A DNA stretch of 64,000 nt, taken from the IMG/VR virus record IMGVR_UViG_3300034069_002177, positions 96,001 to 160,000 of that record. The stretch is one strand, 5' to 3'. Origin of the DNA: a virus. Taxonomy: Duplodnaviria; Caudoviricetes. The position numbers and the translations under genes were made by a program. The notes under the pieces were generated by a model that saw only the letters and a program-made list of their open reading frames with translations, did no database searches and was not told the DNA's origin. Below are positions 1-64,000 of the stretch, piece by piece. How positions within the stretch are numbered: position 1 is the stretch's first letter; every line of letters starts with the position of its first letter.

Positions 1-2
1 GT

Positions 3-80
3 GGCGCAATCGTAAAGTCGAATGGCAAGCCTTGTGTTCTTCGTGCAGGGCACGGAGGTAATCACCGATCTCGTATCTAG
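3..80 (+). CDS. 3' end of a truncated CDS ending in a C-x7-GxPC-x-L-x2-GH-x-GNHR motif
   Basis: The frame starting at base 3 reads GAIVKSNGKPCVLRAGHGGNHRSRI*, which matches the C-terminus of ORF 5146-5580. Confidence 0.7.
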   Translation, partial: GAIVKSNGKPCVLRAGHGGNHRSRI

Positions 81-1438
81 GCGGCTACAGGCTGCGCCGT
101 AACGCCATTAGCATGGTTAGACACCCACGAGTCCATAGCGTCTTTCAAAGCCGTCCTGATTGATTCCTCGGTACTCTCAGAGGGTTTGATGGCTAGTGCT
201 GCTGTATTGAGGAACATCATTAGCTCATCGACGCTACTACGAGCTTCGACCCATTTCTGCAAGTCGTGGGGGATGGTAATAACGATTCGGTTATCGTCTA
301 CGGGCTTTTTCAAAGACTCCCGCGCAATCTCCGTTACTCGTTCCCAGAAACTTTCATTCTGACGAGTGGAACCGGAAGGTGCCTTGGTGAATGAGACCAT
401 CGTCTTGTTTTTGAGAGCGGTTTCATAGTCAAGCCAATGACGAATTACTTTGGGCAGCTTCTCTATTTCTTCGACCTCGCCTGTCTTCTTGTCTTGGATG
501 CCGAACTCCAAATTTCCCAATCGAACGATTTCTTGATTCTTAGCCAATGGTATGAAGAACTTAGACAGCTTGGGGTTGGCATTGATGAGCCGAAGGATGT
601 CATGAGGGTTACGAACGTTGCCGTTGCCATCATCGTCGAGGTCACCATTTTCCTTGAACCACCCATTGTTGAACAGCGAACGAGGGAAACCGTGTTTGTA
701 GGACTTGGTGAGGTAGCCGCTGACGACATTAGGGTCAAAAATTTCTTGCGCGGATATACCATTCTTACGGGTGGGGCGGGGGAGCTTTTCTGCTACGTGT
801 GTGTCAATCCAGCATCTTGCAAAGATATCTTCGACCTTCTTCATAGTGATTGCGGGGACACGAGCGCTGTACAGAATTACGATATTGCTGTGTGGGTTGA
901 TACCAGATTCGGTGTAGCTGATTTCTGGCATGTGGATAACGCCCGCAATGCTCAGGCGCGTCTTCTCGGCTTGGTTGAGCTTAGAAAGGAACTTAGAGTA
1001 TGCCTTGCCTTGTACCTTGATGAGTTCTTCATGGTCGAGGCGAGCGGCGCTACGGCTGGTAGCGACGATGAGTTGTGCTCGACCACCTTCCGCTTGCGTA
1101 TTCCTGATTAGAGCCTCTACCTGTCGCTCAGCGCGCATACCGTGCATCTGACCACAGTTGGGGCATGAAGAACGACCACACACGGACAGCTTGGAAAAGT
1201 TGGAACTGATGATCTCGCCGGAGGCAGAAAGTGTCACGGTCTGGTCCGAAGTGTTGCCGTTTGAATAACGCTGACAATTACGAATGCGGGTAGAGCTACT
1301 GATTCGTCTCAGAACTTTTCTGGACGCGCTAATCTCGCGCCTGTAATCGGCAAAGGCTACTTTTGGTAGCGAAAGTTGAATGCTCTCGTCCTGAGAATCC
1401 TCGGGTGTGGATGAAGATGTCATCGTTCTGTCGAGCAC
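77..1438 (-). CDS. Rolling-circle Rep-like HUH protein with an altered HUH motif
   Basis: RIRNCQ...CGRSSCPNC Cys cluster, EISYTESGINPHSNIVI (motif-2-like) and SGYLTK (motif-3 YxxK), in the order found in pC194/pIJ101-type Rep proteins. Confidence 0.6.
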   Translation of the reverse strand: MLDRTMTSSSTPEDSQDESIQLSLPKVAFADYRREISASRKVLRRISSSTRIRNCQRYSNGNTSDQTVTLSASGEIISSNFSKLSVCGRSSCPNCGQMHGMRAERQVEALIRNTQAEGGRAQLIVATSRSAARLDHEELIKVQGKAYSKFLSKLNQAEKTRLSIAGVIHMPEISYTESGINPHSNIVILYSARVPAITMKKVEDIFARCWIDTHVAEKLPRPTRKNGISAQEIFDPNVVSGYLTKSYKHGFPRSLFNNGWFKENGDLDDDGNGNVRNPHDILRLINANPKLSKFFIPLAKNQEIVRLGNLEFGIQDKKTGEVEEIEKLPKVIRHWLDYETALKNKTMVSFTKAPSGSTRQNESFWERVTEIARESLKKPVDDNRIVITIPHDLQKWVEARSSVDELMMFLNTAALAIKPSESTEESIRTALKDAMDSWVSNHANGVTAQPVAA

Positions 1439-1582
1439 TCCCTTCGTAATCTGGTGTCGAAAACTAACCGTGGTTGGCGCTCTAAGCGACCTGTAACACG
1501 TTCGCCTTACGGTATCACCGAGAAGTCATTTCCGCTAGTTGATTTTCGTCCGAGTTTGGATGATTTTTCGGTCGTACCTGTG

Positions 1583-3103
1583 CTACGAAGACTGCTTTGT
1601 GAGACGGGTCTGAGCGAACTCGCGTTTTTCTTCGATGCTTTCCAGATCATCGAACGATTTAAGAACCGCTTGCTTGTCTTCTTGGCTCATTTCGGGAGTG
1701 AGAGACTCTTGGACCATCGACCACACCTTCCATTCAGGGGCTTTACCGGCAGATTCTACGTTCTTAACAGTGGGGCGAATGATAGAGGTCTGCTTGTCAT
1801 CATTGTAGGTACTGTGCTCTTTGATGGTGAGCTTGCTGATGTCGATAACTCCGCCTTCCCACACCTCCGGGGGATTGCTGGCACCCCATTTAATCAGATG
1901 GTTGTCTTCGTCTCGGAAAATCATTGTCGTTTTGTCACCGTAGTCGGTGGGATACGTTGCTCGGAACTCCAAAGTAAGCTTCATAGGCTTGATTATTTTG
2001 TCTCCCGGAGTACCAATCCATTCCTGATTGACTGGCGGCTTGCCTTCCTTGGCAATATCGGATGGCTTGTTGTTCTCGCGGTACCATGCAGAAACTGCGG
2101 AGGCAGCTATACCGACATGGCGTGCCTTTACCAACTCCATGTCCGTGTTGTTACCAGAACCAAAGACTGATTTGAGATTATCGATGTAGTCGCTACCGTT
2201 GTTTGAAGTGCTACGGACGTAAGCGATAACATCATCGACCTTTGCGGCGTCATACTTTTTGTCTTTTTCGCTCAGGGCGAGACTGACCTCATCAGCGGTC
2301 GCTTTGGTTGCCATCGTGCTGTTGGCGCGACTGATGTAATTGGCTCCATCATTGGTGAGGTTTAGAGCGACCCCGACAACATCACGAAGAGAGTAAGAAA
2401 CTCCCGAATTGCTTCCAAGTGAGGAAGATTCTAGGTCCGAAAGACTGTCTTCAATTTTAGTGTCATTGAGAGTCCAGAGACCTTCGGGTCGAACACCCAT
2501 GAACAATTGCAAGCAGTTGGATCCGATTTGCTTGGTATCACCCTCAGGGTTGGTCACGGTGTAGATCCGTTCGCGGCGGCGGTTGGTGTGGCATTGGTCG
2601 CAGTGTGCGTCTTCAGGAACTTCGAAGTCTGCACCCTTGCCGTAGTAGCTGAGCACATCACCAGCAGGAGTGAATTCGTGTGTAGCGGTGAAGGTCCACT
2701 CGCCGTTGGAAATCGTTGGCTTATTGAGAGTGGCTACGATAACCTCTCGCGAGGTACCATCATTCTCATTGTGAATCACTTTGGATTCGAAACCGTACTC
2801 GAATCGATCTTCGACACCAGCACGTTCAAGTCGATTATTTGCCATCTTGATAATGTGCTCGAACTTAGCCGAGTTATCTGCGGTGATCGTGTACTCCTGT
2901 ACAGGAAGACTTGCTCTATCAAGGTTTTCACCATCCGCGTCAAATGTTTGTTCTAGAACAGCTTCGGCAGCGCGGGGAGGGGTGGCGCTTTTGATACGGT
3001 TCTTGATGTCTTTCATGTTTGGCTTATCCGTGCTGCGGTGCACGGTGGTTGCCTTACCGTTTTTGTCAACGATAGGTGTGGGAACACGATTGGCGATAGA
3101 CAT
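1583..3103 (-). CDS. DKNG-tag protein with a Zn-binding module and a probable C-terminal OB fold
   Basis: N-terminus PTPIVDKNGKATTVHR; CDQCHTNRRR...QIGSNCL; C-terminal WIGTPGDK...YG...FRDE...WGAS. Confidence 0.75.
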   Translation of the reverse strand: MSIANRVPTPIVDKNGKATTVHRSTDKPNMKDIKNRIKSATPPRAAEAVLEQTFDADGENLDRASLPVQEYTITADNSAKFEHIIKMANNRLERAGVEDRFEYGFESKVIHNENDGTSREVIVATLNKPTISNGEWTFTATHEFTPAGDVLSYYGKGADFEVPEDAHCDQCHTNRRRERIYTVTNPEGDTKQIGSNCLQLFMGVRPEGLWTLNDTKIEDSLSDLESSSLGSNSGVSYSLRDVVGVALNLTNDGANYISRANSTMATKATADEVSLALSEKDKKYDAAKVDDVIAYVRSTSNNGSDYIDNLKSVFGSGNNTDMELVKARHVGIAASAVSAWYRENNKPSDIAKEGKPPVNQEWIGTPGDKIIKPMKLTLEFRATYPTDYGDKTTMIFRDEDNHLIKWGASNPPEVWEGGVIDISKLTIKEHSTYNDDKQTSIIRPTVKNVESAGKAPEWKVWSMVQESLTPEMSQEDKQAVLKSFDDLESIEEKREFAQTRLTKQSS

Positions 3104-3151
3104 AAGTGAGTCCTCCTAGGAATACCTCTAGGTTACTCCGTACTAGCGACA

Positions 3152-3757
3152 TCAGACCGCGTTGGATGCAAGACCGTTGAGTTCTGTTTTCAAAGTCAAA
3201 GTAATGTCGCTGAGCGCCACGTTCTGGCAATTCGCTGATGCGGCAATGAGAGCTAGGGAGGTAGTAGTGATGACTACCGCGTATTCGTATTCAGTAGATC
3301 CTAGTATGGTCGGATTGGCGAATTCTTTCACTTCTGTACCGACGAGGAAGGGAAGAACGCTTCCATTGATGAATGATTGAATATAGCGGGCGAAAGGCTC
3401 TGGTTCGATATCAGCAAGTCTTGCTATTGCTGGTGCGTTATGAACAATGAGACGTTTCGTTTCGTTCCAGACATCCATCTTGAAGTCATTGTGGGATTCA
3501 AAAGAACCGACAATACGTGTGCATAGCTTCACGCATGATGCGGCTAATACTCCCCACGGCATGACTTTGGTAACGAGACCGATGTTTGTTTGCACCATGT
3601 CGGAATAGCCCATGACATCGTATTCGATGTGCCCTTTGTCATCAGCGCAATGCAATACCAACTCGGCTAGACCCACAGCGGTACCATACGTCAACTCATT
3701 GACGGGGATACCCTCGGGCTTGGCGGACGGTGTGCCCGTGCCGGTTACCTGCTGCAT
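3152..3757 (-). CDS. Hypothetical protein
   Basis: 201-aa ORF co-oriented with its neighbours; no motif recognised. Confidence 0.65.
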   Translation of the reverse strand: MQQVTGTGTPSAKPEGIPVNELTYGTAVGLAELVLHCADDKGHIEYDVMGYSDMVQTNIGLVTKVMPWGVLAASCVKLCTRIVGSFESHNDFKMDVWNETKRLIVHNAPAIARLADIEPEPFARYIQSFINGSVLPFLVGTEVKEFANPTILGSTEYEYAVVITTTSLALIAASANCQNVALSDITLTLKTELNGLASNAV

Positions 3758-3860
3758 ATATGGAGGCTACACGAAACGGGCGGCGGCTGTCACAAAACAC
3801 AAAATCACCCAATGCGAGGAGAGAGCGCATTGGGTGATTTTGAGTATTCAGTTGTTAAAT

Positions 3861-4982
3861 TTATGCGGCGAGCTTCGGACGACCGACGCTACCACGACGC
3901 CAGTTCGGGAGTGCCTTGTCGAGCTTTGCCACCTTGTCAGACGACAGCTTGCCGTCCTTCAGGTACTTGCGGTTGCGAGTGATCCAGAATCCCATACGAC
4001 GAACGTCAGGGTCTTCCGAGGTCGTGGCGGGGAATGAACCGTTCTGCTTGTAGTATTCGGCAGAAGACACCAGAGTGTCTTCCCACGAAGAAACGTTCGT
4101 CGGAGCCTTGATGTCCGCCCAGTTGGGGAGCGTCGAGGTGAATTCCTCCGTACGGCTTTCGAGTTCGCCTGCCGCAGCCTTGCGCTTCTGCTCGAAGAAC
4201 CAGCGGGCGAGACGACGCTCGTCATCCTTTTCGGAGTTGACGGACGGAGCGTACTCGTTCTTCTCGAAGAATGCCTTGACGGCGGCGAGGTTGCGGCTCC
4301 ACTTGCCGTCGTTACGAGACAGGTCGTTCCATGCAGGAACAGCCTTGTTGAGGCTGGCGGCACGTTCCTCGGTCATCTGACCCTTTCGGAACATACGACG
4401 CTGGTTGTTGAGCCAAGCAGCGAGGCGACGCTCTTCGTCGGACTCACACTCGAAGACCGGCTTGAAGCCGTTGTTATCGAGGAACTTGACGAGAAGTGCG
4501 AGGTTCTCGTCCCATGTCGGGTAGTGCGAGGCACGCGTCTGCTTCTCACGCTGCCACTCGTTCCAGCCCGGAATCTTTTCGTCGAGGATGGCAATGGAAT
4601 CGAGAGAGGCTTCGCCGCGACGAGCCTGCGCCTTCTGGTTCGACATCCAGATGGCGAGTTTTCGCTCATCGTCATCATCAGACGATGAGACCGGAGTGCG
4701 GTCGCTCTTGGCGACGAATTCGAGATAGGCGGCGAGGTTGGTTCCGAAGCGGTCCGTCCGGCTACTCGTCTCGCGCCAGTGGGGAAGCTTTGCGTCGAGA
4801 AGGGCTGCACGGTCATCACGCATGTTGCCGGAGCGAAGTCGAACTCGCTGCATCGTGAACCACGACGCCAGGGTTGCTTCCTCGGGAATGGTGGATGACG
4901 GGTTGCGCCCGTTCTTATTGTAGAAATCGCTAACCTCAGCAAGACGATCCTGCCAAAGGTTTTCGCGCTCTTCGTTGTTCAT
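3861..4982 (-). CDS. Stand-alone protein of five helicase-associated (HA)-like repeats
   Basis: Five repeats of about 62 aa each, of the form W..nL....F....g..P......Er.La.W...Qr.....G.m...r...Ld...P.W; no helicase motifs. Confidence 0.85.
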   Translation of the reverse strand: MNNEERENLWQDRLAEVSDFYNKNGRNPSSTIPEEATLASWFTMQRVRLRSGNMRDDRAALLDAKLPHWRETSSRTDRFGTNLAAYLEFVAKSDRTPVSSSDDDDERKLAIWMSNQKAQARRGEASLDSIAILDEKIPGWNEWQREKQTRASHYPTWDENLALLVKFLDNNGFKPVFECESDEERRLAAWLNNQRRMFRKGQMTEERAASLNKAVPAWNDLSRNDGKWSRNLAAVKAFFEKNEYAPSVNSEKDDERRLARWFFEQKRKAAAGELESRTEEFTSTLPNWADIKAPTNVSSWEDTLVSSAEYYKQNGSFPATTSEDPDVRRMGFWITRNRKYLKDGKLSSDKVAKLDKALPNWRRGSVGRPKLAA

Positions 4983-5091
4983 GTGGTTTCTCCTATTTTT
5001 GTGTAGCTTGCGACTGAGCCTACACTAAAAGTGTGAGATGCGCAAGTTATCAGAAAGGTGGCGTTTATGACAAGTTTCTGACGTAGGAGCT

Positions 5092-5121
5092 ACGATACAA
5101 GAAGAATCGCGGTTTTGTCAA
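5092..5121 (-). promoter_or_regulatory. SigA-like promoter for the HA-repeat gene
   Basis: Minus strand reads TTGACA-18 nt-TATCGT. Confidence 0.55.
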
Positions 5122-5145
5122 GTCCCCTATTTCTGGGGACACAAA

Positions 5146-5580
5146 TTAACGAGTTCTGTGGTTGCCCGAGTGACCGCTTTTGAGGATGCAAGGGGCACCA
5201 ACACTGTCTACCATAGTGTTGCAGACAGACTTCTCAGTCGCAACGCCCCTGGTAGAGAAGGTAGGAAGCACAGTCTTGATATCAGGCTGCAAGAACTCAG
5301 GGGTTTCCATTGCCGCTTCAAGGCTATCGAAACTTTCTGAGTTGAATTCCCCCGAAGAATTCAAGCGACCCGACTGGTACTTGGCATTGAATTCGGAGGG
5401 GTGACGCGTTACAACGACATTGTACTGCATATCAGGAGAGTAGCTGAGACCAACTACCCGGTCGTCAACAACATCAGCCGTCTCGTAGAGGTACCGCTGT
5501 AACGCGGACCTTCTATTAGCAGGACAAGTGGTGCGGAGGTAGAATTCGGTATCGACATCGGTAAGAGTTGCGGTGGACAT
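5146..5580 (-). CDS. Hypothetical protein with a C-terminal CCHH motif
   Basis: Ends CNTMVDSVGAPCILKSGHSGNHRTR*. Confidence 0.75.
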   Translation of the reverse strand: MSTATLTDVDTEFYLRTTCPANRRSALQRYLYETADVVDDRVVGLSYSPDMQYNVVVTRHPSEFNAKYQSGRLNSSGEFNSESFDSLEAAMETPEFLQPDIKTVLPTFSTRGVATEKSVCNTMVDSVGAPCILKSGHSGNHRTR

Positions 5581-5697
5581 GTTTGCATTCCTTCCCTATT
5601 GGGGTATGGACAACTACCGTATTAGGATAACACTCTTAAAGGCTGAAATTGCGCAATCCGCTATTTGCTGGTAGGGTTGAGATGAATCGAGGTTGAG

Positions 5698-6468
5698 ATG
5701 ACAACGCATTATGACACCCTAGGCGTTAGCCGTATGGCTACCAGCGCCGAGATTCGTAGCGCCTACCGTCACGAAATGCGTCTTCACCACCCCGACATGT
5801 CCAACAGCAATGGTGACCGCGCTGCTCAGATTACTCTTGCCTATGCTGTTCTTTCGGATGCAGCTAAGAAACGTTCTTACGATTACGATTTAGAGCGAAC
5901 ATCCCCCTACGCGCCCACCGTGTCAAATGCCAAGGCACCAGCTAGCCACCAGTACACAAGCGCCTCTACTAGCACAGCTAGTGCACCAAAGCGCACCGAT
6001 CCCGTCACTAATGTCGCGCCGCCGATGGAGTTTCATGATGCTACTCCGCCCAGTAAGCGCAAAAACAACAAGCGGGCTTCATTCTTTACTCGTGCATGGT
6101 CAACTATCGGCGGCAAGATAGCGTTGTCACTGACAATAGCTGGATTTATCACTTGGGTTGCATCTGCAAGTATCAGCCTCAGTTCACTTGCAGGCACTCC
6201 TGTCGGGTTATCTGGTCTCGTCTCCGGCATTCTCATTCTGACCGTACTGGTTTTCATCATCAACCCAGTACGACACCCGTGGCTATCAATAGTGATTTTC
6301 GCTCTTGCGTTGGCTATCCCAATCGATCACATTAACAAAAGTGATGTCCTGCCCAACTTCCTTGAAGGACTCAGTGACAAGACGACAATCGCAATTACCA
6401 TCACATATCTCGCAGCCCTGGGGACCAGGCTGTTCTTCGGACAGACTCGCCAAATCGCCAAGCGATAG
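5698..6468 (+). CDS. J-domain (DnaJ-like) membrane protein
   Basis: THYDTLGV...EIRSAYR......HHPD (HPD motif); four hydrophobic helices in the C-terminal half. Confidence 0.9.
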   Translation: MTTHYDTLGVSRMATSAEIRSAYRHEMRLHHPDMSNSNGDRAAQITLAYAVLSDAAKKRSYDYDLERTSPYAPTVSNAKAPASHQYTSASTSTASAPKRTDPVTNVAPPMEFHDATPPSKRKNNKRASFFTRAWSTIGGKIALSLTIAGFITWVASASISLSSLAGTPVGLSGLVSGILILTVLVFIINPVRHPWLSIVIFALALAIPIDHINKSDVLPNFLEGLSDKTTIAITITYLAALGTRLFFGQTRQIAKR

Positions 6469-6511
6469 AAGTTACTTGCCCTAGAATGGTCTTCCACAGG
6501 AAGGCTATGGC

Positions 6512-7060
6512 TTGTCAAAATCAAGGCACATAACCATCAACAACGTCTCCTTTGTAGTTGGTAGGACCATCGTCATTGCCTTCTTAGTGGGCGCATTTAC
6601 GTTATTCGCAGCTACATTTTTCGTACCCCGTTTCATTTTTCACGCCCAGAACTATGTTGTCGTATCCGGGTCAATGGTTCCTGAAATCAATATCGGTGAT
6701 ATCGTGATATCGGATACACATTACGATCCAGCGACCATCAAAGATGGCGACGTGGTGACCTATCTGACGAACGACCCCGATAACCCTTATGCTAATTCCA
6801 CTATTGTCCATCGAGTGATTAGCGCCCAGCATAACCAAGACGGAACGAAATACAAGTTCGTCACCAAGGGTGATGCAAACCTATCCTCAGATATACCGAT
6901 TACAGAACTCGATATCACAGGGAAAGTGCTGTACAAAGTTCCGTACATTGGACTCGTGACAAATTCAGCCTACTCCGGTGACATCCTGCTATTCATCGGG
7001 CTACTAATGGTAATGTTCGGGATAAGGCACGCTGAGCAAAGGAAAAGGCGCAAGAAATGA
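6512..7060 (+). CDS. Signal peptidase I, SipW/archaeal-ER type (S26)
   Basis: VVSGSMVP (catalytic Ser), IVHRV (His) and TKGDAN; N- and C-terminal TM helices. Confidence 0.9.
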   Translation: MSKSRHITINNVSFVVGRTIVIAFLVGAFTLFAATFFVPRFIFHAQNYVVVSGSMVPEINIGDIVISDTHYDPATIKDGDVVTYLTNDPDNPYANSTIVHRVISAQHNQDGTKYKFVTKGDANLSSDIPITELDITGKVLYKVPYIGLVTNSAYSGDILLFIGLLMVMFGIRHAEQRKRRKK

Positions 7061-7158
7061 GAATGAGCAACAGGAAAAGACGAATCTTGGTAGGTGTCGT
7101 CGCAGCTATTGCAGGTGCCACGATGCTCGCCGGTACTTTGTCAACTTTTGTCCAATAG
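7057..7158 (+). CDS. 33-aa signal-peptide-like micropeptide, not in the ORF track
   Basis: ATG overlaps the peptidase TGA (ATGA at 7057-7060); MRMSNRKRRILVGVVAAIAGATMLAGTLSTFVQ*. Confidence 0.6.
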   Translation: MRMSNRKRRILVGVVAAIAGATMLAGTLSTFVQ

Positions 7159-7210
7159 CGAATCTTTCGCCACAATCGGCTGATAGGCTGCCATCAACAC
7201 AAGGAGAATC

Positions 7211-7720
7211 ATGACCAACGATTGGTATGCACTAGACACTATCTCGGAGACCGGATTTTATGCCGTCGTCGTCACTGCGCCTGAGGCTCTCGTACCCATC
7301 GCTTCCGGTTATGCCAAGACTATCTCGGCGGGGCTGCATAGTAGGTTCTCCGACCGTATTTACCTTGGAGTGAGGCTGGCTCAGGAAGGTAGCGGAGCGG
7401 AGGGCGAGATTACCCCTGCCGAAGCTGATATCGTGACCAACTGGGTTGAAGGTGTCAAGCGACCACGTAGGTCTGGTAACAAGCCTCCCAAAAGCGCCAT
7501 CATCTACGTTGAACGTTTCGACAGACTCCCGGAAGAACTGGTAACTCTACTTACTCAGGAAAGTGGTGGCGATTTGAATGTTATCCTTGTAGGAGCAGTA
7601 GACGTATCCACCCCTCCTAGCCCTGATTCACTTGCTCCTTTTGACGCGGTGCGCATCATCAATATTCCTTCCGAAGATGGCGACATCATTTCCACTGCTG
7701 AGGTTCAGCGAAAGGCTTAA
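7211..7720 (+). CDS. Hypothetical protein, possibly a degenerate P-loop fold
   Basis: AAGGAG RBS; AIIYVERFD resembles a Walker B motif, but there is no Walker A. Confidence 0.6.
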   Translation: MTNDWYALDTISETGFYAVVVTAPEALVPIASGYAKTISAGLHSRFSDRIYLGVRLAQEGSGAEGEITPAEADIVTNWVEGVKRPRRSGNKPPKSAIIYVERFDRLPEELVTLLTQESGGDLNVILVGAVDVSTPPSPDSLAPFDAVRIINIPSEDGDIISTAEVQRKA

Positions 7721-7757
7721 TCGCTACATCTAGCAAGAACTAAAGAAGGGCAAGGCG

Positions 7758-8027
7758 TTGAATACAGTCACTGACAGTGCCGCCGATGCCACCGTTTGGT
7801 CGGAGTCGGCAGGAATGATGGTGGACTTAGGTGGTCTACTCATCATTATGCTAGGTATCTATCTGCTAGCCAAGGGCGCGTTTCTCTTTTCCGCCGAGAA
7901 ACGTCATGACAAGAATTTCATTGAAGAATACGGGTCTAAGAAGCGAACACCGTTCTTCTTTTTGACGTTTGGCGTAGCGCTTATCGTGTCAGGAATCATC
8001 GTCGTTTTCGTTCCTTTTACAAGCTAA
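7758..8027 (+). CDS. Small two-TM membrane protein
   Basis: Two hydrophobic stretches separated by a basic loop. Confidence 0.7.
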   Translation: MNTVTDSAADATVWSESAGMMVDLGGLLIIMLGIYLLAKGAFLFSAEKRHDKNFIEEYGSKKRTPFFFLTFGVALIVSGIIVVFVPFTS

Positions 8028-8177
8028 CCAGCTAACTACCAAACTAGCAGATTGTGACTTTTTAGCAATACATCGCAAACCGTTTACGGTGTCATTTGGT
8101 TGTGACAAGATAGACCTCACAACAAAGCCGAGGGGTAATACCGCTCTCGGCTCCCACGAAAGTTCTAAGGAGAGTTT

Positions 8178-8447
8178 ATGAGTTTGGTACTAGATAAGAT
8201 TGCAGAAGTTAAGGTGATTACTCGTCCGAGTTGCCAGCCTTGTAAAGCGACTATTCGTAAGTTCGGCTCATATGATCTCACCATCATCGACAGCGCAATC
8301 GAACGTGAAGAAGCCCTCGCTCTCGCCGCCGAGGTTGGTTACTTGGCAGCACCTATCGTAGTCGTTTACGCCGAGGATGGAACGATCATTGATCACTGGA
8401 CAGGATTCAACCCTGACCGTATCAATGCCGTTGTCGGTGCTAACTAG
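8178..8447 (+). CDS. nrdH: NrdH-like glutaredoxin
   Basis: TRPSCQPCKAT (CxxC), APIVVV and DHWTGFNPDRI; AAGGAG RBS. Confidence 0.9.
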   Translation: MSLVLDKIAEVKVITRPSCQPCKATIRKFGSYDLTIIDSAIEREEALALAAEVGYLAAPIVVVYAEDGTIIDHWTGFNPDRINAVVGAN

Positions 8448-8543
8448 GAGGTGATCCCTGTATCTCGGTTGCGGGTTTAGTAGTACCTGCGATAAACAGG
8501 GAAGCACAGCTAGACCCGCAACTGTCAGGGTTCACCTTCTAGT
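8443..8543 (+). ncRNA. Candidate rod-shaped structured RNA of about 100 nt
   Basis: 8443-8460 pairs with 8526-8543 (one G-U, one mismatch); 8468-8480 pairs with 8510-8522 (one G-U); apical CCTG/CAGG hairpin. Strand assumed. Confidence 0.55.
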
Positions 8544-8574
8544 CCACGATTCACCACTCATATAGGAGTAATAA

Positions 8575-9054
8575 TTGCCAAGACGACCAATTGCACAACC
8601 ACATTCCGTATCGCGCCGCGAACATCTGAAAATGGAACAGATAGGACTGAAAAGGTCTTTCCAATCAGGCGGGCGAAATCTGACGGAGGTTGAGTATGTC
8701 GGCTTGCACACTTTCCGCAAAATGCTTGCCAACCGTAACAAGAACCTCGGTGTTGCTGGTAGGCAGGTTTTGCGTGAACAAGCGGAGAGAAGCCGCAGTT
8801 TTGGAATTACGGAATTCGATTGCGCTGCTTGGTATGTTCTTTTCGGCGGTAATGAAACTCGCTACGAGAACGTACTTAATTCCGATATCGCGTTGATTCC
8901 TTTCGTAAAGTACCAGTCTGCTGGCGTCATGGATGACGACATCATTATCGAGTCACTCATCATCGGTCGTTCTGTTGAAGATGCCATTGCTGAGTTCAAA
9001 AAGCAGCACAACATCGTTCAGGATGAAGATTTCCTTTACGCCGAAACTGCTTGA
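8575..9054 (+). CDS. Hypothetical protein
   Basis: AGGAG RBS before a TTG start; 159 aa. Confidence 0.7.
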   Translation: MPRRPIAQPHSVSRREHLKMEQIGLKRSFQSGGRNLTEVEYVGLHTFRKMLANRNKNLGVAGRQVLREQAERSRSFGITEFDCAAWYVLFGGNETRYENVLNSDIALIPFVKYQSAGVMDDDIIIESLIIGRSVEDAIAEFKKQHNIVQDEDFLYAETA

Positions 9055-9419
9055 TGTCTGCATCAGAGATGCCCTCCCAAAAAGTATCCACTTTATTGCT
9101 CACCAAGGCTCTAAGCTCGGCGTTCCTATTCGTTGGTGTGGGTGCATTCGTACTCGCCTCGATGGCTTCTGCGTTCGTCGCTTCTTCGCTTGGAATTGGC
9201 GCTATAGGAATATTCCTACGCACTTATACGGCAGTGGAAGTATCAGCGGTTCCGCTTTTGCTTATCGTCGCTCTACTTGCAGCAGCCTTGAACACGGGTA
9301 GAAAAGATTCGAAGGGCTTCAAGCAAAATTTTGGGACAATGACCGAATCCACCCTTAGTTCGTTGTTCTGCGCCCCTCTCGTAGCCGCACTTGTAATCTA
9401 TTTGGTACTTAGCCGCTGA
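9051..9419 (+). CDS. Membrane protein (3-4 TM)
   Basis: Predominantly hydrophobic; overlaps the upstream stop codon. Confidence 0.7.
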   Translation: MMSASEMPSQKVSTLLLTKALSSAFLFVGVGAFVLASMASAFVASSLGIGAIGIFLRTYTAVEVSAVPLLLIVALLAAALNTGRKDSKGFKQNFGTMTESTLSSLFCAPLVAALVIYLVLSR

Positions 9420-9482
9420 TTTTCTTTTGCACAAAGTCGGACGGATGTGCTAATGTATCCCAAAGTACAGGAAGGTACGAAG

Positions 9483-9905
9483 ATGACTCTGCTAGTCAAT
9501 ACCAATGAACCGACCGGTCAGGCGGATGTTCTCCACCAAAGCCGTGAAAACGATGAAACATCAGTAATGGTGCGAGTCATGGTCCCCGTCAGGCGCGCAA
9601 GCCGCTTCTGGCAGATGCTTCGCGATGAGTCGCTAAGCCAGTTCGCCCCATTCGGAACCTATGAGTCAGAGGATTTCCCCTCGCACCGACTCATGGTTGT
9701 TGAATTCACCGGCAAGCCTCAGGCGGTGAACACCGACCTCGACATGTTCACGAAGTACCACTTCACACCTAAGGTCGTCAGTAATGACTCCGATGCCGTC
9801 GCAATTCCGTCCATCAGCTTCTCCAAAACAAACAAGCTCGACTTCTCGGACCCTGAGTTGGATTTCAACAAGAAAACCAAAGGCTCTTCGAGCGCATTTA
9901 GCTAA
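9483..9905 (+). CDS. Hypothetical protein, paralogue of 25921-26325
   Basis: Shared blocks RFWQM[LI]RDE, P.GTY and F.KY.F..KVVS.DS.A. Confidence 0.8.
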   Translation: MTLLVNTNEPTGQADVLHQSRENDETSVMVRVMVPVRRASRFWQMLRDESLSQFAPFGTYESEDFPSHRLMVVEFTGKPQAVNTDLDMFTKYHFTPKVVSNDSDAVAIPSISFSKTNKLDFSDPELDFNKKTKGSSSAFS

Positions 9906-9910
9906 GTAGC

Positions 9911-9956
9911 AAGAAAACAGCCCTCGGTGTATCAGCGCCGAGGGCTGTTTTCTTTT
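9911..9956. terminator. Intrinsic terminator
   Basis: AAGAAAACAGCCCTCGGTG / CGCCGAGGGCTGTTTTCTT inverted repeat with A and T tails. Confidence 0.85.
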
Positions 9957-10034
9957 AACCAGAAATTTCGCATTACGTTCTGAGCGTCGTGAGGTGTGGC
10001 TAGGATTGTCTATAAGCACCGAAAGGCAATCTTG

Positions 10035-10493
10035 ATGTCCGTTGTACAACCAGTTGAAATCATCGATAAGAATGGCAAACGAAACACTGTTCGCAAAAGA
10101 CTGGACTCGTCAACCTCCGGTAGCAAAAGAAATACCACTGTTACTAGCTCTACCAGGGAGGAAGAAAGCTTCGACCACCCCTTCTTCCCCGATGCGGAGG
10201 ACAAGAAAACCGTCAAGCTCATTCGCAAAGTTTTCAAAGGAGCATCTGAGTTTCGATTCGAGTTCGAAGTAGAACGCGGCTCGCTGTATGTCATGAATAG
10301 GTCGGTTGTTTTAGAAAGCGGCGACGTGCATTCGGATGATGACAATGACGAAAGCAATCTTTCGCGACTTGATGAGGTTTCGGATCGCTTAGCGGAAATG
10401 TACTACTCATTGGGTGCATTCGGTTCACAACGTCGCGTACGGGTTGTGAACCAAGAAAGCGAGAGCAGATACATCGCCATCAGACTTGACTGA
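10035..10493 (+). CDS. DKNG-tag hypothetical protein
   Basis: GAAAGG RBS; MSVVQPVEIIDKNGKRNTVRK. Confidence 0.75.
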   Translation: MSVVQPVEIIDKNGKRNTVRKRLDSSTSGSKRNTTVTSSTREEESFDHPFFPDAEDKKTVKLIRKVFKGASEFRFEFEVERGSLYVMNRSVVLESGDVHSDDDNDESNLSRLDEVSDRLAEMYYSLGAFGSQRRVRVVNQESESRYIAIRLD

Positions 10494-10503
10494 TGGCATA
10501 GAG

Positions 10504-10536
10504 AAAGGGCGACGGAAAATGTATCCGTCGCCCTTT
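10504..10536. terminator. Bidirectional terminator between convergent genes
   Basis: AAAGGGCGACGGA / TCCGTCGCCCTTT perfect 13-bp stem. Confidence 0.85.
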
Positions 10537-10545
10537 CCTTGCCGC

Positions 10546-11262
10546 TTAGAGGAACACGTCCGAGTCTGGCTTCTCCGGGTCGATGGTTCCCACCTCAGGT
10601 ACGTGAGGCTTGATAGCTCCGCGCCAGGTGTCACCAATCTGCGCCAAGTAAATCTTGGCAGCGTGGTCACCACGGTAAAGGCGCAGGAACTGCTTGCGTC
10701 GCTTAGCGACTGCGAGAACCTGCCCAAGGGCAGGAGTCCATACCGTAAGCGCTCCATCTTCCGCCTCGACACTGTTCTTGTCCTTGGGCGTATTACGTGA
10801 CGTTTCTCCGGTGACCCACTTCTTCAGTCCTTCGAGAGGAAAGTCATTTTCTTCGACCGGGAACAGGAACTCGGTTGGCTCATCAGCGGTCTCTTCGACA
10901 ATGGTGACAAATCCGTCCTTGACGACAATGGTGATGTGGTGCGGGTCGTCAGCCTTTTCCTTGTCGTGCTTTTTCGCAAGTGGGGTGAAGACGTACTTGA
11001 TGTTTTTGACGTTCACGGTGGACCAGAAGCCCGCCTCGACCTCACCGATACCAGGAACCCATGTATTGCCTACTACCTCGCCGTTGGCAGAGATACCGAC
11101 AAGCAGGTCTACATCGCCTGGTTCTTCATTCCACGGTCCGCGAGACGAACTGACATGAATACCGTTGAAGGTGGTGTCATCGGGCAGCGAGCCTGCGGTG
11201 ATGAGAAGATCGTCAAGGAAGCCGAGGAACTTCCTCGTTTGGATGGTGAAGCGACTAGACAT
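10546..11262 (-). CDS. Beta-sliding-clamp (DnaN)-like protein of actinophage type
   Basis: F.I.T..F...LDDLL.TA.....D...NGIHV...LVGISANG...G.TW and C-terminal YLAQIGDTWRGAIKP resemble DnaN-like phage proteins; about two-thirds of DnaN length. Confidence 0.45.
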   Translation of the reverse strand: MSSRFTIQTRKFLGFLDDLLITAGSLPDDTTFNGIHVSSSRGPWNEEPGDVDLLVGISANGEVVGNTWVPGIGEVEAGFWSTVNVKNIKYVFTPLAKKHDKEKADDPHHITIVVKDGFVTIVEETADEPTEFLFPVEENDFPLEGLKKWVTGETSRNTPKDKNSVEAEDGALTVWTPALGQVLAVAKRRKQFLRLYRGDHAAKIYLAQIGDTWRGAIKPHVPEVGTIDPEKPDSDVFL

Positions 11263-11372
11263 AGGCAAACCTTTCATGTGTGATTTGTCGTCATGCTAGC
11301 ACGGGATTTCTACCTAAACGGAACATCGAGAATCTCCGAGTGCTATCGTTCCGAAACGAGAAGCAAGGGTGA

Positions 11373-12605
11373 ATGGTGATGACTGAGTTCTATCGAGATG
11401 ACAGGTCTATTGTCCTGCACGGCACTGCATTAGAAGCCTTAAAAGGTATGCCAGATAACTCCGTTGATGCCGTTGTTACAGACCCTCCATACGCCTTGAC
11501 TGATTTGGATAGCAAGAAAGTCGTTGCGGCACTGACTTCGTGGACAGTCGGAGATAGGTCGTACGTTCCTGATTCCGGTAAAGGTTTCCGAGGAATGGAC
11601 TGGGATAAGTTCGTACCTCCGCCCAGTCTTTGGGATGAATGCATTCGCGTTTTGAAGCCAGGGGGATACTTGCTTGCCTTCGCTGGTGCACGGACACAGG
11701 ATCTCATGGGTATATCCATCCGCATCTCGGGGTTTGACATCAAAGATGGTATCGGCTGGGTATCCAGTCAGGGATTCCCGAAATCATTGGATGTAGGGAA
11801 GGCGGTTGATAAACATGTAAGCTCTGTGAGCCCATCTGAGGCGTTAGATGTTGTTGGCTCATCAGAGGAAGCAGTAATAGCCTCAGAGCCGCAGGTAGCG
11901 TCCTGGGATGGTTACGGTACGGCTATGAAGCCTAGCTTCGAGCCAATTATTGTTGCTCAGAAACCAATTGGTGAACGTAGTATCGTTGCCAATGTTCTTC
12001 GACATGGAACTGGTGCCTTGAACATTAACGCCACCCGAGTCGGCGGTTCTACAAAAGAAGACGCAGTGAGTCATCTCGGTAGATGGACCCCTAATTTTGT
12101 TCTTTCGCATTCTGAAGAATGCTTCCAGTCAGGGGCAGCGCCCGATTTCTTCGTCCGCAATAAGACGGAACAGTGGACGGGTTTTGGTCAGAAAGAAAGA
12201 CCCGGTTACAGTAGTGAATCAATCAGCTTCTCGACACCGACATACCATTGTGTCGAAGGATGTCCTGTGAGACTCCTTGCCGAAGAATCAAATAGTCATG
12301 CAGCTAAGGTTCCTGGTGAGGGTGTTACGTCCAAATACTTCCCCGCCTTCCTTTATCACAAGAAAGCTTCGAAGCAAGAAAAGCCAGTGTCCGCCGATGG
12401 GAAAACACACGTATCTGTCAAGCCGCTCGAACTGATGCAATGGCTCGTTCGACTCGTCACGCCCCAGGGTGGGGTTGTTCTAGATCCCTTCCTGGGATCG
12501 GGAACAACAGTCGAGGCAGCACGTCGAGAAGGTATTCTTTCCATAGGTGTTGAAGGGCATCAGCCCTACCTCGAACTAATTTCACAAAGACTCCAAAGGT
12601 CTTGA
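11373..12605 (+). CDS. Orphan beta-class amino (N6A/N4C) DNA methyltransferase
   Basis: VVTDPPY near the N-terminus, H.SVKP.ELM.WLVRL and DPFLGSGTT near the C-terminus; no restriction endonuclease adjacent. Confidence 0.92.
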   Translation: MVMTEFYRDDRSIVLHGTALEALKGMPDNSVDAVVTDPPYALTDLDSKKVVAALTSWTVGDRSYVPDSGKGFRGMDWDKFVPPPSLWDECIRVLKPGGYLLAFAGARTQDLMGISIRISGFDIKDGIGWVSSQGFPKSLDVGKAVDKHVSSVSPSEALDVVGSSEEAVIASEPQVASWDGYGTAMKPSFEPIIVAQKPIGERSIVANVLRHGTGALNINATRVGGSTKEDAVSHLGRWTPNFVLSHSEECFQSGAAPDFFVRNKTEQWTGFGQKERPGYSSESISFSTPTYHCVEGCPVRLLAEESNSHAAKVPGEGVTSKYFPAFLYHKKASKQEKPVSADGKTHVSVKPLELMQWLVRLVTPQGGVVLDPFLGSGTTVEAARREGILSIGVEGHQPYLELISQRLQRS

Positions 12606-12672
12606 CAACAGCGTCCAAATAAGGTCTAATTCGTGGTACGTTACCTCGACAGATAGAAACTGAAAGAAGACA

Positions 12673-13029
12673 ATGGCTACTCCTGACAACATCATCGCCG
12701 CAATCGACTTGTTCGTGTGCTCACAGATTCCCGAGGCGTCAGAGGCGACCTTCTCGTATCAGCCAACTTTAGATCCTACAGGGGTTCCGTACAAGGTGCA
12801 GCTTCTCTTTGTCTACGACAACGCATCTGTCGATGCTGTAGCGACTCGTAACGAGCTTCACACGGGCGGTGTAGCCAAGATGGAGGATTACCTCAGCAGT
12901 AATCTTTCCGACGTGCTAAAAAGTCAATTCGTTGAAAATCTTCGTCTTGATGATGGCGCGGGAAAGTTCGGCGTAGCTCTACGCAACTCCCAAGACCGTA
13001 TCGAGCGCGAGCAGCCTTCTTACTACTGA
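12673..13029 (+). CDS. Hypothetical protein
   Basis: GAAAGAAG RBS-like sequence; followed by a terminator. Confidence 0.7.
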   Translation: MATPDNIIAAIDLFVCSQIPEASEATFSYQPTLDPTGVPYKVQLLFVYDNASVDAVATRNELHTGGVAKMEDYLSSNLSDVLKSQFVENLRLDDGAGKFGVALRNSQDRIEREQPSYY

Positions 13030-13040
13030 GCAACACCAAT

Positions 13041-13078
13041 AAGAACGCCCCCGCTATTGATTTAGCGGGGGCGTTCTT
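13041..13078. terminator. Bidirectional terminator
   Basis: AAGAACGCCCCCGCTA / TAGCGGGGGCGTTCTT perfect 16-bp stem between convergent genes. Confidence 0.85.
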
Positions 13079-13087
13079 CGTATCAAC

Positions 13088-13768
13088 TCATGTCATCTTT
13101 TGAAGCAGTTCTAACTTCGCAATGAGGTACTTTTCTCGTTCGATAGCTCCATCAGCAAACTGCGCATCTAGCGCAACGACCTGATCGGCAAGAATGTCAT
13201 TTGCCCTGATTTGATACTCGGGCTTGGGAAGGTTTTGAATGAGCAAGCTCATCTCATACTGATCTCGGGTGACGTTGTTCATCCTGCTGGTGATTCTTGT
13301 AACCGCCTCCACGAACGCTTTGCCTACAGGGCTCCACACTCCAGTGAATTTGACACTTGCTGTTGTGCCATAGATGTAGATCCTCATGCGTCCTTGAACG
13401 ATTCCGCCTAACCAGCGCATTTTCGATATGAGGCGGTAGTCGTAAATCAGTGTTGTTTTGTTGACCCAGCCGTGAAAGATGAACAAGATACGAGAGTTGG
13501 TGGCAACCAACAGACCTCGCTCATCTTTATGTGTAGTCGGTACCATTGCAAGCACGCGCTCATCAGGCATCAGATGGGTTTCGAGTTCACGAATTTCACG
13601 TTTGACGCGGAAAATTATTCCTGCCTGATCGGCAGCATCTTGAATGTCCGGGCGGTATTTAGCTCGTGAAATTTCCCTTTTTGCTTCGGATACGGGCACA
13701 ACGGTATAAGGTCCGTTGCTGCCTGACCAAATCAATACTTCTTGGTCTTTCTCGTTCTTGGTCCACAT
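13088..13768 (-). CDS. Bacterial PH-domain protein with a C-terminal SHOCT-like helix pair
   Basis: LMPDERVLAM...RGLLVATNSRILF is bPH-like; LDAQFADGAIEREKYLIAKLELL is SHOCT-like. Confidence 0.7.
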   Translation of the reverse strand: MWTKNEKDQEVLIWSGSNGPYTVVPVSEAKREISRAKYRPDIQDAADQAGIIFRVKREIRELETHLMPDERVLAMVPTTHKDERGLLVATNSRILFIFHGWVNKTTLIYDYRLISKMRWLGGIVQGRMRIYIYGTTASVKFTGVWSPVGKAFVEAVTRITSRMNNVTRDQYEMSLLIQNLPKPEYQIRANDILADQVVALDAQFADGAIEREKYLIAKLELLQKMT

Positions 13769-13832
13769 GCCGTCTATCTACCCCTGGTTCACGGTTAGCC
13801 TACACAACTCACCTGATGAAAAGCTGTGTATC

Positions 13833-15047
13833 TCACTGATTGTCGCAGAGGCTAAATAGACCCTCACAATTAGAGCTTTTAGGTGTGTCGGAAGTGGGTG
13901 GCGTAGTTGCTACAGGTGCTTCAGAGGTAGCGGTAGGATTGGGTTCTGCCGTAGCGGGCGTGCTAGGGGTAGCAGAGGGACTCACTGTGGGCTCGCTTGC
14001 TACCTTGACAACAATAGGAGAGCCGCCATTTCCAAAAGTAGCCATCTTGATGTCGGTAACAACGGTGTTGACTGGTACGTCGAAGTAAACCGTTCCAGTG
14101 ACTGATTCATCCGCAGCCAACTTGGAAATGACGTTGGAACCGCCCACGTCACCATACTGAGAATTTCCGTTATAGCTCTTGTTTGCTTCCGAGATGATGG
14201 AAAACCGCTGTGTTGATAGCGTCAAGATGGAACCAGAAACATTTTTGGCGGTGAAGTCGAGTTGGCACCATGCGCCATTAGAAGCCTTGACAGATGCACC
14301 ATTCATATCCTTTGCCGCGACATCACACTTGATGCTTTGTGCTGTCATTTGCATCCCGTCCACTGTCGTTCCAAATTTGCCTACACTAGTTGTCAGCAGC
14401 GGGGTCCAGTCTGCTGCGACCGTGGATTTAGAAGGTTTAGGAGCGCTACTTTTAGATGGCTGAGAGGTCGTTACCGTGGGCTTGTCAGGTGCCTTATCTT
14501 TGGAACCGCCTGTGATGGAACCAATGACGCTGACGATAATAATGATGACAATGATGAGGAGTGCGATGGAGGCACCGCCAACAAGAATCTTTTTCTTCTT
14601 GTCCAGTTCCATGAACTGTGTTTTCAGGGCATTGAACTGATACTTCTCGGGTAACGAGAAACGAGATTTTGGCTTATCGCCGCTATCGTCCATAACATCA
14701 TCGTCATCAAGCATTTCTTCGTCACTATCGACTTCATCGAAGGTAGGCTCGGGTCTTCCACCTCGACGCCTGTCGCGAGGATCGGGGTTGCGGGAATCAT
14801 CTTCGCCCCTATCCATCCGATTTTGCTGTGGACGCCGAGGTCGTTCTTCTACCGGTTCTTGATTAGCATAGTTATCTCTCCTGTTTCGATTAGGAACCTC
14901 GGTGGCATTCAAATCCCATTCAGGATCCTCTGGACCACTTTCCGCCTCGGGCGCGTTTTTGGGCAGCGAACTAAGGTCTATCTCGTATTGATTAGACTTA
15001 CCTTTACCCACGGCGGGATCCGCGAATAGATCTTCATCTCTTGCCAT
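13833..15047 (-). CDS. Single-pass membrane protein with a DUF4352-like Ig domain
   Basis: Acidic/Arg-rich disordered N-terminus, one TM helix, then LDFTAKNVS...F.I......Y...L....SVTGTVYFDVP and a P/T/S-rich tail. Confidence 0.75.
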   Translation of the reverse strand: MARDEDLFADPAVGKGKSNQYEIDLSSLPKNAPEAESGPEDPEWDLNATEVPNRNRRDNYANQEPVEERPRRPQQNRMDRGEDDSRNPDPRDRRRGGRPEPTFDEVDSDEEMLDDDDVMDDSGDKPKSRFSLPEKYQFNALKTQFMELDKKKKILVGGASIALLIIVIIIIVSVIGSITGGSKDKAPDKPTVTTSQPSKSSAPKPSKSTVAADWTPLLTTSVGKFGTTVDGMQMTAQSIKCDVAAKDMNGASVKASNGAWCQLDFTAKNVSGSILTLSTQRFSIISEANKSYNGNSQYGDVGGSNVISKLAADESVTGTVYFDVPVNTVVTDIKMATFGNGGSPIVVKVASEPTVSPSATPSTPATAEPNPTATSEAPVATTPPTSDTPKSSNCEGLFSLCDNQ

Positions 15048-15137
15048 TAACCTTCTCGATTCTTACCTGCGGAGTATATCCAGTCGCAACAATACAGTGC
15101 GATTTTATCGAAATGACACTAATCGGGTTGTACTATC

Positions 15138-15641
15138 ATGGATATGAATGCAGTAGCCAAGTTCAACACCAGGGTGTCCATCGAATCGAAGGTGCCCGCT
15201 ACTGCTCTGTTCAGCAAACTCCGAGAAATTCTCAGAATCAACCCTGCACTAGAAGCCGTTACTTACGCGACTGAACTCTATTTCGATCCAGATGATGATT
15301 TCATTGTTCAAGTGAACATGGAATTCGGTGAAGAAGATGGTCGCAAGCCGTTATTCGAAGATGGCGAAGACGAAGACTACGTTGACGAACATACACCCTA
15401 TGCTGAGATTACCCTTTCGACAGATACCGACTACAAAACCAAGTTGGGCGGAGCACCGAAAGACCTTCATTCTCTTGTTTTGTCGGAACTTTCCGAGTGG
15501 CTCGATGATCACAGCATTGAATGGGGATACTATTCCGACGCTGACAAAATGGGTCGCTGGATTTCTGGCGAGTTCCCTGTCAGATTTGGAAATCCAGACA
15601 AGGCTGACCTTGACGAGCTAGCTGTCGGCGGCATCAGTTAG
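15138..15641 (+). CDS. Acidic hypothetical protein
   Basis: 167-aa ORF rich in D/E. Confidence 0.7.
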   Translation: MDMNAVAKFNTRVSIESKVPATALFSKLREILRINPALEAVTYATELYFDPDDDFIVQVNMEFGEEDGRKPLFEDGEDEDYVDEHTPYAEITLSTDTDYKTKLGGAPKDLHSLVLSELSEWLDDHSIEWGYYSDADKMGRWISGEFPVRFGNPDKADLDELAVGGIS

Positions 15642-15663
15642 TATTTAGAGTAGGAGGTCGTCA

Positions 15664-16578
15664 ATGAACGCCAAAGTACCTACCCCTATTGTCGATAAGA
15701 ACGGCAAGCGCACTACCGTCCACAAACGCACAGATGATGGCAAAAGTGGTCAAGGTCGCGCCGGTTCTGTAGCTGCTCCAAAACAGACTGTCGTAGAGCC
15801 AGAACGCAGTGAGTATGTAGCGCCGAACAGGGCTTCCTTGCAGAAACTCATTCGCTACAAAGGTGAAGTGATGACCTGGGGACAGCTTCTCGAAGAGCTT
15901 CAGCCTGTTGGTATCAGAAGGACTTTGGTTGGCGATGAGGCGCGACCTTCATGGGGTGCTGTACATTCCGATGACGAGAGCATCAGCACGGGAATCACCG
16001 CTCAGATAGCCAAGGATAGTGGTCTCGAAGATATCACCGAGCCCATAGATAGAGTGCGTGACGATCTCGCTGTTGCTCAGCGCAAGCTAGACAACGCGAC
16101 ATACGGCTTCAACATAAGGCGAACTCCTGACGAAATCAAGTACCGCGAACAAGTCAACAATTTGACTGCCGAACTTTTGGTTTTTGAACGTGATTCGGCA
16201 AAGGACAAGCTTGAAGGTATGGACTCTTCTGAGAAGATCGGCTACATGCTGAATTCCATTTGGGCGCAATCAAATTCGATGGCTCAGGTACTTGCTGAAG
16301 ATGAAGACATCGAAGTAGTAAGGGCACTAGCAGCATCAGATGCACGTAATTACCTTGATGTCGATTACCGCAAAAACCTCATCAACCACCCAGATGAGAA
16401 GGTACGGGAGAACTACATGACGGGTAATAACGGTCTTCCTGTAAACAAAATCTTCGACGTTGTTGAAAAAGACTCATCCCAGCTAGTTCGTGACGCTGCT
16501 CAGCAGCAGATTACCAGCAGAGGCTATGAAGTATACCGCGACGAGGGCGGCATGCTTCATATGAACACTCTGAAGTAA
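15664..16578 (+). CDS. DKNG-tag protein with C-terminal HEAT/LRV-like repeats
   Basis: AGGAGG RBS; MNAKVPTPIVDKNGKRTTVHK; LAEDEDIEVVRALA, HPDEKVRE and KDSSQLVRDAA repeats. Confidence 0.8.
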   Translation: MNAKVPTPIVDKNGKRTTVHKRTDDGKSGQGRAGSVAAPKQTVVEPERSEYVAPNRASLQKLIRYKGEVMTWGQLLEELQPVGIRRTLVGDEARPSWGAVHSDDESISTGITAQIAKDSGLEDITEPIDRVRDDLAVAQRKLDNATYGFNIRRTPDEIKYREQVNNLTAELLVFERDSAKDKLEGMDSSEKIGYMLNSIWAQSNSMAQVLAEDEDIEVVRALAASDARNYLDVDYRKNLINHPDEKVRENYMTGNNGLPVNKIFDVVEKDSSQLVRDAAQQQITSRGYEVYRDEGGMLHMNTLK

Positions 16579-16580
16579 CC

Positions 16581-17297
16581 CTACAGAAGACCTTGCAGTG
16601 CAGAGTTGGCACGTGTGAGGTCTTCTTGGAAGTCCACTTCCATAGCCCCGATACCCATACGGGAGATATCCAACGGTAGGTAGTTGGAATCTCCTGTTTC
16701 GATAGCAAGTTCAATGCCTCGCTCGAAGTAGTCATTATCATCAACGACTTTCAGCTTCTGCATCAATGTCACCTTATTTCGCGGTGACACATAGTTGATT
16801 CCGACAGCTTCCCCCAGAGCCTGATTGATGCGTACCTTTTTGGATAGTTTGTGGATAAAACCGTATTCGTCTACCGTGTACTTTACTTCTTCGTCAGAAA
16901 CACTAGACGTATTGACGGCGACAAAAGATTGCTCTTCCATGATGAGGTGCCGAATGCGACTAAGTAGCGTCTCATCGAATACCACGTCGCCATTTAACCA
17001 AAGAACACCATTCTTGCGAGGGATAGCCTGAAGGGCACGGAAAAGAGACTTGGACGTGTTCGTCTGATCGTAACGCTCGTTGTAGATGAAACGCTCGGTC
17101 GGGAATGTTTCGACAATTTTTTCAAACTGGAAGCCGACTACGACATCAACCGCTTTCGGACCGAATTCGTCGTGAATGTTCTTCAGAGCACGACCCATGA
17201 TAGTGCTGCCATCTACTAATGGAGTAAGGGGTTTGGGAAATGGCATACCAAGACGTGTGCCATTGCCTGCCGCGAGAATAACGATTGATGTGCTCAT
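16581..17297 (-). CDS. Sugar/choline-phosphate nucleotidyltransferase (LicC-like)
   Basis: IVILAAGNGTRLG...PKPL, LWLNGDVVFD and EVDFQEDL..A. Confidence 0.88.
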   Translation of the reverse strand: MSTSIVILAAGNGTRLGMPFPKPLTPLVDGSTIMGRALKNIHDEFGPKAVDVVVGFQFEKIVETFPTERFIYNERYDQTNTSKSLFRALQAIPRKNGVLWLNGDVVFDETLLSRIRHLIMEEQSFVAVNTSSVSDEEVKYTVDEYGFIHKLSKKVRINQALGEAVGINYVSPRNKVTLMQKLKVVDDNDYFERGIELAIETGDSNYLPLDISRMGIGAMEVDFQEDLTRANSALQGLL

Positions 17298-17409
17298 GCC
17301 TCATCTTAGCAAGAAAACAATGGTCATGCTAGGCGGTAGTGTAGAGTGATACAAAACTGTGACCGTTACGAAAACAGACCTTATATGTAACGGTACGAGG
17401 GTGAAATTG

Positions 17410-18231
17410 ATGGCTAGCTGGCTCAAAAGATTCAAGTTCTCGATGCGGAGCGACCGTGCCGAGAACTCGATCATGCAAACAATCACTGTTGCTGTATCCG
17501 CAATTCTCATTGCAGCAGGTACATTGACCGCTCCTGGGCTCATTAACGGTCAGAAGGAAAACAACCTTCGCACCGAACTTGGCGACATGGCATTTGCCCA
17601 AACCGCTTGGGTTGCCGCGAAAGGTTCAGTCAACCAGAACTTCATTCCTAGCAATGGCGGCTCTGACAACTTAGCTCGCTGGAAGTACCCTTACGACTTC
17701 GATAAGACCGCCTTTAAGGAAAATCCTACGGTTCAATGGTGTTACAAAAACGAGTATGTAGTCAAGGCTACGACTAAAACCGGCAAGCAGTACGCAATCA
17801 CGTCTTCTAAGCCAGAAGCAGTACCGATCTCTCAGCTTGTGTTGCCCACAACTTGTAAGCCGGGTTACGTACCACCGGCTGATGTCACCCCGTCCGTACC
17901 TGACAAGATTACCGCTCCTACAGCTATTGCCAAAAACCTCGCCTTCTACAACGGCATTCAAAATCTTACGTGGACTGGTGTAGCATGCACTACTAATGTC
18001 ACCACTCCTGCCTACCAGATTCGCGTCAAGTTTGGAACCAACACCACTCTCGTAACGAACGCGTGGTCGAGCGCTACTAATCAGTCATTGGATTTCCTTG
18101 ATGACAACAACACTGTCTCGAACACAAAGACAACCTACTATGTTGCCTCAAAGTGCCGTTCTAACGATACTGGTGATCTTTCGGACAAGGAAACTGTCAG
18201 CACTCAGGTACTCACCTATACCGCTCCTTGA
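17410..18231 (+). CDS. Pilin-like exported protein with a beta-rich (Fn3-like) C-terminal domain
   Basis: Basic leader, then RSDRAENSIMQ, a hydrophobic helix and an amphipathic helix (class III signal-like); Thr/Cys-rich C-terminus. Confidence 0.5.
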   Translation: MASWLKRFKFSMRSDRAENSIMQTITVAVSAILIAAGTLTAPGLINGQKENNLRTELGDMAFAQTAWVAAKGSVNQNFIPSNGGSDNLARWKYPYDFDKTAFKENPTVQWCYKNEYVVKATTKTGKQYAITSSKPEAVPISQLVLPTTCKPGYVPPADVTPSVPDKITAPTAIAKNLAFYNGIQNLTWTGVACTTNVTTPAYQIRVKFGTNTTLVTNAWSSATNQSLDFLDDNNTVSNTKTTYYVASKCRSNDTGDLSDKETVSTQVLTYTAP

Positions 18232-18238
18232 CCAGGAA

Positions 18239-18267
18239 TTGCTTTTTGACTCGAATGGGTTTACTAT
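18239..18267 (+). promoter_or_regulatory. Promoter for cas3, possibly giving a leaderless transcript
   Basis: TTGCTT-17 nt-TACTAT, 9 nt before ATG 18277; no RBS. Confidence 0.6.
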
Positions 18268-18276
18268 TGTCACCTG

Positions 18277-21210
18277 ATGATGGTATCCACACACGAGAAG
18301 CACGCTCTCCGAGTTGCGCGTAAGGCAGAAGACCTGTCTTACGCCGCGCGTTCGGTTTGGGGTAAGACCCAGCGTGGTAAAGATACGACCTTCTGGATGC
18401 CTCTTTACCGGCACTTGGCTGATACTGCACTCGTATCTGCGCGCCTTTACGATGAATACCTGCCGGATGCCGCCAAGCGAGATATTGCTCTTGCTCTGAA
18501 CAGCGAAGATGATGCGCGGACACTAGCTATTTTCCTTGCTGGAATTCACGACCTCGGTAAGTCATCGCCTGTTTTCCTTGCATCAGAAGATGATTACGTC
18601 AATGAACTCAATGATGCATTCATGGGCAAAAATGGTCTTCACGTGCCACGAGGTCTTGATAGATCTCTAATTCGACATGAAGTAATCTCAGCTATTCTCA
18701 TCAAGCGCTTCCTTCTCGAAGAAGGTGTCTCTGAGGCTGTAGCTGATTCTTGCGCAATCGTAGTCGGTAGTCATCACGGCAACCCCCTCTCTCACGAGCT
18801 TCTTGCGTCTTGTATCGGTCGAGAAGACATCATCGGAACTTCTGACCCAGCCTGGCTCGCCGTTCAGCGCGAAATCTTTGACTATGCCGCTGTCATCTCC
18901 GGGGCTAACAAGAGCTTCATTAATTGGCGAGACATGGAGATGTCACGTTCAGCAGAAACCATTCTTATGGGTTTCGTTGTAGCTGCTGACTGGGGTGCCT
19001 CTCAGGGTTTTGGCTGCAATATGTCTTTGAAATCCAAGACCCTCGACATCGACGTAAAGAAAGACACCAGCCGAGCGGTGGTTGCGCTCAACGCACTGCC
19101 TATTCCATCCAAGTGGACACCCTCTGTACCGCCCAACGCAGGGAGTGAATTCTTCCATACGAGATTTGGCTTCCCACCACGACCTGTACAGAAGGCTGCG
19201 CTTGATGCTGTTCGTCCAATGACAGACAGTGGGCTAATAATCATCGAAGCCCCAATGGGTGAAGGCAAAACGGAAGCCGCGCTCGCTGTTGCTGAGGTAA
19301 TGGCTCAGCAAACTGGTGCGTCAGGAGTATTTGTTGCACTACCCACCATTGCTACCTCAGACGCCATATTCAGCCGCGCCCGAAGCTGGGTTAGCAACCT
19401 TCCCGGAAGCCGCAGTGGCATGTCGATGTATCTTTCGCATTCCCGTTCCGGTCTCAACGGTAACTTCGCTGAACTACTAGATGCGGCTCGTGAAGAAGGC
19501 GTCGATGGTGGACACGTCAATAGGTGGCTGTCACAGGGAACCAAGCTGGGTCCGCTATCGAACTTCGTAGTCGGGACTATCGACCAAGTGCTTGTTTCGG
19601 CATTGGCATCAAGGCATGTCACGTTGCGACATCTAGCGCTCGCCAACAAGGTTGTAATTCTCGATGAGGTGCATGCATATGATGCGTATATGAACGTATT
19701 CCTGGCACGAGCGTTGCAATGGTTGGGTTATTACGGCGTTCCCGTCGTGCTTCTTTCGGCTACTTTGCCGACCGATATCCGCAAGGATCTGGTGGTGGCA
19801 TATAACGACGGCTTGAATTCGCGTCGGACGATGAGTGCACCTGTCAAGGAACTTCCTCTTACTTTGGACATCACTAAGATTGCAAAGTCCAAGCAGTCAC
19901 GTAATGACATTGGCGGTATTGACCTGAAGCCGTTGACAACTATTCGGTACCCTTTGATTTCCGTTCTGGACAAGAAAGGTGTGCATGTTCATCACACCGA
20001 AGGTGCATCGAGCAAGAATCCGCTCGCTCTGAATGTGCTTCCTGGCGGTGGTAACGACGAGACGCTCGCGAAGCGTCTTTCTGACCGACTCATCCACGGC
20101 GGGTGTATCGGAATCTTCCGTAATACGGTCGCTCGTTCTCAGCAGACCTATGACGCCATGAAGGCATACTTTGCGGAGCAAGAAATTCCTGTCGAGGTTC
20201 TTCTACTCCACTCGCGATTCATCGGGCTTGATCGCGCCGTCAAAGAACAGCGGCTCAACAACTATCTCGGCAAGGAATTTGCCAAACGACCTAAGCGGCT
20301 CATTGTAGTCGGAACACAGGTGATGGAACAGTCGCTTGATATCGATTTCGATGAAAGCATTTCGGACATTGCTCCTATTGACTCGCTGTTGCAGCGCGCG
20401 GGACGAACCCATCGCCACAACATCCCCAATCGTCCGCGCGTATTCACGGAACCAAGACTTTACATCGCTGGAGTCTCTAACTGGGATGAAGAAGAAGGTG
20501 GGGTGCCTGGTGTCAACCATGCCGCAGAAGCGATTTATCCACTCAAAACACTGTACCGAGCCGTTCACGCCCTGCGCCCTTACGCCCTAGATGACGAGAA
20601 GCGACTACAACTCCCTCGTGATATTTCTGCCTTGGTACGTCGTGGTTATGGCGACCGTGTTCGTCCGCCTGAAAGCTGGAAGGACGAATGGAAGGTAGCC
20701 GAGAAAGAATGGCGCGATCTCATCAAGGATAAACGGGATAAGGCTGACAGTAACTATCTCCTTCCCGCGCCTGAGACCGACATCCTTGACTGGCAAAGCC
20801 ATATCAGCAAGGGTGTTGGAGATAGCGAATCCAAAGCACTCGCGTCTGTCCGAGACATCGATGATGAGGAAGAGATCATCTTGCTCAAGTCGAATGGAAA
20901 GGGTCAGATCCAAACTCTCGATGGAGAGTTTGCTGGTGCTGGTCTCGCAGTTGATTTCGAGAGTAAACCTAATCACGAAACTGCACTTGCTATTGCGGCA
21001 AGCATGTTGCGTCTCCGGGCAAAAGAATTTGCTGCCCTTGACGCTGAGTCGGTTCTATTCGACACCGATCTGATTGGTGAATGGAAAGCGATTCCGATTC
21101 TACGTCACAAGAAAATTCTGGTGCTGCGAGAGAACATGGTTATCAACGGCAAGGGTTTTGCTGTGCAGTACAGCCATGACCGGGGTTTGGAAATGAAGGT
21201 GGTTAAGTGA
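18277..21210 (+). CDS. cas3: Cas3 HD nuclease-helicase (type I-E)
   Basis: WGK...PL..HL.DT, IHDLGK, HHG, EAPMGEGKTEAA, LDEVHAY, LLSATL, HSRF, TQVMEQSLDIDFD and QRAGRTHRH. Confidence 0.97.
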   Translation: MMVSTHEKHALRVARKAEDLSYAARSVWGKTQRGKDTTFWMPLYRHLADTALVSARLYDEYLPDAAKRDIALALNSEDDARTLAIFLAGIHDLGKSSPVFLASEDDYVNELNDAFMGKNGLHVPRGLDRSLIRHEVISAILIKRFLLEEGVSEAVADSCAIVVGSHHGNPLSHELLASCIGREDIIGTSDPAWLAVQREIFDYAAVISGANKSFINWRDMEMSRSAETILMGFVVAADWGASQGFGCNMSLKSKTLDIDVKKDTSRAVVALNALPIPSKWTPSVPPNAGSEFFHTRFGFPPRPVQKAALDAVRPMTDSGLIIIEAPMGEGKTEAALAVAEVMAQQTGASGVFVALPTIATSDAIFSRARSWVSNLPGSRSGMSMYLSHSRSGLNGNFAELLDAAREEGVDGGHVNRWLSQGTKLGPLSNFVVGTIDQVLVSALASRHVTLRHLALANKVVILDEVHAYDAYMNVFLARALQWLGYYGVPVVLLSATLPTDIRKDLVVAYNDGLNSRRTMSAPVKELPLTLDITKIAKSKQSRNDIGGIDLKPLTTIRYPLISVLDKKGVHVHHTEGASSKNPLALNVLPGGGNDETLAKRLSDRLIHGGCIGIFRNTVARSQQTYDAMKAYFAEQEIPVEVLLLHSRFIGLDRAVKEQRLNNYLGKEFAKRPKRLIVVGTQVMEQSLDIDFDESISDIAPIDSLLQRAGRTHRHNIPNRPRVFTEPRLYIAGVSNWDEEEGGVPGVNHAAEAIYPLKTLYRAVHALRPYALDDEKRLQLPRDISALVRRGYGDRVRPPESWKDEWKVAEKEWRDLIKDKRDKADSNYLLPAPETDILDWQSHISKGVGDSESKALASVRDIDDEEEIILLKSNGKGQIQTLDGEFAGAGLAVDFESKPNHETALAIAASMLRLRAKEFAALDAESVLFDTDLIGEWKAIPILRHKKILVLRENMVINGKGFAVQYSHDRGLEMKVVK

Positions 21211-23261
21211 CATCGTTCAACCTTGTTGATGAGCCTTGGATTCCAGTCAATCTGATTAGCGGTGAGGGTGTTGACGTTTCACTAAGAGATCTCTTTGCCC
21301 GCTCTCGTGATATTCGCTCTATCGAGTGTGACAACCCGATGCAGACCGCAGCGGTGGTGAGACTGGTACTTGCTGTAATGTACCGGGCTCTTACGCCTTT
21401 GTTTCTGGCGCAGAAGAATCACGCTAAAAACGCCGATGTCACTCTCTGGAAAATGCTGTGGGACGACGAGACGGGCACACTTGCCAACACAATCGACAGC
21501 TATCTCGAAACATGGAAGAATCGCTTCGATCTATTCGATGCCAAGCGCCCTTTCTACCAAATCGCTGACTTGGAATACAGCAGCGCCGATGAAAGCAATC
21601 GAGGCGAAATCAAGCGCAGCCTTGGAAAGATGATGCCTGACGGTGACATCATCAGCGTTTTCAAGAACAGCGATTTTGCTGCTAAGGTGAGTTATGCAGA
21701 AGCGGCGCGTATTCTCATTGGCTACCATTCGTGGTCAACTCTCGCTCCACTCAGTCCTGTGGTGGGTATTTACCCGGATGACGAGCTAGCTATTTCACGA
21801 CTGTATCCCAAAGGTCATCGCGGTTGGTGTTCTTCAATCGGGATCACCCTCATGGTAGGTCGCAATTTCTATGAGACGGCGATGCTCAACTTCGTCCCCA
21901 GCCAACTCAATTTCAAAGATGTACCTTTCTGGGAAGAGGCTAAGGCTCGAAAAGTGCCGATCCTCTATGAAATGCCAGATGGTCTCGCCAAGCCCATCCT
22001 CAAATCTCGCAATGCCAAACCTGTTGGTCAGGTACAGCTTTTCGTTTGGTTCGCTAAGAGCGTTCGACTAATTCCCGAAAACGGTAAAGTCGTTGCGGCT
22101 ATTTCATCCGAGCACGATTCACTGAGTTCCCGAAGCTCCAATGTACACATGGCTCGACACCATGAAACTCAAACTGCTTGGCGCGAAACGGAGAAAGGTG
22201 AGATGGCGGCGTATCACTTTGTCAGCGACTCGGTTTGGCAGAACATTCCCGCAGTGCTTCCCAAGACTCGTGATGGATTCCTTGCCCCACTCAACGTTAC
22301 ATGGTCGGCAAAGGTCGTCAACTTACTCGGTATTCGGCTACCCGCACGAATTCGCATTATCGGAGCGAGTACCGATGATCGTGCGCAAACATTTCGAGGC
22401 GTTATTGACAAGAGCGTTACCATCTCGTCTTTGTCCAAACTGGATAATCCCGTTGTCACAGCCCGTATTGCAGATACTGCCGAAACGTTGACGAAAATGG
22501 TTAGGACTTACTACTACGGCTTTGCACGCGATGTCCTCTCTACCAAGTACGGGGAGGTGTCCAGCATCCTTTTAGATGCCCTTATGTCGCCAGCTAACGT
22601 TGTCTTGGACAAGTCCTTCGTCTCTTTGTTCCGGCTCGCTACAGACCCGAATGAGCCGAACGTTGATACTGTTATCGATGGCTTGGTCGAACACTTGATC
22701 GAGCTATCTCAGGAAGTAGCCAATGATTCAAACGGAACTGACTTGCTGGGAAAATGGCACCACATCAACGGAGAAAACAAGCTTCTTTCGATTGCTGCCT
22801 CACGCGCAAGATTGTTACGGGGAATTCAGCCCGAACGCAAGAAATCGTTTGGAAAACTGACCGAAGATGCTGGGTTTGTAAGGTGGGCGATCAATAAGAA
22901 CCTCGCCAGCAAAAAGCTGAGCCCCGAAGAGTCCGACTTGGATGAGTTCGTGTTGGGGTTCTGGTCTGGGCGGAAAAATCTACCCAGCGGTGCTCCCGTC
23001 CATATCGTCGAGAAGACTCCTTATGACTCTTTTTCGGTATTGCGCAAGAGTGATGGCGCAGCCTTCGATGAGAGAGTTTCTGACCTTTTCGATGCCAAAG
23101 ATGATGCAACCATCAAGGAGTCCTTACGTCGTCTGGCGGGTGTGGCTAATTCGCAGGGTTATCCGATGGATTTCGGAACTCTCGCGGCTATTGGGAAGTC
23201 GATTCACAATCCCGAACTACGTCTAGAAATCGCGCAAGATATAGCAGACCGCCGTAAGTGA
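21207..23261 (+). CDS. cas8e: Cas8e/Cse1 with an apparently fused C-terminal Cas11/Cse2
   Basis: SFNLVDEPWIPV and GW...G.....GRNFYETAMLNF mark Cse1. The 684-aa ORF ends in FDERVSDLFDAKD...LRRL......G.PMDFGTLA...RLEIAQD, which is Cse2-like. No separate cse2 ORF. Confidence 0.85.
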   Translation: MTSFNLVDEPWIPVNLISGEGVDVSLRDLFARSRDIRSIECDNPMQTAAVVRLVLAVMYRALTPLFLAQKNHAKNADVTLWKMLWDDETGTLANTIDSYLETWKNRFDLFDAKRPFYQIADLEYSSADESNRGEIKRSLGKMMPDGDIISVFKNSDFAAKVSYAEAARILIGYHSWSTLAPLSPVVGIYPDDELAISRLYPKGHRGWCSSIGITLMVGRNFYETAMLNFVPSQLNFKDVPFWEEAKARKVPILYEMPDGLAKPILKSRNAKPVGQVQLFVWFAKSVRLIPENGKVVAAISSEHDSLSSRSSNVHMARHHETQTAWRETEKGEMAAYHFVSDSVWQNIPAVLPKTRDGFLAPLNVTWSAKVVNLLGIRLPARIRIIGASTDDRAQTFRGVIDKSVTISSLSKLDNPVVTARIADTAETLTKMVRTYYYGFARDVLSTKYGEVSSILLDALMSPANVVLDKSFVSLFRLATDPNEPNVDTVIDGLVEHLIELSQEVANDSNGTDLLGKWHHINGENKLLSIAASRARLLRGIQPERKKSFGKLTEDAGFVRWAINKNLASKKLSPEESDLDEFVLGFWSGRKNLPSGAPVHIVEKTPYDSFSVLRKSDGAAFDERVSDLFDAKDDATIKESLRRLAGVANSQGYPMDFGTLAAIGKSIHNPELRLEIAQDIADRRK

Positions 23262-23262
23262 T

Positions 23263-23291
23263 TTGACACGACGACTACACTCAGATACCCT
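23263..23291 (+). promoter_or_regulatory. Internal promoter upstream of cas7
   Basis: TTGACA-17 nt-TACCCT in the cas8e-cas7 gap, followed by an AGGAGA RBS. Confidence 0.65.
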
Positions 23292-23310
23292 TCCGTCAGG
23301 AGAACCATCA

Positions 23311-24381
23311 ATGACAACTTTCATCAACATCCACGCCATTCAAAGCCTTCCTCCATCGTCGCTTAACCGTGATGACAGCGGAGTTCCTAAGAAGGCACTG
23401 TTCGGCGGTACAGAACGCGTTCGGGTTTCTTCTCAGTCATGGAAGTTCGCTATTCGAAAGTTCTTTTCTGATAACTACGACTCCAGCTATATTGGGTGTC
23501 GGACGACTCAGCTTCCTGTGGAGTTCGAAAAGGCTCTACGGTCAATCCGACCCGAAGCCGATGATGCACTGGTGAAAAAGCTGACGAAGACAGTTTTGGG
23601 AGTAGCCGAGAAAACCGAAGAAGACGGGGCGGGATTCGAGCCTGGTTCGGTTGCGGGTTCTAAGATGATTGTCTTCTATAGCCCCGCGCAGTTAGAGGCG
23701 CTCGTTACCATCGCCATCGAGGTGGTTGACGGAAAACGAAAAGGTGTCACTGTTTCTGAGATCAAAGAAGCATTGGTTGGCAAGAACACTGTCGATATCG
23801 CCCTGTTTGGGAGAATGATGACGGCTCAGGCGGAACTAAGTGTTGATGCTGCGGCAAATGTTGCTCACGTCATCGGAGTTGATAAATATGAGTCGCAACG
23901 TGACTCCTTTGTGGGTTTAGACGACAACCTCGGTAAGGCAAAAATCCTGGGCTCCATTGACTTCGTATCTTCGGTCGTCTACCGATACGCATGTATCGAT
24001 GCTGATTCACTCACCAAGAACCTTGATGGTGACAAGACGTTCTCGGCGGAGGCGGCTGGTGCATTTATCAATGCATTCATTCGGTCCATGCCATCGGGTA
24101 AGCAGTCTAGCTTCGCGGCTCATACCCTCCCCAGTTTCGTTCTCGTAACACTTTCAGATAATCAGCCACTCTCGCTTGCTAGTGCCTTCACTCGGGTAAT
24201 TAGCGGCGACGACATTGAAAACGACGCTATTGACGCCCTGGTGGAGAATGCGATGATGATCTCCGATAACTATGGGGAACCGATTGCTGCATTCACGTTG
24301 CATGATGGAACGCATGATATTCCTTTTGCGAAGAAGGTTTCGCTGCCCGACCTAGTTGACTCTGTGAAGAAAGCTTACTAA
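23311..24381 (+). CDS. cas7: Cas7/Cse4
   Basis: FINIHAIQSLPPSSLNRDDSG.PK...FGG..RVRVSSQSWK, DIALFGRM and YRYA. Confidence 0.96.
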   Translation: MTTFINIHAIQSLPPSSLNRDDSGVPKKALFGGTERVRVSSQSWKFAIRKFFSDNYDSSYIGCRTTQLPVEFEKALRSIRPEADDALVKKLTKTVLGVAEKTEEDGAGFEPGSVAGSKMIVFYSPAQLEALVTIAIEVVDGKRKGVTVSEIKEALVGKNTVDIALFGRMMTAQAELSVDAAANVAHVIGVDKYESQRDSFVGLDDNLGKAKILGSIDFVSSVVYRYACIDADSLTKNLDGDKTFSAEAAGAFINAFIRSMPSGKQSSFAAHTLPSFVLVTLSDNQPLSLASAFTRVISGDDIENDAIDALVENAMMISDNYGEPIAAFTLHDGTHDIPFAKKVSLPDLVDSVKKAY

Positions 24382-24384
24382 GTC

Positions 24385-25128
24385 ATGTCATCCGTCGTTC
24401 TTGTCCTTTCTGGTGTACTCCAATCATGGGGTACTACCACTATCGGTCATGCCCGAGCAACAAACAGCTACCCAACCAAGAGCGCCATCGTTGGTCTTGT
24501 TGCAAATGCGCTCGGTAGAGAACGCACTGATACCATTTCGGATTTGGCGAAACTTTCGTTCGGAGTTCGTATCGATATGGCGGGCGTAGTGCAACGTGAT
24601 TATCACACGGTCAGCATTATCACTCAGCCGACTAAAGGTGACAGAGTGAATCGCATCACTGAACGCTATTACTTAGCCGATGCTGTTTTCGTGGTCGTGC
24701 TTAGTGGTACTGATAATGAGCTAATCAAGCAAATCGGAGAAGCATTACAGCGCCCCGCACGACCTTTGTTCCTGGGACGCAAGTCATGCCCTCCTATCAG
24801 ACCAACTTTTCATAGCTACTCAGATCTTGGCGTTCAAGAAACACTGGCTGCTGTTGCTTGGCAGGCTGATATTGCTACGCAGGAATCATTCATCGGTTCT
24901 CATCTCGAATTAGATGTTTACCGAGACCCTACCGATGACATCGAGGGTTTTGACTCTGATGTCATCAATGACCAGCCGAAGAGTTTTGATCCTCATGCTC
25001 GTAGGTATGCATCACGAGGCGTTTACCGCGATGTCGTAAAGATCGAGTTTCCTATTCAGCAGTCAAGAACGACTCCTATTTCTGGTTTCTTTGCGCTGGC
25101 ACAAAAGGTTGCGGAGGCAGCATCATGA
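24385..25128 (+). CDS. cas5: Cas5e
   Basis: L.L.G.LQSWG, PTKSAIVGLVANALGRER, ERYYLADA and LFLGRKSCPP. Confidence 0.96.
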   Translation: MSSVVLVLSGVLQSWGTTTIGHARATNSYPTKSAIVGLVANALGRERTDTISDLAKLSFGVRIDMAGVVQRDYHTVSIITQPTKGDRVNRITERYYLADAVFVVVLSGTDNELIKQIGEALQRPARPLFLGRKSCPPIRPTFHSYSDLGVQETLAAVAWQADIATQESFIGSHLELDVYRDPTDDIEGFDSDVINDQPKSFDPHARRYASRGVYRDVVKIEFPIQQSRTTPISGFFALAQKVAEAAS

Positions 25129-25760
25129 CGTATCTCACCGTCGTTCCTCTGAATGCTTACAGGGCGTCCACTAAGAAGATGCTGTCTTCTCGTCAAGTTG
25201 CTCACGCAACAGTGATGCAGTCATTCGCGCCCAATCAAAATCTCAATGACGCCGATTCAAGAGTTCTTTGGTCGCTTGATGTTTCGGGTCGAGACGTGCA
25301 ACTGACCATTCTGAGTCCAGAGCGGGCTTCTGTAGAGCACATTGTGGAGACCTGCGGATGGACAGCAGCGGGAGATTCTAGCTTCCAGCAAGTTGAATAC
25401 ACCCCGTTGGTTTCGAGTGTTGCAACAGGAAGTCAGTATTCATTTTCTGTCACAGTCAATCCTGTTATTTCGGTCACAGGAAGTTCCAAACGCATAGCGG
25501 TTTCCGAGAAAGACGTAGCTGCATGGGTTGCTTCTAAATTCGGGCGGGAAGGTATGAGAATTATCACCTCAGAAGTAATCTCGTATCGTATTGAATCCTT
25601 CAAACGAGGAAACGGCAAGGTCACTCTGGCGTTGGCTACCGTCACTGGGACATTCCGGGTTGAGGATGCATCAGCCACGCAAAAAGCTCTCGTTGCTGGG
25701 ATTGGTCGTGCCAAAGGATATGGCTGTGGTCTCATCTCACTCAACGAGCAATTAGTCTGA
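25125..25760 (+). CDS. cas6e: Cas6e/Cse3 crRNA endonuclease
   Basis: YLT..PLN, H..VM..F, RVLW.LD and the C-terminal Gly loop GIGRAKGYGCGL. Confidence 0.96.
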   Translation: MTYLTVVPLNAYRASTKKMLSSRQVAHATVMQSFAPNQNLNDADSRVLWSLDVSGRDVQLTILSPERASVEHIVETCGWTAAGDSSFQQVEYTPLVSSVATGSQYSFSVTVNPVISVTGSSKRIAVSEKDVAAWVASKFGREGMRIITSEVISYRIESFKRGNGKVTLALATVTGTFRVEDASATQKALVAGIGRAKGYGCGLISLNEQLV

Positions 25761-25765
25761 TTGGG

Positions 25766-25839
25766 GTGCTCCCAGTGATGGGATGTTCCTCCGTGATACC
25801 GACGTGACAAGAATTCCCCGGCACGCCGGGGTTGCACTC
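25766..25839 (+). CRISPR. Mini-array: divergent I-E repeat (25766-25790), 20-nt spacer (25791-25810), I-E repeat (25811-25839)
   Basis: R1 GTGCTCCCAGTGATGGGATGTTCCT (TCCCA/TGGGA stem); spacer CCGTGATACCGACGTGACAA; R2 GAATTCCCCGGCACGCCGGGGTTGCACTC (29 nt, CCCCGG/CCGGGG stem). Starts 5 nt after the cas6e stop. Confidence 0.8.
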
Positions 25840-25857
25840 CAATCAGATTCACTCAGT

Positions 25858-25886
25858 TTGACTTTCGGGCATAATTGAACTACCGT
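25858..25886 (+). promoter_or_regulatory. Promoter for 25921
   Basis: TTGACT-17 nt-TACCGT. Confidence 0.6.
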
Positions 25887-25920
25887 AGATGTTGTAGTAA
25901 GAACCAGAAAGGACTACAAC

Positions 25921-26325
25921 ATGGCTGTCACTCTAGATTCAATGCCGAACGAGGTCAATGTCAAGGACGCACCTCCCGCTCCTAATCTCGTCAAGGTCGC
26001 AACTCTCCGAGCGGTCACCACTCGCCGTCGTCTGGATCGTTTCTGGCAGATGATTCGCGATGAGGCTCCCACCAGCTATCCCGTTGGCACCTACAGCATC
26101 CCTGGTGAAGAGGATCTGAAGCTCGTGGTGGTCGATGTCATGAAGCCCGCATCAAGCGCAGAGCTTACCGATGACGACACAGCAGTCTTCCCGAAATACC
26201 GTTTCGGTGCAAAGGTCGTCTCTGCCGATTCGATTGCTACCGATCTCGGTGAAATCGGAGTTGCCACTCCTTACGACTACGTAGCTCCCAAGCCCAAGAA
26301 CACTCCCGGTGACGGATTCGTTTGA
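25921..26325 (+). CDS. Hypothetical protein, paralogue of 9483-9905
   Basis: GAAAGGA RBS; RFWQMIRDE...PVGTY...FPKYRFGAKVVSADS. Confidence 0.8.
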   Translation: MAVTLDSMPNEVNVKDAPPAPNLVKVATLRAVTTRRRLDRFWQMIRDEAPTSYPVGTYSIPGEEDLKLVVVDVMKPASSAELTDDDTAVFPKYRFGAKVVSADSIATDLGEIGVATPYDYVAPKPKNTPGDGFV

Positions 26326-26675
26326 TGTATTCCTGCGAACCAGATGAGGTAAATCCGAGCGTCCAGATGCCGGATATCGCTCATGAGATTCTTCGGCTCC
26401 AAAGCGAGCTTGGGGATCTTTGGCAGGAATACATCGAGGTAGCGGAACTCAGCGGTTTTGTTGACTCAGAAAAGCCTCATGAAGAAAATTTCGCCATCTT
26501 GGAATCGACAATGATGGCTGTGGCAGAACGTGGTCCTTATAGTGCCCTCCGTACGCAATCAGAAGGTGTGAACTGGGCAGATGAAAATGGTCTTCCTCAA
26601 CGAATGCATTACCGGAAAGATGGTGTTGTCGAGTACACTTACGATTCGGGCGAGACCTTTCTTTCAAACGAGTGA
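26322..26675 (+). CDS. Acidic hypothetical protein
   Basis: Start overlaps the upstream stop; 117 aa. Confidence 0.65.
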   Translation: MMYSCEPDEVNPSVQMPDIAHEILRLQSELGDLWQEYIEVAELSGFVDSEKPHEENFAILESTMMAVAERGPYSALRTQSEGVNWADENGLPQRMHYRKDGVVEYTYDSGETFLSNE

Positions 26676-26706
26676 GAGGGTTCGTTGTTTGCGTTACGAT
26701 GAACCA

Positions 26707-27012
26707 ATGAACGTACAGCCGCCAAAACCAGATTTGCTCGTCACCTTCCCTGATGGAGCAATAGCTGGATGGCATGACGGTTATTTCTTCGGTGACGATT
26801 CCAAAGCTGCTATGGCTATTCTGAGATGTGAAGCACTGTTCTTTTTTGAATCGGAGCTTGGGCTGTCTGTAGCCAACCAATACTCTATCGAAGGAGCACT
26901 TGTCGCTCTTATTGGTAGTAAGCCCCGAAGTCAATTCATCATCGTACCGGAACAACCAATCAACAACGTCCCAATGGTTTTAGCAGCCGGAATAGGTGCT
27001 TGGCATGAGTGA
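26707..27012 (+). CDS. Hypothetical protein
   Basis: In-frame ATG 26707 chosen to avoid a long overlap; stop overlaps the next gene. Confidence 0.55.
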   Translation: MNVQPPKPDLLVTFPDGAIAGWHDGYFFGDDSKAAMAILRCEALFFFESELGLSVANQYSIEGALVALIGSKPRSQFIIVPEQPINNVPMVLAAGIGAWHE

Positions 27013-27430
27013 TACTTTTATCACCAAAGAAATCTTGGACAAAAACGGCAACCCTAAAACCATTCAAGTCAAGGTCGCAGGTGATGCGTACCGTCCCAAC
27101 CCTAGTTGGCGCGGCATCGAGTACGGCTGGACAATTGATGACGTAGCACCTGAGTCCATTGATGGGAATTGGCGTCAGGACATTGCTGACTGGGTGGTAT
27201 CACACGGTGGCGTTGTGGTTGCTAGACGAGTTGATATCGACAACGAAGAAGTTCCTTTGGTTTATACAGCAAACCACAGCCTGTTATTCGTTGTATTTGA
27301 CAAAGAACCCGAGCCAAAACATTGGCAGCAATGGAGTCAAGACTCTGGCATTGATAAAGAGCAAGTGCTGCTTCACAGAGTCATTCACGACGGCAATTCG
27401 GTTCGCCATAAGTTTTCGTTGATGTCGTAA
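27005..27430 (+). CDS. DKNG-tag (variant) hypothetical protein
   Basis: MSDTFITKEILDKNGNPKTIQVK. Confidence 0.7.
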   Translation: MSDTFITKEILDKNGNPKTIQVKVAGDAYRPNPSWRGIEYGWTIDDVAPESIDGNWRQDIADWVVSHGGVVVARRVDIDNEEVPLVYTANHSLLFVVFDKEPEPKHWQQWSQDSGIDKEQVLLHRVIHDGNSVRHKFSLMS

Positions 27431-27479
27431 CCAGTTGCTAAGATGAGTACATCAGCAATCATCTCTCAAAGGACATGAC

Positions 27480-28523
27480 GTGAGTGAACTCATCGCAACA
27501 CCAGTCACAGACAAGAACGGCAAGCAGACCACCGTTCATAAAAAGCCCGTTACTTCGGGTACCGGTGCCAAGCGTGCATCGAAGGTAGCTCCTAAGAGCG
27601 CCGCCGTCAAAAAGACCTACGAGAAAAAGGGTCCAACTCTTACGGAAAAGCTGGAAGGCTACAAGGAGGAACTCAAGAGCCGCGTTACGGCACTTGCTGA
27701 TGACGCCAATTGGAATCATTACCTCACTTCGATGAGTAAGTTCCATAACTACTCATGGAACAATCAGATCCTCATTGATATCCAAACCAAAGGGCAGGCA
27801 ACTCATGTTGCAGGCTACAAGACATGGCAGTCCTTGGGTCGCACGGTTAATGGCGGCGAGAAGGCTATCGCTATCATTGGATTTCGAAAGATCAAAGTAG
27901 ATGCTACCGACCGTAATGGCAACAAGATTATGGGAGCGGATGGCAAGCCCGAGAAAAAGGAGATTCCCAACTTCTTCGGCACAGGTGTTTTCGACATTGC
28001 ACAGACTTCCGGTGACGCACTACCCGAGGCACACGCCAAGATGACAGCAGAACCCCCTGTTGGTCTCACTAACGACCTTGAAGCAACCATTAAGGCAAAA
28101 GGCTTCTCAGTTGAATACGTAGACAACTTACGTGGAGCTAAGGGCAGCACTTCCACCGATCCGAATCGCAAGGTTGTGCAGATTCTCAGCAGCTTGAACG
28201 ATGGCGAACGAGCCAAGACTCTTGCACACGAACTGTTCCATATCGCCTCTGGTCACATCGAACGTGCCGATGAGTACCACACCGGTCATGGTGGGCAACG
28301 TAACGCTATGGAAGTGGAAGCGGAGTCCGGTGCATACGTTCTTCTGCGTGCTAACGGTATGGACGAGCATGCAGATACCTCAGCGACCTATGTTGCCGGA
28401 TGGGCTGGCGTTCGTGGCGGTAACGACCGTGAGAAAATGGTTGCTAATGCCGCAGAAAATGTTGCCAAAACAACTCGTTCACTTCTTACCGATTTCGAGT
28501 GGCAAAACTCCGACTTAGTGTAG
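27480..28523 (+). CDS. DKNG-tag ArdC-like anti-restriction protein (ssDNA-binding N-domain plus zincin-like domain)
   Basis: W..YL..MSKFHNYSWNNQILI..Q...AT.VAGYKTWQ.LGR.V..GEKAI.I; TLAHELFH and EVEAES.AY. Confidence 0.88.
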   Translation: MSELIATPVTDKNGKQTTVHKKPVTSGTGAKRASKVAPKSAAVKKTYEKKGPTLTEKLEGYKEELKSRVTALADDANWNHYLTSMSKFHNYSWNNQILIDIQTKGQATHVAGYKTWQSLGRTVNGGEKAIAIIGFRKIKVDATDRNGNKIMGADGKPEKKEIPNFFGTGVFDIAQTSGDALPEAHAKMTAEPPVGLTNDLEATIKAKGFSVEYVDNLRGAKGSTSTDPNRKVVQILSSLNDGERAKTLAHELFHIASGHIERADEYHTGHGGQRNAMEVEAESGAYVLLRANGMDEHADTSATYVAGWAGVRGGNDREKMVANAAENVAKTTRSLLTDFEWQNSDLV

Positions 28524-28553
28524 CCTGTACAAAATTTCCACCCGGAGGCTCTC

Positions 28554-28718
28554 ATGGCTACAGCAATCATCGAAATCGTAGACGAAGGTAACGACCTTGT
28601 TTATGTGTTCACTCACGAAGACGACCTGCAAGCAGCACTTGACGAATCTGATGGTGATGTAGCTAACTTTGCTGACATCGAGTGGGTAGAAAGCCGCCCT
28701 CGCACCACAAACGATTGA
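28554..28718 (+). CDS. 54-aa highly acidic protein, not in the ORF track
   Basis: GGAGG RBS; MATAIIEIVDEGNDLVYVFTHEDDLQAALDESDGDVANFADIEWVESRPRTTND*. Confidence 0.75.
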   Translation: MATAIIEIVDEGNDLVYVFTHEDDLQAALDESDGDVANFADIEWVESRPRTTND

Positions 28719-28785
28719 TCTAAACTGACTGTAGCCAGAATGATTGGTGATAGTGTTATGTCAATCTTTAGGCGGGTCGTGACAG

Positions 28786-29829
28786 ATGATGACGGACATT
28801 CCTTTCGGCATTGCTGAAATCGAAGGCGAAGCGGTAACCATAGCGGAATTGAATTTCGCGGAAGTCGCCGCCTTTACCGCGTTCATCCCTAACCACGAAC
28901 TTCTTTTTGCCCTGATTCGCTCGCTTGACTTCTCGGGTCACACCCCGCCAATTCTTGCGCAAACGGATGAAGAACGGCAGTTTGTCGAGCATACAATGCA
29001 GGGGAACTACATTCCTACTTCGGAAGATGTTGGGATGGCGAGCGAAGTATTCGGAAGATGGGTGAACGACGTAGCTCCCCTAGGCATTCAGTCTCTCGTG
29101 GAAAAGGGTCTGCTTATCCCCGCTGAGAACAACAGCTTCAAAACGCATCGGTCGCTCGACAACATCATTCGTACGTTACGGATGCCTGTGGAGCATATGT
29201 CTTACCGCACCACTCAGGTACCAACAAAAGATCCTTTAGGAGCACCAATTCTGCGATCTGCACTTTACGGAGTACAGAGCTATGCGGGGGATTGGGTTAT
29301 CGCTGAACACTTCCAGTCTCACGAGTACATCAGGTTCGTTGGTATTGCGGGAGGCACTCAGTTGGCTTCTAAGGTCGGAGAAGTCCTCAGCGCAGGTGTG
29401 GCTCATTCCATCTCGAATCCGCTTGTGTCGGGCAATGGGTCGGAGTTCAGACCATACTCAGTAATCATCTCGCGCACCAACGAGCATGGTGCGAGCATAA
29501 TCACATCAGCCCAAGCAACAGGGGTGGGAAAAGATGCGTTGTGGTATACACCGTATCCTGAGGCGGGCGACAACAAACTGCTCGGGAGTCACGTCAAAAA
29601 GTTCGGTAATGTCTTCTCGTCTGAGCCGGGAGTTGCCCAAATGGCTTCGGCACCGTATACTCAGATGGATATAAGGAATGGTATCGAAGGATGGTCTCTA
29701 ATTGGAGACAATGATCAGTTCGTTCGTGAAGTCTCGCACCTCACCGAATTGACGTTGCACTCACAAGCCGACCATCTACCAGACACGATACCTGAATACT
29801 TCTTCGACGAAAACAAGGGAAACGATTGA
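28786..29829 (+). CDS. Hypothetical protein, possibly EspG-like (1 of 3)
   Basis: N-terminal L.F.EV motif and SLVEKGLL...L.MP. Confidence 0.55.
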   Translation: MMTDIPFGIAEIEGEAVTIAELNFAEVAAFTAFIPNHELLFALIRSLDFSGHTPPILAQTDEERQFVEHTMQGNYIPTSEDVGMASEVFGRWVNDVAPLGIQSLVEKGLLIPAENNSFKTHRSLDNIIRTLRMPVEHMSYRTTQVPTKDPLGAPILRSALYGVQSYAGDWVIAEHFQSHEYIRFVGIAGGTQLASKVGEVLSAGVAHSISNPLVSGNGSEFRPYSVIISRTNEHGASIITSAQATGVGKDALWYTPYPEAGDNKLLGSHVKKFGNVFSSEPGVAQMASAPYTQMDIRNGIEGWSLIGDNDQFVREVSHLTELTLHSQADHLPDTIPEYFFDENKGND

Positions 29830-30809
29830 GCACGCACGCATCAGTAATTGATTTGGATATCACCGAATTAGCAGCCATTCTGCTTACTAAGGGTGGACCC
29901 GGAACAGCGGCAGCCATCAGCATCATCGATGAGTCATTATCTGCGCTTGGACCGGTGGCTAACGTCCTCGTGCAGAATGCAATGACGTACGATGAGCGCA
30001 CAAGCGATTACACACTCCCTCGCAACTACACTGGAAAGATTCTTGCCAACAAGCTCATTGCTGAGAAAGTGACTCGGCTTGGTCTAGAAATCCTCTCAGA
30101 CCGAGGTCTTGTTGATGACGCCGGATTCACTAATCCTGTCATCGAACCTATCATGCAGATTCTGACTAATCCCAACCGTGTCATTCACAACTTCACGATG
30201 CTTGCGGAGTACGACCGTCGTGAGTTCGTAGCTCGCTTGGGTCAGCGACTAGGTAAGGATGCCGCTGAGAACGCCGTGCCTCAGACTCCGCCCAACGGAA
30301 TCTCCTACCCCGTCACCGCTTATGCCGCCACCATCATCTCGACTGAGCATGGTGGGGTTGTTATCGCCCCGAATGATTTCAACTCGATGCTGTTCGATTT
30401 GCAGTTGATCGCTTCCGGCTCTGTTTCCGGTTTCATCAAGGAACTCTCAGTGGTTGCGGAAGATGTGACACCTAAGTCTATCCCCCGAACAATTGTCTAC
30501 GGCATCAAGATTCCAGGTGGAACCGAAATTAATTCTGCCGTATTCGCAGACGAAAAGGGTAATTGGAGCGCTGCCTTCTCGACTCCCGAAGACGACATTC
30601 AGTACCTCCCTCTTTCTAACGCCGATGGCTCAGTGGTCTCTAACGAGTTCGTTGTCGCGTCGAACAAGACAGACCTTCTTGTCGCAAGCGCACTTCGGGA
30701 CAGTGTATCGCTCGCAAATCTTGATTCTGCTGGCGATTACATCGCTAAACTTTCAGATGTACCTCTCGCCAAGCGCAACGAGACGACCAAAGAGAACCTA
30801 GAGGACTAA
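29826..30809 (+). CDS. Hypothetical protein, possibly EspG-like (2 of 3)
   Basis: LDITELAAIL...ILSDRGLV...ILTNP. Confidence 0.55.
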   Translation: MSTHASVIDLDITELAAILLTKGGPGTAAAISIIDESLSALGPVANVLVQNAMTYDERTSDYTLPRNYTGKILANKLIAEKVTRLGLEILSDRGLVDDAGFTNPVIEPIMQILTNPNRVIHNFTMLAEYDRREFVARLGQRLGKDAAENAVPQTPPNGISYPVTAYAATIISTEHGGVVIAPNDFNSMLFDLQLIASGSVSGFIKELSVVAEDVTPKSIPRTIVYGIKIPGGTEINSAVFADEKGNWSAAFSTPEDDIQYLPLSNADGSVVSNEFVVASNKTDLLVASALRDSVSLANLDSAGDYIAKLSDVPLAKRNETTKENLED

Positions 30810-30811
30810 AC

Positions 30812-31606
30812 GTGAGCGTCACCCCATTTAGACTGAGCGGTAATGAGCTTGTTGCTCTCCTTGTCAGCATCGTGCCCGAGAAGACTCTATGGTCATCATT
30901 GCGCATCATGGGTCTACTGAGTGATGTCGAGGGCTACGAGAAAATCTCAGACAGCTACCCGCCCTCTGAAGAAGTTGTTATTAGGGGAACGCAGTCACTC
31001 ATCGACAGAGGGCTGCTTCACTTTGTAGAAGGTGTAGCTCACGCCAATACGGAAATTGAAGCTATAGGACTCGCATTCGCCCAGCCTGAAGCTGTCTTGA
31101 CGTACCAGTCGATCTCCGAAGAAGTTGAATTCACGTCGGTCATTGTTGACACCAGTAGTGGCTATCGAGTTGTTCTGGACTTTGCAACAGGTTCTAGTTA
31201 CGAAGCCACTTTGGTCCATAAAGAAGATTCTGATATCACTACATTCTTTTCCACTATTGCGGCAGCTATCGCAACAGCGTTCAAGAGCTATCTCTTTGAC
31301 ATTGCTTACTACACCAATTCGGATGATGTGCTTACTGCTTACGTTGTGTGCACTCCTGAAGCTCCCGACGAAGCGCTATCTTCTATGTCTTTGGAACGAG
31401 GCGGGTACTGGGTTGTTAGCGCTGATGTTCCCTATACCGGTGATGACATCAAGGTCTATCAGATTAACGGAGAAAGCGAAGAGATCCCGATTTTCCGTCG
31501 AGAATTCTCTTCGCTTCCTGATGCTCTCAGCAACCTAAAGGATAGGCTCCTTGCAGAGGCTACCGAGAGTGAAGACGATTATGATGAATCGTCTGTACTA
31601 ATTTAG
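30812..31606 (+). CDS. Hypothetical protein, possibly EspG-like (3 of 3)
   Basis: LSGNELVALL...SLIDRGLL...AFAQP. Confidence 0.55.
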   Translation: MSVTPFRLSGNELVALLVSIVPEKTLWSSLRIMGLLSDVEGYEKISDSYPPSEEVVIRGTQSLIDRGLLHFVEGVAHANTEIEAIGLAFAQPEAVLTYQSISEEVEFTSVIVDTSSGYRVVLDFATGSSYEATLVHKEDSDITTFFSTIAAAIATAFKSYLFDIAYYTNSDDVLTAYVVCTPEAPDEALSSMSLERGGYWVVSADVPYTGDDIKVYQINGESEEIPIFRREFSSLPDALSNLKDRLLAEATESEDDYDESSVLI

Positions 31607-31926
31607 GCGACCTGATATCCGCGTGCGTTGCGCACGGTGAAGATACTGGGCGCGAGCTTGATGACAGGCTCGTCATCGGAATCGTAAGACCGAGTGACAT
31701 TTCCCGAACCGGTGATAGTGTCGTTTGCCTGCACCTTGGCGAATCGCGACGGAATCATGTGCACGATGGTGCTCACGAATCCATCATTGTCGGGCATCTC
31801 TACACGAATGAGCACGGAACTACCATCGTCCAGCTTCTGGACGATTTTACCCGTGAAACGAACTCCCTTAGCGGAGCCCATCATTGCCCGAATACTCGGG
31901 TCTGAGGCATACTTTCGAAGTGTCAT
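31603..31926 (-). CDS. Small beta-rich protein, possibly an OB fold
   Basis: AGAAAGGA RBS; VRFTGKIV...VQANDTITGSGNV pattern. Confidence 0.6.
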   Translation of the reverse strand: MTLRKYASDPSIRAMMGSAKGVRFTGKIVQKLDDGSSVLIRVEMPDNDGFVSTIVHMIPSRFAKVQANDTITGSGNVTRSYDSDDEPVIKLAPSIFTVRNARGYQVA

Positions 31927-32047
31927 GATTGGTCCTTTCTTTCCTAAGTTCACTTTATCAGAGGTATCAAAATTTGTCAAACATCTCTTTAGGAACACAC
32001 TTCCAATGTAGCCAGTAACTTCTTTTTATCAATGTGATCGGAACCTA

Positions 32048-32145
32048 TTGCGTTGTCCGCGAGGGGTTGTACACTTGACAAACACAAGGTTCCGCAAGGA
32101 ACTTTAGCCAAGCCAAACATGCAAAATCTGGCTTGGCTTTTGTGT
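32048..32145 (+). promoter_or_regulatory. nrdIEF promoter and structured leader
   Basis: TTGCGT-16 nt-TACACT, then a GCAA-loop hairpin (32086-32105) and a perfect 10-bp hairpin (32106-32138) followed by TTT. Confidence 0.55.
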
Positions 32146-32170
32146 CCTTACGGATGAATTGGGAGTACGA

Positions 32171-32629
32171 ATGTCTAACGCTATCAACGCTTTAGACGTT
32201 CCTGTATCTCCCAATCTCGTTTACTTTTCCTCCGTGTCAGAGAACACCAAAAGGTTCGTTGACAAACTAGGAATTGAAGCAGCACGCATCCCTCTGACCA
32301 GAAATGAAGCACCACTAATCGTGGATGCTCCTTATGTCCTGGTCGTCCCTACCTATGGTGGGGAAGTAAATCCAGAGACGGGCAAGATTGATAACGCTGT
32401 TCCGAAACAAGTCATCAAGTTCCTCAATGAGGAAAAGAACAGAGGACTGATTCGTGGCGTCATCTCAGCAGGAAACAGAAACTTCGGTGAAGCCTACTGT
32501 GCAGCAGGCAGCATCATTGGCGGTAAGTGCAAGGTACCCGTACTTTACCGTTTTGAACTAATGGGTACTATCGACGATGTAGAGCAAGTCCAAGAAGGGT
32601 TAAAAGAATTTTGGCAAACACAGCAGTAG
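32171..32629 (+). CDS. nrdI: NrdI flavodoxin
   Basis: [35 protein letters not shown] and FELMGT. Confidence 0.97.
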
Positions 32630-34830
32630 ACAGTAAGAACGACGGAGCTTCATTCAAGAGAACGCAAGTAGATATTGCGGATATTGACGAGCGGGCAGAA
32701 GAGATCGCTCGCGTGACGGAGGGCTTGGATTACCACGCCATCAACGCGATGCTCAATCTCTATGACAAGGACGGCAAGATTCAGTTCGACATGGACAAGG
32801 TGGCAGTTAAACGCTACTTCCTTGACAATGTGAACAAGAACACGGTCTTCTTCCACGATCTTCGCGAGAAGATCGATTATCTAATCGAGAACGAGTATTA
32901 CGAGGCGGCAGTCATCGAGCAGTATGATTTCTCCTTCGTGAAGGGTCTGTTCAAGCAGGCTTACGCACACAAGTTCCGTTTCCCCACCTTCTTGGGTGCG
33001 CTCAAGTATTACACCTCCTACACCCTGAAGACGTTCGAGGGCGACAAGTTCCTAGAGCGTTTCGAAGACCGAGTTTGTGTCACCGCTCTCTACCTCGCAC
33101 GCGGCGACGAGAAGCTTGCTTCCGCACTTGTTGACGAGATTATCGGCGGACGATTCCAGCCTGCAACCCCCACCTTCTTGAATGCTGGTAAGGCTCAGCG
33201 CGGTGAACTCGTATCGTGCTTCCTTCTTCGCATCGAAGACAACATGGAGTCCATCAGCCGCGCCATTACGTCCTCACTTCAGCTTTCCAAGCGCGGCGGT
33301 GGTGTTGCCCTTAATCTTTCGAACCTTCGTGAGACCGGTGCGCCCATCAAGAAGATCGCTAACCAGTCGAGTGGTCTCATCCCCGTCATGAAGATGCTCG
33401 AAGACGCATTCTCCTACGCCAACCAGCTTGGTGCTCGTCAGGGTGCAGGTGCCGTCTACCTCAATGTTCACCACCCTGACATTCTGCGCTTCCTCGACAC
33501 CAAGCGTGAAAACGCCGACGAGAAGATCCGAATCAAGACCCTTTCACTCGGAGTTGTCATTCCCGACATCACTTTCGAGCTTGCAAAGAAGGGTGAAGAC
33601 ATGTACCTCTTCTCGCCCTACGATGTCGAGCGCGTCTACGGCATACCTTTCGGTGATATCTCCATCAGTGAGAAGTACGACGAAATGGTGGATAACTCAC
33701 ACATCAAGAAGTACAAGATCAATGCTCGTGAGCTTTTCCAGACCCTCGCTGAGCTTCAGTTCGAGTCCGGTTACCCGTACGTTATGTTCGAAGACACCGT
33801 GAACCGTGCCAACCCCGTCAAGGGTCGCATCAACATGTCCAACCTTTGTTCTGAGATCCTTCAGGTCAACACGCCTACCACGTACAACGCTGATGGCAGC
33901 TACGACGTAACGGGTAAGGATATTTCTTGCAACCTCGGTTCGTTGAACATCGCTATGGCGATGGACTCGCCCGACTTCGCAAAGACCATCGAGACTTCCG
34001 TTCGTGCACTCAGCGCTGTTTCGGACATGAGCGACATCGGTTCCGTACCCTCCATCGAGTACGGAAACCAGTCATCTCACGCCATTGGTCTCGGTCAGAT
34101 GAACCTTCACGGTTACCTCGCTCGCGAGCGTATCTACTACGGTTCTGAAGAAGGTATTGACTTCACCAACATCTACTTCTACACCGTTGCTTATCACGCT
34201 ATCCGCGCGTCCAACATCATCGCCAAGGAGACCGGCGAGAAGTTCGGTGGCTTCGAGGACTCGAAGTACGCTACTGGTGAATACTTCACCAAGTACATCG
34301 AAACTGAGTGGAAGCCCGCCACGGCTCACGTTGCAGAACTGTTCGCTACTTCTGGTATTCAGATTCCTACCCAGGAAGACTGGAAGAAGCTTTCGAAGTC
34401 TGTTCAGAAGCACGGTATCTACAACCAGAACCTCCAGGCTGTACCGCCTACTGGTTCCATCTCATACATCAACAACGCAACCGCATCGATTCACCCCATT
34501 GCGGCTCCCATCGAAATTCGTAAGGAGGGTAAGCTCGGTCGCGTCTACTTCCCCGCTCCCCACATGACGAATGATAATGTCGAGTTCTACCAGGATGCTT
34601 ACGAAATCGGCTACGAGAAGATCGTTGACACCTACGCAGCAGCAACCCAGCACGTCGATCAGGGTCTCTCGCTTACCTTGTTCTTCATGGATACTGCTAC
34701 AACACGTGACATCAACAAGGCTCAGATTTACGCATGGAAAAAGGGCATCAAGACCCTTTATTACATCCGTCTTCGCCAGCTTGCGCTAGAAGGCACTGAG
34801 GTTGACGGTTGCGTTTCCTGCACCCTCTAA
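32611..34830 (+). CDS. nrdE: Class Ib ribonucleotide reductase alpha subunit
   Basis: [37 protein letters not shown] and TLYYIR; exact start codon uncertain. Confidence 0.97.
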
Positions 34831-34835
34831 TCTAG

Positions 34836-35909
<1,074 letters not shown>

Positions 35910-35918
35910 CCCAGCAAT

Positions 35919-35957
35919 AAAAGAAGCCCCGGAGAGAAAATCTCCGGGGCTTCTTTT
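35919..35957. terminator. Bidirectional terminator
   Basis: AAAAGAAGCCCCGGAGA / TCTCCGGGGCTTCTTTT. Confidence 0.9.
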
Positions 35958-35965
35958 GCGTGGTC

Positions 35966-36700
35966 TTACTTAGTCGGCAGTGACGTGAACCCGATAGGTG
36001 CTGCCCCATCGATGAGGCGATCATCGTATTCGGGGAAACGCTGCGTAAGCTCGATGATATTCATGGCGTGATGTGTGATGAAAGTGCTGTGCAGATGCCC
36101 TGATACAGCATCGAGGTTCTCGCCCGCCCAGAATTTCACAGAATGCTCTTGTAGCTTGGCATATTCATCGCTCCATGCGCGTCCATCAGTTGTGACGGGT
36201 TCGGCGTGGTTCTCACCGTAGAACCGTGCAAGTTCGGCAAGCGGTCGCAACGGAAGTAGATCGAAACGAGGCTCGACCTCAGCACCCGAACGGCGAATAA
36301 GATCTTGATGCTTGGCGGGATATTCCTTGCTCTCAATAACGCCGACTTCGAAATCATGCTCAACAGCATCCGGTGCAACGGGGCGGTCGTCGAACTTCTG
36401 GAAGGTGTAGAAGAATTCCGTCAGAGCGAAGCCGTGCCAAGCAACAGAAGCCATATGACTGACATTCATTTCGAGGTCAATGTCCTCGCCGGACCAGAAC
36501 AGGTTTGCGTGGCGTTGCAGGCTGGCGTACGACTTCCGCCATTCATAACCTCTACGGAAGTTGTGATCGGCGTATTTACGCGCACCAACTCCATACAACC
36601 GAGCCAACTCGGTCAATGCATTCGGAGGAATCTTGTCATAGGCTTGAACCTTGACGCCTTTTTCTCCACCAGTGGATGAGACTGAACGAACTTCTGCCAT
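35966..36700 (-). CDS. dATP/dGTP diphosphohydrolase-like (DUF5664-type) protein with a tandem second domain
   Basis: GGEKG.K...YD.IP..AL.ELA..YG.GA.KY..HN.RRG..W...Y..LQRH...FWSGED.D.E....H...VAWH; repeated in degenerate form from RFDLLP. Confidence 0.8.
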   Translation of the reverse strand: MAEVRSVSSTGGEKGVKVQAYDKIPPNALTELARLYGVGARKYADHNFRRGYEWRKSYASLQRHANLFWSGEDIDLEMNVSHMASVAWHGFALTEFFYTFQKFDDRPVAPDAVEHDFEVGVIESKEYPAKHQDLIRRSGAEVEPRFDLLPLRPLAELARFYGENHAEPVTTDGRAWSDEYAKLQEHSVKFWAGENLDAVSGHLHSTFITHHAMNIIELTQRFPEYDDRLIDGAAPIGFTSLPTK

Positions 36701-36825
36701 GTGCTACACACTCCTAAATCTGTGGAAGTCTACAACGGCATTAGTCAACAAGCAATAGGCACTAGTGAGAAGTTTGGCGGGTGTCGGTCCTCCGTGAGAT
36801 AGTAGTGTTACGAAAGGTAATCGTC

Positions 36826-37899
36826 ATGCAGAAAACAGCCCCATCGCCATCGACTACACGCGCCGGATTGGTGCTTGTACCAAAGGTGGATAAGAATGGT
36901 CGTCAGACACGCGTATGGGTTCGCAAGGATGATCTTTCGGGTGCTCAGCTAAGTCGTGTTGTCTTCCGCCCTAGCACTGTTGCTAGCAATCGTCTTTACT
37001 CGGCAGGATTTGACAGCAGAGAAATCAAGACAAGTCCTTGGGGTAAGGTAAACAAGGTCGAAGAAATCCACGCAGGTATCTACTCGGTTGACGCCGATGA
37101 GGGCAAAGGGGTATTCCTTTCACCAGCACGCCAGGATGAAATTGATGAGGCGTGGAAATTGGGTGAGGGCGATGGGTGGTACTCAGCGGACGGTATGGAA
37201 TGGTCAGTTATTCCCTACACATTTCCAGAAGAATTTGGAGAAGAAGCGTCTGAGCAGGCTGCTGAAAATCTCCGCGACTACTACCCTCACGAATACACCG
37301 AAGTAACCGGAGAAATTGTTTACGAAGAAGAGTCTTACGTTCTTTCCGCCGAGGCATTCGATCAAGCTCATGAAGGTGAATACGCAGCAACCTCTATGGA
37401 GGATGGCGTCAACGAAGATGAAGTAATCATCACTGCTAGTCGTATTGGTGAAGAAGGAGATGACGCGGAGTTCATCGTTTCCAAGGAAGAGCTAAAAGAC
37501 GATGGTGAACTTCCCAAGGGGCACCGTAAGCTCATTGACGAAGAGAAGCACCCTCGCACAAATCCAGAAATCGAAGCGCTCAAGCGAGAACTAAAGGATG
37601 CCATCAAGGGTGCACTTATCGCCAAGTTCCCTCGGTCGAAGTATGTCATTTCGACCTACTATGTCACTAAGGCGACGATGCAGGGTATCAATAAGAAACG
37701 CTCTGCTGACGACGAAGATGAGTACATCAGCAAAGACTGGGGACTTAGAGGTATGCAGAAGGGCTTTATGAGCCAACTGATTGTGGAACTGAAAAATCAC
37801 TCCCAGCCTCGGACAGCAGACGAAGAATACGCCCGACAGATGCGTAAATATCGCCGTCAGCAGCGTAACCGCAGATGGATGCAAAGAATTATTGGATAA
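36826..37899 (+). CDS. DKNG-tag protein with a DUF7007-like domain
   Basis: GAAAGG RBS; LVPKVDKNGRQTRVWVRK; SPWG......GIYSV...GWY...EW.VI..TFPE.F...A...LRDYYP..Y...TGE. Confidence 0.7.
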   Translation: MQKTAPSPSTTRAGLVLVPKVDKNGRQTRVWVRKDDLSGAQLSRVVFRPSTVASNRLYSAGFDSREIKTSPWGKVNKVEEIHAGIYSVDADEGKGVFLSPARQDEIDEAWKLGEGDGWYSADGMEWSVIPYTFPEEFGEEASEQAAENLRDYYPHEYTEVTGEIVYEEESYVLSAEAFDQAHEGEYAATSMEDGVNEDEVIITASRIGEEGDDAEFIVSKEELKDDGELPKGHRKLIDEEKHPRTNPEIEALKRELKDAIKGALIAKFPRSKYVISTYYVTKATMQGINKKRSADDEDEYISKDWGLRGMQKGFMSQLIVELKNHSQPRTADEEYARQMRKYRRQQRNRRWMQRIIG

Positions 37900-37903
37900 T
37901 GAT

Positions 37904-37933
37904 TTGACATCGCTCTGAGTTCCGTGGTACCTT
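37904..37933 (+). promoter_or_regulatory. Promoter for the vWA/metallopeptidase gene
   Basis: TTGACA-18 nt-TACCTT with an extended TGn. Confidence 0.65.
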
Positions 37934-37971
37934 TCTTATGTCAGCCAGTCCAGAACGGGAAAGAGTAAATC

Positions 37972-39441
37972 ATGGGTAGCATCATTGCAGGTGGTAGTAG
38001 CAACTACCGTAAGCTCACCAACGAGCAGCGCGACTTCTTCGACACCATCGCCATTCGCGCCATGTCGAACAACGTCGGCGCTCCGTACCTGCGTTCGCAG
38101 ATCGTTTCGCTCTACCCCATTGCCGTTGGTGATGAGATGGGCGAGCACTTCACTTTCGCCGTTGACAAGCGCGGTCGCGTCTACATCAACTTCGAGCGTG
38201 TCATGGAACTCGGAATCGTCTGGGCTGCCGGTGGACTCATTCACGAGTGCTGGCACGTTCTGCTTCAGCACTTCGACCGTCGTCAGCCCGAGCACAAGGT
38301 CGAGGACTTCTGGGCGTGGGCTACCGACATGGAGATCAACCAGAACCTTCCTGCCGACGCCAAGGCTGTCATGAAGCAGATCTACTACCCCAGCAGCTTC
38401 GGTTTCCAGGATGGTCTCCGCGCCGAGGAATACTACGACCTGCTCGTGGAGAAGTTCAAGGACCAGCAGAAGAAGCAGAAGCAGGGCAAGCAGGGACAGC
38501 CTCAGCAGGGTCAGGGCGGTGGTCAGGGTCAGGGACAGCCTCAGCAGGGCGATGGTCAGCCTCAGCAGGGTCAGGGCGGTGGCAGTGGTCAGCCTCAGCA
38601 GGGTCAGCCTGGTACCGGTCGGGGTAAGAGCGGTATGGACACTCCGTTCCAGTCCGACATGGATGACTGCGGTTCCGCTCAGCACGGTCATGGTGACCCT
38701 CGCGAAGCCGGTCGTGGTGACGCTCCCGAGCGTAGCGAAATGGACCACCAGTACACCCGCAACGAGGTTGCTAACAGCATCCAGCGTGCCGCTGACAGCG
38801 CCAACGACCCCAACCGTCGTAGCAAGGGTATCGGTACCGTTCCCGACTTCGTGAAGGCGTGGGCGGCTGAAATTCTGACGCCGCCGAAGGTTCGCTGGCA
38901 GAGTGTTCTGCGTGGCGAGTACGCCATGACTCAGCGGCGTGCCAAGATGGGTCGTACGCACACCAACCCGCGTATGCCTGGTCGTGTTCAGCCTGTCGAG
39001 GACATCATGTTCCCGAAGCGTAAGGCTCACCGCATCAACGTTGGTATCGCGTTCGATTCGTCGGGCTCGAACTTCGACAACCTCCAGTACGTTCTCACGG
39101 AGGTCAACGAGATCATTCGCCGTGGCGGTGTGGATAACGTCTACATCTTCTCGGTGGACGCTGACGTAAAGGATGTCAAGCGCATCCGCCGCGTGTCGGA
39201 GATCGAGTTCGTGGGTGGCGGCGGAACCGACATGCGTGTTGCCTTCACCAAGCTCGCTGAAATGAAGGTCGATGTCGGTATCGTCCTGACGGACAACGAG
39301 ACCCCCTGGCCCGCCGAGAAGCCGGAGGGAAAGACCCACTTCATCGTGGGTGGAATCGTTAGCTACGCTGGTGCTGAGCAGTATTACGACCAGATTCCTG
39401 ACTTCCTCCGCAAGGTCAAGATCGACCTCACCGACAAGTAA
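37972..39441 (+). CDS. DUF2201-like metallopeptidase plus vWA domain protein
   Basis: TFAVD...RVYIN, HECWH (HExxH), WAWATDMEINQ, a Gln/Gly linker, vWA MIDAS-like FDSSGS and GGGGTDM. Confidence 0.9.
   Translation: MGSIIAGGSSNYRKLTNEQRDFFDTIAIRAMSNNVGAPYLRSQIVSLYPIAVGDEMGEHFTFAVDKRGRVYINFERVMELGIVWAAGGLIHECWHVLLQHFDRRQPEHKVEDFWAWATDMEINQNLPADAKAVMKQIYYPSSFGFQDGLRAEEYYDLLVEKFKDQQKKQKQGKQGQPQQGQGGGQGQGQPQQGDGQPQQGQGGGSGQPQQGQPGTGRGKSGMDTPFQSDMDDCGSAQHGHGDPREAGRGDAPERSEMDHQYTRNEVANSIQRAADSANDPNRRSKGIGTVPDFVKAWAAEILTPPKVRWQSVLRGEYAMTQRRAKMGRTHTNPRMPGRVQPVEDIMFPKRKAHRINVGIAFDSSGSNFDNLQYVLTEVNEIIRRGGVDNVYIFSVDADVKDVKRIRRVSEIEFVGGGGTDMRVAFTKLAEMKVDVGIVLTDNETPWPAEKPEGKTHFIVGGIVSYAGAEQYYDQIPDFLRKVKIDLTDK
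38497..38603 (+). repeat. Four CAGCCTCAGCAGGG (QPQQG) copies in the linker
   Basis: Copies start at 38497, 38536, 38557 and 38590. Confidence 0.9.
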
Positions 39442-39474
39442 TCCAAGAAATTTCGAAAAAGTTCCAAAATCAAC

Positions 39475-39503
39475 TTGACAAGTGGTTTGAAAACCCCTAG
39501 TCT
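39475..39503 (+). promoter_or_regulatory. Promoter for the AAA ATPase gene
   Basis: TTGACA-17 nt-TAGTCT. Confidence 0.75.
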
Positions 39504-39544
39504 ATAAATGTCAGTCAAAACAAATACACGAAAGAGAGACACAA

Positions 39545-40744
39545 ATGTCCGACGCAATTGCACTCACCAAGGCTACCGAGACCGCCACGGTCATCCCCGC
39601 CACCTTCGCCGGTCCTAGCTGGTTCGCCACGTCCGATGAGGGTGTTGCCCAGCAGGCATTCATCGAGACCATGCTCCGCGCTGGTATCCCTCCCATCCTC
39701 TGGGGTCCGCCCGGTTCCGGTAAGACCCAGACCGTCTTCGCCATTGCTCACAAGCTCGGCTATGACGTGCAGGTCGTCATCGGTGCCCGCAAGGAGCCCA
39801 CCTTCCTCGAAGGTATCCCGATTGTCGTCCGTCCCGAGGGCAAGCGCGCCACCACGGTCAACGCTCTCCCCGAGTGGTTCGAGTACGCGATGGCTCACCC
39901 TCGTACCATCATCTTCTTCGATGAGATCGGTTCCATCAGCGAGGACGTGCAGGCTTCGATGCTCTCCGTCATCGAGGAGCGCGAGATCGATGGAGTCAAG
40001 CTGCCCGACGAGGTTCGCTTCATCGCTGCTGGTAACGACATCGACCAGGCGGCGAACGGTCAGTACCTCGCTCCGCCGTTCGCGAACCGTTTCGCGCACC
40101 ACAACTTCAACCTCCCCGACATGGACTGGGTGGACGGTTTCCGCCAGAACTTCGGCAAGCCTGCCGATGACCGCCTCAAGGCTGAGCTTGCTCGACTCAG
40201 CGGTTACCTGTACACCAACAGCACCGCTATCTCGCCCAAGGTGGACACGAACCCCGAGAAGTCGGGCAAGGCGTGGGCTTCGCGTCGCACGTGGACCAAG
40301 CTCGCTCAGGCTCTCGCTCACACCGCACCCGAGGACCGCATCGTCCGCGACATGACAATTGCTTCGCTCGTCGGTCTCGACCAGGGTGCCGCCTTCAAGA
40401 CGTGGGATGCCGCGCTCAACTTCCCCGAGATCGACGAACTGCTCGCTCTCGCCAAGGACGAGAAGCACGACTGGGGTTCCTACGACACCGACAAGGTGTA
40501 CTCGATGCTCGCCTACGCTCTCAACTTCCTCAAGAAGGAGAACTTCGAGCAGGTCGTGGACTTCTTCGTCGCTGTCGGTGACAAGCACCAGGCTGTCGGC
40601 TTCGTCATGTCGGGTCAGCTTGCCTCGCGCATTCTCCCCCTGTTCGGTGTTTCCGAGAGCGAACTCCCCAAGGAGGTGTACGTCCAGCTTGGTAAGCTGA
40701 GCAAGTCGTACAAGCGCACTCAGGAAGCCGCTGGCGGTCGCTGA
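39545..40744 (+). CDS. MoxR/dynein-related AAA+ ATPase
   Basis: LWGPPGSGKT, IFFDEI, FIAAGN and PFANRF.H. Confidence 0.92.
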   Translation: MSDAIALTKATETATVIPATFAGPSWFATSDEGVAQQAFIETMLRAGIPPILWGPPGSGKTQTVFAIAHKLGYDVQVVIGARKEPTFLEGIPIVVRPEGKRATTVNALPEWFEYAMAHPRTIIFFDEIGSISEDVQASMLSVIEEREIDGVKLPDEVRFIAAGNDIDQAANGQYLAPPFANRFAHHNFNLPDMDWVDGFRQNFGKPADDRLKAELARLSGYLYTNSTAISPKVDTNPEKSGKAWASRRTWTKLAQALAHTAPEDRIVRDMTIASLVGLDQGAAFKTWDAALNFPEIDELLALAKDEKHDWGSYDTDKVYSMLAYALNFLKKENFEQVVDFFVAVGDKHQAVGFVMSGQLASRILPLFGVSESELPKEVYVQLGKLSKSYKRTQEAAGGR

Positions 40745-40749
40745 AAGAA

Positions 40750-40783
40750 TTCGGACCGCCGACCTCTTTCTCGGCGGTCCGAA
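40750..40783 (+). terminator. Hairpin after the AAA gene
   Basis: TTCGGACCGCCGA / TCGGCGGTCCGAA 13-bp stem; no U tract. Confidence 0.65.
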
Positions 40784-40887
40784 GAGTGGGCGACCACTGA
40801 CTGACATCTGAATGTCGCCCCAAGGTGGGATGCACAACTAACTATTTGAAGTTATGTGCATCCCACCCCTCGTTAACAGGAGAAATC

Positions 40888-41715
40888 ATGATCACCGTTC
40901 GTAATGGATATGTCAGAATCCCCATGCCGAGCCTCGAAGCCGTTTGTCGAGTCATTCGCGCAATCCGAACTACGAATAGCGAAACCTCTCTTGAAATGAA
41001 GTTTCGCAAGAGCAACTTGTATGACTTGCTCAAGGGCAAGAACGCTGCCTCTGGCTCTACTTATGATGACGCGGTATTGCTTGTGAACCTATGGCTGAAC
41101 AAGCCCGGTTATCTTTCAGCGGTCATTGGCATGAATGCCGAAAATTCTAGGGAGATAGTCTTCTATTCCGACACAAACACTGTCGATGGTGCCGCCAATT
41201 TTGCTCACCATTTCCTTTCTCAGAACATCGATACTTTTCGCGCCAACGAGAACATTGTCGCCTTTCTGGTCGATGTCTACCGTATCCCAATGGCACGAGC
41301 AGCCTATTTTGGTGCATTCGTTGATGGTATCTCAGGCAAAGACCTCACTGCCTTCAAGACTCTTGAACTTAGCCCCGAGGAAGTATTCGTCTACAAGACC
41401 AAAGGAATGATTATCACCAATCCTCAGGGAATCAAAGACGATTACCTTGCTATCAAAACCGCTACGGGTTCGGCTGAGTCAGTTCTTTTTGCCTCCATTG
41501 GATTCAATACGAAACTCAGTATCGAAGTAATCAACCACGAAATTAGTTTCATGAGCTTCATGGATATTCTTCGTCGAGGCGATTCCATGCGTGAGTTGTC
41601 AATCATGTTCGAGTACACAATCGATCCGTTCCTCATGAAGGCTTTGAACGACGCTGAGAGCCTCGGATACGCCACAGAGGGCTTCGTTCTCATGGGGCTT
41701 TCCAACGCTGCGTAG
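40888..41715 (+). CDS. Hypothetical protein
   Basis: AGGAGA RBS before ATG 40888. Confidence 0.7.
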   Translation: MITVRNGYVRIPMPSLEAVCRVIRAIRTTNSETSLEMKFRKSNLYDLLKGKNAASGSTYDDAVLLVNLWLNKPGYLSAVIGMNAENSREIVFYSDTNTVDGAANFAHHFLSQNIDTFRANENIVAFLVDVYRIPMARAAYFGAFVDGISGKDLTAFKTLELSPEEVFVYKTKGMIITNPQGIKDDYLAIKTATGSAESVLFASIGFNTKLSIEVINHEISFMSFMDILRRGDSMRELSIMFEYTIDPFLMKALNDAESLGYATEGFVLMGLSNAA

Positions 41716-41791
41716 CCGATTCTGTCGGTGGTGGGTGCCATCATAGAGGTACGCGGCAAAGTCTTCGCGTTCAATTAGAGGAAGCCACATC

Positions 41792-42355
41792 GTGAACGCG
41801 GTAGCTATCAAATGCAGAAAATGCAACAGAACCACACTCGATCCTAGTGGACTTTGTTTCTACCACAAGAACTCAACGAACACAGCTAAGGCTACTCGCT
41901 CGGTACCAGCACTAAAGTCCTCATCGAGCAACGGAGAAGACTTCCCAAAGTCGCAAGGATGGTTGGCTCATGAAACGGGGATTAGCGTAGCTGACTACGC
42001 ACAAGGCGTTTCGATGCTAGATCTGCCCGAAGATGAACAGTTCGTTCACTGGATGAAGGCACGCGTATCTATCAGGGCAATAGAGTCTGTTTATGCTCGC
42101 AAGGGTGTGGATGGCGCAAAGGATTACGCAAATAGCTGTGATGACACATCTTTAGCGCTCATTTGGGAGAGGCTAAACGGAAGCACGATGTCCGAGTTCA
42201 CAAGTGACGGACTCCGCGAAGGTTTCGTATCCGTAGTACGCGACCAAGTGGAACAGCGTGTCGAAAATGGCACCTTTGCGCCACTTCCTATTGATGGATA
42301 TATCCAAGCTTTCGGTGCATCTGATGAGCCGAGCAGCGCTTCTAGCTTCTTCTGA
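41792..42355 (+). CDS. Protein with an N-terminal CxxC-x10-CxxH tag
   Basis: AIKCRKCNRTTLDPSGLCFYH. Confidence 0.75.
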   Translation: MNAVAIKCRKCNRTTLDPSGLCFYHKNSTNTAKATRSVPALKSSSSNGEDFPKSQGWLAHETGISVADYAQGVSMLDLPEDEQFVHWMKARVSIRAIESVYARKGVDGAKDYANSCDDTSLALIWERLNGSTMSEFTSDGLREGFVSVVRDQVEQRVENGTFAPLPIDGYIQAFGASDEPSSASSFF

Positions 42356-42449
42356 AAATCGACTCGTTTGGGGTGGTCGTAAACAGCATTGTCGCCGTTT
42401 CGCTCTGATAGCATGAACCCGCTTAATAGGGATCGCTTGAAGAATTGGA

Positions 42450-43019
42450 ATGACGATGACTGCTACAACGGCACATGTGTTGCCAGATGAAGTGAGCAAC
42501 TTCCTACGGGACGTTCATCTCCACGGCAAGCCCGAATGCGCTAACTACTATTTCAAGGTTGCTGCCAAAAGTGGATGGTCCTTGCGCAAAATTGGCGGTG
42601 CTGTCGGGTTCTCTGCCGAAGCAATCAGAAACCGCATCAAGAATCTTGAACTAAATGAGGCTCATGCACTGGAGAGCGCACCTGTCATCCCCGAGTATCA
42701 ACCCGCACCCAAAAAGGTTCCTGAACCCAAGCAGAAAGAACTGCGGTACGTCATTCCCAAGTCGGTAGCGAAGAAGCTCCAAGACTTGAAAATTCTCGCC
42801 GCGCAAGTGAGTAGAAATACCCCCGAAGATGCACCTTCGAGACTAGCTAGCGCCGAGTTGGCTAGGTTGATGTTCGTTGAAAAGAGCAATGGAGCTACCT
42901 ATCAAGAAATAGCCGAAGCTACCGGTTTGTCATCGTGGGCTTCTGTAAAGTTCCGCCTGGGTCGTCACGGCTATATCAATCTCCCGCCGTCAATGGCGCA
43001 CGAACGTATTCTCAGTTAG
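42450..43019 (+). CDS. Protein with two helix-turn-helix motifs
   Basis: GWSLRKIGGAVGFSAEAIRNRI and GATYQEIAEATGLSSWASVKFRL. Confidence 0.8.
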   Translation: MTMTATTAHVLPDEVSNFLRDVHLHGKPECANYYFKVAAKSGWSLRKIGGAVGFSAEAIRNRIKNLELNEAHALESAPVIPEYQPAPKKVPEPKQKELRYVIPKSVAKKLQDLKILAAQVSRNTPEDAPSRLASAELARLMFVEKSNGATYQEIAEATGLSSWASVKFRLGRHGYINLPPSMAHERILS

Positions 43020-43120
43020 GAAGCTTTGATAGGGTGTGGCAAATTTCCATGTCAGTGGGTTTGTAGTACACTTGAATGCAGTAGGAAAGAAGCATCCTAG
43101 CGCAAATTGGAGGTGGCGAA

Positions 43121-43543
43121 ATGGCTCAAATGAAATTCGCTGTCAAGTGCCAAATGTGCAAAAACACTACTAAAGATCCTAGCGGTCTTTGCCAGCACCA
43201 CCGCAATCTCAGTGGTAGCGCGGTTCGCAAGCTGACATTCGGCTCGGGTTTGACCCCCAAGCAGGAAACGCTGAAAAGTGCCGTGGTAAGTAACACCGAA
43301 GACCAGAATCTTTATCTGAGCGCAGCGAGCATCCAAAACGAGATTGTCAAGGGCATCGCTTACGAATTAGATCTCACAGACGGATACGGCGAAGAATTCG
43401 ACACTCTGCAATCCGTAGAGGAAGCGGGCAAACCTAATGAAGGTCTTCTTGCATTCACAACTGTGGGCGGCGTGACAATGTACTTCTCCCCTGAGGAATT
43501 CGTAGATGTTCGTCTCGGTGATTCAGCCGTCAACGCCGCTTAG
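43121..43543 (+). CDS. Protein with an N-terminal CxxC-x10-CxxH tag
   Basis: GGAGG RBS; AVKCQMCKNTTKDPSGLCQHH. Confidence 0.8.
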   Translation: MAQMKFAVKCQMCKNTTKDPSGLCQHHRNLSGSAVRKLTFGSGLTPKQETLKSAVVSNTEDQNLYLSAASIQNEIVKGIAYELDLTDGYGEEFDTLQSVEEAGKPNEGLLAFTTVGGVTMYFSPEEFVDVRLGDSAVNAA

Positions 43544-44217
43544 AGACCGCTAACGGCAATCGAGAAGATAGCCAATACGGGGATGATGATAAGAGCCGCG
43601 CCGAAGTACGTCATGTAGCGTCTACCAAATCGACGCGGGGGCTTGCCTGCACCATTGTCAACTATCTTGACGACGCTACCGGTACGCATGAGTCGGAATT
43701 TCTCTACTTCGTTGATACCCTGTGGCTTGTATCCCAAGAGTTTGTCTGAGCGATAATCATTTTCCAAATCAAATGTGTCGATGACCGGGAATTGGTTCGG
43801 GAACCACCGGAAGAACCCTTTGACTAGCGCTACAAAATCAGATGCAGTGTCTCGACTGTTGTCTACGAGACTCCGTACTTCGTCTTCAAACGTCTGACCA
43901 TCTTCACGGGACAGAAGCATCTCCTTGACGGACTTAGGCGTCCCGTCTGGGTGAAGCGTAAGCTGTTCTTTCCACGTCCTACCCGAGACATCTTGCTTCG
44001 GTTTGCGAACGGTAGGCTCATCCCGCTGCGTTTCTAGAATAATGGAATGACCACTCCAGTGAATCTGACCTATCGTGTCGATGAAGAATGGCTGATTGGC
44101 GTAGTCGAGCTTGCCTGCCCCATTGGATGAGACAGTGACTGTCGTGACGTTACCATCAGAGTTGTTCCTGATGGTGACTCGATCATTGGGCTGTAGTTCT
44201 GGGATGCTGAGCGGCAC
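43540..44217 (-). CDS. Hypothetical protein with a C-terminal membrane anchor
   Basis: Hydrophobic C-terminal helix after a basic patch. Confidence 0.7.
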   Translation of the reverse strand: MPLSIPELQPNDRVTIRNNSDGNVTTVTVSSNGAGKLDYANQPFFIDTIGQIHWSGHSIILETQRDEPTVRKPKQDVSGRTWKEQLTLHPDGTPKSVKEMLLSREDGQTFEDEVRSLVDNSRDTASDFVALVKGFFRWFPNQFPVIDTFDLENDYRSDKLLGYKPQGINEVEKFRLMRTGSVVKIVDNGAGKPPRRFGRRYMTYFGAALIIIPVLAIFSIAVSGL

Positions 44218-44232
44218 TGTTCGTCCTTCGAC

Positions 44233-46206
44233 TTAATCAAACAACGCACTGAGCGTGTTATCCGTATTGACTACACTATCATTTGTGTTCGGCTTAGACA
44301 CCAACTCGCGAGCGGTTGCCTCAAAATCAGCGGCATCCATCACTTTGATGCCAAGCGATGCAGCCTTCTGCAATTTAGAACCGGCATCTTCACCAGCAAC
44401 TACGAGGTCCGTGGTCTTGCTGACGCTTGACTGAACATTGGCACCCAGTTTCTTAGCCTCGTCCGCAGCCTGCGTGCGACCGAACGTAGGAAACTTTCCC
44501 GTCATGACGAGGTTGAGTCCAATGAAAGGACTTGCGTTAGGTACCACAACACGCTCTGCTTCTACAGGCTTGTACCCGTATCGGACATACAGTTCACGCT
44601 CGGTACGCTCGATTCGCTCCTGAGCAGCAATGACACTCTTTGCCTTGGTACCCCCAAAGCGGGGAATTGCCAGAAGATCTTCTTCGCTTGCCTGAGCGAT
44701 ACCGCCGAGAGTGTGAAACCTTTCCGCAAGCTGGGTAGCAGTCGAAAGAGATGCGCGAGCAATTCCCAATGCAGCGAACCATTTGGCAACCGTTGCGCCC
44801 TTGATGGCATCCTGAATAGCCTTGACAGCCTTATTGGCGGAAACGGTACCCTGCCGGTCCAGTTCCGTAATCTGAGCAGGTGTGACACCAAGCATGTCCA
44901 CGAGGTCTTTGACGATGCCTGCGGCAACAAGCTTACCTACGAGAACGGATGAAACTCCCAGAACCCCAAGCTGTCCAAGCCCATAGGTGATGATCGTGAC
45001 AGGGTCGCAGCCACCTACAGAGCAAACAATGTCTTTGTTCTTGAAATAGATGGGCGATCCACAGGTGGGGCAGGCATCGGGAATGGCAATATCTACCGCA
45101 TCGGGGGAGTGGTCGCCGTTTCGACCAATGACATAAGGAATAACTTCGTTGCTGCGCTGAACATCAATCGTGTCATTGATTTTGATATCCATTTCCTGAA
45201 GGAAAGTTGCATTGTGAAGTGTAGCGCGAGCTACATCAACGCCAAGCTTGATGGGTTCGAAAACTGCCACCGGAACGATGCGTCCAGTACGCCCAGTGCT
45301 CCACTCGACAGCGTGAAGAACAGTCTGCTTGACTTCGGACTTGAACTTGAAAGCGACAGCCCAGTTAGGAGACGTGGATGATTCACCGAGGGCATCCCTC
45401 GTGGGCTGATCTCCTACCTTAATGACTACACCATCGGAATCAAATCCAAAGTCCTTACGCTCTGTTTCAAGGCGGGTGATGAGAGCCATGATGGAAGCAG
45501 CATGGTCTTCCTTGACCGTTTCGAAGAAGTGTTCGATAGAAGTGAGAAATCCCTCTTCTTCTAGCTGCCAAGTGGGCAGGTCGCCGCCGTAGGTTACGAA
45601 GTCAACGAACTCACCAATACCGGTAACGTTTTTGCGACGAATGATTCCGGTGGCAGTGTTTCGCGGGTTCGAGTAGTCGCCACCCAGGGGCGAGTTGTTC
45701 AGCTTCTCAAAATTCTCATGAGTGACGATGACTTCACCTCGAACTTCCGTCCGAACACGACCGGTGTCGATAGAGTCAGGCAGTTTTCCAGCGGAAATGA
45801 GTTCACGAATAGCGGGGGTGATGTCCTCCCCATAGATGCCGTTCCCTCGCGTAACGGCGCGCTCGAAGTATCCATCGACACCATAGATGACCGATGCTGC
45901 GCCACCGTCGTACTTCAATTCAACGGTGTATTTACGAGCCTCAGAGTTCTTGACGAATTCCTCGATATCTTCGGCGGCAAAAACTTTACGAAGAGAGAGC
46001 ATGCGCTCCTTATGGGCAATCTTGCCTTCAGGAACATACCCGTGACCGACGCCCGCTTCTTCCTCGTCCACGCCAAGTGAATCCAACTCAGCAACGATGA
46101 GATCGAACTCGTCATCTGAGATGACGGACTCGCCGGAGTAATAAGCCTGAGAGGCTTCATCTCGCTTGGCGCTCAGCGCGGCGATGCGTTCTTCTTTGTT
46201 AGTCAC
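44233..46206 (-). CDS. ligA: NAD-dependent DNA ligase
   Basis: ELKYDG, TRGNG..GEDIT, EVRGE, DGVVIK, GRTGRI.P, ATLHN, a C4 zinc finger, HhH repeats and a C-terminal BRCT domain. Confidence 0.96.
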   Translation of the reverse strand: MTNKEERIAALSAKRDEASQAYYSGESVISDDEFDLIVAELDSLGVDEEEAGVGHGYVPEGKIAHKERMLSLRKVFAAEDIEEFVKNSEARKYTVELKYDGGAASVIYGVDGYFERAVTRGNGIYGEDITPAIRELISAGKLPDSIDTGRVRTEVRGEVIVTHENFEKLNNSPLGGDYSNPRNTATGIIRRKNVTGIGEFVDFVTYGGDLPTWQLEEEGFLTSIEHFFETVKEDHAASIMALITRLETERKDFGFDSDGVVIKVGDQPTRDALGESSTSPNWAVAFKFKSEVKQTVLHAVEWSTGRTGRIVPVAVFEPIKLGVDVARATLHNATFLQEMDIKINDTIDVQRSNEVIPYVIGRNGDHSPDAVDIAIPDACPTCGSPIYFKNKDIVCSVGGCDPVTIITYGLGQLGVLGVSSVLVGKLVAAGIVKDLVDMLGVTPAQITELDRQGTVSANKAVKAIQDAIKGATVAKWFAALGIARASLSTATQLAERFHTLGGIAQASEEDLLAIPRFGGTKAKSVIAAQERIERTERELYVRYGYKPVEAERVVVPNASPFIGLNLVMTGKFPTFGRTQAADEAKKLGANVQSSVSKTTDLVVAGEDAGSKLQKAASLGIKVMDAADFEATARELVSKPNTNDSVVNTDNTLSALFD

Positions 46207-46353
46207 GATTTCTTCTTTCTTCGATACGTCAATCTACCACATTGAAAGGGATACCGCAATGCAACTTAGGAAGGGTCCAGACGGACAAGTTTTCGTATTC
46301 GGAATGAGTATGCACGTTGTCGTATAGGATGAACCACGAATACAGGAGCGTTC

Positions 46354-47133
46354 ATGAAAAGACTTGTCGGACTGGCAGCCATTACGGTTGCAACCGTTGC
46401 CTTGCTGACGGGTTGTACCGCCATTCAAAGCAAGCCCGAAGTCATCCACTACCCCACTTACCCAGAACAGAATGTTTCTGCTCCCAAGTATGACACAAAA
46501 GCCGGTAAGGCAACGAAGCAAATTAGCTACAACAGCGAGTCGGTGCAGACAAGCACGCTCATTCCTAATACCACCATCAGCCCAGATTCCATTCCTCAGG
46601 ATTTGCAAGATTCCAAGGTATTTGATATCACCCCACCGGTAGAAAACCAACCATTTATTGTCAAGATCACTTACAGGAGCAACAAGGCTGGATACTTCAC
46701 AGGGGTGTCATCAACAGGTGATTACACGGACACTATCAATTCATTCGATTCTCCTGGTACAAAATACGCCATTATTGGCGTGTACGGTAAGTCTCAGACT
46801 GAGGGCGTCAAGGTGTTCGGTGACGGGCAATGGACATTAGACATCACCCCTATTTCACAGTTGCCTGTTTTCAATGGCAAGAAAATTAGTGGCACAGGAG
46901 CTAAGGCGTTTCTTGTCAACGGCAAAACCGTCAACGTCCTCATCGCGGACGATGGTGCCGGTTTCAATCTTTACTCTTATGGGTACCAGAACCGAGTTCT
47001 CGAAAGCAACAACAGCGGGTCGCAGAATCTCAATACGGCACTACCCGGTAACGGCACAATTGTGATAGTCGATTACGACAAGCCCTGGTCCATCACCAAA
47101 GCTAAGAAGGTCGTCAGTGAAGAAGCTAAGTAA
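46354..47133 (+). CDS. Lipoprotein, paralogue of 47117-47869
   Basis: Lipobox LLTGC; two beta-rich repeats (GQWTL.I, SGTG). Confidence 0.8.
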   Translation: MKRLVGLAAITVATVALLTGCTAIQSKPEVIHYPTYPEQNVSAPKYDTKAGKATKQISYNSESVQTSTLIPNTTISPDSIPQDLQDSKVFDITPPVENQPFIVKITYRSNKAGYFTGVSSTGDYTDTINSFDSPGTKYAIIGVYGKSQTEGVKVFGDGQWTLDITPISQLPVFNGKKISGTGAKAFLVNGKTVNVLIADDGAGFNLYSYGYQNRVLESNNSGSQNLNTALPGNGTIVIVDYDKPWSITKAKKVVSEEAK

Positions 47134-47869
47134 AGCCATCGCGGCAATGATTGCCGTGTCATTTCTACTCACCGCCTGTTCAAGTAGCAAGCCGGAGCCA
47201 GTACCGACTGCCACCAAAACAGAGGCGGCAGTCGTGCGCCCCAATTACGACACTAGTGATAAAGCTTCGATTCCTTTCACCATCAATGGAACTGGCTCAC
47301 GAGACATCAAAATCAACTTCCCTACTGGCTACAAGGAACCGTCTCTAGTGACCCTAAGTAGTAATGGCGCTGTCGATGTAACAGAGCTAAACTATGACGG
47401 TGACAGTGTTGCGGATACCGTCAGTATTGATTCCGACGAGGGTGGCTCCCAAACAGTCGCCAAATACCCCACAGCAGATACCCCCGCTCGAACTTCCAAC
47501 TTCCACGTCGATGCCAAGGATGGAGTTGCATGGGCTATCAGTGCGCAGTCATTGGGTTCCGTTCAGAAATTGTCCAGCCTCAGCGTTTCAGGTACCGAAT
47601 CGCAAATCTTTATGCTCGATTCAAAGGCTAACGTTCTGGACTTCAAAACCATCGGTGATGGTTCGGCAACGGTCTACATCATTCCTCTTAAAGGCGATTC
47701 ACCGGTATCGCTCGGTGGAGGTCAGGACACGGGCAACTACAGAACGCCAGCCTCTTCATCTAACGCCAATCTTAAGAACTATGAAGGCTCGGTATTCGAG
47801 ATTGTAGCGAACAACCCGGATACGCAGAGCTACCAATTGATTTTCACACAGCAAAATCTTGACAACTAG
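47117..47869 (+). CDS. Lipoprotein, paralogue of 46354-47133
   Basis: Lipobox LLTAC; NGTG, GVAWAI and SGTE blocks. Confidence 0.8.
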   Translation: MKKLSKAIAAMIAVSFLLTACSSSKPEPVPTATKTEAAVVRPNYDTSDKASIPFTINGTGSRDIKINFPTGYKEPSLVTLSSNGAVDVTELNYDGDSVADTVSIDSDEGGSQTVAKYPTADTPARTSNFHVDAKDGVAWAISAQSLGSVQKLSSLSVSGTESQIFMLDSKANVLDFKTIGDGSATVYIIPLKGDSPVSLGGGQDTGNYRTPASSSNANLKNYEGSVFEIVANNPDTQSYQLIFTQQNLDN

Positions 47870-47937
47870 CACACAATTGAAGCGATTGCGTAAGAATGTC
47901 AGAGGTGTTCGTTATTCTTTAAACACGAACACAAGGA

Positions 47938-48936
47938 GTGACAATCGTGCCTAGCAACAAGATCGCTTGCCTCAACCCCGAGGCTCACCACACTCAGACT
48001 CATATCGCTGGTTCTGCCGCAGCTATTGCCTGCCAGCAGACCAACGGACGCAGTACGAAGATGGCTCACATCGTTGTCCCTCCGCGTCAAGTGCATAAGG
48101 GTAACAACATCGGAAACGTTTCCGTACTCACCAACATCTCCGAGGAAGCCCTGGAGTTCTCTAAGGCGAATATCAAGCGCGAAACCCCTCGTAACGTCGC
48201 TTCTCTTATCGAGGTAGCATCAACAAGCTCTGCTCTTCGTGAACAGTTCAAAGATTTCACCCGTCCTTTCGTCAACTTGGTTCATGACGAAGACTATGCG
48301 GATGCTTACGGCGAGAACGCACTACTTCCCAACCCCCACGATGTAGGTTTCACCTATACCGAGCCTAACGACCAGACTCAGAAGATCATTGACGCTCAAA
48401 AGGCACCTGGGTTCAACGGATTTGTTCAAGCGCTGGCTACGGAGATGGATACCGACTTCGACCAGGCAGCTTCCGCCTACAAGGTAATTGCCGGTTACTT
48501 GGGTGATGAAGACATCGCTAAGGTATATGCCGTTGGTTGCCTTCGTTCCGAATACCTTGACCGCAAGGACGAGGTTGCAGAGATCAATAAGGGCATCAAA
48601 GAACTTGAAGCTCTTTTCAATGAAGAGGTGGACGACGGAACTAAGGTCGGCAAGCACGGTATCGGTTTTGCTGACGGTGACGGCGTTCAGTTCACCCCTG
48701 CTCGTCAGTTCAACTACGATGACGCCGCTCCGCTTCCCTTGGATGACCTCGAAGGCGATGAGCGTGCTGAGGCTGTCGAATACAACAAGAATCGACTTTC
48801 TCAGGACGCCTATAAGAGCATCATTAAGTCTTGGGAGCCCAAGTATGAGCCCCTAGCTAAGATCGAGAAGACCCTAGAAAAAGAAGACTTTGACAAGTTC
48901 GTCACCTTTGGCTCGACCAAATTGACTGTCAAGTAA
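47938..48936 (+). CDS. Hypothetical protein with an N-terminal Cys/His cluster
   Basis: AAGGAG RBS; IACLNPEAHHTQTHIAGSAAAIAC. Confidence 0.75.
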   Translation: MTIVPSNKIACLNPEAHHTQTHIAGSAAAIACQQTNGRSTKMAHIVVPPRQVHKGNNIGNVSVLTNISEEALEFSKANIKRETPRNVASLIEVASTSSALREQFKDFTRPFVNLVHDEDYADAYGENALLPNPHDVGFTYTEPNDQTQKIIDAQKAPGFNGFVQALATEMDTDFDQAASAYKVIAGYLGDEDIAKVYAVGCLRSEYLDRKDEVAEINKGIKELEALFNEEVDDGTKVGKHGIGFADGDGVQFTPARQFNYDDAAPLPLDDLEGDERAEAVEYNKNRLSQDAYKSIIKSWEPKYEPLAKIEKTLEKEDFDKFVTFGSTKLTVK

Positions 48937-48944
48937 GACCCTTC

Positions 48945-48984
48945 AACTAAATGGTCCCTGTAGAGATACAGGGACCATTTAGTT
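48945..48984 (+). terminator. Intrinsic terminator
   Basis: Perfect 18-bp stem AACTAAATGGTCCCTGTA / TACAGGGACCATTTAGTT with a GAGA loop and T tail. Confidence 0.88.
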
Positions 48985-49048
48985 TTTCCTTGTGTTACCT
49001 GAGCGAAGTGCTACGATGTGCATTCAACACAAGCTGCTGAGGAAATTG

Positions 49049-50305
49049 ATGGCACAGAGAGATAACCGCGACTTTGGCGAACTCCGCGAAACCGCACCAA
49101 CAGATCAAGATTTTTACCGTGCTCTAGGTGAAAAGATGGGTCGTAGTCGATCCACTACCGGCAAGAGAGTTGCTGCTATCGGCGTGTGGGTGGTCGTCAT
49201 TGCATTCTTGGCTTTAACGGTTCTGAGCGCATTCCAAGTGAATACCAACCGCAACGGAACAGTCAAGCTTCAGGGGATGATTACGACTCAGTACAACCCT
49301 TCGTTTAAAACGCGCTATTCTGATCTTGGTAAAGAAATCATCAATAGCTGGTATGACACCAACGTCTCTCCTGCGCCAGTGCAGCTTGCTGATGGAGTAT
49401 CCTGGCCGCACACGGGTACGAGCGACCTCACTGATATCGAAGCCAACAATCAGGCAATCGCGAGCAAAGCGGACTACACCCCTTCCATCACTGTGCGTAA
49501 CGTCACTTACATTGGCGGTCGTCAAGAAAAGTCGCCCACTGTTGATGGTCAGTTCTATGAAATCGACATGTACTCGGCTTATGTCGATGGAACGCTCAGT
49601 AACATTTCCGTTACTCTTACCATCCCAAGCCTAGACGACTACACAACCCTTCCCACTTTGATGAACGAGCCGTCTATTCTTCCTAGCACCGCTTCTGTCG
49701 GCAAGCCGACCACTAGCGATGCGCCCAACTGGCGTGGAGTTTCGGCTACTGACAATTTCACCACGCAGCTAGAGTCATGGGCTGCCGCTTACACCGCAAA
49801 TGATTCATCTGCACTCAAGCAGATTACCGGTGATAACAGTGGAAGCTTCTACGTAGGTGCTGTATCCGACAAGACGTGGCAGTACATCAAAGACTCCGCA
49901 AAGGTTGTCTGGATCAAGGAAAACAACGGAAACACCAATGAAGCTGTTGCTCAGGTTACCTGGCAGATGAAGCTTCCCGACACTACCGTTGATGACCCCA
50001 ACAGCGACGACAGCAGCGATACTATCACCCAGACTGGCGCTACTCAGACGCAGCGTCTTGAGATCCTCATCAAGAGCCCCGGTAGTGGTCTTCCGCTTAT
50101 TGTTGCCTGGGGTCCAGTTGGAAGCTACGCAACTCTTACCGAGGACACCAACAAGTTGACCCAGGACGAGTACAACGCGATCACTGGATCTGTCACTTCC
50201 GATGGCGGCTCAGACTCTGGGAGCGGTACCGATAGTGGAACTACCAGTGATAATGGAAGTACACCTGCACCGACCGATTCAAGTACCGGAAAACCTTCGG
50301 ACTAA
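49049..50305 (+). CDS. TcpC/VirB8-like bitopic conjugation protein
   Basis: N-terminal TM helix and two alpha/beta extracytoplasmic lobes (W..AY...D...L..I); first gene of the VirB4 cluster. Confidence 0.55.
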   Translation: MAQRDNRDFGELRETAPTDQDFYRALGEKMGRSRSTTGKRVAAIGVWVVVIAFLALTVLSAFQVNTNRNGTVKLQGMITTQYNPSFKTRYSDLGKEIINSWYDTNVSPAPVQLADGVSWPHTGTSDLTDIEANNQAIASKADYTPSITVRNVTYIGGRQEKSPTVDGQFYEIDMYSAYVDGTLSNISVTLTIPSLDDYTTLPTLMNEPSILPSTASVGKPTTSDAPNWRGVSATDNFTTQLESWAAAYTANDSSALKQITGDNSGSFYVGAVSDKTWQYIKDSAKVVWIKENNGNTNEAVAQVTWQMKLPDTTVDDPNSDDSSDTITQTGATQTQRLEILIKSPGSGLPLIVAWGPVGSYATLTEDTNKLTQDEYNAITGSVTSDGGSDSGSGTDSGTTSDNGSTPAPTDSSTGKPSD

Positions 50306-50394
50306 CAAAACCATCCCCGCCCCGGCTATTGAAAGATAGCCGGGGCACAAGAACCAACACAGCGAACTGCAATTAGGGTAGGATACGAGCAATT

Positions 50395-53157
50395 ATGGCA
50401 AACGACGAAGAAGAAAAGAAGAAGAGCCTTGCGAGAGGCTTCATCGACTACGTAATCAAGAGCAACGAAGAATCATTAGGGCATGGTCCTTATGGTGCCG
50501 AGTCCGACAGTCACGTTGACGCGAAACCGTATGTCGAGTATTACCAGAATGGCATCTTCGAGGGCTATGACGGTTCTATCTGGAAGTATTACAAGTTCCC
50601 CGCTGACGTTCAGACGGAGTGGCTGAAGAACCCAGAGAACATCATCTACAACCAGAAGTTCTTCACTCAGGCAATCACGGAGTTCGGTACGTTCTTGAAT
50701 GCTCAGTTGGAAAAGACCCGTAATGACATCCGGCGTCCCTTCCACATCCAAATCACGCAATCCGAGTCAACTGGAATTCGTATCCCCAGTGAGCAGGATG
50801 ACCGTGAGGGCAAGGTAACCCAGAAGACTCGCGATTACCTCAAGCGTATGACGGACGGATACACCCGACCAATCTGGCATCAGTACATGGGAGTTCGCCT
50901 TATCCCCGGAACCTTGTTCGGTGACGCATTCGGCATTACCGAAAAGGTCCGTCGATACATCGAAATTATGACCAATCCAGGTGAGATCGACCTCGCTTCT
51001 ATGAGCCGTGACCTTCATGATGTGGACAACATTATGTATGGTGCTGGTTTTAGCGAACTGGACTTCATCGCAAACCCCGAAGACTTCGAGCAGCTTACCG
51101 CTTGGTATGGCGTCTCGGACTCTCAGTTCAACCTTTCTCGCTCGCTACAGACGACGCGTATGAAAGAACCTCTGTCAGGTATGTCTGTCATTACTCCCAA
51201 GTACCAAGAAATCCAGCTATTTGCGTTGAAGCCCCGCGAAGGTGTCAACTTGAAGGATCCCCTAGATCCCGATGCAGCATGGGCTAAGCCTTTATACCGA
51301 CCGACTTCTGAAGTTGTCATGATCAGTATTCGCGGTCAGATTCGTGCCCCGAAGATTGCTGAGAACCTTCTTGAACTGAAAAACATTCGCAAAAATGAAG
51401 CCGGTCGTAAGCTTGGTGACACGTCACGACACGAGGTTGCAGGAATGATTTCTGACCTTGATGCCATCGAGAGGGCTCGATACGTCATCAATGAATACAA
51501 GCTTCCAATGCTCGATAACCTCGAAATTGTTATGGCTGCTAAGGTTAAGGGCGACGGCATTACGAACCAATTGTTCAATAGCCTAAAGAGCTATGACATG
51601 GAGGCTAATCTCCTCGTTGGTCGTCAGCCATTGGGTATTATGGCGTCACTTCCGACATATCCTCGTCAGACTCTGCGTGTTCCTCGTGGCAACACTAAGC
51701 GTCCAGAACTTTCCAACGTCATGCTTCCAGGAATGCTCGCTATGAGCGGACTTTTCCGCAGCACCAAGCCTTGTGCCAACTTTGGTATTCTTGTGGGACT
51801 TGCAACTGCTGGGCACTCGTATGAGGAAATCATGACCGAGGTTGATGGCGCAGCTAAAAATAACCGCGTTCCTGGTATGCTCATCACTGGTCGTCCTGGT
51901 GCCGGTAAGACGCAGCAGCTTCTCCAAATGTCAATTCAAATTGCCAACATGGGTCTCCCTGTTGCCTTCTTCAACCCGAAGAAGGAGAGTACGTTGAAGC
52001 CGACATTTGATCACATTCACGGAATCACGATTTCGATGGAAACCGCTTATCTTGACCAGAACCCCGGTCTTCTTGACCCGGTATTCTTCCTTAAGAACCG
52101 TGGTGACGTTGCTGACCTCGTTTCCGATGCCATTCTTACGGCTAACCGCATGTATGAAGACCGTGGAGCTTCCGCTTCTCAGCGTCGTACCAAGGTTTCA
52201 TCTGAAATTCGTGACCGTGCTCTCGACAAGAGAAACAGAACAACTTTCGACATTTTGTTCGGAAATAAGGCTGTAGGAACCACGGCGATTACTGACACTG
52301 ACATTCTCGACTTCGTTCGCAGCAAGATCAGCATTAGTGCGTTCTGGAAGGCATTCATTGCTCCTACCGCAACAAGCTCGGAATTGCAAAAGCAGATTAC
52401 CAGTGGTCGCTCATTCCTTATGGAATGGGGTAGCTCAATGAAGCTTCCTGACGCGTCCAAGGTTCCCAACGACTACACAGACCCCGAGATTGACACCGTT
52501 CTTTCTATCAACGTTACATTCAAGTACGCCGCCGAGGTTGTTGGAGGCGGTCAGGGTGGCGCGATTGTGGTTGACGAGTCGTGGGTATTGAAGCAGTCTC
52601 GTGAAGCTATGGCTATCCTCACCAAGGGTGGTCGTGAATGGCGTCAGGCTAACATCATGCTTATTATGGGTACACAGCGAATCATTGACTGGATCGATGC
52701 TCGGTCTGAGAAATCAAGCGGCAGTGGTGGAGGCGCAAGCAACATGTCTTCATATTTCGACCGTTACCTCTTCATGGCTATCAACGAAGCTGACGAGAAC
52801 GAATTGTCGGCGTACTTCGAGTTGACGGGTCTTCCCGACACCGATGCGAACCGACGCTGGATTATCGAAGCTGGTCCTCGTAAGGATGGAAAACTTCCTA
52901 ACGGTTACTACATCGACAACATTTACAACTGGGCTGGCGGACTCGTTTGTGGACCCTGGCCGCAATATGAACTCGACTTGGGTCGTACTGACAAGGAGGG
53001 TCTTGCCATGAAACAAAGAGGCGCGGCTACAAAGGCTCAACAGTCTTTCGCCAAGGCAGCGTCTTCGGGCGGTTATGGCGGCGCTTTACTTGATGTTATG
53101 AGCAATGACAACGATTTGGTTTCTGAGTTCGAAGAAAAAGAAGACGTAAACGCGTGA
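50395..53157 (+). CDS. VirB4-like (TcpF/ConE-type) conjugation ATPase
   Basis: LITGRPGAGKT, FFNPK, IVVDESW and GREWR; 920 aa. Confidence 0.85.
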   Translation: MANDEEEKKKSLARGFIDYVIKSNEESLGHGPYGAESDSHVDAKPYVEYYQNGIFEGYDGSIWKYYKFPADVQTEWLKNPENIIYNQKFFTQAITEFGTFLNAQLEKTRNDIRRPFHIQITQSESTGIRIPSEQDDREGKVTQKTRDYLKRMTDGYTRPIWHQYMGVRLIPGTLFGDAFGITEKVRRYIEIMTNPGEIDLASMSRDLHDVDNIMYGAGFSELDFIANPEDFEQLTAWYGVSDSQFNLSRSLQTTRMKEPLSGMSVITPKYQEIQLFALKPREGVNLKDPLDPDAAWAKPLYRPTSEVVMISIRGQIRAPKIAENLLELKNIRKNEAGRKLGDTSRHEVAGMISDLDAIERARYVINEYKLPMLDNLEIVMAAKVKGDGITNQLFNSLKSYDMEANLLVGRQPLGIMASLPTYPRQTLRVPRGNTKRPELSNVMLPGMLAMSGLFRSTKPCANFGILVGLATAGHSYEEIMTEVDGAAKNNRVPGMLITGRPGAGKTQQLLQMSIQIANMGLPVAFFNPKKESTLKPTFDHIHGITISMETAYLDQNPGLLDPVFFLKNRGDVADLVSDAILTANRMYEDRGASASQRRTKVSSEIRDRALDKRNRTTFDILFGNKAVGTTAITDTDILDFVRSKISISAFWKAFIAPTATSSELQKQITSGRSFLMEWGSSMKLPDASKVPNDYTDPEIDTVLSINVTFKYAAEVVGGGQGGAIVVDESWVLKQSREAMAILTKGGREWRQANIMLIMGTQRIIDWIDARSEKSSGSGGGASNMSSYFDRYLFMAINEADENELSAYFELTGLPDTDANRRWIIEAGPRKDGKLPNGYYIDNIYNWAGGLVCGPWPQYELDLGRTDKEGLAMKQRGAATKAQQSFAKAASSGGYGGALLDVMSNDNDLVSEFEEKEDVNA

Positions 53158-53243
53158 TAGGTTTACGCCCAAAATGTCTTAGAGGGGTCAAGCGTTTGCT
53201 AAGCTTCCGAAAGATGAACGAGAGAATTGGCTAGGTAAGGGTA

Positions 53244-55511
53244 GTGGCAAAGAAAGTAGCCTTTGTTGGATTTGGGGCAGTACAAGGTACTGACGCCCAG
53301 AGAGTGGCGAATGCATTAGGTGTTGAACCTGTTCAGCAGCTTGGATTCTTCGACTCAATCAACGATGCTGCACAATTCGTTGTAACCAAGGTGGACGGTA
53401 AAGTTACCGCCATCACTGGTTCCGAAGTGTATGTATCGGCTGAAGCTAGCGATGACACCATCTCTAAAGCACGACGTATTCGTTCTGTCGGAGTTGCTGT
53501 AAATTTGGACTGGGAGCCATTCAAGAATTCTCCTTACTCCGAGAACGCATTGCGTTCATGGATTGATGATGGCGAATGGTCTGATGATTCTGCCAATGTA
53601 GACGCTAACACGCAGTTCGTCATGCCTTCGTACGTTGATGATTCCGAAGAGCCAGAAAGTTACGTAGATACTCAGTATGCTCCGGTACCTGCTTCGGTTC
53701 CCCAAGCAGACCAGAATTACGGTTACGATACCAACGGCGAAGGTGCTTATGCCGAGCAGGCTGCACCTCAGTTCGAGGCACCTTCTGATGTCGCACCTCT
53801 CCCAATCATTCCTGTAGATCAGGGTGGATACACCTCTCCTGATTATTCACAGGACGGTTATGTTCAGGATGGATATGCCAATCAGAACGAAGAGCCGCAG
53901 TTTGACGCTGGAAACTATGTACCTGACTACGCAACCAATGAAGTTGCTGCTCCTGATGCTCCCGTTTACGAAGAAGTGCCTATTTTCGATGGTGGGGTTC
54001 CTACCCCGGCTGAGGAACCGCGTTATGAACTAGAGGATTCGCAGGAGCAAAGTGCCGCACCTGTTCCTATGGCGAGCTTCCTTACTGCTGGTCCGATTCC
54101 GGTACAGGAAGAAACGCCATATGAGTCTAATGACGGCTACTCCAATGACGGCTATGCTCAGCAGCCGGTTCCAGAATACAATCCTGGCAATGAGTACGCT
54201 TCGCAGGATTATGCTCAGCAAGAAACTCCTGACTACAATCAGTACACTGCTGTCCCTGAAGAGCCCAGCTATGACGCTCCGCAGTATGGTAATGACGGTT
54301 ATGCTGATGCTAACTCCTATCCTCAGGAGCCTCAGGAATACGTTGACTACAATCAACTTCCAGAGCCTTCCTACGAACAGCAGCAGGAACCTCAAAGCTA
54401 CACCACTCCTGAGCCGACTCCTGTGCCTCAGTACGTACCGGAAGAGCGACCCGCATCTGCTCCTTCTGTAGGTGGATACACAGCGCCCACTCCTGGCTCG
54501 TCATTCATCCAGCAGTCTCCTACGCCAGCGCCGCCTACTTCTCAGTACCAGCGTGAGCGTTCGATGTTTGATCAGGTTCCTGCTGGGGCAAACAATGACT
54601 TCGAAAGCCGCACTGGCGGAAAGATTGTCTACGTCACCGGCTCGCACGGTGGTGCAGGTAAGACGACCACGGCTTGGACTTTGGCTTCGCTTGTTGCCGT
54701 TTCCATGAAGAAAGCTGGCAACGAAGACATCTCGGTATGGCTCATCGAGTCTGATTACCGTAACTCGAAGCTCGCGCAGCGTCACAACATCGACCCCAAC
54801 CGTACTTCCGGGCACCTCGCGTCGATGCTTGAATGGTTGAACGACCAGTCCGGTATCGTTGATGATCTTCCTGCGAAAAAGGCTCACGCTATTGCTCAGT
54901 CCACTCACCGCTTGGAAAATGGACTGAACATCATTGCCTGTCCTTACGACACAACGAAGCGTGATACCAAGTACATTCAGCAGGCTGTTTTCCAGGCTGC
55001 TCAGTACGCAAAGATGCAGGGTGGAATCGTCTTCATCGACGCCGACACCATCAGCAACGATGACATCATGGATTCTAAGCTTGCTAAGGCTGCCGACCGA
55101 GTTGTCATCGTCTCTGACGCTGGTACCGAGCACATTGACGACCTCAAGAGGGCTGCACGCATTCTCACTACGCCCGTTATCAACGGCGGTCTTGGCGTAT
55201 CGATGCCTGCAATTACTGTTCTTCTGAACAAGACCGGTCCTACCGAGTTCAAAAACGTCGAAGACAGTGGAATTTTGGCACCTTTGGCGCTAGGTGGATA
55301 CCTACCGTTCATCCCAGAATGGGCAACTGGCTGGGTTGGTTCTTTGACAAATACTGAGACCTTCCAGAATGCTGTTGTTCTGTTCGCTCGCTTCTTCAAT
55401 GGAATTGTTCCTTTGCAGGAACTCCACCAATGGCAGAACTACCGCGCTACTGGAACCAGCAAGAAGGGCGGCGGAGGTTGGATTCGTCGCATCTTCTCTG
55501 GAAGAAAGTGA
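53244..55511 (+). CDS. CpaE/TadZ/MinD-like P-loop protein with a long acidic Pro/Tyr/Gln linker
   Basis: VTGSHGGAGKTT, WLIESD and IDAD; about 350-aa low-complexity middle region. Confidence 0.75.
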   Translation: MAKKVAFVGFGAVQGTDAQRVANALGVEPVQQLGFFDSINDAAQFVVTKVDGKVTAITGSEVYVSAEASDDTISKARRIRSVGVAVNLDWEPFKNSPYSENALRSWIDDGEWSDDSANVDANTQFVMPSYVDDSEEPESYVDTQYAPVPASVPQADQNYGYDTNGEGAYAEQAAPQFEAPSDVAPLPIIPVDQGGYTSPDYSQDGYVQDGYANQNEEPQFDAGNYVPDYATNEVAAPDAPVYEEVPIFDGGVPTPAEEPRYELEDSQEQSAAPVPMASFLTAGPIPVQEETPYESNDGYSNDGYAQQPVPEYNPGNEYASQDYAQQETPDYNQYTAVPEEPSYDAPQYGNDGYADANSYPQEPQEYVDYNQLPEPSYEQQQEPQSYTTPEPTPVPQYVPEERPASAPSVGGYTAPTPGSSFIQQSPTPAPPTSQYQRERSMFDQVPAGANNDFESRTGGKIVYVTGSHGGAGKTTTAWTLASLVAVSMKKAGNEDISVWLIESDYRNSKLAQRHNIDPNRTSGHLASMLEWLNDQSGIVDDLPAKKAHAIAQSTHRLENGLNIIACPYDTTKRDTKYIQQAVFQAAQYAKMQGGIVFIDADTISNDDIMDSKLAKAADRVVIVSDAGTEHIDDLKRAARILTTPVINGGLGVSMPAITVLLNKTGPTEFKNVEDSGILAPLALGGYLPFIPEWATGWVGSLTNTETFQNAVVLFARFFNGIVPLQELHQWQNYRATGTSKKGGGGWIRRIFSGRK

Positions 55512-55611
55512 AAATAATTTCACGAGTTTCTCGATAATGAGATTCTAACCTGTGAATTTGCCTATAATTATGAATAGTCGTCCTATTGGTCTATTGAAAG
55601 GTGTATGACTC

Positions 55612-55947
55612 ATGTCAAATCTACTCGCTGCCGCTAATTCTAGCGTAACCTCGTTTGCTGCTACGATCCCCACGTTCACGTGGACCCCTCCCCAGGGTCT
55701 CGTTGACGCATGTACAAAGGTTGGCTTCGTGCTTGCTGTTATTTGGGTGTTGTTCATCCTGTTCCAGTTCGCACTTCCTTCCAAGCAGGGTGGTGGACGT
55801 AAGCTTAGCCGTATCGGTGTCATGGGATTCTTGGGTGCTGGCGCACTCATCCTCTTGCTCTTCAACATTGCTTCTCTGCCAGCAATCATTAACTGGATCA
55901 TCCAGGTAATCAACTACATCGCTGGTCTGTTCTCTACTATTAAGTAA
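55612..55947 (+). CDS. Small hydrophobic VirB2/pilin-like protein
   Basis: 111 aa with two to three hydrophobic helices; located between the ATPase and VirB3-like genes and followed by a hairpin. Confidence 0.55.
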   Translation: MSNLLAAANSSVTSFAATIPTFTWTPPQGLVDACTKVGFVLAVIWVLFILFQFALPSKQGGGRKLSRIGVMGFLGAGALILLLFNIASLPAIINWIIQVINYIAGLFSTIK

Positions 55948-55980
55948 GCCCTACCCAATTCGCCAATAGTAGAACGAACG

Positions 55981-56019
55981 GAAGGCGGCAATCGGTCAAT
56001 TCGGCTGGTTGCCGCCTTC
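55981..56019 (+). terminator. Hairpin after the pilin-like gene
   Basis: GAAGGCGGCAATC / GGTTGCCGCCTTC. Confidence 0.65.
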
Positions 56020-56059
56020 TGGTGTTCTACAATGAACCAATCACGAGACGAAAGACACA

Positions 56060-56686
56060 ATGGCATCATCATCTTCAACTCCAGAGTCTAGAGCACTCGC
56101 AAATGGCGTAATGAGTCTCAACTCTGTATTCGTTGTACGCAACAAGAAAAGACGACTCTTCAAACGCTCTACCATCCGGCTCTCGCTTGCTGAAATGGTA
56201 TGGATTGCCATTTCCACGCTCGGTCTCGGACTCATCATCTTCGGTGTTATTCGGGGTGTATCGGGCATCCCTGGTCTTCGATCCGTCATCTCGTATTATC
56301 TGATGATCCTTGCACCTATCGGTGGTTTCATTATCGGTCGTCAAATTGCTCGCACAAGTCCCTACCGGCGATACAGCGGTGAGGGTCTCAACGAATACCT
56401 TTGGGTACAGCGTGACAAGATTGGTAAAGAAGTTGGGCGTGTATTCGGTCGAGGCGTCTCTATCACTCGATCAATGGCAACAGTTGACGGTAGAAAAATT
56501 CCCGTGAACTGTGTAGAGTGGCTCGGTACCTCCCGAGCGACATCTATGCCAAGACCCGTAAACAAGTTTTATTCGCCTTCTAGGAACGAGAAGGCTGACT
56601 TCGTGTACCTTAGTCTAGTACCGCGCACCGAGGCAACAAATTGGTCTAAGCGTTACCAGCAAAAGCGCGCAAGAAACTGGGAGTGA
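56060..56686 (+). CDS. TcpE/VirB3-like membrane protein
   Basis: Two TM helices followed by G..L.EYL and a basic tail; position within the T4SS cluster. Confidence 0.5.
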   Translation: MASSSSTPESRALANGVMSLNSVFVVRNKKRRLFKRSTIRLSLAEMVWIAISTLGLGLIIFGVIRGVSGIPGLRSVISYYLMILAPIGGFIIGRQIARTSPYRRYSGEGLNEYLWVQRDKIGKEVGRVFGRGVSITRSMATVDGRKIPVNCVEWLGTSRATSMPRPVNKFYSPSRNEKADFVYLSLVPRTEATNWSKRYQQKRARNWE

Positions 56687-56689
56687 TTC

Positions 56690-59600
56690 GTGATTCGTAA
56701 GGTCTTAAGCGGAATCAGGCGTCACCGTCTTTTCGTTTACATGTTCGTGGCAGTAGCCGTTTTGGGTGTTGCCGTATCCGCCAGTCTTACCAGCGATCCC
56801 AGTCAATCAATGGCTGTCAACACGCCTGCGACAGTAACTTCCGTGAACCATGTTGCCGCTGACTACTACCACAACTCGGTTGCTAATGCTGTTCAAAATG
56901 TGCAAGAAACTAGTGCATCCAGCTACAAGCAAGCGGCGGCATCTGATGGTCAATACAGCAGCGTACCGGCTCTTAAATCTCACCTACAGGGCGCAAACGC
57001 AACCAAATTGGACTCGCTCAATTACTTTGCGTTTTCTCGGTGGGCTACCGTCACGTTACTACCTGTTCCAGCCGTAGGTTTTGCCAATATCGGCTCACTA
57101 GTAGTCGCAGCATTTGTCTCTTTGGCTAATCTACTTTTCACTATCGGAGCTATCGTTCTCCTTGGTGTAGGTCTTTTGATGCTTCTGATTACCAGCATCA
57201 ATCTTCTTACGGCATTTTTGCCTACCATCGACTGGTTCTTTGCTCAACTGGGAGGTCAGTGGCTTACCAACCCTAGCGGCGGTGGCGGAACCGGAACCAT
57301 AGCCAGCAGCTTCCAGGGCGCTTCTCCATTTTTCATTGCCATATTCCTGATGGTCATTGCCGTCGCAATTCGGCTATCTCCATTAGCTAATAAGGACAGA
57401 TCTCTTTTAGGTGACATCGTTATCTCTGCTGTAGCAATTGCCGCACTCATGACGATTTCTACCGCATCTACAAAAGACTGGAACAACTCAAACAGCAATA
57501 AGGTAGACGCTATCAATGGGAATACAGGCTCCTCCATCCCACTAGGATCCAATGTCGCCGCCTCACTTTCTGTCGATGGCGGAGATCCGTCTAATTATCA
57601 AAAAGCGTCCTTCGGCTGGTTCCTGGCTAATGGAAGCGATATTGTCGATGGCGCAGTCAACTTCGCTGGTGGTCTTATTACTTCCATTACCTCCGGTTTG
57701 GGCGCTATCTCCAATAGCGGCACTACCACCGCGCCTGCTGGTTCAAGCTGCTACAACTACCTCAACACTGGTATGCATGGCATCGCTTCAGATGTGCTTG
57801 AAAACAAAAAGGGTATTGCGTTCATTGGAAAGACCAGCACTCAATCGATTCTCTCCTTTGATAGCCTCGTTTACACCGTACTTTATCGACCAGCCGCTGA
57901 GGCTTCTTACGGAGCGAATGCCTCCGGCGATGCTACATGGTGTCGTATGTGGGAATCTGCTCGTGGGTCGGACCCGGTAGATCAAGCTTATATCGCTCGA
58001 ACTGCAAATATGTACTCAGACGCATTGAGTAACAATACTGATGCCAAAGACGGCGGAGATGGCATTCTAAAGGTAGACGGCGGTTGGGCAGATTCTGACG
58101 GTGGAAACAATGCCGTGAATGGTCATGCCAAGCTCGCGGGATTCTTTGGAAACACCCTTTCTACGTCTAAGGGTACGACAGCGTTTAAGTTCTACTGGGC
58201 TGCATGTTCGTTTGAAGGCAATGGACGGGTAAAGGTTTCTTCCGCATTCACTAATGCCCTTGGTACAGCCAAGAAAGATGACGATTCACCAGATGGTAGC
58301 AAGGGCGACAAGCTGAGTGATGGTGACTGCCAAACTGTGCTTCAAACTGCGGATAGCAGCAGCGGCTACATTTTCGGTGCCAAAAACAAAGATAACGACT
58401 CCATGAAAAATCTGAGCCCCTTCGCTTGGACTCAGGACGACAAATTGTTCACATTGTTCTTTATTGGATTCTCTGTTCCGGCAGATACCAGCACAGAACT
58501 CGCAAATGCTGACATGAATGGCTCGGAAGCCATCAACTTCTTCAAGATGGTCTACGGTTCAAGCGCAGGAAACGTTTGGCCAGCCGCCATCGTTGCTGTT
58601 GTGGGTACCATTATGATGTCTATTGGTCTTCTTCCGATGCAGGTTGGTGCATTGATCTTGCAGATGATTTCTGTTCTTTCTCTTATCGCCTTCCCCATTG
58701 TTCTGTTGGTGATGATTGTTCCTATCAGAGCGGGAAGAAAAGCATTCTTTACGATTCTCAAGCTATTCATTTCATCCAAGCTCGTACAGCTAATCTTCGT
58801 AACCTTCATCGCTATTGCTATCGCGATCATCAACCTTTTGACGATTGCGTTCGGTACCGTTCTCAATGTATCTCTCATCGGAGGAAACGCATTTACGGGA
58901 GATGGCACGCCACTCGGAACCTTCATTAAGGCTATTTTGAACGCAGTCGCCATCGGAATCGCTTTCTACGGAACCAAGAAGCTGCTTAGAGATGTCTTTA
59001 AGGCTGATGTCACGACCATCAAGGGTGCTATGTCCGTTGGTCAGAACATGGCTAGTACCGCCGTCAACGGTGGAGGCTTGCGCGAGATGGGTCTTGGGCA
59101 ACTTAAGTCGCCAGTACGTGGTGGTGCCGCTGGTACGGGTGGTTTCGGAAATGCTAACCTTCCTGAAGGATTGGGCAAGAACACTGGTGCTGACAACGAG
59201 CCGCGTCAGCCTGAAATGCCCAAGCGTCAGGACGAAAAGCAGGCTCCTGAAGATCCCAAGCAGAAGCCCAATGAAACCGCAGAGGGTGCTGCTGGCTTGG
59301 CAGGTGGCATCGCTGGTGTTGCTGGTGGTGCATCAGGCGGAGCAGGAGGTAGTGCGCTTGGTGATGTCGCTGGTGGCGCAGTGGCTGGCGGGTTTGCAGG
59401 CGGCGCTCCTGGCGCTCTCGCGGGCGGTTCTATCGAGGTTCCTGCCGCCGCATCGAAGTCGATTCAAGGCACCGTTGGTGATGGCATGAAGAACGCTCCT
59501 ACCGAGGGTCCGAATTCCAGAAACCCTGAAGCTCCCGTACCTAACGATCAGATGCTCACGGAAGAACAGCGTAAGGAAGCTGCCGAGAAGACTGAGGGTA

Positions 59601-60583
59601 TCCGTAGCGTTTCTGGTATCAAATCCGAGGATGTGTCCAACGAGATTGGTAACCGCTCACGCAACACTGCTGCTCTCGAAAGTCAGTTGGATGATGGTGA
59701 ACTCAACGGTGACGAAGAGCAGGTCCGTGATGCAGTCAACAAGCTTGGTGGAAGTTCTCACCTTGAAGGTTCGGCTGAGGAAGCCAAGGATTCGCCTGCT
59801 ATTGAAGCAAGCCGTCGTGATTACTTCGATAACAACGTGGACAATGAAGAACGTCCCGTTGATCGTGGTGAGAAGGCTGGTGAAGGTAACGTTCATGCTG
59901 CAACTCTCGAACGTATTGCTCGGGCTACCGAAGAGCAGAACGAACGTGATGACAACACCGTTACGCCTGAGGGTTCCGTGCAGGTTGTTCCTGGTGAAGA
60001 GGATGGTCAGAATGCTCGCGACCAAGAAGTCCAAGGCAACAACATTCCCGGACTCGAAAGTACCGACGATGGTCGTGGCAACTCGCAACGCGGCGGTCAG
60101 CAGAACAATCAGCAGACCATTATTGCCGGGGCAGAGAGCGTACAGCCCACTGACACCAATGCAAACAACATTGGTCAGGTGGACAATAACGCCGCTCGTG
60201 CTGACAACTACAAGGCTGCAATTGGCTCCGAGTTCGAAGCTCCCGGAATGGCAGAAGATTCTTCTACCGCCAACTCTGGTAGCGCTGGACTTGGTAGTGA
60301 AGGTCTGAACCGCAGGCTGGACAGCCTTCCTGGTGAAATTAGCCGTTCCATGCAAAACGTCATGGAGCCCGCCTTCGACCGATTCGATGCACTTGGTCGA
60401 ACGGTACGCGAGTCGGCTGAGGTTCAAGAGGATGCGCTTCAGCGCAATACCGAGTCGAACGAACGTATCTCCGAGGCTCAGATTGCAAGCATGGAGAATC
60501 TTCAGCAGACAATTGCTAATTGGTTCCCTGACAGGGGTTCAGATAACAGCCCGAATAACAGCGCTGGTCCTACCTGGCGTTAG
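56690..60583 (+). CDS. Large polytopic VirB6/TcpH-like conjugation protein
   Basis: Two TM clusters around a large exported domain, then a Gly/Ala-rich and acidic disordered tail; 1297 aa. Confidence 0.65.
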   Translation: MIRKVLSGIRRHRLFVYMFVAVAVLGVAVSASLTSDPSQSMAVNTPATVTSVNHVAADYYHNSVANAVQNVQETSASSYKQAAASDGQYSSVPALKSHLQGANATKLDSLNYFAFSRWATVTLLPVPAVGFANIGSLVVAAFVSLANLLFTIGAIVLLGVGLLMLLITSINLLTAFLPTIDWFFAQLGGQWLTNPSGGGGTGTIASSFQGASPFFIAIFLMVIAVAIRLSPLANKDRSLLGDIVISAVAIAALMTISTASTKDWNNSNSNKVDAINGNTGSSIPLGSNVAASLSVDGGDPSNYQKASFGWFLANGSDIVDGAVNFAGGLITSITSGLGAISNSGTTTAPAGSSCYNYLNTGMHGIASDVLENKKGIAFIGKTSTQSILSFDSLVYTVLYRPAAEASYGANASGDATWCRMWESARGSDPVDQAYIARTANMYSDALSNNTDAKDGGDGILKVDGGWADSDGGNNAVNGHAKLAGFFGNTLSTSKGTTAFKFYWAACSFEGNGRVKVSSAFTNALGTAKKDDDSPDGSKGDKLSDGDCQTVLQTADSSSGYIFGAKNKDNDSMKNLSPFAWTQDDKLFTLFFIGFSVPADTSTELANADMNGSEAINFFKMVYGSSAGNVWPAAIVAVVGTIMMSIGLLPMQVGALILQMISVLSLIAFPIVLLVMIVPIRAGRKAFFTILKLFISSKLVQLIFVTFIAIAIAIINLLTIAFGTVLNVSLIGGNAFTGDGTPLGTFIKAILNAVAIGIAFYGTKKLLRDVFKADVTTIKGAMSVGQNMASTAVNGGGLREMGLGQLKSPVRGGAAGTGGFGNANLPEGLGKNTGADNEPRQPEMPKRQDEKQAPEDPKQKPNETAEGAAGLAGGIAGVAGGASGGAGGSALGDVAGGAVAGGFAGGAPGALAGGSIEVPAAASKSIQGTVGDGMKNAPTEGPNSRNPEAPVPNDQMLTEEQRKEAAEKTEGIRSVSGIKSEDVSNEIGNRSRNTAALESQLDDGELNGDEEQVRDAVNKLGGSSHLEGSAEEAKDSPAIEASRRDYFDNNVDNEERPVDRGEKAGEGNVHAATLERIARATEEQNERDDNTVTPEGSVQVVPGEEDGQNARDQEVQGNNIPGLESTDDGRGNSQRGGQQNNQQTIIAGAESVQPTDTNANNIGQVDNNAARADNYKAAIGSEFEAPGMAEDSSTANSGSAGLGSEGLNRRLDSLPGEISRSMQNVMEPAFDRFDALGRTVRESAEVQEDALQRNTESNERISEAQIASMENLQQTIANWFPDRGSDNSPNNSAGPTWR

Positions 60584-60591
60584 TAAGTCGG

Positions 60592-60645
60592 TTGCAAGTT
60601 CTCCTTCGTTGGTGTACCATCAGGTCGCAACGAAGGAGAACTTGC
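60592..60645 (+). promoter_or_regulatory. 18-bp hairpin hiding the dnaX RBS, with an embedded promoter
   Basis: 60594-60611 pairs perfectly with 60628-60645, which contains AAGGAG; TTGCAA (60592) - 17 nt - TACCAT (60615) spans the left arm and loop. Confidence 0.75.
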
Positions 60646-60646
60646 T

Positions 60647-62380
60647 TTGACCAAATTCGCACTTGACGAAGAATCGCTCGATATCGACGATCAGGATGTC
60701 AACGAAAACGATTACGATGACACCACTAACGCTGATGGCACCACCGCTGTCGATGAGTCTGATTACGATGATGGTGATGACGCCGCTACCCAGAACGTAA
60801 ATGAAGTAGTGGTAGAAATCAAGCCTAAGGTTGTAGAAGTCAAGAATCCTGTCGATACCGTAAAGGCAACCGAACCAGACTCCCCCTACGTCGTACTCTA
60901 CCGCCGATTCCGCCCGCACAAGTTCTCTGAAATCATTGGTCAGGACAGCACGGTAAAGGCACTTCGTTCGGCAGTAATCAATCACAAGGCGGCGAACGTC
61001 TACCTGTTCTCAGGTGAGCGGGGCACGGGAAAGACCACGACCGCCCGCGTTCTAGCTTCGGCATTGAACTGCCCCTTTGTACGCCCCGATGGCGAGCCTT
61101 GCGGGGTATGTGACCTCTGTGTCAATGTTCATGCTGGTAACGGCTCAGACGGCGTTACAGAGCTTGATGCGGCTAGCAATAGCTCGGTGGATGATGCCCG
61201 CCGCATCATCAATGAAATCCAGTTCGCTCATGGCTCCAAGAAGAACATCTACATCATTGATGAGGTACACCTTCTTTCCAAGCAGGCGAACGGAACGCTG
61301 CTGAAGACCCTCGAAGAGCCTCCTGCTAATGTCATCTTCATCCTGTGCACAACAAACCCCGAGCGTCTCGAACCGGCTGTTCGTTCCCGTGCTACCGCGT
61401 TCTCCTTCCACGAACTCGATGACACAACCATGCAGGGTCTCATCAAAGAGGTTGCTGCGGAAGCTGGCATCGAGGTAACGGACGAACAGATTGCGGGAGT
61501 TGTTCGTCGTGGACGAGGTTCGGCACGTGATGCCCTGAGTGCACTCGAAAGTCTTTCTCTGAACACCGATGTAGTCGTCGAGTACGACAACCATGCTTCG
61601 GCAATCACCAAGGCTGTCGGAGACAAGAGCGTATCTGACATCATCATCGCAGTAGCCAAGGCAATCGATGGCGGTCTTAGCGTCAGTGAGATCGCTACCT
61701 CTCTGCTTGCTTATTGGCGTTCGATGATTCTTGTTCTGAATGCGCCCGAGATTGTCAAGCTGACCGATGCAGAGTTCGATTCGGTTCTCGACGTTGCTGA
61801 GAAAATGGGTACTGACAAAACAATCCACATGCTTCGTAAGTTAGGTGAAGCTCATGGCTCTTTGCTACAAGGAGATCCGCGAGTCATGATCGAAACCACG
61901 CTGATTCAGTTTGTTCTTCCGCACAATGATGCCGCCGCACTGCGCGACTTGAACCAGAAACTTGATTCGGTTGCTGGCGATGTGAGCGAGTTGCGTAAAC
62001 GTCCCGCTAGTTCACCTTTCAATTCTGAGCCAGGTACGAAAAAAGACAATTGGCTTGATGATTCGGAACCTAAAAAGGACACCAAGAAGGCAGATTCGGT
62101 AGTAGAGAATCCAGCAACTAAACCAGAAGAAAAGACGGCGGTAGCTGCGAGTTCTATCGAAATCATTTCTGACCCAGATGACCTTATCGATGCAATCTTC
62201 GAGAACGTTCCTAAGAAGGTACAGCTTTCACTTTCTGAGTTGGAAGTCGATACGAAGAATACGACTAGGAAACTTCTTGTTCTGAAGAGTCACAAGGGAA
62301 TTACGGATGACGAATTTGAACTACTTGAAAAGGCAGTCGCCAAGGTTGATCCCCGCGAATTTGATTTGGATGAAGACTAG
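60647..62380 (+). CDS. dnaX: DNA polymerase III gamma/tau clamp-loader subunit with an acidic N-terminal extension
   Basis: LYRRFRP..F.EIIGQ, GERGTGKTT, PCG.C..C, ELDAASN, IIDEVH.LS, LLKTLEEPP and GSARDALS.LE. Confidence 0.93.
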   Translation: MTKFALDEESLDIDDQDVNENDYDDTTNADGTTAVDESDYDDGDDAATQNVNEVVVEIKPKVVEVKNPVDTVKATEPDSPYVVLYRRFRPHKFSEIIGQDSTVKALRSAVINHKAANVYLFSGERGTGKTTTARVLASALNCPFVRPDGEPCGVCDLCVNVHAGNGSDGVTELDAASNSSVDDARRIINEIQFAHGSKKNIYIIDEVHLLSKQANGTLLKTLEEPPANVIFILCTTNPERLEPAVRSRATAFSFHELDDTTMQGLIKEVAAEAGIEVTDEQIAGVVRRGRGSARDALSALESLSLNTDVVVEYDNHASAITKAVGDKSVSDIIIAVAKAIDGGLSVSEIATSLLAYWRSMILVLNAPEIVKLTDAEFDSVLDVAEKMGTDKTIHMLRKLGEAHGSLLQGDPRVMIETTLIQFVLPHNDAAALRDLNQKLDSVAGDVSELRKRPASSPFNSEPGTKKDNWLDDSEPKKDTKKADSVVENPATKPEEKTAVAASSIEIISDPDDLIDAIFENVPKKVQLSLSELEVDTKNTTRKLLVLKSHKGITDDEFELLEKAVAKVDPREFDLDED

Positions 62381-62463
62381 GGCGATACGAACCTCCGATA
62401 ATGGGGTTCAAGTTAGTCTAACGAAGTATGATGGTCGCAAGAACAAACATTTGAGGGGTTTCA

Positions 62464-63603
62464 TTGGTTACGTCGCTTTCCCGTGAGGACAGAATTCTTG
62501 GCAGCGTTAAGCCATTCCGGTTGTCTAGCGCTACAGAGATAGCAACACTTAGACGAGTATTCTCGCGTATTTCCGGTCTGAGCGTTGGTCAGTTCTCTGA
62601 GAACGGTTTTGGATTCCCATTCATTCCGTTCCCTGAGATTGATCCAACCAACCCCGACAAGACGAAGCTATCTCCAGCTAACACCGCCGAGCGTTTCCTC
62701 TTCCACCCCATTTATTGGATTGACCCTCGCCTCACCGCGCCAACGCAGACGGAACTTACCGATCCTGCTCGGTGGTCGATTCGAATGTTCTACGAGCTTC
62801 TTTCGTTTGGGCTTCTCAACCCTGAGACCCTACAGTGGCTAAACCCCGCTGTGGTCAAGGGTGTTAGCTGGACTCCTGCCGACATTAATAGCCTTCTGAA
62901 TGATGCCCCTTCTATCTTGGATGATGTCATTTTCCGCGACGGCGATAGACTTCCCGGCTACTCGTCATCTGATGTTCTTGAGGCATCTGATACTGCATTC
63001 GAGCGAATTCGCGCCATTCAGCAGCGTGAGATTACGCGCATCCGCTCGCTTCGTAAGGTGGCAATGGATGATTCAAACTTGATTCTTAGTGGTCAGGATA
63101 TTTGGACTCGTTTGTTCCCCCGTTTCGAGAAAGTTGCTCGTGAGATTGATGAGGCTCGCCAACAAGGTATGCCTCTATCCAGCTTCCTCGATGAGATCTA
63201 CTCAGTAAAGACCGACATTGCTCGATACCTCGCTTCTGCTGATGACGCGATTATGGGTTTGACTTACGACATCGCTGATCAGGTTTCGTTCTCCAACGAC
63301 GCGGTAATGCGCTTCGCTGCGATCTCGGCACTCGTGAAGCGCGGTCGTGGACTCATCTCTCGCGCCGAAGCAGAAATGGATGAGCAACTAAACGCTATCT
63401 TCAGCGGCACCAACGTATCCGCCATGAGAATGGTTGAGATGGTTTCGAGAATGTACGCCGATATGATTGATAGACTATCGCTCGCGTACCGTAACAACGA
63501 ACTTGCCACACGCGGCGAGCGAGTCATTCGAAGTATTGATGAACAGATGTTCGACGAGACGCAGAGGACTCAGCAGGCAAGCGATAGCGATTTCCAGTTC
63601 TAG
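62464..63603 (+). CDS. Hypothetical protein with a coiled-coil C-terminal half
   Basis: 379-aa ORF; GAGGGG RBS-like sequence before a TTG start. Confidence 0.7.
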   Translation: MVTSLSREDRILGSVKPFRLSSATEIATLRRVFSRISGLSVGQFSENGFGFPFIPFPEIDPTNPDKTKLSPANTAERFLFHPIYWIDPRLTAPTQTELTDPARWSIRMFYELLSFGLLNPETLQWLNPAVVKGVSWTPADINSLLNDAPSILDDVIFRDGDRLPGYSSSDVLEASDTAFERIRAIQQREITRIRSLRKVAMDDSNLILSGQDIWTRLFPRFEKVAREIDEARQQGMPLSSFLDEIYSVKTDIARYLASADDAIMGLTYDIADQVSFSNDAVMRFAAISALVKRGRGLISRAEAEMDEQLNAIFSGTNVSAMRMVEMVSRMYADMIDRLSLAYRNNELATRGERVIRSIDEQMFDETQRTQQASDSDFQF

Positions 63604-63636
63604 CATTCGTAGCGGTTTCCTCTATAACAAGGAGGA

Positions 63637-64000
63637 ATGTTGAACTACTTTCTAATCGCCCTGGTGGCTATTATTGTCCTGCCCTTGCTCATCGGAGCGA
63701 TTGCAACCAGCGGTAAGTATGTCATTCGCGAACACGCGCGTGTCAGGCGTGGTCACATCGTCGGAGACCTCATCTGGAATGAAATCGAGTATGAAGGCAA
63801 CTTCCGTAAATTCGAGGGTGCGAATGATTCTATTCACACGGGAGATCTCGTCGGTCTGGTTACATTGGCTGAATCCATTCGTTCTTCTTTTCCGCATAAA
63901 GACCGTGGAGTCATCTCTTACGTTTGGTCACGTTCATCTGACACGTCCATTCACCTCTACTTGGGAGTGACAACTGAGCACTATGGTGATGGCTCACAGG
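63637..64000 (+). CDS. 5' part of a membrane-anchored protein that runs off the window
   Basis: AAGGAGG RBS; MLNYFLIALVAIIVLPLLIGAIATSGKY...; open to the end of the window. Confidence 0.75.
   Translation, partial: MLNYFLIALVAIIVLPLLIGAIATSGKYVIREHARVRRGHIVGDLIWNEIEYEGNFRKFEGANDSIHTGDLVGLVTLAESIRSSFPHKDRGVISYVWSRSSDTSIHLYLGVTTEHYGDGSQ

What the first reader, a model, noticed from the sequence alone, without database searches (positions are those of the whole stretch)
1583..37899. Six unrelated proteins share an N-terminal DKNG beta-hairpin-like tag: candidate protein-delivery signal
Seen within the first ~25 residues of each protein: PTPIVDKNGKATTVHR (3103-), PVEIIDKNGKRNTVRK (10035+), PTPIVDKNGKRTTVHK (15664+), TKEILDKNGNPKTIQVK (27005+), ATPVTDKNGKQTTVHK (27480+) and VPKVDKNGRQTRVWVRK (36826+). 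Most copies are followed by a basic Ser/Ala/Gly-rich linker, and each then carries a different cargo (Zn/OB, HEAT-like, ArdC-like, DUF7007-like, unknown). The two closest copies differ only at third codon positions across PIVDKNGK (CCTATCGTTGACAAAAACGGTAAG vs CCTATTGTCGATAAGAACGGCAAG), which indicates selection on the peptide. Established: ArdC-type and polyvalent proteins act early in newly invaded cells, and T4 uses an N-terminal capsid-targeting sequence. Inference: the tag addresses anti-defence or takeover cargo to the element's T4SS, to a virion, or to a shared DNA/partner scaffold.
Basis: partly seen in the sequence, partly recalled or inferred. Interest (0 to 1): 0.9.

Follow-up and report, generated by a model that had tools for sequence, protein, structure and literature searches.

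The report
Shared N-terminal tag on plasmid effectors
A giant, uncultured actinobacterial conjugative element puts the same ~22-residue N-terminal β-hairpin tag on about 8% of its proteins (about 900 protein families worldwide) and switches them on with the same ssDNA/DNA-damage-type promoter as its DNA-transfer machine, which points to an undescribed system for handling a whole set of anti-defence proteins together.

Summary
DKNG occurs 6 times in the window (0.2 expected), always about 10 residues after the start codon. The 202.7-kb record has 19 copies, and 748 kb of related metagenomic DNA has 194, none internal. An exhaustive profile search finds 886 protein clusters, matching from residue 1-2 in nearly all of the best 150.

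The module has two parts: a predicted β-hairpin (M-x3-4-PTPIVDKNGKxTTVHKK, pLDDT 84-94), then a near-invariant Arg with h-x-x-h-P-x-P and a Pro/Ala-rich linker. Selection acts on the peptide, because synonymous codons vary freely. Cargos are unrelated (107 clusters among 156), soluble (0/155 with a TM-like segment) and acidic. The few that match Pfam are anti-defence or polyvalent-protein domains (ArdC, ArdA, ART-PolyVal, SprT-like, LPD29, CCA-adding enzyme).

New here: 51% of tagged genes against 6% of untagged genes sit behind TGTC-N12-TAnnnT, the geometry of the actinobacterial PafBC (ssDNA-activated) promoter. The same promoter heads the T4SS operon in 4 of 4 related elements.

The element is a giant conjugative element, not a phage, and the tag is absent from named genomes, plasmids and phages. 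The function is unproven. My best guess is a common handle for T4SS-linked delivery (about 0.4); the rivals are a timed degron or a docking peptide. Another window of this genome carries a first-stage note on the same tag; none on other DNA.

The parts
1583..3103 (-). Tagged gene P0001 (506 aa). Hairpin tag PTPIVDKNGKATTVHR is encoded at 3035-3082. The cargo matches phrog_2319 (unknown function).
   Evidence: ortholog P0067 also carries the tag
3130..3151 (-). TGTC-N12-TAnnnT (PafBC/RecA-NDp-type) promoter, 26 nt upstream of P0001
10035..10493 (+). Tagged gene P0002 (152 aa). The tag PVEIIDKNGKRNTVRK is at 10050-10097. The cargo is unknown and acidic.
15623..15644 (+). TGTC-N12-TAnnnT promoter, 19 nt upstream of P0003
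15664..16578 (+). Tagged gene P0003 (304 aa). The tag PTPIVDKNGKRTTVHK is at 15679-15726, and the second element has its Arg at residue 32. The cargo is unknown.
27005..27430 (+). Tagged gene P0004 (141 aa). It has the most divergent tag, TKEILDKNGNPKTIQVK (27023-27073), and no promoter of its own.
27423..27444 (+). TGTC-N12-TAnnnT promoter, 35 nt upstream of P0005
27480..28523 (+). Tagged gene P0005 (347 aa). The tag ATPVTDKNGKQTTVHK is at 27495-27542. The cargo is ArdC-N plus a zincin-like metallopeptidase (MPTase-PolyVal).
36826..37899 (+). Tagged gene P0006 (357 aa from the Met at 36826). The tag VPKVDKNGRQTRVWVR is at 36877-36924 (the 'W' variant). The cargo is DUF7007. A near-variant promoter (TGTCGG...GATAGT) lies upstream.
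47897..47918 (+). TGTC-N12-TAnnnT promoter, 19 nt upstream of the first gene of the T4SS operon. It is conserved in 4 of 4 related elements.
47938..60583 (+). T4SS operon: a 332-aa gene, a TcpC-like gene (reading from earlier notes only; no Pfam hit), a VirB4-like AAA_10 ATPase (50395-53157), a ParA/MinD-like ATPase with a long acidic Tyr/Pro-rich region (53244-55511), and a VirB6-like 1297-aa polytopic protein (56690-60583)
63637..64000 (+). Start of the 921-aa coupling-protein candidate (TM segments, Walker A GAPNSGKT). It continues beyond the window to genome position 162402 and is followed by a weak Replic_Relax relaxase candidate.
32054..32075 (+). The same promoter type upstream of the untagged nrdI-nrdEF operon, showing that the regulon is not limited to tagged genes

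Best explanation
The DKNG peptide is a modular N-terminal recognition handle. It consists of a short β-hairpin (PTPIV-DKNGK-xTTVHKK) placed about 5 residues after the initiator Met, a 6-10-residue spacer, a near-invariant Arg followed by h-x-x-h-P-x-P, and a Pro/Ala-rich flexible linker. After that comes any one of hundreds of unrelated, soluble, acidic cargo domains.

It marks the 'entry/transfer' protein set of a lineage of giant (0.2-0.8 Mb) conjugative elements of probable actinobacterial hosts. These genes are transcribed from PafBC/RecA-NDp-type promoters, which in mycobacteria are activated by ssDNA, and so is the element's T4SS operon.

The proposed mechanism is inferred, not shown. 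When ssDNA appears (DNA damage or conjugative processing in the donor, or entry in the recipient), host PafBC switches on the T4SS and the tagged proteins together. One receptor then reads the common handle and passes the proteins, N-terminus first, to the T4SS, so that anti-defence and takeover enzymes reach the recipient with the DNA.

Shown here: the module, its strict N-terminal position, selection at the peptide level, cargo diversity, restriction to this lineage, and shared promoter type with the T4SS operon. Inferred: a single receptor, and T4SS delivery as its purpose.
For: The module is real and N-terminal. There are 194 unique tags in 748 kb. The Asp lies 8-13 residues after the nearest Met in 176 of 180, and none is internal. 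The search of 1.84 billion proteins found 886 clusters, and the best 150 all match at the N-terminus.

AF2 predicts a hairpin with pLDDT 84-94. V4 co-varies with R8 (12 of 12), and E-4 with R8 (p=1.6e-6).

Selection is on the peptide.

The cargo is modular: 107 clusters among 156 proteins. 0 of 155 have a TM-like segment against 182 of 600 untagged. Cargos are acidic, at -5.0 against -2.2 per 100 aa (p=9e-4).

The known cargo domains are those of proteins thought to be delivered with invading DNA: ArdC/MPTase-PolyVal, ART-PolyVal, LPD29, SprT-like and ArdA (PMC5512222).

Shared promoter type: TGTC-N12-TAnnnT precedes 77 of 150 tagged genes against 33 of 570 untagged (OR 17, p=2e-35). Most of the 'untagged' exceptions are divergent tags. 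The geometry equals the published tTGTCRgtg-8nt-TAnnnT (PMC5656591), and PafBC is activated by ssDNA (PMC11804915). The same promoter heads the T4SS operon in 4 of 4 elements.

Tags and T4SS genes lie on the same contigs. There is precedent for conjugative transfer of plasmid proteins (PMC8406263) and for a shared recognition domain on T4SS effectors (PMC8740702).
Against: No experiment or prediction links the tag to the T4SS, and the coupling-protein test gave no verdict. Known conjugative and effector T4SS signals are mostly C-terminal. ssDNA-responsive promoters would let the recipient make these proteins itself, so protein transfer is not needed to explain them. The relaxase candidate, the one certain T4SS substrate, has no tag. 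One protein (P0042) carries two further internal copies, so a free N-terminus may not be essential. No tagged gene lies in the T4SS/replisome half of the record. The PafBC assignment rests on promoter geometry alone, and no WYL regulator is encoded in the 202 kb.
Confidence: 0.4

Rival explanations
1. Timed-removal handle (degron or sequestration tag). The hairpin plus the unstructured linker is recognised by a host or element unfoldase, protease or adaptor (Pup-proteasome, Clp). The whole set of potentially harmful entry proteins is then cleared or neutralised together once ssDNA disappears.
For: The tag has a strict terminal position next to a flexible initiation region. It has conserved Lys at positions +1, +4, +10 and +11. 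The cargos include ADP-ribosyltransferases, proteases and nuclease-like domains that a stable host should not keep. [quoted passage not shown] A conserved host machine would explain why the tag is near-identical in elements with 44% and 51% GC.
Against: Known degrons are short and degenerate, not a 16-residue, two-faced, almost invariant hairpin with a second Arg/Pro element. Arg replaces the Lys positions at low frequency. This reading does not explain why the T4SS operon shares the tagged genes' promoter.
Confidence: 0.25
2. Docking peptide. The basic hairpin and linker tether each enzyme to a common site where defence and counter-defence meet, such as the incoming ssDNA or its SSB/RecA coat, the relaxosome, or a host hub such as RNA polymerase or the ribosome. 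Docking would be without export or degradation.
For: The tag carries about +3 and the linker about +1, on acidic cargos. Expression is tied to an ssDNA-type signal. In polyvalent proteins an ssDNA-binding ArdC-N domain often anchors effector domains (PMC5512222). The hairpin can occur internally in one protein.
Against: A binding epitope has no reason to be N-terminal in 194 of 194 cases at a fixed distance from the Met. P0005 already has an ssDNA-binding ArdC-N domain. The conserved residues (Pro, Thr, Ile, Val, Thr-Thr-Val-His) look like a protein-protein β-augmentation surface more than a nucleic-acid one. The cargos include a tRNA enzyme and protein-modifying enzymes.
Confidence: 0.2
3. 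Virion or capsid targeting sequence (as in T4 internal proteins), or another packaging signal of a giant phage. This rests on the record being classed as a provirus in IMG/VR.
For: IMG/VR classes the record as a provirus with a CheckV completeness of 96. The N-terminal position resembles the T4 capsid-targeting sequence (my own knowledge). The replication and nucleotide-metabolism gene set resembles that of a jumbo phage.
Against: No capsid, portal or terminase family matches. None appears among the 25 strongest PHROG hits of 118 ORFs. A full conjugation cluster is present. There are no tag matches in 50,697 phage records.
Confidence: 0.04
4. Nascent-peptide or translation-level role. The first ~35 residues act inside the ribosome tunnel, or co-translationally, to tune translation of this regulon, much of which is leaderless. 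The mature proteins would have no shared partner.
For: The module has a fixed distance from the start codon, and a second conserved Arg/Pro element lies about 20 residues downstream. About 20 of 77 promoters end 6 nt before the ATG, which implies leaderless mRNAs.
Against: The segment is predicted to fold as a stable hairpin with covarying cross-strand positions. Internal copies exist in P0042. There is no precedent for an arrest-type peptide on about 8% of a proteome.
Confidence: 0.05

Closest known systems
XVIPCD domains of Xanthomonas T4SS toxins (X-Tfes), recognised by the VirD4 all-alpha domain (PMC8740702)
   Same: One conserved recognition module is shared by many unrelated effector domains of a T4SS-bearing system. 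It has a folded β-containing part plus a flexible tail. The effectors are identifiable by the shared module alone.
   Different: XVIPCD is C-terminal, about 120 residues with an ααβββ fold, and proteobacterial, and it sits on antibacterial toxins with immunity partners. The DKNG module is N-terminal, about 22+15 residues, and found only in giant elements of probable actinobacterial hosts. There is no sequence similarity, and binding to the coupling protein is unproven.
Leading-region anti-defence genes with ssDNA promoters, and protein transfer by F-type plasmids (PMC11541004, PMC8406263)
   Same: Anti-restriction genes (ArdA/ArdC-type) are expressed under a signal tied to ssDNA entry. Some of the same plasmid proteins are also translocated through the T4SS.
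   Different: Those plasmids use folded ssDNA promoters (Frpo-type), not a host PafBC-type promoter. Their proteins share no common tag, and they are small proteobacterial or Firmicute plasmids.
Polyvalent proteins of phages and conjugative elements (PMC5512222)
   Same: The same domain repertoire appears (ArdC-N, MPTase-PolyVal, ART-PolyVal, LPD29, SprT-like, papain-like), and presumably the same early counter-defence role.
   Different: Polyvalent proteins join 2-15 domains in one polypeptide. Here each domain is a separate protein with the same N-terminal tag, which amounts to a 'non-covalent' version. P0042, with three tag copies, may be an intermediate.
Phage T4 capsid-targeting sequence on internal proteins and Alt; N-terminal packaging regions of PVC/eCIS payloads (from my own knowledge, not checked here)
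   Same: A short N-terminal address on unrelated cargo proteins that are delivered into a target cell.
   Different: Those act through a capsid or a contractile sheath, neither of which is encoded here. The T4 sequence is cleaved by the prohead protease. There is no sequence similarity.
Mycobacterial PafBC regulon with its RecA-NDp promoter (PMC5656591, PMC8635444, PMC11804915)
   Same: The promoter geometry is identical: TGTC, a 12-nt spacer, TAnnnT, and no -35 box.
   Different: The known regulon is chromosomal DNA-repair genes. Here the motif drives a mobile element's T4SS operon and its tagged accessory proteins. The regulator was not identified.

Membership tests
T4SS effector recognition module (XVIPCD-like) | One conserved module shared by diverse effector domains in a T4SS-bearing replicon | tested here: met
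   107 cargo clusters among 156 tagged proteins. Tags and T4SS genes lie on the same contigs.
T4SS effector recognition module (XVIPCD-like) | C-terminal position and homology to XVIPCD or another known signal domain | tested here: not met
   The module is always N-terminal. No Pfam family matches the N-terminal region, and there is no PDB match.
T4SS effector recognition module (XVIPCD-like) | Binds the coupling protein | tested here: inconclusive
   Complex prediction of the tag module against residues 321-921 of the 921-aa coupling-protein candidate gave no verdict.
T4SS effector recognition module (XVIPCD-like) | T4SS-dependent translocation into recipient cells | not testable with these tools
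   This needs mating assays with reporter fusions.
Phage capsid-targeting sequence (T4 CTS type) | Capsid, portal, terminase and prohead protease encoded by the same element | tested here: not met
   No hits to PF05065, PF04860, PF03237, PF03354 or PF04466. No structural PHROG is among the top hits.
PafBC / RecA-NDp regulon | Promoter tTGTCRgtg-8nt-TAnnnT (TGTC, 12-nt spacer, -10 box, no -35) | tested here: met
   77 of 150 tagged against 33 of 570 untagged genes; spacer of 12 in 76 of 77; -35/-10 pattern depleted. The consensus is from PMC5656591.
PafBC / RecA-NDp regulon | Activation by PafBC in response to ssDNA or DNA damage | not testable with these tools
   No WYL-domain regulator is in the 202-kb record, so a host PafBC is assumed.
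PafBC / RecA-NDp regulon | Actinobacterial host | tested here: inconclusive
   The evidence is indirect: a WhiB-like gene over the Pfam cut-off and WhiB in a related locus; implied leaderless starts; the only plasmid hits of VirB4 are Curtobacterium megaplasmids at 22% identity; and the source is a plant metagenome.
Polyvalent proteins | Two to fifteen disparate domains in one polypeptide | tested here: not met
   Tagged proteins have a median length of 230 aa, mostly with one cargo domain; P0005's ArdC-N plus metallopeptidase pair is the usual ArdC architecture.
Polyvalent proteins | Characteristic domain repertoire (ArdC-N, MPTase-PolyVal, ART-PolyVal, LPD domains) | tested here: met
   but only about 3-7% of cargos match any Pfam family.
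Sec/Tat signal peptide | Hydrophobic h-region (and a twin-Arg for Tat) | tested here: not met
   0 of 155 tagged proteins have a TM-like hydrophobic stretch. There is a single conserved Arg and a polar or Pro/Ala linker.
Terminal degron | Terminal position next to an unstructured initiation region | tested here: met
Terminal degron | Recognition by a protease or unfoldase, and tag-dependent turnover | not testable with these tools
   This needs stability assays.

The most novel reading that the evidence does not exclude
The DKNG module is a dedicated, portable N-terminal export signal of a monoderm conjugative T4SS. Each giant element would then inject a whole proteome of dozens of separately tagged anti-defence and takeover enzymes into the recipient. 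The injection would be switched on together with the secretion machine by the host's ssDNA sensor PafBC. This would be the first sequence-defined protein-translocation signal for Gram-positive-type conjugation, and a ready index to about 900 unknown effector families.
Probability: 0.35. Interest if true: 0.92.

Novelty: new variant of a known kind. Interest (0 to 1): 0.82.

Why it matters
If the tag is a common handle, it does three things.

1. It gives a simple sequence rule that picks out about 900 mostly unannotated protein families as the likely counter-defence and host-takeover arsenal of a lineage of giant conjugative elements that has not been described in the searched literature. More than 95% of these families have no Pfam match.

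2. It links a host ssDNA sensor (the PafBC-type promoter) to plasmid transfer and establishment in Actinobacteria. That would be a counterpart, built differently, of the ssDNA promoters in the leading regions of proteobacterial plasmids.

3. It makes an open question directly testable with tag-reporter fusions: how, and whether, Gram-positive-type T4SSs choose protein substrates. It could also yield a short portable tag for protein delivery or controlled turnover in Actinobacteria.

Even if the function turns out to be turnover or docking rather than export, one peptide governing about 8% of an element's proteome has few described parallels.

Tried and rejected
- Literature searches for the peptide (DKNG, VDKNGK, TTVHKK and others) returned only unrelated papers.
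- The back-translated pattern DKNGxxTTxHK in 185,579 species genomes and in IMG/VR hit only an internal motif of an unrelated protease family, one C-terminal chance match and one chance match in a short ORF. None was an N-terminal tag.
- tblastn of the tag against PLSDB plasmids and INPHARED phages found nothing. A profile search against PDB found only a chance IVDKNGK.
- Megablast of the region against plasmids and phages matched only nrdE/nrdF. I first misread those hits as lying on the 977-aa ORF, which is Cas3.
- Capsid, portal and terminase searches were negative. The WYL/PafBC search in the record was negative.
- Complex prediction of the tag module against the coupling-protein candidate (residues 321-921) gave no verdict and counts neither for nor against binding.
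So I could not test whether elements with a 38-44% identical coupling protein also carry tags. Their T4SS/replisome flanks have none, but neither does that half of G000.
- Pfam and PHROG scans of candidate receptors and of untagged genes behind the same promoter gave no annotation.
- I considered and rejected a Sec/Tat signal (no hydrophobic region), conservation at the DNA level (synonymous codons vary freely) and chance (shuffles).

Full report
**1. The observation**

DKNG occurs exactly six times in the six-frame translation of the window. Shuffled windows give 0.2 on average and at most 2.

The window is positions 96001-160000 of a single 202,737-bp record with 51% GC. Across that record a profile built from the copies finds 17 strong and 2 weak (VDVNG) copies, all N-terminal. 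That is about 8% of roughly 245 genes. A first-stage note from another window of the same genome lists ten of these.

**2. Anatomy of the tag**

A strict back-translated pattern found 87 stretches in a handful of metagenomes. I harvested those loci together with the record itself, about 748 kb in total, and obtained 194 unique tags.

- **Position.** The Asp lies 8-13 residues after the nearest Met in 176 of 180 cases, most often 10. No copy is internal.
- **Consensus.** M-S-N-(T/L/K)-(V/I)-P-T-P-I-V-D-K-N-G-K-x-T-T-V-H-K-K, followed by D/E.
- **Second element.** With gaps allowed, an Arg (97%) follows 6-10 residues later, then h-x-x-h-P-x-P and a Pro/Ala/Ser/Val-rich stretch.
- **Structure.** AlphaFold2 on 120 aligned N-termini predicts a β-hairpin with strands 4-10 and 16-22 around D-K-N-G-K, at pLDDT 84-94. 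The rest is coil.
- **Covariation.** Sub-variants co-vary across the two strands: V4 with R8 in 12 of 12, and E-4 with R8 at p=1.6e-6.
- **Level of selection.** All synonymous codons are used at the conserved positions, so selection acts on the peptide.

**3. Cargo**

- 156 complete tagged proteins fall into 107 BLAST clusters, 77 of them singletons. The 15 scored in this record are all different.
- Orthologous cargos in different elements keep the tag.
- None of 155 has a TM-like segment, against 182 of 600 untagged ORFs from the same loci. That control set contains some spurious ORFs.
- Cargos are acidic: -7.6 per 100 aa overall. Within the record the median is -5.0 against -2.2 for untagged proteins (p=9e-4). 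The tag carries about +3.

Few cargos match Pfam. In this record and the related loci the matches are:
- ArdC-N with a zincin metallopeptidase
- DUF7007
- a CCA-adding/poly(A) polymerase with an HD domain
- GmrSD_N
- ART-PolyVal and an exotoxin-type ADP-ribosyltransferase
- LPD29
- SprT-like
- the papain-like Tox-PLDMTX fold
- DUF3990 and DUF7226

Among 147 database representatives only GmrSD_N, LRV and ArdA appear. The recognisable part is therefore the repertoire of polyvalent proteins, which Iyer and colleagues proposed are injected with invading DNA (PMC5512222), plus classic anti-restriction proteins.

**4. Distribution**

- A word-based search with residues 1-40 of P0003 found six other proteins. 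All begin with PTPIVDKNGKRTTVH(K/R) and have unrelated bodies.
- An exhaustive profile search of 1.84 billion representatives found 886 clusters at E≤0.001 and 118 at E≤1e-10. The best 150 all match from residue 1-2, or from residue 7-16 in a few.
- The one exception in architecture is P0042 (770 aa), which has two further internal copies.
- The tag is absent from 185,579 species genomes and from IMG/VR at the stringency used. All hits there were an unrelated protease motif or chance.
- It is also absent from 72,556 plasmids, 50,697 phage records and the PDB.
- I found no paper mentioning the peptide.

**5. What the element is**

The record encodes:
- a VirB4-like AAA_10 ATPase, a VirB6-like polytopic protein and a ParA/MinD-like ATPase in one operon
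- a 921-aa coupling-protein candidate with TM segments and a Walker A motif, followed by a weak Replic_Relax hit
- an FtsK-like ATPase
- PilB/PilT/PilC
- its own DnaE, DnaX, GyrA, SbcC, NrdEF and LigA, plus Cas3
- NAMPT with PRPP synthase, an RtcB-like ligase and thymidylate synthase

Five capsid, portal and terminase families gave no hit. No structural PHROG is among the strongest matches of 118 ORFs. IMG/VR calls the record a provirus, but I read it as part of a giant conjugative element.

Its proteins occur on contigs of 123-805 kb. All 27 coupling-protein homologues are unnamed metagenomic proteins with conserved synteny.

The host clues are indirect:
- WhiB-like genes
- implied leaderless starts
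- the only plasmid hits for VirB4 being Curtobacterium megaplasmids at 22% identity
- a plant metagenome as the main holder

**6. The regulatory link (new)**

A k-mer comparison of upstream regions pointed to TGTCG and TAGAAT-like boxes. As a spaced motif the numbers are as follows:

| Measure | Tagged genes | Untagged genes |
|---|---|---|
| TGTC-N12-TAnnnT within 100 nt upstream | 77 of 150 | 33 of 570 |
| Ordinary -35/-10 pattern | 3% | 23% |

- For TGTC-N12-TAnnnT, the odds ratio is 17 and p=2e-35.
- The spacer is exactly 12 nt in 76 of the 77.
- About 20 sites end 6 nt before the ATG, which implies leaderless transcripts.
- With stricter positioning only 13 'untagged' genes remain, and at least 7 of them carry divergent tags with an RRDG or RSDG turn.

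The geometry equals the published RecA-NDp consensus tTGTCRgtg-8nt-TAnnnT (PMC5656591). That is the binding motif of PafBC, an actinobacterial activator that ssDNA switches on (PMC11804915).

In this record 11 of the 17 well-placed sites precede tagged genes. The others include the nrdI operon and the first gene of the T4SS operon. The T4SS site is conserved in all four elements I could examine, at 55-67% protein identity and 45-50% GC, although the flanking sequence has diverged. No WYL regulator is encoded in the 202 kb.

**7. Interpretation**

What is shown: one peptide module, fixed at the N-terminus, is attached to hundreds of unrelated soluble proteins of one lineage of elements. Those genes share a DNA-damage/ssDNA-type promoter with the transfer machine.

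A single reader of the tag is the simplest explanation for its near-invariance. If dozens of tags must fit one receptor, both sides are frozen.

The strict N-terminal placement next to a flexible linker suggests a directional process, either threading or co-translational capture.

I favour hand-over to the T4SS (about 0.4) for four reasons. The machine and the tagged set share the same promoter type. The recognisable cargos are of the kind thought to travel with DNA. Conjugative T4SSs do move plasmid proteins (PMC8406263). Shared recognition modules on T4SS effectors are known (PMC8740702).

The main rival (about 0.25) is a common degron or neutralisation handle that clears these proteins when ssDNA is gone. 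This would echo the proteasomal removal of host PafBC regulon members (PMC8223512).

The other rivals:
- A docking peptide for DNA or a hub protein (about 0.2) fits the charge pattern but not the positional rule.
- A virion address (0.04) lacks any virion genes.
- A nascent-chain role (0.05) is contradicted by the predicted fold and by the internal copies.

The only direct test available, structure prediction of the tag with the coupling protein, gave no verdict.

**8. Novelty**

The idea of a shared address on diverse effectors is known: XVIPCD (PMC8740702), and from my own knowledge the T4 capsid-targeting sequence and the MIX and LXG markers. So I class this as a new variant of a known kind.

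The following are, as far as my searches show, undescribed: the peptide itself, its N-terminal position in a conjugative system, its scale (about 8% of each element's genes and about 900 families), its restriction to giant uncultured elements, and its coupling to a PafBC-type promoter shared with the T4SS.

Noticed in passing
window 18277-25847: The 977-aa ORF at 18277-21210 is Cas3 (Cas3_HD, DEAD and Cas3_C by precomputed Pfam). Earlier notes read the following genes as a type I-E system without adaptation genes, carried by the element.
   Followed up: partly
window 53244-55511: A ParA/MinD-like ATPase inside the T4SS operon carries about 330 residues of acidic, Tyr/Pro/Gln-rich low-complexity sequence with repeated (N/Q)DGY motifs between a small N-terminal domain and the P-loop domain. 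It could act as a recruiting or condensate-forming factor and is a candidate partner for the basic tags.
   Followed up: partly
L004:6607-8019 (genome 57607-59019): A 470-aa protein with net charge of about -24 per 100 residues (long Asp/Glu runs). It is the most acidic protein in the record and has no family match.
   Followed up: no
P0042 (metagenomic protein, 770 aa): A single protein with three copies of the hairpin: one at the N-terminus and two internal, near residues 190 and 440. It may be a fusion of three tagged units, which would link separately tagged proteins to covalent polyvalent proteins.
   Followed up: partly
L036, L063, L071, L085 and L010:14399: Divergent tag variants in which the DKNG turn is replaced by RRDG or RSDG (for example PTPITRRDGVATTVWRK). 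They sit behind the same promoter, often leaderless, so the family is wider than the DKNG pattern captures.
   Followed up: partly
whole record G000: IMG/VR classes this 202.7-kb stretch as a provirus with a CheckV completeness of 96. No capsid, portal or terminase was found, and a full conjugation cluster is present. This is probably a giant conjugative element misfiled as viral.
   Followed up: yes
G000, not located precisely: The element encodes NAMPT-like proteins with a PRPP synthase (NAD salvage), an RtcB-like tRNA ligase, a tRNA nucleotidyltransferase (tagged; genome 8389-10065) and thymidylate synthase. This set is reminiscent of counter-measures against NAD-depleting and tRNA-cutting defences.
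   Followed up: no
L120 (Ga0540634_0000001, 805,269 bp), L117 (373,877 bp), L010 (494,976 bp): Close and distant homologues of the coupling protein and the T4SS operon lie on contigs of 0.37-0.8 Mb with conserved synteny (VirB6-like, DnaX, coupling protein, relaxase candidate, DnaE/DnaB/SNF2/FtsK). GC ranges from 44% to 61%. These elements are as large as small bacterial genomes.
   Followed up: partly
G000:184661-184825 (L123) and L117:19414-19710: WhiB-like genes are carried by the elements, next to the FtsK-like gene in L117.
   Followed up: no
window 11373-12605, 37972-39441, 44233-46206(-): An N6/N4 DNA methylase, a DUF2201 metallopeptidase/VWA protein and an NAD-dependent DNA ligase are encoded in the window. 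None is tagged.
   Followed up: no

Follow-up and report, generated by a model that had tools for sequence, protein, structure and literature searches.

A conserved non-coding sequence directly after an nrdH-like gene raises two questions: whether it encodes a genuine RNA structure and, if so, what such an RNA might do for the element that carries it. We addressed them in a 64,000-nt stretch of DNA (positions 96,001 to 160,000 of the IMG/VR record IMGVR_UViG_3300034069_002177; henceforth the window), for which an original prediction had proposed a rod-like RNA containing a complement of the 16S rRNA 3' end, acting as a small RNA, ribosome decoy or switch. The record (202,737 nt, classed as a provirus in IMG/VR) is part of a 654-kb contig, and its relatives are found on contigs that reach 495 and 536 kb. 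It encodes 64 tRNAs and one tmRNA, and the closest matches of its NrdI are actinobacterial proteins. The carrier is a giant mobile element of actinobacteria, belonging to an uncultured family of 0.5–0.65 Mb.

The rod lies between two genes of a short unit (Table 1). The TIGR02194 score of the upstream nrdH-like gene is below the curated cut-off of 85.75 bits; nrdI-nrdE-nrdF (32159–35909) are located 24 kb away, and in host loci nrdH was found directly before nrdI in 73 out of 80 cases. The putative promoter motif lies 70–77 nt ahead of the nrdH start in six lineages with the rod and 35 nt ahead of it in L121, which has no rod (these being all seven readable lineages). We also noted a hairpin in the nrdH 5' UTR (8126–8152), the 3' arm of which retains CUCGG in 6/6 readable rod-bearing lineages even when the 5' arm has mismatches; the same CUCGG is invariant in the rod, and L121, with its shorter nrdH UTR, is also without this hairpin. 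A search for pairing between the nrdH 5' UTR and the rod gave no conserved duplex. For the downstream orf159, Pfam and NCBIfam gave no significant match, and fold searches with its structure model (pLDDT 78) found no fold match, which does not imply that the fold is novel. Its true start is a TTG/ATG 19 codons before the ATG picked by gene callers, and all homologues, the one in L121 among them, share an N-terminal SRRE motif. The terminator closing the unit served as a control for sequence conservation: in four relatives the terminator-like hairpin at this place is built from another stem sequence, and L024 has none. Given the promoter motif before nrdH and the terminator three genes later, the rod is probably contained in a single polycistronic message running from the nrdH promoter to position 9954.

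Table 1. Features of the nrdH unit and of the rod (window coordinates).
Feature	Position	Strand	Basis or remark
Putative extended -10 promoter motif of the nrdH unit, TGnCAnnAT	8103–8111	+	Motif only; candidate promoter
nrdH-like redoxin gene, 89 aa, CQPC	8178–8447	+	TIGR02194, E 4.9e-9, 36 bits; stop codon inside basal stem of rod
Rod-shaped RNA (P1-L1-P2-variable loop-P3)	8443–8543	+	Fold z, covariation, independent distant copies L124 and L131
SD-like segment, complement of 16S rRNA 3' tail, 5' arm of P1	8446–8457	+	Duplex in 8 copies, paired in all
Invariant 5' core: CUG, loop L1 (U)AUCU, P2 start	8458–8474	+	One regular expression fits 8/8 full copies; predicted RNase III cut (register c3) between 8467 and 8468
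Apical hairpin CUG-C-N5-A-CAG	8486–8500	+	Kept in 8 copies, absent in L131
Invariant 3' core ending GUCAG	8516–8528	+	In 9/9 copies; predicted RNase III cut (register c3) between 8524 and 8525
A/C-rich linker with GGAG SD (8565–8568) of next gene	8544–8574	+	Unconserved; 34–52% identity by length
orf159, conserved 159-aa orphan ORF, TTG start, basic N-terminus	8575–9054	+	Alignments
Intrinsic terminator closing the unit (sequence-conservation control)	9911–9954	+	Perfect hairpin and U tail

The rod folds with −62.1 kcal/mol (z −6.58), and none of 200 shuffled sequences folded equally well. It consists of a basal stem P1 (8443–8460/8526–8543; 12 bp, one U.U and 5 bp, i.e., 17 pairs), a 5x1 internal loop L1 (8461–8465 opposite U8525), a second stem P2 (8466–8481/8509–8524) and, above P2, a variable loop followed by P3 (8486–8489/8497–8500; 4 bp with a 7-nt loop). 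The 100-nt rod that had been proposed is confirmed and is not a chance fold; the stem given as 13 bp is present, but comprises 16 bp in the refined fold of the window copy. The three words highlighted in the original prediction are found at 8446–8457 (AGGAGGTGATCC), 8493–8504 (TAAACAGGGAAG) and 8515–8525 (CCCGCAACTGT). Owing to G.U pairs, the plus strand folds better than its complement in 6/7 copies. Among the 434 ORF ends of the record the rod is the second most stable fold, and it is the sole single unbranched rod of such length among the eight most stable. An AGUA/GAA loop-E-like motif below the apical stem, together with a GNNRA-type loop (8482–8503), was seen only in the window copy, L013, L022 and L032, and is lost elsewhere.

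Syntenic loci, collected via homologues of both flanking proteins, yielded nine rod-bearing sequence types: the window, L012/L034, L013, L022, L024, L032, L033, L124 and the 5'-truncated L131, with L012, L024 and L033 forming one close group. The rod is placed at the nrdH stop codon in all nine (for L131, as deduced from the downstream gene). The copy in L124, whose downstream protein is only ~41–43% identical, was recovered by a covariance model built without it (48.5 bits, E 1e-9), and the L131 fragment scored 26 bits. In an unfitted alignment 97% of cells are paired and two-sided change is seen at four pairs, compared with 1.7 in shuffles; in a model-fitted alignment that includes L124 these values are 96.5% and 12 pairs versus 3.0, a count that is biased towards the model and takes in some misaligned columns of P1. 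The changes in P2 were checked by hand and are compensatory (U-A to C-G, C-G to U-A and G-C to A-U), with three states at pairs 12 and 14. P2 is uninterrupted over 13–16 pairs in all eight full copies, and P1 has 17 bp in four of them, is interrupted in three (window, L013 and L124) and is lost to the contig end in one.

Conservation extended to the sequence itself. Identity with the window copy is 90–100% for the core around L1 and 65–91% for the whole rod, whereas it is only 41–60% at four-fold sites of nrdH. A single consensus (CUG, (U)AUCU, CGGYUGYGG, CUG-C-N5-A-CAG, CCRCARCYG, U, CAG) describes 8/8 full copies; L131 retains the 3' core and P2 without the apical hairpin. In the L121 lineage nrdH and the same downstream gene are 11 nt apart with no rod between them, which makes the rod an optional module. 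The rod is therefore a conserved, covarying structured RNA under purifying selection around L1, and not for shape alone, with its structure, strand, fixed position and possible absence all demonstrated. The proposal of an undescribed structured RNA in the nrdH 3' region accordingly stood up to comparison of homologous intergenic regions, where pairing is conserved with compensatory changes and, at variance with a plain terminator hairpin, the sequence is kept.

It matches no catalogued family. Covariance-model searches of Rfam at E≤10 with the window copy and four relatives returned nothing beyond microRNA-type and leader hairpin models that scored far below cut-off, in line with the claim that the RNA is undescribed; SRP RNA, 6S RNA, T-box and Y RNA models did not match these five sequences, and no Ro60 gene was found in the 203-kb record. 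There are no further rod copies in the record, no matches to the rod RNA or orf159 in cultured phages and plasmids, and no true matches in pattern scans of viral and genome collections (25 matches of a 20-mer all belonged to one unrelated prophage sequence). The rod was not found in genomes sampled from two host families (151 + 151), and the idea that it is a relic of the host nrdH-nrdI spacer was rejected on its absence from 73 host spacers and these 302 genomes. A literature search found no description of it. We conclude that the rod is a genuine RNA motif, hitherto undescribed and without an Rfam entry, which covaries across independent lineages and has a natural deletion. One weak match, in L130 (E 0.009), is an inverted repeat without L1 and was taken as chance; it is nearly perfect over 24 bp with a 7-nt spacer (L130:1500-1555, in a host-family genome), resembles two abutting insertion-sequence ends and has 14 nt in common with P2 of L013. 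Several Beutenbergiaceae/Actinotalea nrdH-nrdI spacers (L047, L048, L051, L059, L069) have in common a hairpin flanked by ACCCTGCG and CGCAGCACCA, which the covariance model R1 indicates to be unrelated to the rod.

What, then, might the rod do? Our leading but tentative reading, to which we assign a probability of roughly 40%, is that it is a cis-acting, sequence-specific intercistronic site for processing or binding by host RNase III, as predicted from its sequence and architecture. For the E. coli enzyme, PMC1540722 gives a helix minimum of 11 bp, A/U at pb2, G-C at pb1 and a U.G/U-A distal box. The helices on both sides of L1 reach 11 bp in most copies (P2 in 8/8), and, by these E. coli rules applied to an actinobacterial host, one register (c3) alone of the eight tested places A/U at pb2 together with G-C at pb1 on each strand, and does so in 8/8 copies. 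The cuts that it predicts (Table 1), the 3' one at the loop edge, are in two-fold register and would leave a 2-nt 3' overhang. The pb2/pb1 match has a chance probability of 0.0155 per register, or ~0.12 over eight registers, with the copies being related to each other; L131 shows the same letters. Invariant pairs are clustered within ~10 bp on each side of L1, as might be expected of the footprint of an RNase III dimer. On the other side, P1 is interrupted in the window copy, L013 and L124, the distal box corresponds to the E. coli optimum in only 2/8 copies (window and L032), the pair at pb3 is other than the preferred one, and pb4 holds a G-C, which acts as a catalytic antideterminant in E. 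coli, from which all of the box rules are taken. PMC10126417 reports that Streptomyces coelicolor RNase III cuts at the internal loop of an intergenic hairpin and favours G-C-rich helices, and PMC1540722 that loops can restrict cutting to one strand, leaving a protective 3' hairpin. Since a strong consensus is lacking among RNase III sites (PMC8708148), another explanation is needed for the AUCU, which is unpaired yet invariant, and for the C-N5-A loop at the apex. No RNase III gene was found in the 203-kb record, which covers only one third of its parent contig; the enzyme would have to come from the host or be encoded elsewhere on the contig.

Under this RNase III reading, the enzyme would bind across L1 and make one or both of the c3 cuts, splitting nrdH from the downstream genes and uncoupling their half-lives. 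Because the nrdH stop codon sits in the basal stem, a ribosome terminating on nrdH could melt P1; the downstream message, once cut, would thereby come free and the SD-like segment would be uncovered. As an RNase III site does not account for the invariant loop bases, a second ligand probably reads them, or else a small RNA may be released.

Judged by analogy, the mechanism is most likely a familiar one, similar to that of the T7 R1.1 site or the S. coelicolor rpsO-pnp hairpin. Like R1.1 (PMC1540722, PMC8708148), the rod is a stem with an internal loop in the polycistronic message of a mobile genome, with helices of at least 11 bp, A/U at pb2 and G-C at pb1 in the predicted two-fold register, and a U.G/U-A distal box in two copies. 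It differs in being about twice as long, in its 5x1 loop with the long strand on the 5' side, in its G-C at pb4, and in having an extra conserved apical hairpin and a basal stem that holds the upstream stop codon and the 16S-tail complement; the likeness drawn here is one of architecture, and cleavage of the rod is a prediction. The rpsO-pnp hairpin (PMC10126417) is likewise actinobacterial and intergenic, and is cut by RNase III at its internal loop, tuning stability. Unlike the rod, it has a 4x4 loop, is chromosomal and takes part in PNPase autoregulation, and it has no Rfam or sequence match to the rod. Neither of these two sites, in the descriptions consulted, has a stop codon and 16S complement in its basal stem.

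The 16S complement was examined separately. As had been claimed, the 12-mer complements the 16S tail exactly, here the actinobacterial tail read from two host-type genomes, and it is base-paired within the rod (in the window copy its mean probability of being unpaired is 0.09 and opening it costs 24 kcal/mol). It occurs once in the 203-kb record, with a chance expectation of ~0.02 by rough estimate, and is the strongest 16S-tail complement there (−23.4 kcal/mol, next best −20.0); at 204 other ORF ends the best pairing was −14.4 kcal/mol. The exact 12/12 complement is found in 2/8 copies, while pairing over 10–12 nt is kept in 8/8 (−19 to −23 kcal/mol), and at three of the four variable positions every change is compatible with a G.U pair. 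The segment is buried in every copy (probability unpaired 0.001–0.11). Selection for 16S pairing and selection for P1 are inseparable here, because the 3' arm of P1 imposes the same bias. The original prediction had also seen no well-spaced start codon after the 12-mer: there is indeed no AUG, GUG or UUG at a suitable distance, but a CUG lies at 8458, 5 nt after GGAGGU. A comparable case is the STAB-SD of Bacillus thuringiensis cry3A (PMC4113751), an SD-like 16S 3'-end complement without a standard start codon; STAB-SD is exposed near the mRNA 5' end, whereas the rod segment lies ~330 nt away from the putative promoter, shares bases with a stop codon and is enclosed in a 17-bp stem. Mimicry of rRNA beyond the 16S tail was rejected, with no match longer than 10 nt.

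Among the alternatives, an independent small RNA processed from the nrdH 3' region, which would use L1 and the apical loop to bind or titrate a protein in trans, is unlikely. In its favour are the invariance of unpaired bases, the pairing of the 5' and 3' ends as seen in stable RNAs, the loss of the module as a whole in L121 and the 64 tRNAs plus tmRNA of the element. However, the rod is always tied to the nrdH stop, is present in a single copy outside the RNA island, yielded neither a promoter nor a terminator of its own in a consensus scan, and is found without its apical hairpin in L131. We regard as quite unlikely a ribosome-coupled role, in which termination on nrdH would open P1 and the freed SD-like segment would hold a 30S subunit as a STAB-SD-like stabiliser or decoy. 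The retained 16S pairing, with its G.U-compatible changes and its rank in the record and among ORF ends, argues for such a role, as do the melting of most of P1 when +9 nt are held open and the retention of GGAUCACC in the 3' arm of L131. The cost of opening the buried segment, its partner arm (which would impose the same bias), the rarity of the exact 12-mer, the position away from the 5' end (unlike in PMC4113751) and the unaffected ribosome-binding site of the next gene argue against it, and support for the proposed ribosome decoy is weak. A composite device, in which the ribosome would unzip the stem, the 16S complement capture a 30S subunit and the loops bind a dedicated protein, or from which a small RNA would be released, seems comparably doubtful. 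Improbable, too, is an operator at which orf159 or another RNA-binding protein of the element would regulate its own expression: the loops are invariant, the rod always precedes orf159, and the first 30 residues of orf159 are basic in rod-bearing lineages (K+R 7–9, D+E 2; in L121 6 and 3), but orf159 has no fold match, the contrast depends on one rod-less lineage and the rod leaves the orf159 ribosome-binding site untouched.

That the CUG might initiate a leader peptide (M-YLGCG...) from a strong SD appears very improbable: it does follow GGRGGU by 3–5 nt in 8/8 copies, and three compensated changes in P2 pairs 1–10 fall on third codon positions (post hoc p ~0.03, an estimate), but the frame is shifted after codon 1 in L013, length ranges from 27 to >60 aa with no conservation beyond codon 6, and both SD and CUG are buried. 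We attach just as little credence to a plain terminator or generic stability hairpin. The rod is very stable and follows a stop codon, and its missing U tail would be tolerable, given that actinobacterial terminators may be without one; the element's own terminators, though, are short, perfect, U-tailed hairpins whose stem sequence drifts, and a plain terminator is excluded because selection acts on the sequence of the rod and not only on its shape. The suggested cobalamin riboswitch, or a relic of one, has a negligible probability. In the window copy two short words are similar to the aptamer core, yet the first is exact only there, and the second varies and is locked as one strand of the covarying P2; the rod is unbranched, without the multi-helix core of the aptamer, lies 3' of nrdH, and matched no cobalamin covariance model of Rfam at E≤10 (window and four relatives). 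Nor did folding bear out a switch that controls the ribosome-binding site of the next gene, the accessibility of which is unchanged when P1 is opened.

If the rod is an RNase III site, it would provide a conserved natural substrate with predicted cuts for a poorly defined actinobacterial enzyme, and an unusual coupling of translation termination to processing. Should its buried 16S complement be in use, a mobile element would have a new route to engage host ribosomes, and, if the termination-gated reading is true, the rod would be a ribosome-binding RNA in a giant element with its own tRNA set and tmRNA. The rod family is small, and its neighbour orf159 is without an assigned function.

Several further identities were tried and rejected. 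A type I toxin mRNA with a sequestered SD does not fit, as the CUG-frame peptides vary in frame and length and are not hydrophobic; stop read-through or a ribosomal hop into orf159 is contradicted by a variable post-stop frame and an in-frame TAA before orf159. A 10-base identity between the nrdI coding start (32200–32209) and the L1 strand is within chance by rough estimate. Read as a tRNA guide, the rod 3' arm matched host tRNAs (a partial set) at best at 10–12/17 positions and out of register, compared with 15/17 for a control guide; a 15/20 match to the element's own tRNA-His occurred only in three related copies and failed on host tRNAs. The rod also lacks the handle geometry of the element's type I-E crRNA (repeat hairpin, 8-nt handle and 20-nt guide to tRNA positions 34–52). 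The repeat-spacer-repeat unit adjacent to cas6e (25755–25848) is likewise enclosed by a long basal stem that starts at a stop codon.

Follow-up and report, generated by a model that had tools for sequence, protein, structure and literature searches.

[quoted passage not shown]

Introduction

What purpose is served by a type I-E CRISPR-Cas operon that sits on a mobile element, lacks the genes for acquiring new spacers and carries beside it a single spacer of only 20 nt? The question is raised by a 64,000-nt stretch of viral DNA (the window; positions 96,001 to 160,000 of the IMG/VR record IMGVR_UViG_3300034069_002177, which spans 202.7 kb and is labelled a provirus). An earlier note on this DNA, made from its letters alone, described a Cas8e protein ending in a Cse2-like segment and suggested a "mini-Cascade" that could be used for repression or plasmid competition. 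We examined the operon, its guides and their possible targets, together with related loci.

Results

Gene content of the cas operon

The five cas genes occupy positions 18277-25760 of the window, all on the plus strand. The first, cas3 (18277..21210, 977 aa), encodes an HD nuclease and SF2 helicase, with the Pfam domains Cas3_HD, DEAD, Cas3-like_C_2 and Cas3_C (E-value of 1e-38 for HD, DEAD and Cas3_C). Alignment to structure 4q2c revealed that the H/HD/HH residues and motifs I, II (DEVH), III, V and VI are all retained, in agreement with the earlier description of the HD and helicase motifs as intact. The body of Cas8e, residues 1 to ~549 of 684 (21207..22853), consists of a Cse1 N-domain and a C-terminal helical bundle followed by a linker; residues 5-451 match Pfam CRISPR_Cse1 (1e-60), and the best Foldseek matches of the body are the Cse1 structures 3wvo, 4f3e and 4an8. 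Downstream lie cas7e (23263..24381, 372 aa; Pfam Cas_CT1975, 2e-86; NCBIfam casC_Cse4, 2e-72), cas5e (24385..25128, 247 aa; Pfam Cas_Cas5d, 9e-39; NCBIfam casD_Cas5e, 6e-42) and cas6e (25125..25760, 211 aa; Pfam CRISPR_assoc, 1e-38; NCBIfam casE_Cse3, 8e-16). The type I-E signature set of Cas8e (Cse1), Cas7e, Cas5e and Cas6e is therefore encoded in a single operon with Cas3, as judged by Pfam and NCBIfam. A conserved 290-aa gene upstream of cas3 is at best pilin- or fn3-like and is probably not a Cas component.

Searches of the complete 202,737-bp record, estimated to be 96% complete, did not find Cas1, and for Cas2 returned nothing above cut-off, the one match (15.8 bits) being in an antisense frame. 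Nor does the record contain a stand-alone cse2: its sole Cse2-like signal falls inside cas8e, and no ORF separates cas8e from cas7, the usual place of a separate Cse2/Cas11 gene in type I-E. These searches bear out the earlier listing of five cas genes without cas1, cas2 or a separate cse2.

A Cse2-like fold at the C-terminus of Cas8e

The segment that had been called Cse2-like, Cas8e residues ~550-684 (22854..23261, plus strand), is fused in frame to the body. By sequence it barely resembles Cse2 (Pfam E-value 0.02; NCBIfam 0.04), scoring below the curated cut-offs of both PF09485 (15-16 bits against 24.6) and TIGR02548 (14 bits against 28.5). Searched with a profile built from the C-terminal 180 residues, the PDB yielded no Cse2, and a set of 1.84 billion representatives yielded none of the stand-alone kind. 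Because sequence profiles gave no proof of a Cse2 relationship, the Cas11 identity of this tail is argued here from its fold. The full-length AF2 model of Cas8e was poor at residues 106-413; it placed helices at 415-543 and a short, low-confidence linker at ~541-555. The C-terminal part alone (residues 505-684, pLDDT 72.7) was used for the fold search. When this model was compared with 48,161 chains using VIA-align, the top six matches were all CasB/Cse2 (4h79, Z 10.6; 2zca, 8.8; 5u07_B, 8.3; 3wa8, 8.1; 8yb6_K, 7.6; 5h9e_B, 6.1), the next chain having a Z of 3.3, and 134 residues aligned to 4h79. All 11 of the top 11 Foldseek matches were likewise Cse2. At the level of predicted structure, these comparisons confirm that residues ~550-684 adopt the all-helical Cse2/Cas11 fold.

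The earlier note had also raised the possibility that Cas11 is made from an internal start codon. Among the eight homologues described below, however, we found no conserved ATG, GTG or TTG accompanied by a Shine-Dalgarno sequence in the linker before the Cas11 domain.

A 20-nt guide unit and a second array

Next to cas6e lies a repeat-spacer-repeat unit (25770-25831, plus strand), whose register was set by a canonical I-E array with the same handle (L070/L109), where ATGTTCCT ends a 29-nt repeat and the spacers are 32 nt. Repeat 1 forms a 5-bp hairpin with a GUGA loop (25770..25783), the predicted Cas6e site, at which cutting between G25782 and A25783 would make the crRNA 5' end; the 3' arm of this hairpin (GGGA) and the sequence after it are invariant among relatives. 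The 8-nt 5' handle ATGTTCCT (25783..25790) falls within the block GGGATGTTCC, invariant in five aligned relatives. It is followed by the 20-nt guide, S6 (25791..25810), and then by GAATT and the 6-bp hairpin of repeat 2 (25811..25831), predicted to form the crRNA 3' handle of 21 nt. The repeat-2 stem shows compensatory changes in relatives (CCCTGG/CCAGGG, CCTCGA/TCGGGG, CCCC/GGGG). The predicted crRNA (25783-25831) is thus 8+20+21 = 49 nt, the same length that had been predicted before.

The whole guide unit is enclosed by an outer closing stem, whose 5' arm (25756..25769) pairs with a 3' arm (25834..25847) inside the degenerate 3' part of repeat 2; this degenerate part has neither a functional handle nor a downstream spacer. 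The unit has a predicted RNA fold of -47.3 kcal/mol (z -5.0), and an equivalent outer stem of 13-15 bp, different in sequence, is present in L004, L001, L012, L079 and L119. An Rfam search of the window returned no family. The sequencing runs that contain the locus are plant and food metagenomes, and none is an RNA run.

The single spacer reported in the earlier note is true of the cas locus, but the replicon holds six guides. The other five are in a second array (record positions 76272-76530) with a period of 48 nt, composed of a 28-nt repeat and a 20-nt spacer, located ~19.5 kb before the start of the window, 45 kb upstream of the cas locus and within the tRNA gene cluster of the element. 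Repeat hairpins and the handle ATGNNCCN are present. All six spacers on the replicon are 20 nt rather than 32-33 nt; the second array is therefore not the canonical source of 32-nt guides that the earlier note had considered might exist elsewhere.

Relatives of the fused system

A homologue search identified only eight fused-length Cas8e homologues (664-693 aa). The relatives share the gene order cas3, fused cas8e, cas7, cas5, cas6e; cas3 is present in all of them (936-983 aa, with the same Pfam domains), and stand-alone cse2 is absent from the window and from every relative locus examined. In seven lineages, between which Cas8e identity is 44-62% where comparison was possible, the hairpin-to-hairpin spacing is 32-33 nt, corresponding to 8+20+5, or to 8+20+4 in L012/L073. 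The fusion and the 20-nt spacer, whose association the earlier note had proposed checking, co-occur in these seven distinct lineages and in 6 of 6 guide units of the record. One relative, L010, lacks a guide unit adjacent to cas6e.

Related loci were absent from IMG/VR, isolate and MAG genomes yielded only ordinary Cas8e at 26-34% identity, and INPHARED phages gave partial matches at 28% at most. The carriers are a lineage of very large mobile elements (contigs of 200-500 kb) without adaptation genes. The element studied here carries ArdC and a VirB4-like ATPase, its RNR gene matches many unrelated phages, and its 1297-aa ORF had no phage match.

The guides are complementary to bacterial tRNA genes

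Guide S6 is conserved in the seven lineages and is antisense to positions 33-52 of bacterial tRNA-Glu. Target searches covered Actinomycetota genomes; for S6, the pattern was the reverse complement of the guide, in which guide positions 6, 12 and 18 were set to N, followed by GTTC. This pattern matched tRNA-Glu genes in 72 of 401 genomes with at most one mismatch (exactly in 17), whereas a reversed-pattern control matched none. The target adjoins the T-loop GTTC, and mismatches between S6 and tRNA-Glu are confined to guide positions 6, 12 and 18, the ones left unread by Cascade. A guide variant in L001/L066 (position 8, A to G) matches the natural tRNA-Glu variant GGCGGCAGCACGG.

Three guides of the second array also match tRNA genes. 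S1 corresponds to tRNA-Ala(CGC), exactly in 2 of 5 genomes, and S5 to tRNA-Val(CAC), exactly in 1 of 5; in 86 of 301 genomes (control, 0), S4 is a single mismatch away from tRNA-Arg(ACG). S2 is two mismatches from tRNA-Pro(GGG), a near match only, and S3 has no convincing target, its matches occurring at the control rate. None of the genomes tested matches the full set of six guides. For the three guides with exact matches, 48 of 48 tested read positions pair, and 7 of 9 bases at guide positions 6, 12 and 18 are mismatched, as expected from random bases. Free mismatch at these positions is characteristic of a Cas7 backbone in which each sixth base is flipped out.

The element itself encodes 64 tRNA genes. 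For 62 of them the T-loop allowed alignment in register, and each of these has at least four read-position mismatches to every guide. Searches for self-targets in the whole 202.7-kb record and in the loci of relatives, in two registers and with both seed-only and mismatch-tolerant criteria, gave chance-level matches only, and self-targeting or autoregulation of the CreTA kind was dropped for this reason. The guides are conserved, not acquired. Given a guide that is conserved among relatives and matches bacterial tRNA-Glu genes, and given no self-target in the record, repression or plasmid competition, as first suggested, is replaced by the targeting of host tRNA genes. As a whole, the earlier interpretation is partly supported.

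Comparison with known systems

With canonical type I-E systems (E. coli K-12, Thermobifida fusca, Thermus thermophilus), the system shares the Cas3, Cas8e, Cas7e, Cas5e and Cas6e families, the Cse2 fold, a 28-29-nt stem-loop repeat and an 8-nt handle of the AUGNNCCN type. It differs in having neither cas1-cas2 nor a separate cse2, in its 20-nt rather than 32-33-nt spacers, in its conserved rather than acquired guides and in being carried on a mobile element. In other subtypes, Cas11 is produced by internal translation (I-B, I-C and I-D), or Cas8f carries a C-terminal helical bundle (I-F). There too a small-subunit function resides within the large-subunit gene, but Cas11 is either a separate polypeptide in several copies or absent, whereas the Cse2-fold domain of the present system appears to stay attached, which would set its copy number at one.

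The closest parallels in geometry are Cascades of E. coli (Kuznedelov et al. 2016, PMC5159557) and S. thermophilus (Songailiene et al. 2019, PMC6859484) engineered to have spacers 12 nt shorter, which share the 20-21-nt guide and the 6-nt/12-nt filament periodicity. These papers also show that the E. coli Cascade background cited in the earlier note was correct. The E. coli complex on such a crRNA is Cse2(1)Cas7(4)Cas5Cas6e with loosely bound Cse2 (PMC5159557), a Cas7(4) and Cas11(1) make-up that is only predicted here, and the Cas7 and Cse2 filaments stay in register when the length changes by multiples of 12 nt (PMC6859484). The engineered complexes, however, were made in the laboratory; their Cse2 is free and held loosely, R-loop locking is poor or absent and interference is weak, whereas here the geometry is natural and fixed in a lineage, and the Cas11 domain is covalently tethered.

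The adaptation-less CRISPR systems that huge phages carry (Al-Shayeb et al. 2020, PMC7162821) are likewise found on large elements without Cas1, Cas2 or Cas4 and have compact arrays whose spacers are directed at host genes for transcription or translation; in one phage the target is a host sigma-70 gene, and that phage encodes a sigma-70 itself. The text of that paper reports no I-E Cas8e-Cas11 fusion, 20-nt spacers or tRNA-gene guides, and in the present system the entire guide set appears to be aimed at tRNA genes. Type V-K CRISPR-associated transposons (Hsieh and Peters 2021, bioRxiv 10.1101/2021.02.06.429022) also use private, hard-wired short guides, degenerate repeats and conserved tRNA genes. 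They differ in directing Tn7 transposition through Cas12k beside one tRNA gene, with no nuclease, whereas here Cas3 is intact and six guides appear to be directed to different tRNAs within the gene body. TniQ was not found in the record, and with Cas3 present and intact we rejected an identity as a CRISPR-associated transposon.

Discussion

Together, these observations suggest a compact natural type I-E effector aimed at host tRNA genes, with Cas3 degrading host DNA, a reading that we consider probable, though only modestly so. Cas6e would cut 48-49-nt crRNAs (handle of 8 nt, guide of 20 nt and hairpin of about 21 nt) from both the cas6e-adjacent unit and the five-spacer array. Each would be packaged into a complex of Cas5, Cas6e, roughly four Cas7 and a single Cas8e, whose C-terminal Cas11 domain would be the one small subunit that a 20-nt guide needs. 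This putative stoichiometry of four Cas7 and one tethered Cas11 derives from guide length, from the period of 6 nt in the mismatches and from measurements in the literature; a complex prediction of the Cas11 domain with two Cas7 (score 0.00, the partner being poorly folded) weighs neither for nor against it. On bacterial tRNA genes, the hard-wired guides would base-pair to the sense strand at positions 33 to 52, which places the universal T-loop G53-T54-T55 where the PAM is expected (AAC on the non-target strand). AAC is not known to be among the preferred PAMs of E. coli type I-E. The 64 tRNA genes of the element, which differ at read positions, would escape. The complex most likely recruits the intact Cas3 during takeover, so that host DNA would be nicked and degraded starting from several tRNA loci that are dispersed and intolerant of mutation, and replacement tRNAs would come from the element. 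We infer the AAC PAM, a DNA rather than RNA target, cleavage rather than binding only, and the timing. The system seems to serve attack on the host rather than immunity.

A possible fuller account, which we offer tentatively and would not yet call probable, is that a mini-Cascade with fixed guides reads host tRNA genes from anticodon to T-stem, using the T-loop as PAM, and that host tRNA genes are destroyed or silenced as a guide-resistant set of 64 tRNAs is installed.

Whether destruction or silencing follows is the point on which the most serious alternative turns. The same compact complex might find the same tRNA genes and only bind, the 20-bp R-loop not licensing Cas3; transcription would be blocked, and either translation would move to the tRNA set of the element or the host would come to depend on it in an addiction-like manner. 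Engineered S. thermophilus Cascade with shortened spacers binds and forms R-loops that do not lock, and Cas3 cleavage is considered to require such locking (PMC6859484); cleavage by the present system therefore needs a co-adaptation that we only assume. Interference in E. coli requires spacers longer than 20 nt (PMC5159557), and repression was proposed for host-targeting phage systems by Al-Shayeb et al. (PMC7162821). The element may moreover be a resident provirus or conjugative element, in which case chromosome cutting would be suicidal: for a resident prophage or plasmid (provirus label, ArdC, VirB4-like ATPase), constitutive cutting of host tRNA genes would be lethal. However, cas3 has been kept with all catalytic motifs and is present in every relative, which is hard to explain if Cas3 is never recruited, and the tethered Cas11 could have re-tuned locking. 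We regard binding alone as unlikely, but as deserving serious consideration.

It is improbable that the complex is of ordinary size or of another make-up, with six Cas7 partly empty, a tail without Cas11 function or a separate, internally initiated Cas11. The mini-Cascade stoichiometry would then be wrong, with the fusion and the 20-nt spacers still real. Non-ATG internal starts are possible, but the crRNA measures out Cascade at one Cas7 per 6 nt in two species (PMC5159557; PMC6859484), a mismatch period of 6 along a 20-nt guide is in keeping with a backbone of this length, and the region ahead of the Cas11 domain has no conserved start codon with a Shine-Dalgarno sequence.

Competition between elements is quite improbable. 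The guides would in that case be directed at tRNA genes of rival phages or plasmids, or of incoming DNA from related bacteria, rather than at the host chromosome. Spacers of virus-borne mini-arrays do mostly target related viruses (PMC11656645; PMC7162821), and host-like tRNA genes are common in large phages. The exact matches, however, are chromosomal tRNA genes of ordinary bacterial genomes; the tRNAs of rival elements are usually diverged, like those of this element, and guides directed at rivals would also strike a host whose tRNAs match.

That the cas6e-adjacent unit is a regulatory mini-CRISPR of the CreR/CreA type, acting at one of the element's own promoters to autoregulate cas or to repress a toxin, is highly improbable: one conserved pseudo-spacer between degenerate repeats, beside cas genes, is as in CreR (bioRxiv 10.1101/2023.03.10.532045), and a conserved promoter lies directly 3' of the guide unit, but partial targets flanked by a PAM do not exceed chance in the 202.7-kb record, whatever the register, there is neither a canonical array nor an adaptation module to regulate, and the complementarity, full rather than partial, is to an external essential gene family, the guide pairing with tRNA-Glu genes at every read position and having five guides of like design in a separate array.

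The preferred reading, a compact effector that cleaves host DNA at tRNA genes, would have several consequences. The Cascade ruler of one Cas7 per 6 nt and one Cas11 per 12 nt has so far been seen only with engineered crRNAs, and the short complexes work poorly. If confirmed, the present system would be a 20-nt version fixed in nature, its single Cas11 tied to Cas8e, and would allow the requirements of R-loop locking and Cas3 licensing to be tested directly; it would also offer a smaller type I effector for engineering (five genes and a crRNA of about 49 nt). It would be a clear case of CRISPR moved from defence to offence, with inherited guides aimed at genes that the host cannot easily mutate and a PAM motif found in almost every tRNA, and would give a functional reason for a complete tRNA set on a mobile element. 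If the fuller account is true, the Cas8e-Cas11 tether would be an adaptation that lets a 20-bp R-loop license Cas3, and the element would be replacing part of its host's translation apparatus under RNA guidance.

A compact type I-E operon without adaptation genes

The cas locus consists of five closely packed ORFs, all on the plus strand of the window: cas3 (18277-21210), cas8e, or Cse1 (21207-23261), cas7e (23263-24381), cas5e (24385-25128) and cas6e (25125-25760), each matching its own family far over the curated cut-off. Alignment to solved Cas3 structures showed that the HD residues are in place, as are helicase motifs I, II (DEVH), III, V and VI. No Cas1 was found in the whole 202,737-bp record, and its sole Cas2 match is sub-threshold (15.8 bits; window 40019-40174, minus strand), lies antisense to an AAA ATPase gene, in a frame of 440 aa, and is almost certainly spurious. 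The single Cse2-like signal in the record falls inside cas8e. The locus is thus as the earlier note had described it, with neither cas1/cas2 nor a separate cse2.

The same gene order, including the fused cas8e, is repeated in contigs that reach 229, 231 and 495 kb, all sequences compared being metagenomic, and these relatives also have in common the neighbouring DUF4352, NTP-transferase, ArdC-like and nrdIE genes. The sequencing runs in which the locus was found are labelled plant and food metagenomes, and none of them is an RNA run. IMG/VR classes the record as a provirus, with an estimated completeness of 96%. The element also carries an ArdC-like anti-restriction protein (window 27480-28523), an AAA_10 (VirB4/TraC-like) ATPase (window 50395-53157) and replication genes. 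The ATPase and the ArdC-like protein suggest a conjugative element, and the provirus label may be a poor description of it.

Cas8e ends in a predicted Cse2 fold

The Pfam Cse1 model stops near residue 451 of the 684-aa Cas8e, and the tail gives weak Cse2 matches (E 0.02-0.04). A database search returned just eight homologues, which are 664-693 aa long, 44-62% identical and all of fused length; a profile built from the C-terminal ~180 residues of these homologues found no stand-alone Cse2 by sequence. AlphaFold models built on the homologue alignment were confident for residues 410-684. When the C-terminal model was compared with 48,161 PDB representatives, the best six matches were all CasB/Cse2, led by 4h79 (Z 10.6, 134 residues aligned) and followed by five at Z 8.8, 8.3, 8.1, 7.6 and 6.1, the next match having Z 3.3; the first 11 Foldseek matches were likewise Cse2. 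The modeled domain order is a Cse1 helical bundle (helices 415-543), a short low-confidence linker and a Cse2 fold at residues ~550-684. A conserved start codon and Shine-Dalgarno sequence are absent from the linker in all eight homologous genes. Because of this predicted fold and the lack of a conserved internal start, we take the protein to be a true Cas8e-Cas11 fusion; the Cse2-like end proposed in the earlier note accordingly holds at the level of modeled structure, and the separate production of Cas11 from within the gene, which that note had weighed against it, finds no conserved signal. No natural fusion of this kind in subtype I-E was described in the literature searched, the coverage of which was incomplete.

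The Cas11 domain also bears a short beta-hairpin insert (window 22950-23010, Cas8e residues ~584-629) with the family consensus RK.L.DG.STHI.EK. The profile segment of this insert matches a 2162-aa repeat protein, P0011, 15 times.

Only 20-nt guides on the replicon

A guide unit follows the cas6e stop codon on the plus strand, comprising a 5-bp repeat-1 hairpin (window 25770-25783), the handle ATGTTCCT (25783-25790), a 20-nt spacer, S6 (25791-25810), GAATT (25811-25815) and a 6-bp repeat-2 hairpin (25816-25831). Its register was set by a canonical I-E array, a chance find of the metagenome scan (contigs L070/L109), because the 29-nt repeat there ends in GGGGATGTTCCG, the handle, with a 32-nt spacer after it. 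The mature crRNA is therefore predicted to be 8+20+21 = 49 nt, the same figure as had been proposed. The canonical array and the compact system have this handle in common, and the array may point to the type of host system that gave rise to the element's module.

The guide unit was recovered in seven distinct versions (the window, L004/L103, L001/L066, L002/L003/L097, L012/L073, L079 and L119). The distance from the start of the handle to the second hairpin is 32-33 nt in all seven, and the hairpin stems vary by compensatory substitutions. One relative, L010, has the same fused operon without the unit (L010:7950-8070), the cas6e stop codon abutting the conserved promoter; the contig spans just 11 kb, and any guides that L010 has must be encoded on another part of the element. 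A second array, at record positions 76272-76530, contains five spacers (S1-S5) with a 48-nt period of 28-nt repeats and 20-nt spacers; its repeats have covarying stems and the handles ATGAACCA, ATGATCCT or ATGAACCG. Each of the six guides that the replicon carries is thus 20 nt, and the record contains no 32-nt array that could supply longer ones.

Several further features surround the guide unit. An outer stem of 13-15 bp encloses it entirely (window 25756-25847) and occurs also in L004, L001, L012, L079 and L119, its sequence varying between relatives while complementarity is kept; it could act on stability, on processing or on how the unit is released from the cas mRNA. Together with the two repeat hairpins and an in-spacer hairpin, it would give the precursor roughly the shape of a cloverleaf with four arms (z about -4 to -5). 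In L002, which lacks the outer stem, and also in L012, the handle pairs with a complement downstream. Directly 3' of the unit, in window 25858-25925, a TTGACT-17-TAnnnT promoter is conserved in all relatives, and after it comes a hairpin over the ribosome-binding site belonging to a conserved ORF of 131-134 aa (25921-26325) that has no Pfam match.

The earlier note had joined the fusion and the short spacer into a "mini-Cascade", a reading that this comparative evidence supports. On a crRNA shortened by 12 nt, E. coli Cascade assembles as Cse2(1)Cas7(4)Cas5(1)Cas6e(1) by native mass spectrometry, and Cse2 is easily lost from it (PMC5159557). In S. thermophilus, the Cas7 and Cse2 filaments stay in register and the complexes are stable when the length is changed by 12 nt or a multiple of it, and the shortened complexes show no R-loop locking (PMC6859484). 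By analogy, a natural 20-nt system would require exactly one Cas11, and tethering it to Cas8e would fix its copy number and remedy its weak binding.

Most of the guides match tRNA genes

The S6 spacer is nearly identical across the relatives that carry the unit, varying only at guide positions 8, 10, 15, 18 and 19-20, despite proteins that are only about half identical; judged from this conservation, the guide appears to be inherited. No S6 target was found within the element itself. The search covered Actinomycetota genomes; each query was the reverse complement of a guide in which positions 6, 12 and 18 were set to N, with GTTC appended. S6 matched tRNA-Glu (UUC or CUC) with at most one mismatch in 72 of 401 genomes, 17 of them exactly, against none for a reversed-pattern control. 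For S4, 86 of 301 genomes had a tRNA-Arg(ACG) match with one mismatch at tRNA position 37, and the control had none. Without the unpublished genomes among the one-mismatch matches (G002, G049 and G121 for S6, G430 for S4), these tallies become 69/398 and 85/300; the exact matches are independent of them. Exact matches were also found for S1, to tRNA-Ala(CGC) in two of five genomes, and for S5, to tRNA-Val(CAC) in one of five, both sites lying inside tRNA genes called by the Rfam model. The best S2 target, tRNA-Pro(GGG), is two mismatches away, and S3 matched at the control rate in the genomes searched. A guide variant in L001/L066 (position 8, A to G) corresponds to a natural tRNA-Glu variant among the searched genomes.

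All resolved targets span tRNA position 33 (32 in tRNA-Glu) to 52, so that G53-T54-T55-C56 always lies beside the end pairing with guide position 1. This T-loop flank occupies the place of a type I PAM, whose non-target-strand sequence would be AAC. For the three exactly matching guides, each of the 48 read positions tested (those other than 6, 12 and 18) pairs, whereas seven of nine at positions 6, 12 and 18 are mismatched, about the random expectation. From the sequences, this pattern appears to be the footprint of the Cas7 backbone flipping out every sixth base, and it provides independent confirmation of the spacer register.

The element encodes 64 tRNA genes of its own on one strand (record 64899-81841, 14-31 kb before the window start), covering all 20 amino acids, and the five-spacer array lies within this cluster, flanked by a tRNA-Val gene and a tRNA-Asp gene. 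Each of the 62 anchored by the T-loop has at least four read-position mismatches to every guide. The nearest approach to self-targeting is tRNA-Ala GGC (record position 80198), which matches S1 throughout the seed (7/7 positions) and has four mismatches beyond it; such a partial-match site could allow binding without cleavage.

A possible host-directed role

The guide matches replace the function first suggested for the system, repression or plasmid competition, with the targeting of tRNA genes. A serious rival to cleavage is that the complex only binds and thereby silences these genes: engineered short Cascades fail to lock, and the element may be resident. We favor Cas3-dependent degradation of host DNA, which would start at several tRNA loci, because Cas3 is intact here and conserved in every relative and neighboring genes serve nucleotide supply (nrdIEF). 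Each ingredient has a precedent, and no description of the combination was found in the literature searched. Adaptation-less CRISPR systems are known from huge phages, where guides are directed at host genes, including a sigma-70 gene of which the phage encodes its own (PMC7162821), and V-K transposons similarly reach tRNA genes with hard-wired guides that are truncated and private (bioRxiv 10.1101/2021.02.06.429022). We propose an inherited device with an offensive or host-directed role, rather than a system of adaptive immunity.

Follow-up and report, generated by a model that had tools for sequence, protein, structure and literature searches.

CRISPR-Cas systems of huge phages do without Cas1 and Cas2, carry compact arrays and direct spacers against host genes for transcription and translation (Al-Shayeb et al. 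2020, PMC7162821). A second group of relatives is formed by the CreA/CreR and crlRNA units of type I and type V-A loci. There, a degenerate unit of two repeats and one spacer lies beside the cas genes, and its guide has been fixed by selection and not acquired (10.1101/2023.03.10.532045 and 10.1101/2024.10.29.618823). In CreR-type mini-CRISPRs the first repeat keeps the bases of the 5'-handle and the second repeat keeps the hairpin, as described in 10.1101/2023.03.10.532045. The homing guides of CASTs (I-F3 and V-K; PMC11656645, PMC9723613) are also hard-wired in a mobile element; they have atypical repeats and a target at or near tRNA genes. Finally, the length of the crRNA is variable in the laboratory. 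When the spacer of the E. coli Cascade is shortened, fewer Cas7 subunits are incorporated and interference persists above 20 nt (PMC5159557). In engineered I-E Cascades the crRNA length changes in steps of 6 nt, with Cas7/Cse2 subunits being lost or gained (PMC5159557, PMC6859484).

The locus described here is part of a 202,737-base IMG/VR virus record that is labelled as provirus and rated 96% complete by CheckV. The window, i.e. the whole stretch of 64,000 nucleotides that was analysed, comprises bases 96,001-160,000 of this record; positions are those of the window unless marked as genome positions. The element encodes its own replisome, a CCA-adding enzyme, NAMPT and 64 tRNA genes, three of which are tRNA-Glu. 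No capsid, terminase or tail families were detected among the 29 proteins (large ORFs) scanned against PHROGs. Behind the cas6e gene of this element lies a compact RNA unit that is, in our judgement, probably a dedicated crRNA gene with one hard-wired guide; it would belong to a type I-E system that is carried by a phage, lacks adaptation genes, uses short guides and is aimed at host tRNA-Glu genes.

The cas operon is encoded on the plus strand, as are the crRNA unit and the putative promoter behind it. It consists of cas3 (18277-21210), cse1/cas8e (21207-23261, 684 aa), cas7 of the CT1975 family (23263-24381), cas5 (24385-25128) and cas6e (25125-25760, 211 aa), the last ending with a TGA stop at 25758-25760. 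The first four were assigned by Pfam and NCBIfam profile matches, and cas6e by PF08798 (E 9.5e-39) and TIGR01907 (E 8e-16). A set of subtype I-E effector profiles (Cse1, Cas7, Cas5, Cas6e and Cas3) hence adjoins the crRNA unit. The adaptation genes cas1 and cas2 and a separate cse2 were not found, either within the operon or in the sequence that flanks it; this applies to the window and to the related loci L004-L009. In the tail of Cse1, Cse2 is the only profile match in two libraries, with weak scores (E 0.03-0.04), and from this weak evidence cse1 seems to have absorbed cse2. The HD, helicase and C-terminal domains of Cas3 were all detected and the HD motif 'IHDLGK' is present; judging from its sequence, Cas3 is apparently intact. 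Downstream of the unit, a putative promoter of the next operon (TTGACT, 17 nt, TACCGT; 25858-25886) was read from the sequence, and its -35 box TTGACT is kept in the related loci that were read. A promoter scan proposed an overlapping alternative at 25848-25875. The gene for a 134-aa protein (25921-26325) follows 3' of the predicted promoter.

The unit between these two operons is enclosed by a closing helix, formed by 25756-25769 and 25834-25847. The sequence-only reading had described a 14-bp outer stem with one G-U pair that starts at the cas6e stop codon. Direct reading of the sequence agreed with this description, and the two arms were recovered as an inverted repeat: they are 14 nt long, 93% complementary and 64 nt apart, and form 13-14 bp with a single G-U. 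The 5' arm (25756/25757-25769) overlaps the TGA of cas6e, while the 3' arm (25834-25846/25847) stands in place of the normal 3' handle of the second repeat; both arms are supported by the inverted repeat, the folds and covariation. Inside the helix are two unequal hairpins of the type I-E-like repeats, R1 and R2, and a spacer of about 21 nt. In the R1 hairpin (25770-25783), a GTGA (GNRA) loop caps a stem of 5 bp, a shortened version of the I-E-type stem that is recovered in the folds. As a repeat, R1 spans about 25766-25790, with ATGTTCC after the hairpin. By analogy to type I-E, the predicted 8-nt 5' handle of the crRNA is ATGTTCCT (25783-25790), and the cut by Cas6e would be expected between 25782 and 25783. 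A hairpin rich in G+C with an 8-nt AT..CC-type handle behind it is the layout of I-E repeats, with the E. coli I-E repeat serving for the comparison. The guide (25791-25811, about 20-21 nt, of which positions 1-17 correspond to 25791-25807) was delimited by its conservation and by the tRNA-Glu matches. It is followed by R2 (25812-25831), which according to the folds consists of a 4-nt 5' flank and a hairpin of canonical I-E size. This hairpin (25816-25831; 6-bp stem, 4-nt loop) is the predicted 3' end of the crRNA.

It had also been claimed that each repeat retains the part needed in the mature crRNA, i.e. the handle in R1 and the hairpin in R2, with the 3' flank of R2 recruited for the outer stem. 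This division of labor was borne out. It is also the anatomy of CreR: a degenerate two-repeat unit beside the cas genes, with the handle in R1 and the hairpin in R2. A closing helix around such a unit, however, is not described for CreA/CreR in the consulted portions of 10.1101/2023.03.10.532045 and 10.1101/2024.10.29.618823. The predicted structure is very stable. For 25750-25860, RNAfold returned a minimum free energy of -47.7 kcal/mol (z = -4.81, with none of 200 shuffles being as stable), and for 25756-25847 one of -45.2 kcal/mol (z = -4.14). A three-way junction is both the MFE and the centroid structure, so that the folding check that had been proposed places both hairpins and the spacer within the outer helix, with z about -4 to -5.

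Relatives of this Cas6e are few among 5.8 billion proteins. Their genes occur in the order cas3, cse1, cas7, cas5, cas6e, followed by genes for proteins of 134, about 120 and about 143 aa and by an ArdC-like gene. The crRNA unit also lies between cas6e and the 134-aa gene in L004-L008 and in L010/L011, where Cas6e is 51-55% identical. When metagenome contigs were scanned with a pattern made of the handle and the start of the guide, another four lineages came to light (L191, L207, L161 and L185), each with a Cas6e homologue upstream (37-53% identical) and the 134-aa gene downstream. In total, seven lineages are available including the window, with 37-55% identity in Cas6e. The metagenomes with such elements come from plants, food and leaf litter. 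A Cas6e search of viral contigs gave a single distant match, the R1 sequence was absent from the viral contigs searched, and no match was obtained in a BLAST search of the locus against plasmids. RNA runs containing the stretch were not found either.

Each of the seven units, folded singly, forms the closing helix, R1, an open guide and R2 (z of -3.2 to -4.9). In a MAFFT and RNAalifold alignment of all seven, the arms were misplaced for the three lineages that diverge most, and single folds and a three-sequence alignment (window, L004 and L010) were used instead. In this alignment, 5 of the 12 aligned pairs of the closing helix have changed on both sides, and 97% of the cells are paired. Taking all helices together, 98.6% of the cells are paired, compared to 30-52% in slid controls, in which the partners throughout the structure were shifted by 1-3 columns. 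The R1 hairpin is 100% paired here and forms in every single-lineage fold, and R2 shows one compensatory pair and one G-U among the three aligned lineages. In L207, L161 and L185, the closing sequences are unrelated to the others. These three units contain an extra helix, in which the handle (GTTCCTC) pairs with a GAGGAA box behind R2. The conserved feature is thus the closure itself and not the closing sequence. Its placement is kept as well: in the six lineages in which the stop codon could be placed reliably (all but L185), the 5' arm starts between 5 nt before and 8 nt after the first base of the stop codon.

Of all parts of the unit, the single-stranded spacer is conserved best. The handle sequence GGGATGTTCC is invariant in all seven lineages, and guide positions 1-17 are identical save for position 8 (A or G), position 10 (in L191) and position 15 (in L185); positions 19-21 vary. 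Hence 16-17 of the 17 core positions are kept, though the flanks no longer align. Since guide positions 1-17 are almost invariant, the unit is not the eroded end of an array. Among the outcomes that the sequence-only reading had named as counting against a selected guide were an outer stem that is not conserved in homologues and related strains in which the unit is merely the eroded end of a longer array. What was found is the reverse on both counts: the stem persists with compensatory changes, and the same unit of two repeats and one spacer recurs in seven lineages. The proposal of a selected guide RNA gene stands accordingly, with unit, guide core and a helix of changing sequence all maintained.

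It could still be argued that the unit is no guide at all, but serves the stability, termination or processing of the 3' end of the operon, or is the remnant of a decaying array, with its similarity to tRNA as a historical trace. The very stable structure at the end of the operon would suit such a role, and one related locus, L009, has the same cas operon with a 70-nt spacer after cas6e and does without the unit. We consider this very unlikely. No T-run follows the helix in the window, and it is the open spacer that is conserved best. Moreover, as will be seen below, the variant at guide position 8 tracks a natural variant of tRNA-Glu, and mismatches to the target fall at every sixth position.

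The unit is short for a type I-E system. From the predicted cut in R1 to the R2 stem there are 33 nt (the 8-nt handle and a further 25 nt). Between handle and R2 stem, L161 has 24 nt and each of the other six lineages 25 nt. In the I-E system of E. coli the corresponding distance is 45 nt. The predicted crRNA has a length of 49 nt; lineages with a shorter R2 stem would yield one of 45 nt. The spacer of 32-33 nt and the crRNA of 61 nt that are typical for I-E are thus not seen here; the crRNA is predicted to be 12 nt, or two Cas7 steps, below the canonical 61 nt.

The same format recurs in a second array, which is located outside the window within a tRNA gene cluster (genome 76,240-76,530; 6240-6530 of L135). 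This array contains five to six degenerate repeats in a strict 48-nt period, and its handles (ATGAACC, ATGATCC and ATGTTCC), which recur five times at this period, are of the same type as that of the unit. Judging from the strict period and the shared handle type, short crRNAs are the norm for this system. The second array is not surrounded by a closing helix (z = 0.06). In comparison to the engineered Cascades of E. coli and S. thermophilus, a crRNA shortened by 12 nt would give a complex with four Cas7 subunits. Those complexes were built in the laboratory, whereas a whole lineage seems to use the short format naturally here.

On the target side, the guide can base-pair with the sense strand of tRNA-Glu genes in bacteria; the complementary stretch runs backwards from nucleotide 52 to about nucleotide 34-35. 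In type I Cascades every sixth base is flipped out, i.e. positions 6, 12 and 18 of the guide remain unpaired. Genomes were searched with the reverse complement of guide positions 1-20 extended by GTT; positions 6, 12 and 18 were masked as N, and no more than two mismatches were tolerated. Among Pseudomonadota, 61 of 151 genomes matched with about 130 sites, and the reversed control gave none. Among Actinomycetota there were 16 matched genomes out of 81 (14 of 79 without G006 and G053), against one for the reversed control. ARAGORN called a tRNA-Glu at seven of the eight matched loci that were checked; in L141 no tRNA was called. Named Sphingomonas and Acidiphilium genomes match the guide with three mismatches, and no match was found in Microvirga, one Rhizobiaceae genome or Rhodanobacter.

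The pattern of mismatches resembles that of a Cascade guide. In Nocardioides sp. B-3 (G001) and in G411 the sole mismatches are located at guide positions 6, (12), 18 and 20. For three mismatches within guide positions 1-19, the probability of landing by chance on multiples of six in every case is about 1 in 969. Furthermore, when the guide pattern was fully specified and up to three mismatches were allowed, only control-level matches were obtained in 401 Actinomycetota genomes; the matches in this phylum emerge when no base is prescribed at positions 6, 12 and 18. Where guide position 8 has G in place of A (L004 and L185), the guide fits the C44 form of tRNA-Glu, a natural variant that was seen in many genomes.

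In every case the protospacer runs up to tRNA nucleotide 52, with the universal T-loop bases G53-T54-T55 directly beyond. Given this end point, the GTT of the T-loop fills the position of the PAM, which reads 5'-AAC on the non-target strand. AAC is therefore the putative PAM of this system. The canonical PAM of E. coli is AAG and differs from it.

The register is shared by the second array. Its spacer s0 matches tRNA-Ala(CGC) perfectly in two genomes and in the same register, and for the remaining spacers the nearest matches to tRNAs of the element lie in that register too, with two to five mismatches. A convincing tRNA match was not obtained for the guides s1-s4 in the ten genomes that were tried. 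In the three tRNA-Glu genes that the element itself carries, the variable loop is 5 nt long, and over 19 positions in register these genes show at least 11 mismatches to the guide.

As in the huge-phage systems, a spacer thus finds its match in bacterial chromosomes. No individual host can be named from it, as tRNA-Glu is so conserved that two phyla match. Exact matches to the 17-mer core were also searched. None of the at least 120 matches in genome contigs lies in a tRNA gene; they fall in unrelated genes of high-G+C genomes at about the number expected by chance. The exact 17-mer occurs in three viral contigs as well, which are unrelated, and none of these matches has a tRNA context. This bears on another explanation, in which the true targets are the tRNA-Glu genes of rival phages or plasmids that co-infect the host. 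Other viruses are indeed the target of most mini-arrays known from viruses and of many spacers in huge phages, and tRNA genes are common in large phages. We nevertheless regard such warfare between elements as improbable, given the scarcity of those viral matches and the abundance of matching bacterial tRNA-Glu genes; a guide against the host-like tRNA-Glu of a rival would also strike the host.

The sequence-only reading had favored a regulatory guide of the CreA/CreR kind and suggested a search of the spacer against the whole replicon. No match with up to five mismatches was found in the 202,737 bases of the element, and an extended search of the record up to six mismatches, combined with seed-weighted scoring, gave only matches at the level of chance. 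There was also no match at the promoters of cas3, the upstream gene or the downstream operon in the window, L004 or L009. From that earlier proposal the degenerate two-repeat anatomy holds, but not the target in cis, in whose place bacterial tRNA-Glu was matched.

A guide that directs Cascade to a cas, toxin or neighbouring-gene promoter within the element is accordingly hardly probable. The mini-CRISPR beside the cas genes, with the handle of R1 and the hairpin of R2 kept, would be what one expects of such a regulator, and at genome position 72,750 there is a PAM-flanked partial match (ATG plus 10 nt) within a sequence that looks like a promoter and precedes a tRNA-Met gene. This is a single post-hoc seed match and was set aside; the match to tRNA-Glu is far stronger. 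The guides of CreA/CreR show partial pairing with a promoter of cas or toxin genes in the same locus, whereas the guide of this unit pairs over its whole short length with tRNA-Glu genes. A further PAM-flanked seed match of 9-10 nt, inside a terminator hairpin at genome position 83,567, was also set aside as post hoc.

For a hard-wired guide against host tRNA-Glu genes, the following mechanism can be proposed. The unit would be transcribed with cas6e or just behind it, and the RNA would fold into the three-way junction of closing helix, short R1, single-stranded guide and full R2. Cas6e would then cut at the 3' base of both R1 and R2, thereby releasing a crRNA of about 49 nt: the 8-nt handle, then the guide of about 20-21 nt and a short flank after it, and finally the hairpin of R2. 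In the next step a short Cascade with four Cas7 subunits would bind the tRNA-Glu genes of the host. Most likely, such binding would cause the host DNA to be degraded, starting at these multi-copy sites, or it would at least block their transcription.

The outcome of this last step separates two readings. According to the first, Cas3 is recruited and the host DNA is attacked. According to the second, the system only represses: the short Cascade would block the host tRNA-Glu genes and their operons without Cas3, either to shut the host off in the manner of CRISPRi or to adjust the tRNA pool. All evidence for the tRNA-Glu target applies to both. Binding without cleavage is quite possible, since a guide of about 20 nt is at the lower limit of interference in E. 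coli (PMC5159557), and repression without cleavage is seen for crlRNAs that match at 15-20 bases. The provirus label of the record points in the same direction, as a resident prophage that cuts the tRNA genes of its host would commit suicide unless the operon is tightly timed. Against pure repression stands the retention of Cas3, with an intact HD motif, in those lineages whose operon was read far enough to include it. Every crRNA unit of the system is short, and Cas3 would be useless if short R-loops could not license it. In addition, the complementarity spans the whole short spacer and is not partial as in CreR. On these grounds Cas3 attack is modestly favored when only these two outcomes are compared; repression as the sole function is, among all explanations, a less likely one that nonetheless deserves to be taken seriously.

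The closing helix would be absent from the mature crRNA. As it would be removed by processing, it must act on the precursor. When the 3' arm was shuffled in silico within a context of 250 nt, the folding of R1 collapsed in the window and the accessibility of the guide dropped in L004, with no effect in L010; a role in folding is thus supported in one of these three lineages. Most likely, the helix would serve as a scaffold for folding and processing, holding two weak and unequal repeats in register inside a long mRNA. It would also remove or suppress the handle that would otherwise follow R2, and it may possibly protect the cut ends. The 5' arm would lie within the footprint of the terminating ribosome, through which the translation of cas6e may open the helix.

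In setting and logic, the unit would by analogy belong with the adaptation-less CRISPR systems of huge phages, and in anatomy it resembles CreR and crlRNAs. It shares with the former a virus-type record, the lack of an adaptation module, tiny arrays, a target in host translation and a copy of that target in the element itself. The differences are that the host targets reported for huge phages are protein genes (sigma-70, glycyl-tRNA synthetase; PMC7162821), whereas here they are tRNA genes in one fixed register, that the crRNA is 12 nt below the canonical I-E length, and that one guide is kept separate and clamped behind cas6e. The likeness to CAST homing guides extends to the hard-wired guide of a mobile element, the atypical repeats and the proximity to tRNA genes, and for the V-K type also to the short spacer (PMC11656645, PMC9723613). 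CASTs, however, lack Cas3 and carry Tn7-type transposition genes; here Cas3 is present, the target is inside the body of the tRNA gene, and no Tn7-type transposition genes were found among the neighbours of the cas locus. In the literature searched, no report was found of phage guides against tRNA gene bodies with a T-loop PAM, nor of a mini-array closed by a helix.

More tentatively, the observations may be drawn together into a wider picture that we would call conceivable. The phage lineage would possess a mini-Cascade with four Cas7 steps, a Cas8e-Cas11 fusion and crRNAs of about 49 nt. All its guides would be hard-wired to bacterial tRNA genes in a window of nucleotides ~34-52, with the T-loop GTT as built-in PAM. 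The tRNA genes of the host would be destroyed or silenced and replaced by the 64 divergent tRNAs of the phage, and the tRNA-Glu guide would be the helix-closed unit that is coupled to the translation of cas6e.

If this holds true, selection can fix a CRISPR guide whose target is a universal cellular gene. By letting the protospacer end at tRNA position 52, the system would obtain an invariant PAM from the T-loop and could address many hosts without any spacer acquisition. The natural short-format I-E Cascade and the self-folding single-guide cassette would also be models for compact type I tools. For the huge phages, it would mean that their sets of tRNA genes and their adaptation-less CRISPR systems are parts of one strategy, in which the tRNA genes of the host are replaced.

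In three of the related lineages, the unit carries an additional inner helix, formed between the 5' handle (GTTCCTC) and a GAGGAA box located 3' of R2 (L207:663-751 and L161:538-630, both on the minus strand, and L185:1485-1584 on the plus strand). In the predicted folds, this pairing hides the handle inside the closing structure of the precursor. The inner handle-GAGGAA helix is absent in the other four lineages.

The L009 lineage contains no unit at all. Its Cas6e is 51% identical and the gene order is the same, yet cas6e is followed by a spacer of only 70 nt (L009:7992-8063). Either the unit was lost here or it was never gained. The downstream flank is conserved in all lineages, including this one without the unit: a putative TTGACT -35 box (window 25858-25886, about 10-25 nt downstream of the unit) is followed by a gene for a protein of 134 amino acids (window 25921-26325), the product of which has no match in Pfam or PHROG. 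Upstream of the cas operon, the divergent promoter region (window 17330-17380; L004:240-290) holds a stretch of about 45 nt that hardly differs from one lineage to another, despite about 50% divergence between them elsewhere. It includes the motifs GTGATAC and GTGAC, which loosely resemble the guide. As a crRNA match, however, the stretch was rejected, since the spacing of the motifs differs from that in the guide.

The complete record (G000; 202,737 bases) contains 64 tRNA genes, 43 of which lie within 12 kb (L135:238-11841). Its three tRNA-Glu genes have a variable loop of 5 nt, compared to 4 nt in the bacterial tRNA-Glu genes matched by the guide. Immediately upstream of a tRNA-Met gene in this cluster, a promoter-like stretch (L135:2735-2775, genome about 72,750) contains ATG plus the first 10 bases of the guide, possibly a weak self-site or possibly a chance match.

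The cluster also harbors a second CRISPR-like array, flanked by tRNA-Val and tRNA-Asp genes and situated outside the window (L135:6240-6530, corresponding to G000:C1 76,240-76,530). Five to six degenerate I-E-type repeats follow a strict 48-nt period, with mutually similar spacers of about 20 nt. A closing helix is absent from this array (z = 0.06). One of its spacers, s0, is matched perfectly at all paired positions by tRNA-Ala(CGC) in two bacterial genomes.

G000 also has its own genes for a DNA polymerase, helicases, topoisomerase II, SbcCD, a sliding clamp, a clamp loader and an NAD-dependent ligase, as well as for a CCA-adding enzyme and NAMPT (L213, L214, L215, L217 and L218). Among the 29 G000 proteins scanned against PHROGs, no capsid, terminase or tail families were found. 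The source contig is reportedly 654 kb long.

No separate cse2 gene is present. Cse1 (window 21207-23261) counts 684 amino acids, and for its last 235 residues or so, Cse2 is the sole match in both Pfam and NCBIfam, albeit a weak one (E 0.03-0.04). Judging from its sequence, Cse1 is possibly a Cas8e-Cas11 fusion, which would fit a shortened Cascade.
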